From Rhizaria sp. SCN 62-66 (lineage: Eukaryota): DNA of 32,450 nucleotides. The first letter of the stretch is position 1. Each line of letters starts with the position of its first letter. The stretch lies in assembly GCA_001724265.1 (NCBI GenBank), contig MEDY01000070.1, positions 62,001-94,450 of the forward strand, in the 5' to 3' direction. The notes below the pieces were generated by a model, which was not told where the DNA came from, searched no databases, and worked only from the letters and a program-made list of their open reading frames with translations. The position numbers were made by a program, and so were the translations under genes. This document shows, one piece after another, positions 1 through 32,450 of this stretch.

Positions 1-1
1 G

Positions 2-1330
2 GACTTGATCGCGCCGCTTATCGCGCCTGCCCCCGCGCACACAGCTGATTCGCCAGCTGCCGCGTCTCCGGCTAGTTCCGCTGCTGACAGCACGCCCGGC
101 GCGTTGGCGATGGCGGCCTCGCTGCTGCCCGCGCCCGCGCTGCCGCTGGCCGCCGAGCCCGCGCGCGTAGCGGCTCTGGCGCGCACGGCAGCCTCTCTAA
201 CGCGCGCGCTGCGGCTGCACGACCTGGCGCACTGGGGGCCCGCGCTGGCGGCTTTCGCCCTGCTTGCGCGCCGCTGCGTCCGCTGCCTTAGCGTGGACGA
301 CAGTGACAACGAGCGCGGCTGTGAGCACTGCGCCGCGAGCGAGAGCGACGACTGGGATGTTGAGATGCCAGGCGTTGCCATTTTCTCCGTTCTGCTGGCG
401 CGTGCTGCGTCCGCCGCTGGCGCCGTCGTGACGCGTCTGAGCGCTTCCTTCAATCCGCCTGCAGCAGCTGCTGCTGAGGGCTTGGTGCTGCCGTTGCCGG
501 CGCTGCTCCCGCTTCTGTCGCTTGCGCTTGGCGACTGCGCAGCGGCTCTGGTGCTGGTCGAGCGGCTGCACGGCGTGCCCGCGGCCGCCGCCGCCGCCGA
601 TGCGCTCTCGGCCGTGGTGGCGCGCGTGCGGCTGCAGACTGTGTTCGCAGTGACAAAGACGCGCCCGACGTTCGTGCCCGCGACCCCGCCCGCGCTGCTG
701 CCCGCGCCAGTGCCCGCGACGACGGTGGCGTGGCGCCCGCCGCCGACCGCCGCCGCTGTGGGCGCGCTTACCTCGCCGCCGGGCTTTGCCTTTGGACTAC
801 CCGGTGCGTCAAGTCTTGGTAACGGCCTCAGTCGCATCGCCAGCTCCAACCCCGCTTCGGGGCTGGGCTTTGGCTTTGACAACAGTAGTAGCAGCTCCCC
901 CGCTACCACACAGAACACGACGAGTGTTAACGCGCACGCCGTGAGCGCGTGGGTGCGACACTGGGAGGCTCGACTGATCAAGGCTTCCGCACACCCCGAC
1001 TCGCCGCTTGTCCCCTCAACGGCTGCCGGTGCAACCACGCAGTCTGCGTCGCACGGACAGAGCGCTGCGCAGGGCGTGCTCGACGTGCGGTCCCGCTCTG
1101 GTGCGGCGCTGCTGAACGCGTTCGCGCGCCGGTGCGGCGGCGCAGGGTTCGTGAGCTACTGCGCGGGCGTGCTGTCACTGCACCGCGGGATCGGCCGCTA
1201 CGCCAGACTACTCGGTGCCAAGATGGCGGAGCTGCTGGCGGGTACTGCCGAAGATCCTGCGCCGTGGCCTGCGCTTGCGGCCGATGCCGAAGCCAGGATA
1301 ATCTCTGCCTTATTTGCTGCTAAGTATTAA
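2..1330 (+). CDS. Hypothetical Ala/Pro-rich protein, C-terminal part (5' end outside window)
   Basis: Open frame from the window edge to TAA at 1328-1330. GC-rich coding-like composition drops abruptly to AT-rich after the stop. No family recognised. Confidence 0.75.
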   Translation, partial: DLIAPLIAPAPAHTADSPAAASPASSAADSTPGALAMAASLLPAPALPLAAEPARVAALARTAASLTRALRLHDLAHWGPALAAFALLARRCVRCLSVDDSDNERGCEHCAASESDDWDVEMPGVAIFSVLLARAASAAGAVVTRLSASFNPPAAAAAEGLVLPLPALLPLLSLALGDCAAALVLVERLHGVPAAAAAADALSAVVARVRLQTVFAVTKTRPTFVPATPPALLPAPVPATTVAWRPPPTAAAVGALTSPPGFAFGLPGASSLGNGLSRIASSNPASGLGFGFDNSSSSSPATTQNTTSVNAHAVSAWVRHWEARLIKASAHPDSPLVPSTAAGATTQSASHGQSAAQGVLDVRSRSGAALLNAFARRCGGAGFVSYCAGVLSLHRGIGRYARLLGAKMAELLAGTAEDPAPWPALAADAEARIISALFAAKY

Positions 1331-1513
1331 CGTTGATGCTCATGCCATCCCTAGATAGTCTTGTTGTTTAATTCAATCGATATGTATTCATGGCTAAATA
1401 GATAAACTTATCCTCACTAGTGTAAAAATTATGTGCAAAATACACATGCTTATTTGCTACAATGTACGTGGAACAATGCAAGTGGATATCACTGCTCAGT
1501 ACGAAACTATAAT

Positions 1514-4500
1514 TTACTTCTTGTTCCCTTTCGTAGCATTCTTGTTCTCATCGCTGTCATAAGTGTTGCGGTTCGTAGGTGAAACATAGCGGAGTCCCAG
1601 TGCCACAAACACGTCCCGCTCCTCACGCACAAACACAGCTTTCCCCTTGGACACGGCGACACGTTTCTCGCGGTGCGCGGGTCGCAGCGCCGAATCAGAC
1701 AGCGACCAGCCCTTGAGGTGCGCAAGGTGGCGCATGGAACGGTTGAAGTAGTCCGAGCCCGTGAAATACAGCAGCGCGCACGGGAAGTGCGGCGCAGCGT
1801 AGAACTTGAGATCCAGTCGTCGGTTCACGCCTGACGCCTGCGGGTGCCACGGTGGCAACCGGCAGAAACCCATCCAAGTCGTGTCCTTACTGTCATCGGC
1901 GTCACTGGGCAGCATCCACAGCGGCGGCAGCTCCTCGGCGGCGCTCTTGTCGCCGGCAGCGCTCGAGTTGCTGGGGCTGAATCCAAACCGCGGGCTGTTG
2001 CCGGAAAGCGACTGCGACAGTGAAAATGAACGTGTCAGACGTTCGGCTTCGGCGCTCTCGGTCGCGCCTGCCCACATCGCCGCAGTATCTTCGCGGCTGC
2101 AGTTGTGTTTCTCCTTCTGCTCTCCCTTTGTCGAAGCGGTGGTAGCAGCAGCTCTGTTGGCCGCAATGAGCGCCCGCGCGCGCGCAACAGCGGCGGCAGT
2201 GCACGTTCGATGTGGGTCCGGAAAAGCGCCTTGTAGCGCTGCAGTAACCCACGGCATCGCCTCGATCCATTCACCGGCACTCCCATCTACATTGCGCTGA
2301 GCGATGGCTGATGCAGACTCTGCTACAGCAAGAATGCCATTACACTGTGCGCACCTGCCAGCGTCATCGTCACCGGTAGCCGCAGCGGTAGTCGCAGCGG
2401 CCAGAGCAGCAGGGCGGCGCGGCAGCGAGTTCGCAGACACAGCGTCCCCAAATGGCGAACTTGGAGTCAGCTTCACATCGGGCGCAATGGCAGTGAGCGC
2501 GTCGGGCCACTGTGCGCGCGCGTCATACGCCAACGCTGCGGCGATATCAGCAGCGCATGCTACAGAGGAGTTTGCATATGCAGGGGCATTGTCACTGCCT
2601 TTACGCTCAAAGTGCAGCGATACACCCTTACCTGCCGCCCAGCGTGCCCCCACCTGCGCTTTGCGCTCTGCAGTCGCGGCGGCAGCAGCAGCCGCAGCGG
2701 CAGCACCATTCGGATTGTTCTGGCAGCGGCAGCGACGACAGTCTGGCGCGGGCGGTGTGTTGGTGGCCTGTAGCAGCCAGAGTGTGGCTGTAAGGCAGCG
2801 CGCGCGCTTCGCCTCACCCTCAGGGCCGTCACCCCAGTCTGGCGACGTGACGAGCACGTCACAGTCGCCCGAGCTTTGCTTGCCACGACGGTAAGACCCG
2901 CAGCAAACGACGACGGCGCGCGGACACAGTGCGCGCACGCACTGGCGCACGCGCTCGACAATAGCCGCAACCTCTGCGCGCGGGATGCGCAACACTTTGT
3001 CGTCAGCCATCGCCAGGCCAACCGTCTGCGACGGCGCAAGCAGCTGGCTCGGCCGCGGGAAGTGCTGCATGTCCAGCGACAGCGGCGGCGCGTGCAGAAC
3101 GTAGTCAACTTCGACGTTGTAAAAACGCACGCCCCGATCAACCTTGACGTCGGGGTCCTTTGCTGCTACAGACGCCATGGCGGCCAGCGTGGTGACCGCA
3201 GCCGCGTTTGCTTGAGCGACGGCTGCTGCGGCCACGGAGGACACAGGGGAGACTGTAAGAGGAAGAAACTCGGCCACAGCAGGCGAAAAAGGAGTTAGTC
3301 CAACATTGCGACGTTCCTTAGTCACTGTGTTCCGCGTCGGGGCACCGAAGTCAGTAATCTCCAGATCACTGCCACTGTCGTCGCGAGCCACATAACCGCG
3401 TCGGACAGGCTGCACCATTTGGGTATTAGGAGCAGCAAAATTGCGCTTTAGTCCGCGGCTAGCTGTGTTCGCATCAGAAGCCTCAACAGCAGCAGCAGTA
3501 GTCGTACCGTCGTTGACAGCCATGACGCCGCTGGCACGGACCTTTGCCCACCGCGCGAGTGCGAACGGCGCGTGCCAGTCGAGCAGACGCGCGTAGGCCT
3601 CGTACTGTGCGTGCGTCACCATGCCGACGCCGACGACCACGCCGCTGCCCACGGTCACTCTGCTGCTCTCCGCAGCAGCAGAAGCGTCGCCGTGGATGAA
3701 TGAGATCACGTCGCGTCGACTGCCTTTAAGTCCAGGCAAGAGATCCCCCGCCACCGCAGACCGCATTGCGGCAGCGTTCGCCGCGGCTTTCAAACTGGCC
3801 CGATCACCACTGCCCTCGATAGGAATATTCCCACGCCCGTGCTGCTTCTTGACCTTGGCATCGGACTCGTGCTTGCCGCCGGATTGCCAGGCCGGCGGCT
3901 TCTGCCGGCCGCGGTTGAGACCGGCCTCGGACTCAGTCTTGCCCGCCTCCCCCAAGCGTACGCACTCGCGCTGGCTGCGCGAAACAGCGAGGCGAAGCTT
4001 GGCGATCGTGTCCAGACCGGCCGCGACAAGCCGGCTCGCGGTGGCCGGCCCCACGCCATGCACGCCGGCGTCGAGCTCCTTCATCGCGTTCCGGTGCGGG
4101 TCCGCCTCGCGCGCCGCCGCTTTGGAGCTGAAGCCCTTAACTAGGATCTCCTTGAGAGTCGACGCAATGCTGGGCCCAAACCCAGACACGCGCGCTCGCA
4201 GCGCGTCAATCGCGGCTTCAGAATCGATGGGGAAAAGCATCCGACGCAGCTTACGGGCGGCGTTCTGGTAGTTACGCGCGCGGTACTGGTTCGCTGGGTC
4301 AGAACGGTCTGAAGCAGCTATCGCGTGCAACAGCTCGAGCACCTCGCGCATCCTCTTGCTTAAGTCCGGAGCGCTCTCTTGCGTCCTAGGGGGAAACCAG
4401 TCCTGCTCGTTAGTCGGATACTGTATCACTGCGTTGTTGTTGTCCTTGTTGTTGTTGTTGCTGTTGTTGCTGCTGGTGGTGGTGTTGTTTTTGTCCTCAC

Positions 4501-6658
4501 TGTCAGCGTTAGGATCTGGTTCATCGACAAAGATCTCATCACCCTCGCCTCCGACGCGAGCATCGTCTCCGTCGTGAGCAGCTGCCGCGGCTCCATTGCC
4601 AGTCAGACTGTTGCTCTCGCTCTCCTGCCCAAACCCGTGCATGCTCATGTCATGTTCACCCAGTCGCTGGGGAAAAGTGACAGTCTCGTTCATGGCCTGC
4701 GTTGACGTCACAGGCATCAGCGGCGCAGCGTACGAGTATCCCATCGGACACCAAGGCCGGCTGACTCCGTCACTCCCCACGGCGCATTTGCGGCTATAGT
4801 GGGGGATTTCAGCGCCGACCTGGCACGCAAGCACCGTCACGAAACGCCGCTCCTGCGCGGCACGTTTGCGCCGGTCGTGCTCACGGTCGCTCACGCGTTC
4901 CGCAAAGGCGCCGGTTTGCGGCGGTAGAGTACTGCTCGCGGTGGGGGCCGCGCGCACGCGTTCAGCGGGTTCGGCGCTGCTGCCGCCAGTGGTCCTGAAC
5001 TTGCTGTTAAGGTAGTACTCGTCGTTGTCTGGCGGGCTGCGCGAGGACATGTCAACGCACGTGCCGAGGGGCAAGTGCAGCAGCGGGTTGAAGAGCAACA
5101 TCGGCAGCACGAATGCCGCGGCCTCCGCCTCACCGACCGCGGTTGCAGCCTCACCGTCGTCATCCCATTTCCAGACGTTGCAGTAATTGTCATCAGCGTC
5201 GGCGTCAACGGCAACCGCAACTGCAGCGTTCTCACGGGCGCCATCCTTGCAGTCCGCCAGCTTGATCTTCGCGGTGGACGTGACGAGAGGTGCTGGACGC
5301 CTCGGAAGAGGACTCAACGCAGACCCAGCCCTCGAGAGCGGCTCCAGCGCAGGCGGCATCAACTCCGAGTCCTCCCGTTGCAGATTCTCAGCGCGATCGT
5401 CAAAGGCGCAGTCCAGGTGCTGAAACTGCAGCGGCTGTTGTTGACCGTAAGATCGAGCCTCGTGCGCGGAGAGATTCGCAGAGCGCTGTGGCTGCGGTAA
5501 TTGCGGCTAGCAGAGCTGTGACTGCGGCAGTGCCGACTGCGAAAGCCCGTGCGACAGCGACATCGTGTCCGCGTCAAACGACGACGGCAGCGGCTCCGGC
5601 TCCGTCTCGCCAGCGCGACCGCTGGCGGCGCTCGCACCGCTGTCCGTGTCCCCATCGCGCATGACCGCGTTTCTGTCATTCATACGCTCATTCACAGTTG
5701 CGCGTGCGTCGCTAGCGCCAGAGTCCGAGTCCGAGCCGTTAAACATACCGTCGAGGTTGTCGTCGTGAGAGTGGTTTGTCGCAGTTGCGCCCACGGTCGT
5801 CGCAGCGGATACCGCCGGCGTCTTTGCTGTTGCACTGGATGTTTGCGGTTGTGTAGCCGCCACAGGCTCCGTCTTAACGCGCCTCTCTGCAGCCACCGTC
5901 GGCAGCACAGTTGCGGGAACAGGCGGCCGCACTGGCAAAGATCCTGAAGGCGTCTGCTCAAGTGCTGATTGCGGGCCACTGCTGCTGCTGCTGCTACTGC
6001 CGCTGGGGCTGTGGCTGGGACTACTAGCAGCGCCCGTGCGAGAACCGCTGGAGTTTACCACAGCGGCCCCATCGCCGTGCCCATCGCCGCGCCGCGGGAT
6101 GCACGCGTTCGCGACCTCGCGCGAGATTAGCACGGGCACGTTGACCGTCACCCACTGAGTGCGATCCGTGCCGTCCCGACTCGTCTTGGCGGCAGGGACG
6201 GCTGCGCCGGCGGCGAGGAGCCTCTGCGCCTCCGCGAGGTTGCAGATGCGTGCGGCGTGCGTGATCTCGAGCGAGCGCGCCTCCGCGGCCGCGATGACGA
6301 AGTCAGGCGTCAGGTAGCGGCAGTGTTGCACGCTGCGGGCACGCCAGAGCTTCAGCTTGCTTTCGATCGCCTGCGCGGCTGCGATGTCCTTCGCGGGCTT
6401 GTGCGCAGCCTCCAGCGCTGCGTGCGTGTGGTCGGGGGAGAAGACGACGTGTGTGACAGTGTTGCTCATAATCTTGGCGACTCTGCCGCCGCCGCGAGTG
6501 ATCTTCTACCTCAACCCCTCCGCCTTCCTCTCAGGCAGGCCCAGTGACTCCACTATAAGAAACTCACAGCCCGCAAACACCTCGCCAGCGGACACCCTAG
6601 GCGGGAAGCCCGGGGCCGGAGCTGCGTTTGGAGACGGTTGCGTCTGGGACGGCTGCAT
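1514..6658 (-). CDS. Family X DNA polymerase, Pol lambda-like (BRCT + 8-kDa/HhH + fingers + palm + thumb), about 1714 aa when two in-frame TAGs are read as sense
   Basis: Track ORFs 6506-6736, 5507-6469 and 1514-5362 share one frame, separated only by TAG at 6506-6508 and 5507-5509. First ATG at 6658. BRCT: VFAGCEFLIV...LR*KITRGGGRVAKIMSNTVTHVVF. HhH motifs SGFGPSIA and VHGVGPATA. Catalytic motifs GSYRRGKQSSGDCDVLVT and RRLDLK. ALLYFTGSDYFNRSMR. Thumb EERDVFVALGLRYVSPTNR. Ends in TAA. Confidence 0.92.
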
Positions 6659-7067
6659 TGTGCCCAACGTGTGGTGGGTCAAGCAAGCTCTTAAGAGTGG
6701 AGGCAACGCTATAAAACGGAGGAGAAAATCCGGCAAAACGAAAGTTTCAGAATGTTATATTTTGATAAAATGATTAAGCTAATGTTTAATATACAATATC
6801 TGGCGTATGACTTATTTAACGATTGGTTAAACGCAGATTTGATGGAATCGTTATCAATGGTTGCTGTGTCAAAGGCGGGCAGCGGGGCACCGAGACGAAA
6901 CGCCAGCGCGCCTGCCATATTTTGCTTCGAAATCTCGCAACCAAGTGACCGTTGGGACACATGCCAGTTTATGTCTTCACTTTTTCTGATATGATTTTTA
7001 TTATATTTTGATTGTACTTTACAGACCTACGAAGAACTTCCGCAACACCTCCAGTCGTAAACATACG

Positions 7068-10000
7068 ATGAGCAGCGGTCTGCCTGCGGGGATGCTCCAC
7101 TCCCAGACGCGCGCCGAAGCACGTTCCCCGGCTGTTCCCGCCTCAACACTGCGCGTGGCAGCTCCCGAACCCTACGTTGAGCTGCGCCCGCGCTCCGCGT
7201 CGCGCCCGCGCCTCGGCCGGGCCTCTATCCAGACGACCCACGTCGAGCGCCAGCGTTGGGACGGCCGCTGGCATGGCACCGCCACCGCCGCCGTCGTCGG
7301 CCCCTCGGCGGCTCCCACCCCGGCGCCCGACGCCGCCGCGCTTGCCGCAGCCGCCGGCCTGACCACCACCGAGGCGGCGCGCGCTCGCAGCTTGATCGCG
7401 GACCTCGCTCGCGGCGTCAACACCCACAGCGGCTACAGCGCTGCACAGGCTTCAAGTGCCCACGCTGATGCTCCGGGCCCTGCTGCTGCTGCCTGTTCTG
7501 CCGCCAACGCGTCTGCGCGCGCGCTGCACAACGACGTTAATACGATCCTTGCGCGCGGCCTGCCCTCCTCGCTGCCACTGCCGTCCTCAGCCGCAAACGC
7601 TACTGTGATCACTCCAGCTAACTCAAGCTCTAGCTCTAGCTCTAGCTCAGGCTCCGGCGGTCCCGCGCACTCGTGCGGTCTGCCCGGCGACGTCACGGCG
7701 GCCACCACGGCGCTGGCGCGCGCACCGCTGGCGCACCGCGTCCTTGCGCTAGACCGGCCAGACGCGCTGGTGGCCTCCGTACTGACTGGGCCTGCGGTCA
7801 CAGTCACCGTCGCCCCCTTGCCAGCTTCGTTCCCCCGCCCTCCGTCCGACTCACATGCACAGTCTGCTGCTGCTGCGGCGGCGGCGCCCGCTGTGCCGGT
7901 GCAGTCGCAGCTGGCACAGGCGGCGAGCCACGCGGAGCTGCTGCAGGGGCTCACGTCGTCACTCCGCGCAATCGCTCTCGCCCGCCGCGCTAACAACAAC
8001 ATCAACAATCATAACAACGACAGCTCTGCGGCGCCTGCGATGGCCCCCGCCGCGCCCGCGTCGCGCGCCGCTGTGGCCGCCGCTGCGGCCGAGGAAGAGG
8101 CTATCCAGGCCGTGTTGACCGCCGCCGCCGAGGGCTGTGACTCAGAGTCCGAGGCCGCAATTCTCGCCGCCGCCCCTCGCTCTGCCGTCACTGAGATTGC
8201 GGCTGCGGGGGCGCGCCCGCTCACCGCCGCTGTCGCGCGTCTCAATTCCCTGCTCTCCGCCGCCGCAGATGTTCACACAGGCACCGGCCGGTCCGGCTCG
8301 AATCGAGCTGCGGGGGACGACTTGAACGAGCGCGGGGCTGCGGCCGCGATCCTGGCCGAGGCGCTCCGCGCGCGCGGCTTGGCTTCCGAGTCTAGCGACC
8401 TAATTTCCTCCCCTGCAGGCGTGGCGGCCGAGGCGCGGTCCCGCGCGGCCGCTGTTTCTGAGGCCGCGATCAGGGCCATGCGCAAAGCCGTCGCCACCGC
8501 CGCGGCCGCCGCCGCCGCAGATAGCAGCTTCAACACTAGCTACAACACCAGCTACGACACCAGCTACAACGCCGAGTACAACGGCGAGGATGGCCCGGAC
8601 TATGACTCAGCCTCTAACGCCGCCGCCGTTGTCACTGGCACCGGCGGTAGCACCTGCGGTGGCGGTGCGCGACGGCCGCTGCGGGAGCGGCTGCTGGCGC
8701 TGGTCGCCGCGCAGCAGCAGCGGCAGGCTGCGCGCGAGGCTGAGGACGACGCAGCGCGCGCGGAGCAGCGGGAGCGCGACTGGCGCGCGCGAGAGGCCGC
8801 CCACGCCCGCGCCGGCCGGTACGAGCCCTTCCTCGGCGCGTACCCGCACAACTTCAACAACAGCAACAACGACAACAATGGTAACAACATGAATGCTGTC
8901 AATAGCGGTGGTGCTATAGGCCCTATCGACATTGCGGGCGCGTTTGGCGCACCCCAACCGCAGCAGCAGCAGCAGCAGTTCTCACAGCAGGCACAGGCGC
9001 AGGGACGATGCCGGAGCCAGAGCCAGGGCCAGGGGCGGCAAGTGGGTCTGGCGCTGCCGCAGGGCCTGCCCGACGCCGCGGCCGCCTTCAACACCGGTTT
9101 GCGCGCATATCTCTCCGCTCTGGGCCTCGGCGCCGGCGGCTTTGGCGAGCTTCAGCCCTACGAAGTGCCCTTCGCAGCCCACGGTCACCGCCGCGCCCGC
9201 GGCGCTTACGTCCAGTCAAATGCTAGCGGCAGCCAGGGCCAAGGACAAGACGAGGGCGAGGGCTACGACGACGAGGACGGAGTTTCGCAGCCCTACACAC
9301 AGCCGCAGTATCAGTCTCAGTCCCACTACGCTCAGTCGCAGTTACAGCCGCATCCGCAACAGCAGCCGCTGTCGAAGGCGGACGAGATGCGCGCATTGCT
9401 ACAGCGCACCCGCGAACGATACGGACCCGCTGCGCCCGCACCCACTGCAACTTCTGCCGCGAACGCTAGTTGCAGTAGCAGCTCTTTGCGTCCCGCTTCG
9501 GCCCCCTCTTGCTCTGCACCTGCGGCTGCCTCTGAACAAGCGGCCGCGACCGCGGCTGGGGCTGCGAGCGCCGCCCCTGCCCAGCGTTTCGCGGCCCCCA
9601 CGGACGCCGTCGTCAAGTCCGCCGCTTCGCTCGCTGCTTTTGCGCGGCGCGCGGCCCGCCAGCGCACCGAGTCAGCCGCGTCCGCCGCCACACTTGCGGC
9701 CGACACACAGCAGCGCCGCGCCGCGCGCACGCAGCGCCGCCGCGCACTGGCCCGCGCGGCCGCCGACGTCTCCGGGCTCGACGCCGCCGCTCTGGCCTCA
9801 GAGAGCGAAGACGGTGCCGGCGCAGGCTCTGGGGCAGGGGACAGAAGGGAAGTCGACGTGGACGTGCCGATGTGGGTGTTGCAGCAGGCGCAGCAGCGGC
9901 AGGCGGCGCGGACGGAGCGTGAGCGCCGCGAGGAAGCTGCCGCCGAGGCGCAGGCGCAGGTCACCGCGCTGCAGCAGCGCCAGACGCAGGCGCGCGTGTA

Positions 10001-11168
10001 CGAGACGCTCAGGAGGAAGCACCAAGAGGTACGCAATCTTGTGCGAAACATTCAGATTATATTGGACAGATCTTCTTACTTATTTCTCCTTTTATCATTA
10101 TAATTTTAACTCAATTATTTTTATTTTATCTCTTTTTGTTTTGTTAATCGGGATCTATAGGCGCTGGCGTGCCGCAGTCTGGGCCTGTCGTCCCCCCCCG
10201 GCCACGGCGGCGCCCCCGTATCTGCCGCGCGCCCGCTCGCCGCGGCCCGCAAGCGCCGCGCCCAGCGCCGTCTGCTGACGTCCCTGCGCGACTCGGGCAC
10301 GGCGTGGCAACAGCAGCGGCGCGCGCTGCTGGCCGTGACGTCGGAAGACCCGCACGAGCGCGGGGACGATGACCCTGACACGCGGCAGCTCTTCGCGCGC
10401 CTCGCGGGGCTGCGCGCCAGGGAGGCGCCCCACGCGCGCGCCGCGCTGCTGCGGCGCGCGGAGCGGGAGGCGCGCGCCGCGGCCGTGGGCGGCGGCGGCA
10501 CGGAGCGGATCATGGACTGCGCACTGAGTGGTGAGATTGGCGCCACGCCGCTCTTCCACGCGCTCCACTCGCAAACTCGCGATTATCGCGATTGCGGCGG
10601 TCAATACAGTCCTCCCCGCGCCCCGGCCGCGCCCCAGCAGCAGCGGCAGCAACAACAGCGGCGGCCTGCGTCCGCGGGCGGCGGCGCGCGCAGCATCGCG
10701 ACGGCGACTGGCGAGGCGACCTCGCTCCCGATGCCCCTCAACAGCAGCAACGGCGGCGGCGGCAACGGCGGTCAGCAGGGCAGGTGGCGGGACAGCCACT
10801 CGCTGTTCGCGCCCGCGCCCGCGGGCCCGCCGTCGCGCCCGCCCGCGCGCGCGCTTACTCCGCAGCAGGCGCGCGCGCGGTCTGCGGCGGCGGCGCGCGC
10901 GGATGTGGCCGCTCAGCTCGCCCGCCCCAGCGCCGTCGCCACAAACGCGGTCAACACTGCAGTCAACGCAGCCAACTCTGCCCGCGCTGCTTCAGCGGCG
11001 AGGGGCGGCGTGGGGCAGCTAGCGGACGTGTTTCCGCACCGGGAGCGTGCGGTGGCGGCGCTGGCTAGGACAGCGGCGCCGCGGGGCAATGCGCAGGCGC
11101 GCGCGGTGGCTGATGCGCTCGTTGATGCCGGCAAGCCCGGCGCGCCGTCTTTCATTTACAGCCGGTAA
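7068..11168 (+). CDS. Hypothetical low-complexity Ala/Gln-rich protein with coiled-coil-like segments, 2 exons (7068-10028, 10161-11168), about 1322 aa
   Basis: ATG at 7068. Removing a phase-0 GT-AG AT-rich intron joins ...LRRKHQE to ALACRSL... in frame with track ORF 10335-11168. Ends in TAA followed by AT-rich sequence. Confidence 0.8.
8524..8582 (+). repeat. Degenerate 12-nt tandem repeat encoding SFNT-SYNT-SYDT-SYNA-EYN
   Basis: agcttcaacact agctacaacacc agctacgacacc agctacaacgcc gagtacaac, within the CDS. Confidence 0.85.
10029..10160 (+). other. Spliceosomal intron (132 nt, GT-AG, phase 0)
   Basis: GAG|GTACGC ... T-rich tract ... CTATAG|GCG. Strongly AT-rich island between GC-rich exons; its removal restores the frame. 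Confidence 0.88.
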
Positions 11169-11478
11169 ATACGATGTTACAGTAGAAATAGTTTGATTGT
11201 TACATTAATTCACGTGCGTATAATACATATTCATAATCTTTTTTCCCACTTGCTATAGCGATAAGTCGTCAGACTCAAAGAGATACTTGCCAAAAAACGT
11301 TTGTGGTGGCTTCGAGCACTCGAGAGCGTTGTGAGATCTTGACCCAAGGCGTTTTTGAAATGATCTGTGTACATTGTGTATTCGTAATCGCGTGCTCCAA
11401 TTCGATCTACGCGTATCAATATGATATTTCTAACATGACACCTTTTTACATTCTTTTAAACTTCAAATTTGTCCAGAT

Positions 11479-12288
11479 ATGGCGACAATCAACGTCCGCC
11501 TCTGCACCCTTCAGGGTTTTCACTCCGAGATGCAAGTGACGGACTCGCTCACGGTGGCCGAGTTCCGCGAGCTGGCTGCTGCCAAGGTGAATCTGTCGAC
11601 AGACGATGGCAAGTTTAGCCTCCTGCTTGTGATTAACGGCAAGGTGCTCGAGAACGACTCCGAGCCAATCTCGCGCTTCGTTGCCCCCAACACAGCGGCG
11701 AAGCCTTCCAACGTCATCATCATGCGTCGCAAGGCCAAGGCTGGCTCTGCTGCTTCCGCCCCCGCGGCTGCTGCTGCCGCCCCCGCGGCTGCTGCTTCTG
11801 CATCCGCTGCTATGGCTGACGCCGACGCTCCCGCCGCTGCCGCTACGTCTGCGCCCACTGCTGCTGCCTCTGCGCCCGCTCCTGGCACTGCTGACTCTGC
11901 CTCTGCTGGCGCTGCTGCCGCGCCCGCGCGCCACACAATCGCCGAGCACATCCTTAACACGCCCTCGGCGATGTCGGCGTACGCGACGGCGCTGCACTCG
12001 GCGTCGCCGCAGATGATGCAGCTGTTCGACGCGGACCGCGAAGCCTTCCTGAACATCATGGGCGACATCATCGCCGATGGCACCGCGCTTAACGCCATGG
12101 CCGCCGCCGCCACGGGCGCGCGCCCCCCGCAAGTGCCCGTGCGCCGGCTTACGGCCGAGCAGACCGCCGCCGTTGACCGCATCGTCGAATTTGGTTTCTC
12201 GCGCGAGAAGGCGGTAGAGGCCTACTTGGTTTGTGATGGCAACGAGGAGCTCGCAGTCAACTACCTGCTTCGCGAACAGGATGACTAA
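11479..12288 (+). CDS. RAD23: RAD23-like ubiquitin shuttle (UBL - Ala-rich linker - XPC-binding/STI1-like - UBA), 269 aa
   Basis: N-terminal UBL (LTVAEFRE...LLLVINGKVLEND). XPC-binding-like segment HILNTPSAMSAYATALHSASPQMMQLFDADREAFLNIM. C-terminal UBA LTAEQTAAVDRIVEFGFSREKAVEAYLVCDGNEELAVNYLL matches the RAD23 UBA2 pattern. Ends in TAA. Confidence 0.8.
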   Translation: MATINVRLCTLQGFHSEMQVTDSLTVAEFRELAAAKVNLSTDDGKFSLLLVINGKVLENDSEPISRFVAPNTAAKPSNVIIMRRKAKAGSAASAPAAAAAAPAAAASASAAMADADAPAAAATSAPTAAASAPAPGTADSASAGAAAAPARHTIAEHILNTPSAMSAYATALHSASPQMMQLFDADREAFLNIMGDIIADGTALNAMAAAATGARPPQVPVRRLTAEQTAAVDRIVEFGFSREKAVEAYLVCDGNEELAVNYLLREQDD

Positions 12289-12836
12289 AAGGGCGAAGAA
12301 GAGCTCACATTCAACTAAAACGGCGCGCGATACGTAATGCGCGGCACTACACGCTGCTTGTTTGTTTCAGTAAGAAGCTAATTGGATGGCTTCTTTCGAG
12401 GTTTACCACACGTGCCTGATTTAGTTGCTGCTGCACGTGCCTTTGCCACGTCTGTTTGTTTACGCGTTAATGAGGCTCTATTGGTATTCTCGCTTTAGTT
12501 CTGTTTGTATTGTACCGTATTTTATCCTGTTTTTTGCTAATTCAAATAACGTTTTTACTCTAGTTAATTGTGTCACAACTCTGGCACCAGTGTTCTATAA
12601 ATACACACCAAAATTTCAAACACAGCTTCATTTCAATGCAAACAGAGACGATATTGACATTAATCACAGTGTATTTCTTAACATTGTTTTTAAAACTATA
12701 TAATCTGTCTGCCACAAGTGCATCACGCTTCGCAACATCACGTACGAGAGAGTCTTACATTTGATCACAACACATCACTCGTACATCACTCGTTCTCTAG
12801 CTAAGCTCGATCAAGCGTAGTCACTTGCTCGCGCTT

Positions 12837-14579
12837 TCACTTCTGCTGCTCGGAAGCCAGCCCCATGCCCCGCATCAGCCCCAGCAGCTCCTTTTGACTG
12901 CCCCCGCTCGCCACACCGCCGCCCGCCGTCGCATTGTTCACCGCCGGAGCGTAGTTGCCGGCGGCGGGCCCAGCGCCCACAGTCGCCAGCTGCGGCAGCG
13001 GGGCCCGGCGCGCGCGCGCCCGCGCGACGCTGCCCGTGCTGGCCAGCGACGGCGCGGGCGCGTCGAACCCATTCCCGCTGCCGCCGAAACCGCTGCTGAT
13101 GCCGATGCCGCTGACACTGTCGCCGGCGGCGTTGCCGTTGCCGTAACCGTAGCCATAGCTATATCCATGGCTCGGACTGAGGCCATACGCGTCAACAGAC
13201 TGAAGCTGTTGCGGGGCATAAGGCTGACTGTACCCTGCGGTCTGACCGTGACTGTGCAATGTACTGAGGCTGTGGCTATGGCTGTGGGCAGCGGTCGCAA
13301 AGCGTGCAACACGAAGTGGTCGCTGATCTCCAGCGCTCGACTCAAACGCAACAGAATTCGACGAGCTCGCACCACTATAAGCGCCCACAGCACTTTTATT
13401 GTTGCTGCTGATGTTGTTGTTGTTATTGCTTGCAGCTGCGAGCCGACGTGCCGCGCCCCAGTCCTCGTCCTCATCCTCGTCTTCATAGTCATTGCTGTTG
13501 CCTGTCACCGACGGCGCAGCAGCAGCAGCGGCAGACGCGCCAGTTGCCGCCGCGCTGATGTCATCAACTTCATCGTCCTCGTCCTCGTTGTACAGCCTCG
13601 GCAACAGCTGACTCTGATTCTGGCTCTGCATCTGCACTCTCGCGCCCTTACTGGAACCAGCGGCTTCGCTGTACGCGTTGGCGCTGGCGGCGCGTGGGTC
13701 GCCGCGGCCCTCTTCATTCTTACCATCATCGCCGACCACAAATCCCCCTTCACCGCCAGCGCCAGTGCCTGCGCCTGCGCCGGCCTCGGCCTCTGTCTCG
13801 GCCTCGGCCTTGGCGGCGGCGGCCTCGCGGCGGCGGCGACGTTCGGCCAGCGCACCACCGCCAACGCCACCGCTGGCCTCTGCAACTCCCGTGGAGGTCG
13901 CTGAGGGCGCGGAGACAGAGCCCTCGGAGCTGCCCAGCCGCATCGCCAGCGGCAGCAACGGGGACGCGTCGACCCCGCCACTTTGCGCTGCTGCCGCCGC
14001 CCCCGCAGCATCAGTGGCAGCTGCTGCAGCAGCAGCAGCAGCGTTGGCGCCGAAAGCAGCGGAGGTGGCCGGTGCGGTCGTAGGTGTGACGAGGACCGAG
14101 TCCGTGGCACTATCGTAGTACACAAACACGTCCTCTTCGTCCTCCTGGTTGCGGTCGCCCGTTGTGCGGCTGCCAATGATGCTGTTGCTGCTGTGGGGAT
14201 TGACGGCGATATCGCTGTCGCCACCACGCGCCCTGCGGCCCGGCACGCGTACCGCAGGCGTACTAGGCCCCGCAGGCGGGAGCAACGCGCCCGTCAGAGC
14301 CGCGACGTACGCCGTGTCGCCCGCTGGCAGGACGGTTGGCCCGTATACCCCGCGCCCGCGCAGAGCACACGGCACGCCGGTGAGCGCGAAACACGACCCT
14401 GCCGTCAGCCACGACTCTGCGCCGTCGCCGCTACCGCCGCTGCCGCAGTGTGTGCCGGTGGCGATGCTCGCAACGTCGGCAGCGTCGGCCGCGGCGTTGG
14501 CGTTGGCGACAGCGTCCGCGGCCGCCGCGCTCGCGATCGCAGCAATGTCCCCGCACACGCACGCGCACTGCTGCTGGTG

Positions 14580-14634
<55 letters not shown>

Positions 14635-17600
14635 ACGCCGCCGCCGCCGCCGCCGCCGCTTTGCGCGGTCGATGAGCCCGAGTCGGCAACGAGCGGCAAC
14701 TCCAGTGGGTGCCGCTGCGGATGCGGGCGAGTGAAGATCTGCATCGGCGCCTGGCCAAAGTGCTGGATCTGCGTGCGCAGCGCCTGTCGCTAGCTGCGGC
14801 TCGGCACTGCAGTCAAATCTACCGCGCCCTCGTAGACGACGCTGACGTAGGCGTTGTCCGCGGCCACGGCGGCCGGCCCGCGCTGCTTGGCGCCGAACGT
14901 CAGGTCGATCCAGTGGTGCAGCCGCGCGGAGACGTACTCGCTCTCGAGGGCGGCGCGGAGCACGCAGACGACTTCTTCGGGGCTAGCGGCCCACGACGGC
15001 AGCGCCACTGCGCCGACTCTCGCGCCCACAGACACGCCCACAGCACTGCCACTGCCGCTGCCGCTGCCGCTGCCCCTGCTCCGGCCCTGGCTCTGGCTAT
15101 GGCCGTGGCTGTGGCCGTGGCTGCTATGGCTGTTGGAGTCTGGTTGGAGACGACCGGGCGCGAGCGCGGAAGGGTTGCGCAAGAGCTGCGGAAACGAGTA
15201 CATCTCCGGCACTAACTCGCGGCCGGATCCGGAGCTGAGCAGACAGCTCTCCCACAGCCTCGGCAGCGAGGAGAAAAGCCTGTCCGGGCAGTCAAGGCGG
15301 CCGGCCTGGAGCTCGGCGTGGAGCGAGGTGAAGGGCTCCAGCCGCAGCAGCAGGTGCAGCACCGACGCCGGCGAGCTGTAGAAGGAGCCGAAGTGGAAGG
15401 GCGCGCTCGTGTAGTCAGCCGCCGCCGCAGCAGTCGCAGTCTTCGCCGTCGCTGCGCCAACCGAAGGCGCTGCGCTTGCCGCGGTGGCGAAGGCGGCGGA
15501 GAGCGCGGCGGAGGACATCGAGTGGCGCATGCCCGCGTTGGCTCCCGCCGCAATCGCGGAAGCAGGCAATGTGCGCGCCGCGGAGGGCGACGGAGCAGTT
15601 GCCGTGCCGTTAGTGCCGTTGCCGCCGTAAGTTGCACTGTTAAAACCGCCGCCGCCTCCAGTGGTGGACATCGAGACTCCGCGCGCTCGACCGGCGCCGA
15701 CGCGGAGCCCGGCGTCAGGCAGCAGCGACGTCGCCGACACTGCGGAGCCCGCGACTGATCCAGCGCCAGCAGGGGCCGCGGGGGCCGCGGATGGGCTGTG
15801 CGCCGCGGCGGCCGCAGCGGCCTCGGCGAGGCTCTCGAAGCGCGCGCGCGCCGCGGCCCTGCGCGACGGCACGAGCGCGCCGACGGGCCTGCTGAGGTCG
15901 CGCATGATCGCGGGCAGCAGCGGGTGGGCGTCTGACGAGGCGAGAATCAACAGCAGGTCGCGCGCAGTCAGCCAGCGCACACGCTCGCGCCGGTCTGAGC
16001 TCTCGTCTCCCGTCGCGGGCGGCGCGGCAGGGAAGTGCGCCAACGTCCAAGGAAAGATCATGTACTGGCCGAGGTCGTTGTAGCCGCGGCCGGCGACGGT
16101 GTTGAGGCAGATCAAGTACTGCCAGGTGGAGATCTCGCGCCGCGCCCACCGTGCGGTCACGCCGGAGCGCAAAAGCAGGTCCAGGGGCGACCGCGAGCAG
16201 TGTGCGAGCAGACGTGGCGGCCGCAGAGGCAGGAAACAGCGCAGAAACGCGTTGCGCGCGGCTGTATCGGCGAACGCGAAGAAGAACGCGCGACTCAACT
16301 CACCGGCGTTGCTGGAACTCGTGACCGTGGAACTCGTGCCCGTACGAGAACTCATGACCCCACCGGCACTGGGTGCCCGGCCTTGAGAGGCTGCGTTGGT
16401 GACCGTGGGCGCAGGGAAGTCGGCGAAGACCTCAACTGCAGACCGCTGGAGTAAGTACAAGCGGCGGTACACTGCGCGCACGCAGCCGAGGGGGATTGAG
16501 AATCCCCACTGCAGCGGTTGTTGATCACTGTCCACGTCATCAACACCTGCGTCAACACCGCCAACGCCAGCGCCAGAGCCAGCGCCAGTGACAGCGTTCA
16601 TAGCGCCAGCACCAGCAAGGAGGAGTGAGGCAGCGGCGGCCAACGGTGTGCCGGCGCGTATGGCGTCCAGCAAAGGGCTCTTATACGGGCCCGGCAGACG
16701 CGCGCGCGCTCCGGCGCCGGCACGCGCCCGCGGCCGCGCCCCACGGTCACCAGCCATGGCCACGACGCCACCGCCGCCGCCGCCGCTGCTGCTGCCGAAG
16801 CTGCTGCTCGAGGCGTCAAGCGCAGAGGCAGAGGCCGAAAAGCTGCCGCTACCGTTGGCGCTGCCGCTGAGGTTGAAGCTGCTGCCGCTGGTGCCAAGGC
16901 TGCCGGTGAAGCTGCTGCTCGGACCCAGCCCCGCGCCCGCAGCGAAGCAGCTCTCGTCCTCCGCATCGCCCTTACCGCCGCCGGCGCTGATATTGCCAGT
17001 GCGTAGCGGGTGGAGGAGCTGTGGCGGGAGAGCGGGCGCGTACGGTGCAACGGGGTCGATGCACGCCACGGCGCTGCGAGCAACGCGTGCCAAAGCGGCG
17101 GTGGTTGCAGCGGCCACGGCGGCGTCCGTCGCAGCGTCAACAGCTGCCACAGTATCAGTCGCCGGGTCAAGGTTTGGCGGCGACCCGATGTGTTCAAACT
17201 CGCTGTCGACAGTCGACATCGCTGTTGCATTATTTGCAGTCTTTACATTCTTTGCATTCTTTGCGGCGGCTCTATCCCTCGCTTTGGCGACGAGGGCGGC
17301 CAACGAGGCAGCGTACTCGTCCCAAACCCACTTTGCGTCATCCACACCACTGCTGCTGCCGCCGCCGCTTCTCTTCGCCGCAGCCGCAGCCTCCGAGCCG
17401 CTCGCCACACTGGCGCTCGCTACACCGGCGCTGGCAGTGGCGGCACTGGCCGCGGCGGCGATCACATTCGCGGCGAACGCAAGCGCCGGGTCTGACCCCG
17501 GTGCGCCCGCGAGCGCCGCCGCCACCGCAGTCGCCACCGCCTCGTCAGCCTCTGCAATCGCGCCCAGGGCCGTGGTTGCCGCCATGACGACGGCGTCCGG

Positions 17601-19323
17601 GTCGGCGTGGAAAGTTAAGCCGCCGCGGGAGAGAGTGAGCGCGCCCGGCGTCGGTCCCAGGGGCGTCACCAGCGTCGCAGGCGCGGAGAACAGCGGCGCG
17701 GCGTGGAAAATAGCGGTCGTAGCAGAAGCACCGTTCGTGGTGTTTGCAGCGGGGCCAGAGAGGGCGGGCGGGAGGGACCAGGCGGCGCCGAACGGGAGAC
17801 AAGCGGCGCGCGCGCGGTCCGGGAGCTCATAGGGCGACACGGCGGGGCGCGCGGCAGCGGCGGCCAGCGCGGCACGCGCGGGCGCGAAGGTAAGGAGCGA
17901 GGGGAACGACGGGCCTGCGTGGGTGGACCCAGTCGTGGAGCCAGTCGCAGAGCCGGTCGCAGAGCCTGCCGCAGAGCCAATGGCGGAGCCTGCGATTGAG
18001 CCAGCGGGGGTGACGGCTCCTCCTGACGCGATGCTAGGACCAATGCCGGCGCCAGCAGCAACAGAGCCAGTGTAAGGGCCTGGGTTAGGGTAAGGGTAAG
18101 GGCCCGAGGCGGCGGAGGTCGGCGTCAACGCGGCCAGAGGCGAGTGCGAGTGCCTGTATCCAACGCCAACGCCAGCGCCCGCGCCAGCACTCGCGCCAGC
18201 AACACCAGCAGCTGGATTGGAGCCCGAGGTCATGAGTTCCCCGTCGGGAGCCGCGAGGACTGGCGCGGCGCCGGTGACCGAGGCGCGGTGACGCGCGTGC
18301 GGAGGCGGCCGCGACTGCAGCAGAATCTCGGACGCCGACGGCAACGGAGGCTGCTGCTGAGACTGCGAGAGCGCACTGTGTGCCTGCGACTGCGGGGGTG
18401 CAGAGTAATGGTCAGCGAGAATGCTCGGCACGGCGAAAACGCGCGTGATCCCCGTGTTCTCCAGCATCAGCGACTGCGACCGCATCGCCTGCGCGCGGAG
18501 CGACTGCGGCTGCGCGTGCGTCTGCGGCTGTGCCGGCGACTGCGAGAGAGCGCCGGCGAGCCCTGCCCCTGCGCTGGCCCCGGGGCCGGGTGCAGAGGAG
18601 CCCAGCAGCACCGGCGCCGGCGGCAGCGCAGACCCTGCCCCTACCGCTACCACACCCCCACCGGCGCTGACGCTGGCAGTGCGATTGCCCACAGCGCCAA
18701 CACCACCCCCCATAGCGCCAACACCACCCATCGCACCGCCGCCGCCGCCGGTGGCGTTCGTGGGGGAGACGAGGGGGCTGTGCAGACGCGGGCTCTGGCC
18801 GCCGCTGCCGCCGCTGCCGTAGCCGTAGCCGTACTGCGTGTACGCACTGTACAGCCCATAGCTTGAAAAATTTGCATGGCTTGCGTTGTTTGTGGCGTTG
18901 TGCGGCACCGAGAGAGGCGACGGCGGCGCCGGAGAATGGCCGTAGCCGCCGAGCGCGGGCTGCGGGTGCGCGAGCGCGAGCGCGAGCACGCGCCCCGGGG
19001 ACTGCGGCTGCGCCTGCAGCGAGTGAGAGTGTGGCAGCGGGGGGCCAGACGCCGCGGCGGCGGCGGGGGCGGCGGCAGGTCCGTAGCGCGGGCCGGCGCC
19101 GCCGTTGCTGCTGCTCACACTCGCGGGGCCATACCCGCCGTAGCCGCCCCCGAGACCACCGACGCCAAGACTGAGACTGGGGCCTGCAGCGGAGGCGGAG
19201 GCGGAGGCGGAGAACGAGGGGTGCGGGCCGGCAAAGGGGCTAGCGCCGGGGCTGGGGCCCTGGGAGGCTGGCAGCACGCGCGGCGCGGCCCCCGCACCGC
19301 CTGGACTCGCAGCGCCGCCACCA

Positions 19324-19360
<37 letters not shown>

Positions 19361-19454
19361 AGGAGCCAGCAGCAGCCGCAGCAGCGGTCGGCTGCGGGGG
19401 CAGGGCGGCGCTGTGTGCGCGTTGGCGGGTGCCGCCGCCCGGGGGCATGTTCAT
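12837..19454 (-). CDS. PH-BEACH domain protein (neurobeachin/LYST/FAN superfamily), about 2205 aa when the in-frame TAG at 14790-14792 is read as sense; start uncertain
   Basis: PH-BEACH motifs VYRRLYLLQRSAVEVF and AFFFAF. BEACH motifs TARWARREISTWQYLICLNTVAGRGYNDLGQYMIFPW, RDLSRPVGAL, PFHFGSFYSS, RELVPEMY, LESEYVSARLHHWIDLTFG and YEGAVDLTAVPSRS*RQALRTQIQHFGQAPMQIFTRPHPQR. Track ORFs 14790-19493 and 12837-14744 are the same frame. First in-frame ATG at 19454. Ends in TGA. Confidence 0.92.
14568..14633 (-). repeat. (CAG)n microsatellite encoding Q18-H-Q3, preceded by a (GGC)n poly-Gly run
   Basis: Direct read of the ctg repeats on the + strand, inside the BEACH CDS. Confidence 0.95.
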
Positions 19455-20191
19455 GGACCACAAGTGAGCGCTAATGCTGCTGTCTGTGGCCAAAGGCGCG
19501 CAACAGGGACGCCTTGGAGTGGGATGAGAGGGGAGTCTGCAGTGTGAGACGGTGTTAAAGGAGGGACAGGAAATGGAAGGTTAGAGCGCCACAGAAAGAT
19601 AAAATGAAGTGAACACGGCCGTTTTATAGTTTTGCAAAAACAATCGCAATAAATATGGCGCTACTGGCGATCATGGTTCTTCAGACGACAAATTGATTTG
19701 TTGTTGCTTGTCAACACCGCCCGTTGGTCGCCGGCTTGGCGCGACCGTGAGCAGGGCCGAACGAACATTTTCCGAGACCTTTATTATCGTTTTCAGTCGT
19801 AATCAGCACATCTCAGTACCGCCAGTAAAAACAAGCGCCATTTTCCCACATAATTTCTTTATTACGTTCCATTTTTCTCACGGTACGCATGGCTATTTCG
19901 TATTTTTTGTACAGCGTCGACTGCCTCTCCCGAAGCAGCGAACACTCCTTGTTAAAGCTTCTGTCCTGCCACAGTTCCCAGTGTCCTGGCTTTTCAGAGG
20001 GGGAAACCCCCAGTATCCTTTCGTTATCTTCCTGTTACCTGCCGCGTGCAGCTTACAGGCTGTCCGTGCTCGTGCTGTGACCTCTTTTAGCAGGCCTCAG
20101 CAGCGCACTTTTTCTTCTCCCGGATCCCGATCTCGCCAGCTCACGAGGCACCGCTCCAGGCTTCTCAAAGCCACATAGCCTTCGTCTGCCG

Positions 20192-23100
20192 ATGCAGCCG
20201 GCCCCGGACCCTTACGCGGGCGACCCTGACGAAGCCATCACCCTCGATACATACTCGCAACGCCTCGTACGTGCCTGCCCCACCGCGACAATCTTCGCAA
20301 GCTTGCCGCGCATTTCTATATCTGGATCCATCACATGCTTTTGCTTAACCAATAAGCACGAACTCTGACATTCCATGTTTCTTACCCGCTTGGCTTTGCT
20401 ATCGGCTCTTTAACACATCATGTTCCTTCAATCCCATCATCACGCTGCCTCCCGCTCACTTCCGCCCGCTCTTATCTCTCCCCCTGCGCCTTTTCTCGCC
20501 CACACAGGCGCGCGACGCGATCAAGGCGCGCTGCCTGGAGTCCCTCGAGGAGTTTCACTCGTGCACCTACGCCCAGGGTTACATCACGCAGCCCGTGTTT
20601 GTCTGCCTCACCTGTCAAGCCGCCTCAGACGCCGCTAAGCGCGCCAAGTAGCGCGCCTACAGCTCCAGCACGGCTTCGTCGCCGCCGTCCTCATCATCGT
20701 CCTTAGGCGGCAGTGGCACTGGCGCTGCGAGCGCGGGCGCGGGCGCGGGGAGCGTGGGGAGTGTAGAAGGCACTGAGGAGGACGACTACTCGACTGCGTT
20801 CGGTTTCTGCCTCGGCTGCTCCACCAACTGTCACCTGGGCCACGACGTCGTCGAGCTTGGTGACCGCACTCTCTTCCGATGCGACTGCGGCAACTCGCGC
20901 TGCCCACAATCGCTTCCGGCGCATCTCCTCCCTGTCGCAGCAACTGGCGCCGACACTACTGAATCATCATCATCACCATCATCATCCTTGTCGTTGTGTG
21001 ACTCGGAGTCGGCGCTGAGGCCGTTCACATGTCAGCTGCAGCCGCACAAGGCCGCGCTCAACGACGCCAACGCGTACAACCACAACTTTCGCGGCCTCTT
21101 CTGCCGCTGCCGCCAGCGGTACGATGCCTCGCGCAGCATGCGCGGCTGCATTCGTTGCCAGGACTACTTCCACGACGACTGCGTGCGCCTGCCGCCGCCG
21201 CCGCTCTCGCTCGACGCGCTGCCGCCCGCGCTGCGCCGTTTGCTTCACCGCCCCGCCGTCGCCGCCCGCGGTAAAGCCGCCAAAGAAGCGGCCGCTGCCG
21301 CCGCAGCAGCCGCAGTTGCTGCAGCGGGCGGGACTGAAGCCGTCTTGACAGAGGGCGGCGCCGCAAGCAAAGCCGCTGCGTTGCCAATGGACGACGTCGG
21401 CAGCCTCGCAGAAGAGGTTAAGTCCGAGTCGAAATCCGACGTCTACGCCGGCATCGAAGTCTTGGATGCCGACACCAACACCGCTGCGGCCGCGCCGATG
21501 AGCGAGGCCGAGGCCGCCGCCGCCGCCGCCGAAGCCGACGCCGCGGCGGCGGACCTGCTGGCGGTGCTCGTGGGGCGCGTGTGGCAGGACTACTCCGACG
21601 GCGAGGCCCACGTGTTCCTGTGCGCCGAGTGCGCGGTCGCGGCGCCGCTGCTTGCGTCCTACGCGCTGGCCAACCCGCCGCTGCTGGCCGAGGCCGTGGG
21701 CGGGTGTTCTCGCGTGTACCTCCAGCGTACCCGCCTGCTCGAGGCGCTCATGGACCCGCGTGTCGACATCTCGGGCGCCCAGCTGCAGCAGTTGCCGCCC
21801 GCGGTGGTGACCGGGCGCAAGGCCATCCACCGACGCCACGCCGCGCGCGCGGCCAATGCGGCGGCGCTCGCGGCGGCGAGGGCGCAAGAAGCGGCCGCCT
21901 CTGCTGCCTCTGCTGCCGCGAACACAACAGCTTCGGTGTCTAGCACAGCGACTGAGGCTGAGAACGAGACTGCTGTGACAGCGCCCGCGCCCGCCCTCAC
22001 GGTCGCCCCTAGCGCGCACTCGGTGTCCGGCGACGGCGCCGCCGCGACCGCTGCCAAAGCCGCCCACGCCGCCTCTGTCGTCGCCGCCGGCGCCGGCAGC
22101 GGCAGCAGCAGCAGCAGCAGTGTGCGCGTGGCGCGCTCCCGGGGCGACGCGGGCGCTGAGGCGGGCCACCGCAGCCGCCGCAGCCGCCTCCTGGACGGCG
22201 GGGACCAAGACCAAGACCAGGCCCTGCGGCTCAACCACACCCACACGCGCAGTAGTGACGGCAGCGGCAACGGCAGCAGCAGCGACGGTGAGGACGGCGA
22301 GGACGAAAGCGGAGACTCTTCTGCGGCGATCAGCCCAACTAACGCGCCGAGCGCCGGCGTCACTGCCGCAGACGACGAAGACGAGGACGATGATGAAGAG
22401 GAAGGCGAGGCTTTGCTGGTGCGGCTGCCGGCGCCGCGGCCGCCCAACGGCAGCGGTAACGGCAACGGCACCAGCCACGGCGACTGGAACTGGGCAGCGC
22501 TGCGCTGTTCAGACTGTCCACCCGACGGCGACGGCGACGGCGATTGTGACGGCGATGGGTCAGGTTCGCCCTGCACGCCCGTCACCTCGGCCGCCGCCGT
22601 GGCCGCCGCAGCGGCCGCCGCCGTGGCCGCTGGCGGAGGCCCGCTCGCCGCCTCCGCCGCCGCAGCAGGCGCAGCGTCGCCCCACACGATGCGGTGCGCG
22701 CTGCACGCGCGCGCGCACACGGGACCCTGCGATAATGATGACGACAACTACCACTGCCAGCTCGTCGCGCACTGCCTCACGTGCCCCATGCTGACGCCGA
22801 GCAACTGCACGCTGTCCGTCTGCTCCGCATGCGCGGTGCGCCACGCTGAGCCCATCTACCAGGAAGTGTGTCTCGTGTGCGCGCTCACGTGCCATCGCGG
22901 CCACTTGCTCGTGAACTGGCGCGTCGACGGCGCGTATTGCGACTGCGGGACGGTCGACGGGTCGCGGTGTCTTGTCGGCGAGGTCGATGACGTTACCACG
23001 ACGCCCGCGCCCGTCTCCCCCGCGTACGCGTCCTGTTGCGGCTCCTGCTGCTGCTCCTGCCCGCGTCCGGACAAAACCTCCCCTCAGTCTCAGCCTCATC

Positions 23101-25874
23101 AGCAGCCTCAGCAGCAACAAGGTACGCTCTCGTCGTCTGCGTTTACCTCAGCTCCTTCAGCGTCATCAACATCCGCCCCTGAGACCGTATCATCCTCATC
23201 CGACGCTGATGCTGCTGCTGCTGTTTCTAGCACTGCGACTATAGTTGTTGCTGGCCACGGTGCAGAGGGCCACCGCGCGTGCACCGCCTACCCCGCGGGT
23301 CCGTACTTCTGCCGCGGCACTGCCGTCTCTGCGCTGCCGCTGCCGCAGGATCGCTGCATGCGTCCGCCGCCGCTGCCGCCGCTTGCCGCGCTGGCCGCCG
23401 CGCGCATCGCCTCCTCGGGCTGCACCGCCATCGACCCCCAGCCTTTCCCCGCCACCGCTACCGCCACAGCCACAGCCGGCGGGGCGGCCACGGCCGGTGG
23501 GGCGCCGGGCGCAAGCGCTGCGTCTCCGGCTGCGGCTGCGGGTGGGTTCGACCTGCCGCTCTGTACTGCGTGGCGCCGCCGGCTGTGCATGTGCGCGCGC
23601 TGTCTCCCCGAGCTCACCGCGGCTGGCCTCGCGCCCGCGCTCCGCGAGCCCGAGACGAGCGCGATTGCGGCCAAGCTGCGCGCTGTGGACGAAGTGCTCG
23701 ACAGCGACATCGACTTCAACAACGTTCCCGTCGCCGTCGTCGCGGAGGCTGTCGCGCGCGGGCTGCACAGGATCACCGCCGCGGCCCCCCTCGCAGGACT
23801 TATCCCAGTCTCCGCCACTGCCACAGCTGCCAACGCCTACGCCACAACAGCGGCGGCGGCGGTGGCGACGGCGACGACGACGTCCGCCGCGCGTGGCGCG
23901 ACGAGCACCGCGCACGGCGACGCAGTCAGGGTCGCCGGCACGAGCCCAGGCGACAGCAGCAGCAGCGGCAGCAGCGGCAACGGTGGTGGCGGTGGTGGCG
24001 GTGGCGGCGGTGGCGGCGGTGGCGTGCCGAGCCAAGTCGTCAGCGACGCTGTGCGCACTGCGATGGACCTCATCTCCGCCGCCACGAACGCTGCCGCGTC
24101 GCTCAACGGCACGCCGCCGACGCACCCGTCCGCGGGCACCGCGCTCTTCACGCCAGCGGCAGCCATCGCCACAGCGCCGCCCCAGGTCTCCTCCACGCAC
24201 GCCGGTGTGTCCGCAATGTCCGCGCCCACAGCTGCGACTGGGATCGCGAACGCAGTGTCGGCGAACGCTGTGTCTGCGGTGGCGATCCCGCAGCGTGTCC
24301 CGGCGCCCAGCCCCGCGCCGCCCGTCGTTGCCGCCGCCAGCCTCGGTCTGCGCCCACTGTCTCCGCAAAACTCGGGGTCTAGCTCTAGTTCTAGTTCTGG
24401 CTCTGGATCTGCATCTGGATCTTGCTCTGGTGTCGGCCTCTCGGCGGCACAGGCGCAGTCGATGCTGCAGTCGCAGTCTTTGCCGATGCCGCTGCGTCGC
24501 GTGGGCGTGCTCGCCTCGGCCTCGGCGGCCAACGCGGCGCTCAGCCCCGCGCTCGCGCTCGCGGCGCGCCACCTCTCCCTTGCAGGAACCACCGGTACCA
24601 CGGGTGTCCCGAGTACCGGCGCGGGTCCCTTGGGTACCGGCGCGCTGTTGTCGTCGGTCTCCGCGCTGTCAGCGTTGAATCGCGGCACCACGGTGTCGCT
24701 CGCGCCCGTGGCTGCCGCCGTCGCCGCCGCCGCAGCCACGACGATCCCGCCCTTCAACTCACAGCAGCTGCAGTCTGCGCAGGCCGCACGGTCGGTGGCC
24801 TCGGCCACAACAGCGGCGGCGGCGTCGGCGGCGGCGGCCCGTCAGTCGCGCGCGGCGTGTATCGTACAGACGCGGCCACCACTCAACTTGCTCTGGACGC
24901 CGCAACAGCTGCAGGCCGCGCCCGCGCCCGCGCCGCTGCTCTTTGCGGAGGCCGCGGCGGCGCTGGTGGACCGCTCGAAGCGTGCCGCCGCCGTCGCCGC
25001 CGCGCGCGCCGCCGTCTCGGCCTCCGCGCCCGTGTCGCCCTCCACAGCGGCAGCATCAGCAGCAGCGACGGCGGCGTCAGGTGAAGAGCGTTTTGTCTCG
25101 TACGGCGAGGCTAGCAGCGCGATCGCCGCGGCGTTGCAGCCCCCAGCGCCGCATTCTGTTGCGGCCTCGTCAGTCATATCGCTGCTTAACTCGGCCACAA
25201 GCACCTCGAGCAACACAGTGAGCAGCGCAGCCGCGAACAGCGCTGCGCTGACGTACGCGCCCGGCCGCTCTTCCGAGGCCGCGCAAGCGCGCGCGCAGAA
25301 CCACAAGTGGAAGCGCCACCCTGCCGGCGCCGGCATCGGCGGCGACGGGCTGTCGCGTCTCGGCGACGTGCTTGCACGCCAGTCACGGCACCGCGCCACC
25401 GCCGCGCACGCCGCCGTTGGCGTTCCTCTTGCGCCACACTCGCAGCAACAGCAGCACTATAATCACCACCAGATGGCGCAAGACCAGTCGGAGCAACTGT
25501 CGTCGTCATCGTCGTCGTCGATGTCGAACCTGCACGCGAACAGTGGCGCTGGCGCTGGCTCTGGTGCTGGCTTACCCGCTTCTCTGCTGGGCCTCGCATT
25601 CGCCGGCAGCAACAGCAGCAGCAATAGCGGCAACAGCAGCGGTGGCGGCGGTGTGGAAGCGATGGTCGAGCTCTACTCGCGCGTGTTCACCGCCGTCGTC
25701 GCCGAGGAGCTTTCCCGCGCGAGCGCTGAGCTCGGCCCCGGAGCCGTAATGACGAAGGCCATGATGGAGGCCGTGCTTGCCCGCGCCGGCGAGCGGCTGC
25801 GCGAGCTCAAACGCGCCCACGCGCAGGCGCTGGACGACGCGCAACACGACGTTGAGGACCCTTCATACTAGTAA
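20192..25874 (+). CDS. UBR7: UBR7/Mlo2-like E3 ubiquitin ligase (UBR box + PHD + extra UBR-like box), 2 exons (20192-20266, 20508-25874), about 1813 aa with TAG read as sense
   Basis: Exon 1 MQPAPDPYAGDPDEAITLDTYSQRL. Exon 2 has CTYAQGYITQPVFVCLTC...AKRAK*RAY...FGFCLGCSTNCHLGHDVVELGDRTLFRCDCGNSRC (UBR7-type UBR box), NAYNHNFRGLFCRCRQRY...CIRCQDYFHDDC...FLCAEC (PHD), and WRRRLCMCARC plus a C-terminal helical segment typical of UBR7. Internal TAG at 20649-20651. Ends TAC TAG TAA. Confidence 0.88.
20267..20507 (+). other. Spliceosomal intron (241 nt, GT-AG, phase 0)
   Basis: CTC|GTACGT ... pyrimidine tract ... CACACAG|GCG. Joins the ATG exon in frame to the UBR-box exon. Confidence 0.8.
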
Positions 25875-27353
25875 GAACGCTCAAACTCATATGTAGGCAG
25901 TGCGAATGTGACGGTCATTCGTTGCGTGCTGTCTCATAACATGCAGCTGTTGCGGAGATCGTGTGCACCAGAAAGCAACGCACATTGCCTCCCAACCCAC
26001 TGCAGTGCTTTTGCGGCAGAGAGAATCTCCCATTGCTAAGTTTGGGCTGGCGGCTGCACTGCATCACCATTACTCTTTGCATTGTAAATCTTGTATTTTT
26101 GTGTCATTTCATACTTTAATCACTGCTACTCGTCTATTAACTTTGATTTGGCTATTTGAACCTGTTTATATCATTTTCTTTGTTCTTTGTTCTTGTATTC
26201 TTTTGTAAAGCAACATTCTCGGTGTCAAACCACCACCGTACATTCTTAACATCGAACGCACTTCTCTCTTTTTACCCTGCTCTGCTCCCACATTGGTCCT
26301 ATCGCATTACCATTCCTCTTTTACATGAAACCGTCTAATATTAGTGGTAACATGCGTAGACCCTGGGACAAGCTACGTTTCGTTCGAATCTTACGTAATT
26401 TTGTCTATGTGTACGCAATTTATTTCATTCATCCACTCGATATGTGATGGCTACTTGATTGGAAAGTAACTTCACCTAATGTATTCTTTTACCCCAATGT
26501 TCATGTAACACTCTCTTGTTGAGTTTGTCACCACTATCTCAATTTCTCTTGGGTCCGCTCGCGTTCCCTGACATCATTCTCATTTCAAGAGTTTGTTCTG
26601 CATTTGCTGACGCTCGTCGTGTTCGTTTGTGTGTTAGTTTTTGCGCGAACTGCGCAAATGTGCTGATTTGCAACCGTCGCTGGGATGTCGCTTATATAGC
26701 CCCCTGTCGCTGCTCTCGTGACACTCCACAGCCTGCCACTAACGAACGGCCTCTCTGCGCCTTCGAGCATGAGACAAACAAGCTCGATTCTTTACTTCAC
26801 GCACCAATCACCACCACTGTCACGCTCGCTTCCGCATTGCTGGGTCTAAATCACCAAGCATGCCTGTTTTGTTTATATTCGACAACCCCGTCTATGTTTT
26901 ACCTTAGCTTTGTTTTGATGATAAGTCTTACGAAGTCGAGAAACTGTATTTGTAGTGAGTGGCATGGATGAATGCTCAACTCCAGTCAAACGAAGTCATC
27001 GGCTTCTTCTGTGCTTTCAGTTCCATGTGCATCAGTATGGAGTAACCCATGTGTGACATGACAGAATATATTTTGCTGGTACTGTATTTATGTGCTTTTG
27101 TCTTTGTAACGTTGCCTGTATACACGAATCAAACCAATAAACCCATGTTAATTTTCACTCTCAACAGAAACAAGTCGACGTATCTTGATCGAACCTGAGG
27201 CGAATAACAATAAAGTTTGATAAACCAAACATAAAACATGACAGTTAATTGATAAATATAATGTATTTATTGCACGGATGCGATTGTGAACAACAAACAG
27301 CATTGAGGAGTCGAACATCTTAGGGAACAGTTGTGTGCCAGTTGGGGCTGTCC

Positions 27354-27689
27354 TCACGGTTCCCAGGTGACAACCCAGCTCCAGACGCGATAGGCACCGC
27401 CGATAAGAATCAGGGACACCAGGGCGTCCATACCGGTGTTCTCGGCGCGGCTGCCGAGGCCGCCGGGCCCCACGAGACGCGGCAACAGCGCCGTCGCGCC
27501 GGTGTTGCTGTTCTGGGGCGTGGCAGAGAGCGCCAATATTGAGGGCTGTTGAGGCCCGAGCACTTGCGCTGTGGGGAGATGAGGAAAGTAAGTTGTATGC
27601 GTAGAGCGGGATTCGCTGCGCAGGGGCTGCATAAGGGTGGTGCGGTGCGCCACAACACTCTGCACACCACGGAACAGCAGCCGCAGCAT
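27354..27689 (-). CDS. Small putative mitochondrial single-pass membrane protein, 111 aa
   Basis: GC-rich island matching the ORF limits. Arg/Leu/Ser/Thr-rich, acid-poor N-terminus (MLRLLFRGVQSVVAHRTT) resembles a presequence. Hydrophobic C-terminal segment ALVSLILIGGAYRVWSWVVTW. Ends in TGA. Confidence 0.55.
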   Translation of the reverse strand: MLRLLFRGVQSVVAHRTTLMQPLRSESRSTHTTYFPHLPTAQVLGPQQPSILALSATPQNSNTGATALLPRLVGPGGLGSRAENTGMDALVSLILIGGAYRVWSWVVTWEP

Positions 27690-28193
27690 GGTCTACGGAA
27701 GGCATAGCGAAACACCGATCCAAGAATAGACAGACCTCATGAGCGACTTTCAGCGTTCATTTTTAAAGGAATATAAGATTAAACAAGTTATAGTCAGAAG
27801 TCTTAAAAACAACTCGAAGAACTAATCGCTTGTGTCAAGGATCAGTAAGATCTCAAAGCTATTTTGTTCGTGGTGAGTTCACATGTTCGGGCTTGTTCCC
27901 ACAACGAGCTTGTGGCGCCAATTTGTTGACCAAATTTCTGACTGTTGCAATCGTCATCTGAAAATGATAGCCAAGCTGTGATAGGATTGTGATGTGAAAC
28001 ATATGAATTTCACTATGAAATATTGAACAGGGGAGGCTGTATATCACCCGTCTTCAATGAACGGGCCGCCTCGCTCACTCTCTCAATTCAAATCTTGCAT
28101 CCTCTTTCCCCGTTTATCCCAGACCCCTTCTAGCACTTTTCCAAGACAAGATCGAAGCAAAGGAGACCACATACATTATTGTTTCTCATAACA

Positions 28194-28832
28194 ATGGCGT
28201 CGCTCCTTACATCAGCGCTGTCATCGCTGTCGGTGTTCACCAACGAGGACCTGCGCGAGCCAGAGCTGCACATCATCGGCGAGATCATTGGCGCGAGCCG
28301 CCTGGACCCTAACGGCCGTCTCGCTGAGAACGCCTTCTGCGCCTGGGAGCTCAAGACGGGCCGCTACTGGCAGTGTGTCGGCGGGCAAGAGTCCGGCCAG
28401 ACCCAGGCTGACTACCCGGCCTCGCTCGATGAAGCCGACGCCGGTGGCGCGCTGACGGTCTGGAACCACCCCATGGACGTGCACTACTTCGCCAAGACCC
28501 TCGAGGGCTGGCCGCGGATTTCCCTCGAGGTCTGGCAGCTCGACTCCTTCGGCGGCAAGCAGATCCTCGGCTACGGTTTCGCGCACGTGCCGTTCGCGCC
28601 CGGCTGCCACGAGCTCGACGTCGCGCTGTGGCGGCCCTGCGGCACGGCACGCGAGGAGATGGCCGAGTTCTTCCTGCAGCAGGCGCCGCAGCTCATCGAT
28701 CGCGCGGTCGTGCACTCCTCCGCCAAGGCCAAGGAGGACCGCCACCGGCTCACCACCAAGGCCGCCGGGACTGTCCACCTCAGGCTCGACATCGTCGCGC
28801 GGAACTTCGCACAGCACGGCGTGCAGGGCTGA
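28194..28832 (+). CDS. B9D2: B9 domain-containing protein 2 (MKS-module ciliary transition zone protein)
   Basis: Motifs ELHIIGEIIGAS, GQTQAD, WNHPMDVHYFAKTLEGWPR, VWQLDSFG, GYGFAHVP..PG.H, WRP.G, RLTTKAAGTVHL and RNFAQHGV match B9D2 along its length. ATG at 28194, TGA stop. Confidence 0.95.
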   Translation: MASLLTSALSSLSVFTNEDLREPELHIIGEIIGASRLDPNGRLAENAFCAWELKTGRYWQCVGGQESGQTQADYPASLDEADAGGALTVWNHPMDVHYFAKTLEGWPRISLEVWQLDSFGGKQILGYGFAHVPFAPGCHELDVALWRPCGTAREEMAEFFLQQAPQLIDRAVVHSSAKAKEDRHRLTTKAAGTVHLRLDIVARNFAQHGVQG

Positions 28833-29424
28833 GCACGGAGGGTGATGTACTGTACGGATGTCGTAAACTGACTTACGAAGTCCGTATCATATGAGCGGTT
28901 CACTCAATCCGGCGAGTGCTCGCGCGACCGAATCAAGTCCGCGTCTCAGTCGTCCTGGAGGTGGGAGTTTAGTCATGTGCGTTGGCCCATGGGCGCGCTG
29001 ATTGCGCAGATGTGTTGCTACTGCGAGGGGAGTGCAACGTATGAATGAAGGCCATGTCAACTACTAGTAGTACTAAAGTACTGTACGTAGTTGGTTCTGA
29101 CTTCTTTTGTTTTGTTTTCTTTTTGAGTCCAGTTGCCTGACTGTGCATGTTATTTAGTTTTGTTTTGATTGCATATGTCTCCGAAAATACATATGTTATT
29201 TGTATCAAAGTATAACTTAGCTTATTATAGCTTGTCTTGGCCTGTCGTGGACGTCACATTCTTTTTTGTAAGCACAACATAACGTGTTATTAATCTTCAC
29301 AAAAAAACGTCTAGCTTCAGTAAGCTTAGACTTGCTTTGATACGGAAAGCAAAATATTCGTGAGCTCACATCACGAAGCAAAAATATAATACCTATTCGG
29401 CCTGTGCCGGAGAAGAAGGAGCAG

Positions 29425-29434
29425 AAAAAAAAAA
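29425..29434 (-). terminator. RNA polymerase III oligo-T terminator (T10)
   Basis: Run of ten T on the minus strand, 2 nt downstream of the tRNA discriminator base. Confidence 0.8.
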
Positions 29435-29436
29435 CA

Positions 29437-29517
29437 TGCGGACGAGGGGGTTCGAACCCCTGCGTCGTGAGACATCGCGGCTTGAATGCGACCTAGTAAC
29501 CACTTTAGTACATCCGC
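29437..29517 (-). tRNA. tRNA-Leu(CAA), 81 nt, intronless, long variable arm, atypical D stem
   Basis: GCGGATG TA CTA AAGTGGTTAC TAG G TCGCA TTCAAGC CGCGA TGTCTCACGACGC AGGGG TTCGAAC CCCCT CGTCCGC A. 7-bp acceptor stem, perfect T arm, CAA anticodon with G37, class II variable hairpin, A73 discriminator. Confidence 0.88.
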
Positions 29518-30350
29518 AGTTTCTCAGCGTAACAAAAGTTCCTGAATCTGCGTCTCAGGGCGAAATTTAAATTATAATTATTTGTATGATATTTTTGGCA
29601 CTTTATGTTTTTCTTTTGATTCTCACCAACTTTGAACAACACAAATTTTTGTCAACCCAATAAGATTCTTGGACGTGTGTTTCTGTACACATAGCAGCAG
29701 AGCAAACTGAACAAGGTGGTAGTTACTAGTGTAAGTCGTAATAGTGGCGGCCTCGAGGGAGGTGAGACTCCGGACTTGCGGAAATGGCAAAGCTTATTGT
29801 GTACTACAGTAGTACGTAACCTTATTTTGTTAAGGTATTTGCAATGACAAGCTACGTGTTAATATGTCGCAGTTTTTAATATGCTATGACTATGTTATCG
29901 GCGACCACGCGCTCGAAGTTGCGAGTCCCTTGAATGGGGACGATGCGCCTCTATGAGCGAACTGACGTGGTTGTTACGCCTCACAATCTACACACAAGCT
30001 TTAAAAAACACTAGCAATGGTGTATTTAAGCTGTATTTCTTTTGTATTTTCTATTACATCTTCATTTTCTCTTTTAAATGTGCCTCTTGGTTGCCAACAG
30101 AAGGCTGCCTTCGCAAGGCATCCCTCTGGGCCTCGTTTTAGCGCAAAGTACAGTATGTACATGTATGAATACCGACTCCCTGCTTATCACCACCCACCTT
30201 TACTTTTCATGATTTAATTTCTCTTCCACTTCTATTTGTTATTTTGAACGCGCCTCTGGGCTGGCACACTGGCTGTATTATTACCCTTCGCGTGTTTCGC
30301 TTCCCCCGTTCTTCATCATAATCCTTCAACAAAGGTTGACACGCGTCGCA

Positions 30351-32450
30351 ATGGCACCCTACCACCGCGACCAGGGTCAATCTCCCCGTCTAGCTTCGCT
30401 ACTGACGGTTATGTTCCTGCTGCTGACACTCATGTGCTGTTTCTGCAGCCTTGTCTCGGCTCTCCCCACCCTGGCGTCACTCAACGTGACAATGGCTAAT
30501 GCGGTCATGCGTGACCTTTATCCGGATTACACTTGGTATAACATCACCTCTCTTCTGCCATATGCAACGAACGGTGTCTTAAGGATGCGCTGTAATAGCG
30601 CGCCAGACGTTCTTCGCTATATGGAGGGCAATTTGCGTTGGTTTCAAACGGCCGCTGCGATGCCAGTCGGAGCAACGGTGTGGGAGGACACCAACACTCC
30701 GGCGGACAAAACCTACATGTCAATTATTTACCGCGCTGCGTCAACGGAGGATGTGCTGTCATGTTCGCTTTATACCCTGGACGGAGCAGTGCAGCTCACC
30801 AGCGAGTCTTTCATCCAGCAAACGCCTCTGCGGCGTGTGGTGCAGGTTGCGGTCACCACGACAGGAACGACACTCACTATTCCGGACGTGGCGGACACGG
30901 AACATGTGTACTCACGCGGAGACAAGTACGAGATTGCGGGCCCTAACTTGCCAACATTTGCGCTTACGACAGCGTCCGCGGCATATTACACCATGACTAA
31001 GACGACGACGCCGACGATTAAATATGTCGTGGCGCCAAAGTCAGACGTTTTCTCATCGACACTCGCGCCGGAGCTGACAAGTTCGTCCGTCATGCTCGGC
31101 GCAAACATCACTGTGACGCTGTACTCGAGTGGCCGCACCATTGTCCTTACGCCCGCGGCGCCGACCTCCGTGTACGTTACCAACACAAACTTGAGCAACT
31201 TCGCGACATCCAAATGGAGTCTCATGCTTCCGCTCACAGCCTCCTCTGACGGGGACATCTCCGTTATCAGCATGGCCAACATCCTCCCGGTTGGCTCAAA
31301 CCTCGCCTTCACGGTTTCGGTTTCAAACCCTGCTGACAACCTTGAGGCGCTCGTCCTCGGCAACGGCGCCGGGCACACGGCCACAATGTCCAAGACGTGC
31401 TCCACCAGCACTCTTTGTCAATTCGCTTGGTCGTCCGTGACCACTGCCAGCACTGGCCAGGTTATGTACCCGCTCAACCGCCAGATTGGGCTTTTGGGCA
31501 GTGTGAGCTTCCCCCACATTCCGGCGCTGTCTGCTGCCAGCGCGACCTTGGTCAACAATGAGTTCCCAGTGACTCTACAGGCGTCCGAGTCTTTCCCTGC
31601 CAAGACGGACACGGGTTTTGCCGTCACCACGGCGCGCACCGCAAGCACGGGGACGCTCACGTTTCGCGTTGCCGCGCGCGGGGCGTACTCGTATCTATCG
31701 CCGAAAGACGTGTTTAAAATCACGGGTACCACGTTCTCTAGCTGTGAATCCCCTGCTTCAGTGTTTGGGTCAACAGTGCAGGTGAGTCCTTCGCAGACGC
31801 TGTTCAAGTACACCTCGACCGCGTCTGAGTTTGTTCACTTTGAGTTTATTTGCACTCTAAACCCGACTGAGCACTTTTACAACGCACAGTTTTTCTCTAC
31901 CATTGGTATTTATGAGCCGAATACTCAAAGTGCTTTTCTCAGCTCCACTGCCGCCGCGACGGGAATCGCTTTCACAACGTTTCCCACGAATGCTGCAACG
32001 CTCGACACCACAGGCTACATGGGCATTTCGCCGGTTCCTGTGTACATGCGTAGCGAAGACTTCACCGGCTCTGCGCTGCGCGTGATGTGCGAGGTGAAGC
32101 CAAGCACGAGCGCGTGGCTACAACTCACCAACAACACCGCGACAGCGGCCGTGGCGGTCGAGCACACTGAGGCGTGGTCAGCGTGCACTGTGCTGGGCGC
32201 TTCACAATTCTGCTCTACCTCGCCCGCTGCGGCAACAGGCCGCGGCAGCATCGCGATGATTTTCCGCTCCTCAGCGTCCAGCGTGACGTGTCGCTTTGCG
32301 GACAAGTTTGGCCTCGCACCGCATGCGCCAGTGACGCTGTCACCAGTGCCTGCGTCGCCATTCGATCTCGTCGTGAAACTATCTGAATCCAATGCGGGCA
32401 GCGTTCAGTTTAGGTTGCAGCCGCCTGCATCGCCATCGGCCACGTACGTG
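30351..32450 (+). CDS. Secreted or cell-surface Thr/Ser-rich protein, N-terminal 700 aa (runs off the window; absent from the ORF track)
   Basis: ATG at 30351 opens an uninterrupted frame to the window end: MAPYHRDQGQSPRLASLLTVMFLLLTLMCCFCSLVSA-LPTLASLNVTM... with a signal-peptide-like hydrophobic segment, N-glycosylation sequons (NVT, NIT, NIT, NLS, NNT) and beta-strand-like alternating pattern. Confidence 0.82.
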   Translation, partial: MAPYHRDQGQSPRLASLLTVMFLLLTLMCCFCSLVSALPTLASLNVTMANAVMRDLYPDYTWYNITSLLPYATNGVLRMRCNSAPDVLRYMEGNLRWFQTAAAMPVGATVWEDTNTPADKTYMSIIYRAASTEDVLSCSLYTLDGAVQLTSESFIQQTPLRRVVQVAVTTTGTTLTIPDVADTEHVYSRGDKYEIAGPNLPTFALTTASAAYYTMTKTTTPTIKYVVAPKSDVFSSTLAPELTSSSVMLGANITVTLYSSGRTIVLTPAAPTSVYVTNTNLSNFATSKWSLMLPLTASSDGDISVISMANILPVGSNLAFTVSVSNPADNLEALVLGNGAGHTATMSKTCSTSTLCQFAWSSVTTASTGQVMYPLNRQIGLLGSVSFPHIPALSAASATLVNNEFPVTLQASESFPAKTDTGFAVTTARTASTGTLTFRVAARGAYSYLSPKDVFKITGTTFSSCESPASVFGSTVQVSPSQTLFKYTSTASEFVHFEFICTLNPTEHFYNAQFFSTIGIYEPNTQSAFLSSTAAATGIAFTTFPTNAATLDTTGYMGISPVPVYMRSEDFTGSALRVMCEVKPSTSAWLQLTNNTATAAVAVEHTEAWSACTVLGASQFCSTSPAAATGRGSIAMIFRSSASSVTCRFADKFGLAPHAPVTLSPVPASPFDLVVKLSESNAGSVQFRLQPPASPSATYV

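What the first reader, a model, noticed from the sequence alone, without database searches (positions are those of the whole stretch)
1514..25874. Non-standard nuclear genetic code: UAG alone reassigned to a sense codon (probably Gln); UAA and UGA remain stops
Seen: four internal in-frame TAGs in three unrelated conserved genes (Pol X 6506-6508 and 5507-5509, BEACH 14790-14792, UBR7 20649-20651). Each is flanked by in-frame coding sequence, catalytic and Zn-ligand motifs are intact, and these genes show no frameshift or internal TAA/TGA. Gene ends in the window are TAA (1330, 1514, 11168, 12288, 25874) or TGA (12837, 27354, 28832); none relies on TAG alone. Established: UAA and UAG are nearly always reassigned together (ciliates, hexamitid diplomonads, some ulvophytes). 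Decoupled codes are rare, e.g. UAG=Gln in the fornicate Iotanema spirale and UAG=Leu in an uncultured rhizarian. Inference: this organism uses a UAG-only code, possibly an independent origin, needing a tRNA with a CUA anticodon and an eRF1 that ignores UAG. Pseudogene decay is unlikely because in such CG-rich DNA it should also give CGA>TGA stops and frameshifts.
Basis: partly seen in the sequence, partly recalled or inferred. Interest (0 to 1): 0.96.

Follow-up and report, generated by a model that had tools for sequence, protein, structure and literature searches.

The report
In-frame TAG codons, uncultured wastewater eukaryote
Three large, otherwise intact genes of an uncultured GC-rich flagellated eukaryote from wastewater reactors carry TAG "stop" codons in the middle of conserved protein domains, so this organism most likely reads TAG as an amino acid, a rare kind of genetic-code change that still needs the rest of its genome to be proven.

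Summary
Reading TAG as sense fuses the fragments into single frames of 1746, 2247 and 1841 residues with no frameshift.

- **Domains span the TAGs.** Three of the four lie inside or split a conserved domain: BRCT of a Pol lambda-like polymerase, the BEACH domain, and a UBR box.
- **Coding continues.** Frame-specific GC3 stays at 0.85-0.90 after the TAGs in the two regions scanned (Pol X N-terminus, BEACH), while true gene ends run into DNA of 0.25-0.53 GC.
- **Other stops behave normally.** Internal TAA and TGA number 0 in 8,711 codons. No complete gene (0 of 8) ends on TAG alone.
- **Independent runs agree.** Assemblies from other studies carry the TAGs, and a polyA-RNA run covers one.

UAG read as an amino acid is the best explanation (about 0.7), probably Gln. 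The evidence is five codons in 32 kb. No genome is held, so tRNA(CUA), eRF1 and genome-wide terminator use are untested.

The "only TAG" argument is weak by itself (P 0.12-0.16). UAG-only codes are already known in several lineages. This is a probable new member of a known kind, with UAG still very rare.

The parts
6506..6508 (-). In-frame TAG no. 1, codon 51 of the Pol X gene, inside its N-terminal BRCT domain
   Evidence: One search gives the context. Pfam BRCT scores 25.9 bits (cut-off 21.3) over residues 26-93 of the N-terminal 117 aa, spanning the TAG at residue 51. The TAG is unchanged in contigs of runs X3 (5835-7653, 0 differences) and X4 (6027-6821, 3 differences, all elsewhere).
5507..5509 (-). 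In-frame TAG no. 2, codon 384 of the Pol X gene, in a Pro/Gln-rich low-complexity linker
   Evidence: In-frame GC3 is 0.75 between the two TAGs. No listed piece of an independent run covers this site.
14790..14792 (-). In-frame TAG no. 3, codon 1555 of the BEACH gene, 12 residues before the conserved FGQxPxQ motif (FGQAPMQ here) near the end of the BEACH domain
   Evidence: The Pfam BEACH stretch 1517-1623 matches profile 169-276/276 and spans it. The alignment to neurobeachin and LRBA is gapless. All 149 of 149 homologues continue past this column. Run X6 has a piece 14761-15037 with 0 differences.
20649..20651 (+). In-frame TAG no. 4, in a 62-residue low-complexity insertion that splits the UBR box of the UBR7-like gene
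   Evidence: Homologue P0163 (zf-UBR 41-105) aligns its residues 36-59 before the TAG and 66-169 after it. X3 contig 19393-20896 has 0 differences. A polyA-RNA X5 contig covers 20664 with at least 98 letters on each side, and no change is listed at the TAG.
25869..25874 (+). TAG-TAA tandem at the end of the UBR7-like gene
   Evidence: It is ambiguous: either ...YQ-stop under TAG=sense, or a TAG stop backed by TAA.
1514..6658 (-). Pol X (Pol lambda-like) gene: BRCT, long linker, 8-kDa/fingers/palm/thumb domains; ends TAA
   Evidence: Pfam palm 1e-19, thumb 3.4e-19, HHH_8 7.6e-08. The best solved match is DNA polymerase lambda, E 1.1e-30.
12837..19454 (-). BEACH-domain gene of 2205 codons; ends TGA (CGA in run X3)
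   Evidence: Pfam BEACH 1.6e-74.
20192..20266 (+). Exon 1 of the UBR7-like gene (MQPAPDPYAGDPDEAITLDTYSQRL)
   Evidence: This is my reading, checked. There is no ATG in the exon-2 frame upstream of the UBR box.
20267..20507 (+). Spliceosomal intron of 241 nt: GTACGT donor, pyrimidine tract, CACAG acceptor; GC about 0.52
   Evidence: It is inferred from sequence. Splicing was not seen in reads.
20508..25874 (+). Exon 2 of the UBR7-like gene (UBR box plus PHD-like finger, long low-complexity tail)
   Evidence: zf-UBR 24.5 bits (cut-off 25.2), PHD E 0.0099.

Best explanation
The organism is an uncultured eukaryote with cilium genes, few introns, GC-rich coding DNA and AT-richer spacers, recurring in bioreactor and wastewater metagenomes. 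It translates UAG as an amino acid, most likely glutamine, while UAA and UGA terminate.

**Shown:**
- TAG sits in frame inside conserved domains of three intact genes.
- Coding signal continues in frame after the TAGs in the two regions scanned.
- The TAGs are in the DNA of more than one strain and study.

**Inferred:**
- A tRNA with anticodon CUA (probably derived from tRNA-Gln) decodes UAG.
- eRF1 has lost or weakened UAG recognition.
- The change is evolutionarily young, or UAG is still selected against. UAG makes up 5 of 8,711 codons, against 267 CAG and 64 CAA.
For: 1. Reading TAG through gives single frames of 1746, 2247 and 1841 residues without frameshift.
2. BEACH: the alignment to neurobeachin and LRBA is gapless across the TAG. 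All 149 of 149 library homologues continue through the TAG column into the invariant FGQxPxQ...HPxR end of the domain. The only record that stops there is the window's own truncated protein P0013.
3. BRCT: the Pfam hit is above cut-off (25.9 against 21.3 bits) and spans the TAG. The best solved match of the catalytic part is Pol lambda. That Pol lambda carries an N-terminal BRCT is recalled, not from a call.
4. UBR box: the two halves lie on either side of the TAG and are contiguous in homologue P0163.
5. GC3 stays at 0.85-0.90 in the same frame for hundreds of codons after the TAGs in the Pol X N-terminus and BEACH. The 60 nt after the eight real stops have 0.25-0.53 GC, and three spacers measured have 0.3-0.5.
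6. Internal TAA and TGA number 0 in 8,711 codons. No complete gene (0 of 8) ends on TAG alone.
7. TAG 6506 and TAG 20649 are identical in X3 (another study). TAG 6506 is also kept in X4, a strain with 3 SNPs in the same 795-nt piece. TAG 14790 is in an X6 piece.
8. The polyA-RNA run X5 has zero depth in spacer 19457-20123 but covers 20566-20762 without a listed change at the TAG.
9. No plausible intron can remove a TAG. The only donor-like hexamers nearby lie inside conserved BRCT or BEACH codons, and local GC shows no intron-like dip.
Against: - The sample is tiny: 4 internal sites plus 1 terminal TAG.
- 'All TAG' has P 0.12-0.16 under a plain nonsense-mutation null.
- 0 of 8 TAG-only terminators is weak. 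My estimate of P is about 0.1-0.17, assuming a normal TAG share of 20-25%. That share is recalled, not measured.
- UAG is about 50 times rarer than CAG and 13 times rarer than CAA, far below neutral expectation for a settled synonymous codon.
- One gene ends TAG-TAA. In strain X3 the BEACH stop is lost and the next in-frame stop is TAG. Both fit UAG still terminating in some contexts.
- Site 5507 has no independent read support among the listed pieces. For X4 at 20649, one of two differences in the piece is not listed.
- RNA data are assembled contigs, not raw reads, and splicing was not seen.
- The only tRNA in the window is Leu(CAA).
- The amino acid is not determined.
Confidence: 0.7

Rival explanations
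1. UAG has a dual or leaky meaning. It is still a terminator at gene ends but is read through at internal sites by a suppressor or near-cognate tRNA. This would be an ambiguous or context-dependent code, or an early intermediate of a reassignment, not a clean one.
For: - In-frame UAG is very rare: 5 of 8,711 codons, against 64 CAA.
- The UBR7-like gene ends TAG-TAA.
- 3 of 4 internal TAGs are followed by C. That C is a leaky context in eukaryotes is recalled knowledge.
- In strain X3 the BEACH TGA is CGA, and the next in-frame stop is TAG, 11 codons on.
Against: - 0 of 8 complete genes rely on TAG alone.
- The sites lie in essential domain cores (BEACH end motif, BRCT, UBR box). Low-efficiency readthrough would cost most of the product.
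Confidence: 0.17
2. UAG is an ordinary stop, and the three genes carry nonsense mutations. They are decaying pseudogenes or dispensable alleles in this population.
For: - TAG is the expected commonest nonsense codon here, at 59-63% of possible nonsense mutations.
- The listed strain differences in these genes are not clearly biased to synonymous changes. Of 24 changes inside my coding models, 9 are synonymous and 15 are not. This is after dropping 7 clustered rows and 2 changes that fall in leader sequence.
Against: - There are four nonsense codons but no frameshift in about 5,700 codons of three adjacent genes.
- Strong in-frame GC3 follows the TAGs in the two regions scanned.
- The TAGs are shared by strains from different studies.
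- polyA-RNA contigs cover the genes but not the spacer.
- The genome is compact, with spacers of about 60-770 nt, which leaves little room for three large dead genes in a row.
Confidence: 0.07
3. The TAGs are artefacts or are removed before translation, through assembly error, RNA editing of UAG, or short introns containing them.
For: A GT..AG stretch of 24 nt surrounds the BEACH TAG (my reading of the sequence printed). One X4 difference near 20649 is not listed.
Against: - Independent assemblies carry the same letters.
- The BEACH alignment is gapless, so removing 8 residues would break it.
- The one credible intron is 241 nt with GC about 0.52 and a GTACGT donor, unlike the sequence around the TAGs.
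- No change at 20649-20651 is listed in the RNA run.
Confidence: 0.03

Closest known systems
Iotanema spirale (Fornicata): nuclear UAG = Gln, with UAA and UGA as stops
   Same: A non-ciliate eukaryote in which UAG alone is sense and UAA keeps its stop function. Gln is the likeliest meaning here too. It is named in passages of PMC11687900. The original report is recalled, not read.
   Different: The organism is unrelated as far as can be judged. This one has GC-rich coding DNA and was found in wastewater and bioreactor metagenomes. Gln is not demonstrated and UAG is very rare.
Phyllopharyngean ciliates and Protocruzia: several independent UAG-only reassignments, Gln among them
   Same: UAA and UAG are decoupled and UAG is captured repeatedly, showing that the change is evolvable. 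Source: PMC11687900, search listing with the start of the abstract and two Discussion passages.
   Different: This window shows long genes at 0.59-0.72 GC on a chromosome-scale contig of 220 kb, and a conventional intron. That ciliate genomes are mostly AT-rich is recalled.
Uncultured rhizarian (UAG = Leu) and the green alga Scotinosphaera (UAG = Ser)
   Same: Both are UAG-only nuclear reassignments outside ciliates (passages).
   Different: The amino acid differs. At the BEACH site Leu is possible (26 of 149 homologues; neurobeachin and LRBA have Leu) but Ser is not seen (0 of 149).
Ambiguous stop/sense codes (Condylostoma, Parduczia, karyorelicts, Blastocrithidia)
   Same: A stop codon is read as sense internally while termination still occurs at gene ends. 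This is the model for the main rival. Source: search listing only, PMC4967479 and 10.1101/2022.04.12.488043.
   Different: Those codes involve two or three stop codons and frequent in-frame use. Here only UAG is involved, at 0.06% of codons.

Membership tests
UAG-only variant nuclear code (UAG sense; UAA and UGA stop) | In-frame UAG inside conserved genes, colinear with residues of homologues | tested here: met
   BEACH is gapless and 149 of 149 homologues continue. BRCT spans the TAG above the Pfam cut-off. The UBR-box halves flank the TAG.
UAG-only variant nuclear code (UAG sense; UAA and UGA stop) | UAA and UGA never in frame, and used as terminators | tested here: met
   There are 0 internal TAA or TGA in 8,711 codons. 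Gene ends are TAA in 5, TGA in 2 and TAG-TAA in 1 of 8, each followed by 60 nt of 0.25-0.53 GC. This covers the window only.
UAG-only variant nuclear code (UAG sense; UAA and UGA stop) | UAG absent (or nearly so) as sole terminator genome-wide | tested here: inconclusive
   0 of 8 complete genes end on TAG alone, and one ends TAG-TAA. The sample is too small and no genome is held.
UAG-only variant nuclear code (UAG sense; UAA and UGA stop) | A tRNA with anticodon CUA | not testable with these tools
   The only tRNA in the window is Leu(CAA) at 29436-29518. The rest of the genome is not available.
UAG-only variant nuclear code (UAG sense; UAA and UGA stop) | eRF1 altered in its stop-codon recognition motifs | not testable with these tools
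   eRF1 is not in the window, and no route leads to the organism's other contigs.
UAG-only variant nuclear code (UAG sense; UAA and UGA stop) | UAG retained in mature mRNA | tested here: inconclusive
   A polyA-RNA run X5 contig covers 20566-20762 with no change listed at 20649-20651, and X5 has zero depth in the spacer. These are contigs only, with no raw reads, no splice joint seen and the other three sites not shown.
UAG = Gln specifically (NCBI table 15-like) | UAG columns dominated by Gln in homologues | tested here: inconclusive
   At the one alignable site the counts are E 52, Q 28, L 26, M 12, D 12, K 5, T 4, I 3, R 3 of 149, with no W, Y or S among the nine commonest residues, which are all that were printed (145 of 149). 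The Pro/Gln-rich context at 5507 and CAG as the commonest one-step neighbour by transition (266 codons) favour Gln only weakly.
Family X DNA polymerase, Pol lambda-like with BRCT | Palm, thumb, fingers and HhH domains, catalytic Asp motifs, N-terminal BRCT | tested here: met
   Pfam palm 1e-19, thumb 3.4e-19, HHH_8, lambda fingers. Pol lambda is the best solved match at 1.1e-30, with GDCDVLVTSPD and RRLDLK aligned to its motifs. BRCT scores 25.9 bits.
BEACH-domain protein | Full BEACH domain | tested here: met
   Pfam BEACH 1.6e-74 in three stretches separated by low-complexity insertions. Neurobeachin and LRBA match at E about 2e-62.
UBR7-like E3 ligase | UBR box followed by a PHD finger | tested here: inconclusive
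zf-UBR scores 24.5 bits, just under the 25.2 cut-off, because a 62-residue insertion splits the box. PHD has E 0.0099. The arrangement matches homologue P0163, which has zf-UBR at 4.5e-13 plus PHD.

The most novel reading that the evidence does not exclude
This is a code change caught early: an independent, recent capture of UAG (as Gln) in a GC-rich, intron-poor flagellate lineage unrelated to ciliates and fornicates.
- UAG is still about 50 times rarer than CAG.
- TAA remains the main terminator despite coding GC of about 0.59-0.72.
- The nearest sampled relative (B9 protein 56% identical, locus L003) shows no internal TAG in about 4,900 codons, and one of its genes may end on TAG.

Such an organism would let the order of events (loss of TAG terminators, tRNA(CUA) gain, eRF1 change) be read from closely related wastewater strains. 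It would also be a candidate type of host for the TAG=Gln giant viruses noted elsewhere in this scan.
Probability: 0.45. Interest if true: 0.8.

Novelty: new member of a known kind. Interest (0 to 1): 0.64.

Why it matters
UAA and UAG almost always change meaning together. Each lineage that splits them is a natural experiment on how release factor and tRNA pools co-evolve.

- **An early or costly stage.** Here UAG would be sense in a GC-rich non-ciliate genome while still very rare. That stage is seldom observable.
- **A recurring organism.** It appears in reactors of several studies, so DNA, RNA and proteome data could be gathered.
- **A practical consequence.** Public protein records of this organism are already cut at the TAGs. 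P0013 ends at the BEACH TAG, and P0012 is the piece between the two Pol X TAGs. Standard-code annotation of this lineage is therefore wrong wherever TAG occurs.
- **An untested lead.** Earlier notes of this scan describe soil giant viruses that read TAG as Gln and lack a known host with that code.

Tried and rejected
- **Whole genome:** none is held. The record behind relative L003 cannot be searched.
- **More DNA of the organism or close kin:**
  - The BEACH domain against metagenome contigs matched 146 pattern stretches, with 0 relatives.
  - The B9 alignment against species genomes gave 0 relatives.
  - An exact 40-mer against species genomes gave 0 matches.
  - The B9 alignment against metagenome contigs gave 61 loci. 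Only L001 (4 kb, inside the window's 3' part, no TAG-bearing gene) is the same organism.
- **Nearest relative L003/L002** (56% identity, 0.52 GC): no internal TAG in about 4,900 codons. One gene ends TAG, or TGA 10 codons later. At the window's rate about 2.8 would be expected, so P(0) is about 0.06 (my arithmetic). This is uninformative about when the change arose.
- **Pol X N-terminus against the protein collection:** only the window's own fragment P0012 was found.
- **AlphaFold of the BRCT region without an alignment:** mean pLDDT 46.6, too poor to search with.
- **Taxonomic placement:** the ESM Atlas on the B9 protein returned only animal-dominated clusters. Cluster look-up gave no names. 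Rfam found only the tRNA. The organism remains unplaced.
- **Strain SNPs:** no clear synonymous excess in these fast-evolving low-complexity genes.
- **Parts of the stretch without a listed independent piece:** 5450-5834, and 14790 in X3, X4 and X5. I treat these as no evidence either way.
- **Earlier findings of this scan:** nothing on this genome or on look-alike stretches.
- **Literature:** three searches found no report of a UAG reassignment in a wastewater or GC-rich non-ciliate eukaryote. Supplements were not consulted.
Full report
**What the window is.** The first 26 kb have 0.59-0.72 GC and the last 6 kb have 0.46-0.53. Long frames lie on both strands, separated by short AT-richer spacers.

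Recognisable genes:
- a Pol X polymerase, with DNA polymerase lambda as best solved match (E 1.1e-30);
- a BEACH-domain protein (1.6e-74);
- a UBR-box/PHD protein;
- a UBA protein;
- a ciliary B9 protein (1.3e-48).

The UBR gene has no ATG before its zinc finger in the long frame. A 25-codon first exon (20192-20266) joins in frame through a 241-nt intron with a GTACGT donor and a pyrimidine tract plus CACAG acceptor. This is my reading of the sequence. Splicing was not seen in reads.

So this is a cilium-bearing, intron-poor eukaryote. It recurs in bioreactor, wastewater and activated-sludge runs of several studies. No genome is held and I could not place it taxonomically.

**The observation.** All four internal TAGs are at the stated places and in frame. 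Under table 11 the frames break exactly there. With TAG read through they fuse into 1746, 2247 and 1841 residues (stop to stop) with no frameshift and no TAA or TGA.

In nine gene models (8,711 codons) I count 5 in-frame TAG: four internal and one directly before the TAA that ends the UBR gene. Internal TAA and TGA number 0. Of eight complete gene ends, five are TAA, two are TGA and one is TAG-TAA. None is TAG alone.

**Are the TAGs inside coding sequence?** Yes.
- **BEACH.** The TAG lies 12 residues before the conserved FGQxPxQ motif (FGQAPMQ here).
  - The alignment to neurobeachin and LRBA is gapless across it.
  - An exhaustive search listed 150 proteins. The window's own record (P0013) stops at the TAG, and all 149 others continue.
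- **BRCT.** The N-terminal 117 residues of the Pol X gene match Pfam BRCT above cut-off (25.9 against 21.3 bits) over residues 26-93, with the TAG at residue 51. Weak PDB hits are all BRCT domains and are colinear.
- **UBR box.** A homologue with a clean UBR box (P0163, zf-UBR 4.5e-13) aligns its residues 36-59 upstream of the TAG and 66-169 downstream. Here the box is split by a 62-residue low-complexity insertion that holds the TAG.
- **Fourth TAG (5507).** It lies in a Pro/Gln-rich linker.
- **Composition.** GC3 stays at 0.85-0.90 in the same frame after the TAGs in the Pol X N-terminus and BEACH, the two regions scanned. The 60 nt after the eight real stops have 0.25-0.53 GC, and three spacers measured have 0.3-0.5.
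- **Introns.** Donor-like hexamers near the TAGs fall inside conserved codons, such as GAG-TAC-GTG in the BEACH ESEYVS motif. Local GC shows no intron-like dip.

**Are they real letters?** Contigs of other runs were laid on 5450-25449.
- X3 (a different study) has pieces 5835-7653 and 19393-20896 with 0 differences. These cover TAG 6506 and TAG 20649.
- X4 (a third study, a slightly different strain) has 6027-6821 with 3 differences, all elsewhere. It also has 20392-20870 with 2 differences, one at 20664 and one not listed.
- X6 has 14761-15037 with 0 differences, giving 29 letters on one side of TAG 14790.
- The polyA-RNA run X5 has zero depth in spacer 19457-20123, where the DNA runs have 6-7. 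An X5 contig reaches at least 98 letters either side of 20664, with no change listed at 20649-20651.
- Site 5507 is not covered by a listed piece.
- All of these are assembled contigs, and the output lists only the best-supported rows.

**What chance and decay would give.** With this codon usage, TAG is 59-63% of all possible nonsense mutations, because CAG (266), GAG (256) and TCG (201) abound and CGA (22) is rare.

Better arguments against decay:
- There is no frameshift in about 5,700 codons of three adjacent genes.
- Codon-position bias is intact after the TAGs in the two regions scanned.
- The TAGs are shared between strains and studies.
- RNA covers the genes but not the spacer.

Strain SNPs are uninformative. 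Of 24 changes inside my coding models, 9 are synonymous and 15 are not. I dropped 7 of the 40 listed rows, which were clustered in X5 near contig ends, and set aside 2 changes that fall in leader sequence.

**Which amino acid?** This is not settled.
- At the BEACH column the 149 homologues have E 52, Q 28, L 26, M 12, D 12, K 5, T 4, I 3, R 3 (nine commonest residues printed, 145 of 149). Neurobeachin and LRBA have Leu.
- Trp, Tyr and Ser are not among those residues.
- Gln is favoured only by the Pro/Gln context at 5507 and by CAG being the commonest neighbour one transition away.

**How settled is the change?** UAG is 5 of 8,711 codons, against 267 CAG and 64 CAA. That is far below what a long-established synonymous codon would reach. 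Three further points bear on this:
- One gene ends TAG-TAA.
- In X3 the BEACH stop TGA is CGA, and the next in-frame stop is TAG (11 codons on) or TGA (16 codons on).
- The nearest relative I could fetch (L003, B9 56% identical, 0.52 GC) has no internal TAG in about 4,900 codons, and one gene ends on TAG or 10 codons later on TGA.

These facts fit either a young reassignment or a dual-meaning codon.

**Comparison with the known.** Two Discussion passages of PMC11687900 list UAG-only or decoupled codes:
- an uncultured rhizarian (Leu);
- Iotanema spirale (Gln);
- Scotinosphaera (Ser);
- Protocruzia tuzeti (Gln);
- phyllopharyngean ciliates (two independent Gln cases, among other UAG reassignments);
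- a ciliate with UAA=Lys and UAG=Glu.

This case works like those. Membership is met for in-frame UAG in conserved domains and for UAA/UGA behaviour. It is inconclusive for terminator use, mRNA retention and Gln. It is untestable here for tRNA(CUA) and eRF1. Three literature searches found no report for a wastewater or GC-rich non-ciliate eukaryote.

**Verdict.**
- It is a probable new member of a known kind, interesting mainly as a possibly early-stage case in an unsampled lineage.
- Interest is 0.64, pending the genome.

Noticed in passing
window 12837-12839 (-): In run X3 the first base of the BEACH stop codon differs (TGA becomes CGA). That strain's frame runs on 11 codons to a TAG or 16 codons to a TGA.
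   Followed up: partly
window 25875-32450: GC falls from about 0.7 to 0.46-0.53. The stretch 25.9-28.1 kb holds no convincing gene, and the frames there (26480-26971, 27148-27756, 27354-27740) lack coding signs.
   Followed up: partly
window 29436-29518 (-): tRNA-Leu(CAA) is the only RNA gene found. It is an ordinary UUG reader, not a UAG suppressor.
   Followed up: yes
window, all gene ends: TAA ends 6 of 8 complete genes (counting TAG-TAA) although coding GC3 is 0.68-0.90. This is a strong preference for the AT-richest stop in a GC-rich genome.
   Followed up: no
window 14790-19454 and 5510-6505 (-): Public protein records of this organism are cut at the TAGs. P0013 (1550 aa) ends at the BEACH TAG, and P0012 (320 aa) is the piece between the two Pol X TAGs.
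   Followed up: yes
window 20616-20801 (+), and BEACH 14661-16193 (-): Long Ala/Ser/Gly-rich insertions sit inside conserved domains. One of 62 residues lies inside the UBR box, and several of more than 100 residues lie between BEACH blocks.
   Followed up: no
window 30348-32450 (+): An open-ended gene for a Thr/Ser-rich protein with an N-terminal hydrophobic signal-like segment. It has no Pfam match and lower GC than its neighbours.
   Followed up: no
L003 1-20585: The nearest fetched relative (B9 56% identical) has 0.52 GC and different neighbouring genes around B9, including an AGC-type kinase-like frame. Synteny with the window is not kept.
   Followed up: partly

Follow-up and report, generated by a model that had tools for sequence, protein, structure and literature searches.

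Only a handful of lineages are known to treat UAG and UAA differently in their nuclear code (PMC11687900). UAG alone is read as Gln in Iotanema spirale, in two phyllopharyngean ciliates (Hartmannula sinica and Trochilia petrani; PMC11687900) and in Protocruzia tuzeti, and the rhizarian exLh assigns it to Leu (PMC5304391). In Iotanema, where UAA and UGA are stops, the proposed cause is the T32G substitution in eRF1, Thr32 being the residue that bonds the G of UAG (PMC5304391, PMC9161772); T32A is lethal in yeast and lowers release at both UAA and UAG in vitro. In yeast, too, Gln is incorporated at premature stop codons when the surroundings are rich in Gln; near-cognate tRNA-Gln(CUG) reads UAG there, and a U28:A42 pair favours the readthrough (bioRxiv 2023.06.19.543857; PMC13192750).

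Here we describe a 32,450 nt stretch of the genome of Rhizaria sp. SCN 62-66 (contig MEDY01000070.1, positions 62,001 to 94,450), hereafter the window and the host, together with a wider sample of the same genome. As far as can be read from DNA, the host matches the Iotanema-type code in three features: internal UAG, apparent UAA and UGA stops, and a change at Thr32. In both organisms UAG alone appears to be affected, Gln is its likeliest meaning, and Thr32 of the eRF1 GTS motif is substituted, by Gly in Iotanema and by Ser in the host. They differ in that UAG accounts for 0.37% of Gln-type codons in the host and about 8% in Iotanema; in addition, conserved-Gln columns are mixed in the host, which these data do not place among the fornicates. 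Hartmannula and Trochilia resemble the host in a UAG-only change with no suppressor tRNA found in their assemblies, but they use UAG in 78-91% of genes, whereas the host has about one TAG per 30 kb in a GC-rich genome with GT-AG introns of 100-300 nt. The exLh lineage is likewise a long-branch protist with a UAG-only change, but it retains Thr32, and Leu falls about 18 bits below Gln at ten host sites. Yeast shows Gln at UAG without a cognate tRNA, as proposed for the host, and shares with it the U28:A42 pair and the favourable Gln context; its readthrough, however, amounts to a few per cent, with UAG still a normal stop, whereas the host has lost UAG from gene ends and has an altered eRF1. 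In the literature searched, which covered few subscription journals, we found neither T32S nor a UAG-only code described for any GC-rich protist from wastewater.

A polymerase gene open only under TAG readthrough

The window contains a 1,740-codon frame (Table 1) that carries two TAG codons, closes on TAA and needs readthrough of TAG to stay open; its first ATG is at 6658. The best PDB match of the product is Pol lambda (E 6e-31). The BRCT match upstream of the linker TAG (residues 52-114) is weak, with an E value of 9e-4 that is marginally short of the Pfam cut-off; downstream, the HhH, palm and thumb domains are intact, and the coding model prefers this frame on either side of the linker TAG.

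Table 1. Positions of the polymerase frame, its repeat and the TAG codons of the window
Feature	Position	Strand	Remarks
DNA polymerase X (lambda-like) ORF	1514..6736	-	Matches to BRCT, HHH_8, fingers, palm and thumb
Degenerate three-unit Gln/Pro repeat, LPQSQ / LC*PQ / LPQPQ	5486..5530	-	Linker between BRCT and catalytic domains
Linker in-frame TAG	5507..5509	-	Codon 410 counted from TTG, 384 counted from ATG
Second in-frame TAG of the PolX ORF	6506..6508	-	Within BRCT domain; K/E/Q score above S/W/L/Y in its column
In-frame TAG of ORF 19493-12837	14790..14792	-	Within BEACH domain; Q=E best in Pfam column
In-frame TAG of Cys-rich ORF 20595-25874	20649..20651	+	Near start of ORF; coding status less certain
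TAG TAA tandem ending ORF 20595-25874	25869..25874	+	Sole clean TAG end sampled; TAA immediately after

The initial annotation read the minus strand from 5530 to 5486 as a three-unit repeat in which TAG is in register with the CAG of both flanking units. The letters are exact and the register is confirmed, and its caution that this is one site in a low-complexity linker agrees with the Gln/Pro linker of the polymerase frame. The repeat is loose, the outer units sharing 12 of 15 bases and the TAG unit matching each neighbour at only 7 of 15, and among residues of the training ORFs with Gln at -5 and +5, four to six Gln nearby and non-Gln neighbours (n=96), 19% are Gln. The annotation had further concluded that the repeat identifies TAG as Gln and that the codon behaves as a synonymous CAG>TAG change. 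Gln is indeed the likeliest residue and an origin from CAG is upheld, but the repeat shows origin and not meaning, because no other single step yields TAG as often as CAG to TAG does, whatever TAG means; nor does TAG behave as a free synonym, with 25 occurrences against 5,562 of CAG. The linker TAG is most likely one Gln-read site among rare internal UAGs.

An intron acceptor at this TAG is unlikely: the sole donor-like in-frame GT found would give an 'intron' of 306 nt and 64% GC. The 80 bases upstream of the TAG are 65% GC and 23% T, whereas seven real TAG acceptors are preceded by DNA of 23-41% GC and 42-49% T, and this GC-rich, T-poor composition is why the site is not considered intron-like.

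Some of these codons recur in other sequencing runs. The second polymerase TAG is identical in a run X4 contig covering 6027-6821, as is the BEACH TAG in a run X8 contig covering 14761-15037, both runs being from other studies. Runs X5, X6 and X8 cover the window in short pieces only, and among the contig pieces listed from four runs none spans the linker TAG exactly. No strain difference falls at any TAG among the 40 of 160 entries listed. The Cys-rich ORF has no Pfam match; by eye we take it to be UBR-box-like. A further window TAG, at 28131, is upstream of the likely ATG of a B9 protein and was left uncounted.

Almost no sampled gene ends with TAG

The host genome comprises 34.9 Mb in 714 contigs, from which a non-random sample of 813 kb (about 2.3%) was fetched, and a codon-phase model was trained on 118 long ORFs in that sample. 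Stops flanked by coding-like DNA on both sides number 25 TAG, 5 TGA and 1 TAA at the loosest cut-off and 9 TAG with no TGA or TAA at the strictest. In the TGA and TAA cases the downstream frame is short or the score is marginal, and the lone TAA is itself marginal and looks terminal. Of 183 long frames that scored well, clean ends were assigned to 82 (48 TAA, 32 TGA and 2 TAG); removal of the second TAG end, a borderline case whose frame stays open for 40 codons more, leaves TAG at 1 of 81, and that one is the tandem of Table 1. One AG-rich end, in L121, is ambiguous. Coding goes on past 22 TAG, no TAA and a single, intronic TGA, and 78 of the 183 frames are intronic or unclear, including seven with TAG; the test for UAA excludes frames flagged in family searches for TAA or TGA only. 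Rough rates drawn from strain differences predict that about 66% of new stops would be TAG, and with that share the finding that all 22 continuing stops are TAG has P ~1e-4 under mutation supply alone. A genome-wide hand count of K/HDEL motifs followed by a stop, taken from 77 matches to a wider pattern, gives 13 TAA, 22 TGA and 1 TAG, the frame having been checked for TAG matches only; all four TAG matches among the 77 are non-coding or out of frame.

On these counts TAG is very probably read through in this genome, and UAG has probably been abandoned as a stop in the nuclear code, with UAA and UGA ending genes. Under a standard code the internal TAGs would instead be nonsense alleles, pseudogenes or assembly errors. 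Their great rarity fits that explanation, as do the share of new stops supplied by CAG to TAG and the five TGA and one TAA that pass the loosest threshold. Yet gene ends are nearly without TAG, domains are intact downstream of internal TAGs, contigs from runs X4 and X8 have the TAGs at 6508 and 14792 as well, and the TAG in eRF1 (see below) repeats in a second contig, which may share its source. We regard a standard code as very improbable and as largely refuted already.

A TGA in contig C70 near 11160 (minus strand) lies between coding-like DNA, with 221 codons before it and 40 after; it probably does end the gene, with a 3' flank that resembles coding sequence.

TAG within exons of conserved genes

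TAGs within exons are found in eRF1, five kinases, a UBC protein, SUV3, two UCH proteins, the BEACH and BRCT domains and a ubiquitin domain. Searches with the ABC, DHC_N2 and WD40 families yielded no TAG. Many other flags were dropped as intron acceptors, namely those in kinesin, DEAD, two dynein, myosin, SNF2 and one Helicase_C match, in HSP90 and in four of nine kinases; another Helicase_C flag lies within an intron. Acceptor sites that close in-frame introns do account for the four kinase flags, the HSP90 flag and seven of eleven other family flags, with an eighth intronic. The 25 in-exon TAGs, however, lack the T-rich, low-GC upstream DNA typical of real acceptors, and alignments pass ungapped through the TAG in eRF1, NEK, CaMK and ubiquitin. 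As a general explanation of the TAGs, such splice sites, or removal by RNA editing, form the least probable account that we considered, with very little chance of being right.

An altered release factor with its own TAG

A single eRF1 gene was found (L053, G000:C63:101870-105199), and the remaining PF03463 matches resemble pelota by eye. The GTS motif of the product is GSS (T32S), whereas 117 of 117 homologues keep Thr32, the closest relative (84% identity) among them. Further substitutions are G57S, T58K and K130Q, of which T58K is also present in standard-code ciliates and is non-diagnostic. By analogy with the known role of Thr32, T32S would make the factor less able to recognise the G at the third position of UAG.

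An in-frame TAG lies in the second exon of this gene as well, at residue 107. The same TAG recurs in the L172 contig in identical DNA, possibly from a common source; a metagenome scan for relatives returned, besides L172, matches of no more than 69% identity. The homologous column is Glu in 106 of the 117 homologues, Asp in 10 and Val in one; since the Val belongs to the closest relative, this position appears to be relaxed in the host lineage. With a TAG at residue 107 of its own release factor, the host must read UAG through to a substantial extent.

Which residue is encoded

Ten in-domain TAGs were scored against Pfam with seven candidate residues, giving summed bits of 905.8 for Glu, 903.7 for Gln, 903.6 for Lys, 896.5 for Ser, 886.3 for Tyr, 886.0 for Leu and 884.1 for Trp. 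Judged from these columns, the encoded residue is polar. The initial annotation had favoured Gln over Leu, Glu or Trp and had offered as a refutation TAG columns dominated by Leu, Glu, Tyr or Trp. Its preference over Leu and Trp holds, both being about 18 bits down, and Tyr is rejected too, but Glu scores 2 bits above Gln, and Gln, Glu and Lys are inseparable at the ten Pfam sites. All the domain sites examined are variable columns: no TAG lies at an invariant Gln column among them, or at an invariant Glu or Lys in the five in-exon kinase sites. Individual alignments are mixed. NEK1 has Gln at the aligned TAG column, and host ubiquitin has CAG where a paralogue alike at 63 of 72 residues carries TAG; in SUV3 the aligned residue is Asp (human) or else Ser, the two PDB relatives both have Leu at the BEACH site, and paralogous kinases have Thr and Asp at TAG sites.

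The contexts of the 25 TAGs resemble those of CAG. Gln frequency around the 25 TAGs is 0.167, compared with 0.18-0.20 around Gln codons and 0.02-0.045 around other codons, whereas Glu frequency is at background (0.027, versus 0.08-0.09 around Glu codons). Naive-Bayes context log-likelihoods are 0 for Gln, -12.7 for His, -28.8 for Leu, -44.8 for Lys and -52.3 for Glu; as proof of Gln this margin is overstated, as it ignores mutation supply, and a supply-only model and the Gln context model are about 1 log-likelihood unit apart. Models were fitted to 40 sites, ten of which were hand-picked from domain hits and the window, so that their composition is biased. They disfavour strongly constrained Glu (P 0.003-0.013) and Lys (P ~0.035), do not reject mutation supply alone (P 0.14-0.22) and are compatible with Gln; a free fit gives AAG a share of 0.35 of TAG origins. 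Occurrence of TAG within polyQ, proposed at the outset as a check, was seen in three of 12 pattern matches examined, which were selected partly for CAA content, but the raw count of 33 matches is not evidence by itself, the other nine comprising six poly-Ser, one poly-Ala and two non-coding cases. TAG also interrupts coding polyQ in L121, L088 and C12.

UAG might alternatively encode Glu or Lys, the Gln-rich contexts then coming only from linkers that tolerate mutation of CAG to TAG. The Pfam sums, the Glu-dominated eRF1 column and the Asp at the SUV3 site are in keeping with this reading, but TAGs are not enriched in Glu neighbours, the fits tell against constrained Glu or Lys, the closest relative has Val at the eRF1 site, and none of the five in-exon kinase sites is an invariant Glu or Lys; we consider this unlikely. 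Gln is favoured also because of precedent, from the known UAG-only Gln codes and Gln insertion in yeast, and we put the probability that internal TAG is decoded mostly as Gln, on this sequence evidence, at roughly 0.65.

Codon usage and a candidate decoder

TAG represents 25 of 6,737 Gln-type codons, and its ratio to CAG is some 40 times lower than that of TTG to CTG (0.19); a codon so under-used is either newly available or selected against. No tRNA with a CUA anticodon was recovered in an Rfam search in which 63 of 506 candidates were scored (30 loci, and one representative of each remaining score group, being read) from an assembly that may be incomplete, in a DNA search with tRNA-Gln(CUG), or with two patterns run genome-wide, which between them picked up 22 of 26 isoacceptor types in a control. 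Relaxed ARAGORN 'CUA' calls proved to be noise. The gene for tRNA-Gln(CUG) is present in five copies with U28:A42, a 28:42 pair that is common in standard-code ciliates too and is not specific to recoded species. A tRNA-Leu(CAA) at 29436-29518 (minus strand), one base away from a CUA anticodon, is ordinary and unchanged.

In the likeliest scenario the rare internal UAGs arise mostly by CAG to TAG transitions. Because no CUA tRNA was found, we propose the five-copy tRNA-Gln(CUG) as decoder, which would read UAG through a first-position G-U mismatch, a step to which we would give about even odds; an unassembled CUA tRNA is the alternative. Inefficient decoding would probably hold TAG some 40-fold rarer than a free synonym. 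More speculatively, eRF1 could regulate itself, more release factor truncating its own message more often and so setting the level of readthrough. Taken together, the disappearance of UAG from ends, a recent T32S, decoding by tRNA-Gln(CUG) without a cognate tRNA and feedback through the eRF1 TAG could represent an early codon capture, which we offer tentatively as a possibility with the odds against it.

UAG could also be unassigned and leaky, a weakened eRF1 allowing near-cognate Gln, Lys and Tyr tRNAs to insert a mixture, with some termination, and TAG being kept at tolerant polar sites. The failure to find a CUA tRNA with patterns that recover most isoacceptor types is consistent with such leakiness, as are the under-use of TAG, its confinement to variable columns within domains and the survival of the mutation-supply model, and the presence of UPF1 would make truncation costly. 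The early TAG in the single eRF1 gene found nevertheless calls for substantial readthrough, and Tyr as sole residue is rejected by about 17 bits. We judge a leaky, unassigned UAG to be unlikely, if marginally less so than Glu or Lys.

If decoding as Gln is correct, the host would be a further Thr32 case beside Iotanema and would support Thr32 as a UAG switch. At 0.4% of Gln codons and with no cognate tRNA, it would also provide a rare look at a stage between stop and settled sense codon. This intermediate stage is where codon-capture and ambiguous-intermediate models part. Standard-code annotation truncates host genes, such as those for eRF1 and the polymerase described here. Host DNA recurs in bioreactor and wastewater runs, and material may therefore be obtainable.

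Affinity of the host and other genome features

There is only a hint of cercozoan or sainouroid affinity. Val at positions 34 and 38 of eRF1, as in Guttulinopsis vulgaris, is a weak sainouroid resemblance, and HSP90 matches are at most 70% identical; matches to ubiquitin gave no guidance on placement. Host ubiquitin (L204, L207, L208) is divergent, with best named matches 84-87% identical, and has two extra residues ahead of the usual start, perhaps an echo of the insertion at the rhizarian junction; the assembly yielded no head-to-tail polyubiquitin junction. The 18S rRNA gene, very divergent by eye, spans 4.4 kb (L061 1501-5945, G000:C706) and contains several inserts resembling group I introns, one of which includes a His-Cys homing endonuclease ORF (L061 2140-2637).

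Among other features, we note that a single ORF (L206 1-1200, G000:C681:2400-3600) places a ubiquitin domain, like host ubiquitin at 63 of 72 residues and without the terminal Gly-Gly, immediately ahead of a fused Peptidase_S74 phage tail-fibre chaperone domain. Ala/Ser/Gly-rich insertions hugely expand several genes (1514-6736, 12837-19493 and 20595-25874 in the window, and G000:C1 25717-59295), and the PolX domains are dispersed over 1,700 residues. The G000:C1 frame is open for 11,193 codons, with 317 Gln codons and zero TAG.
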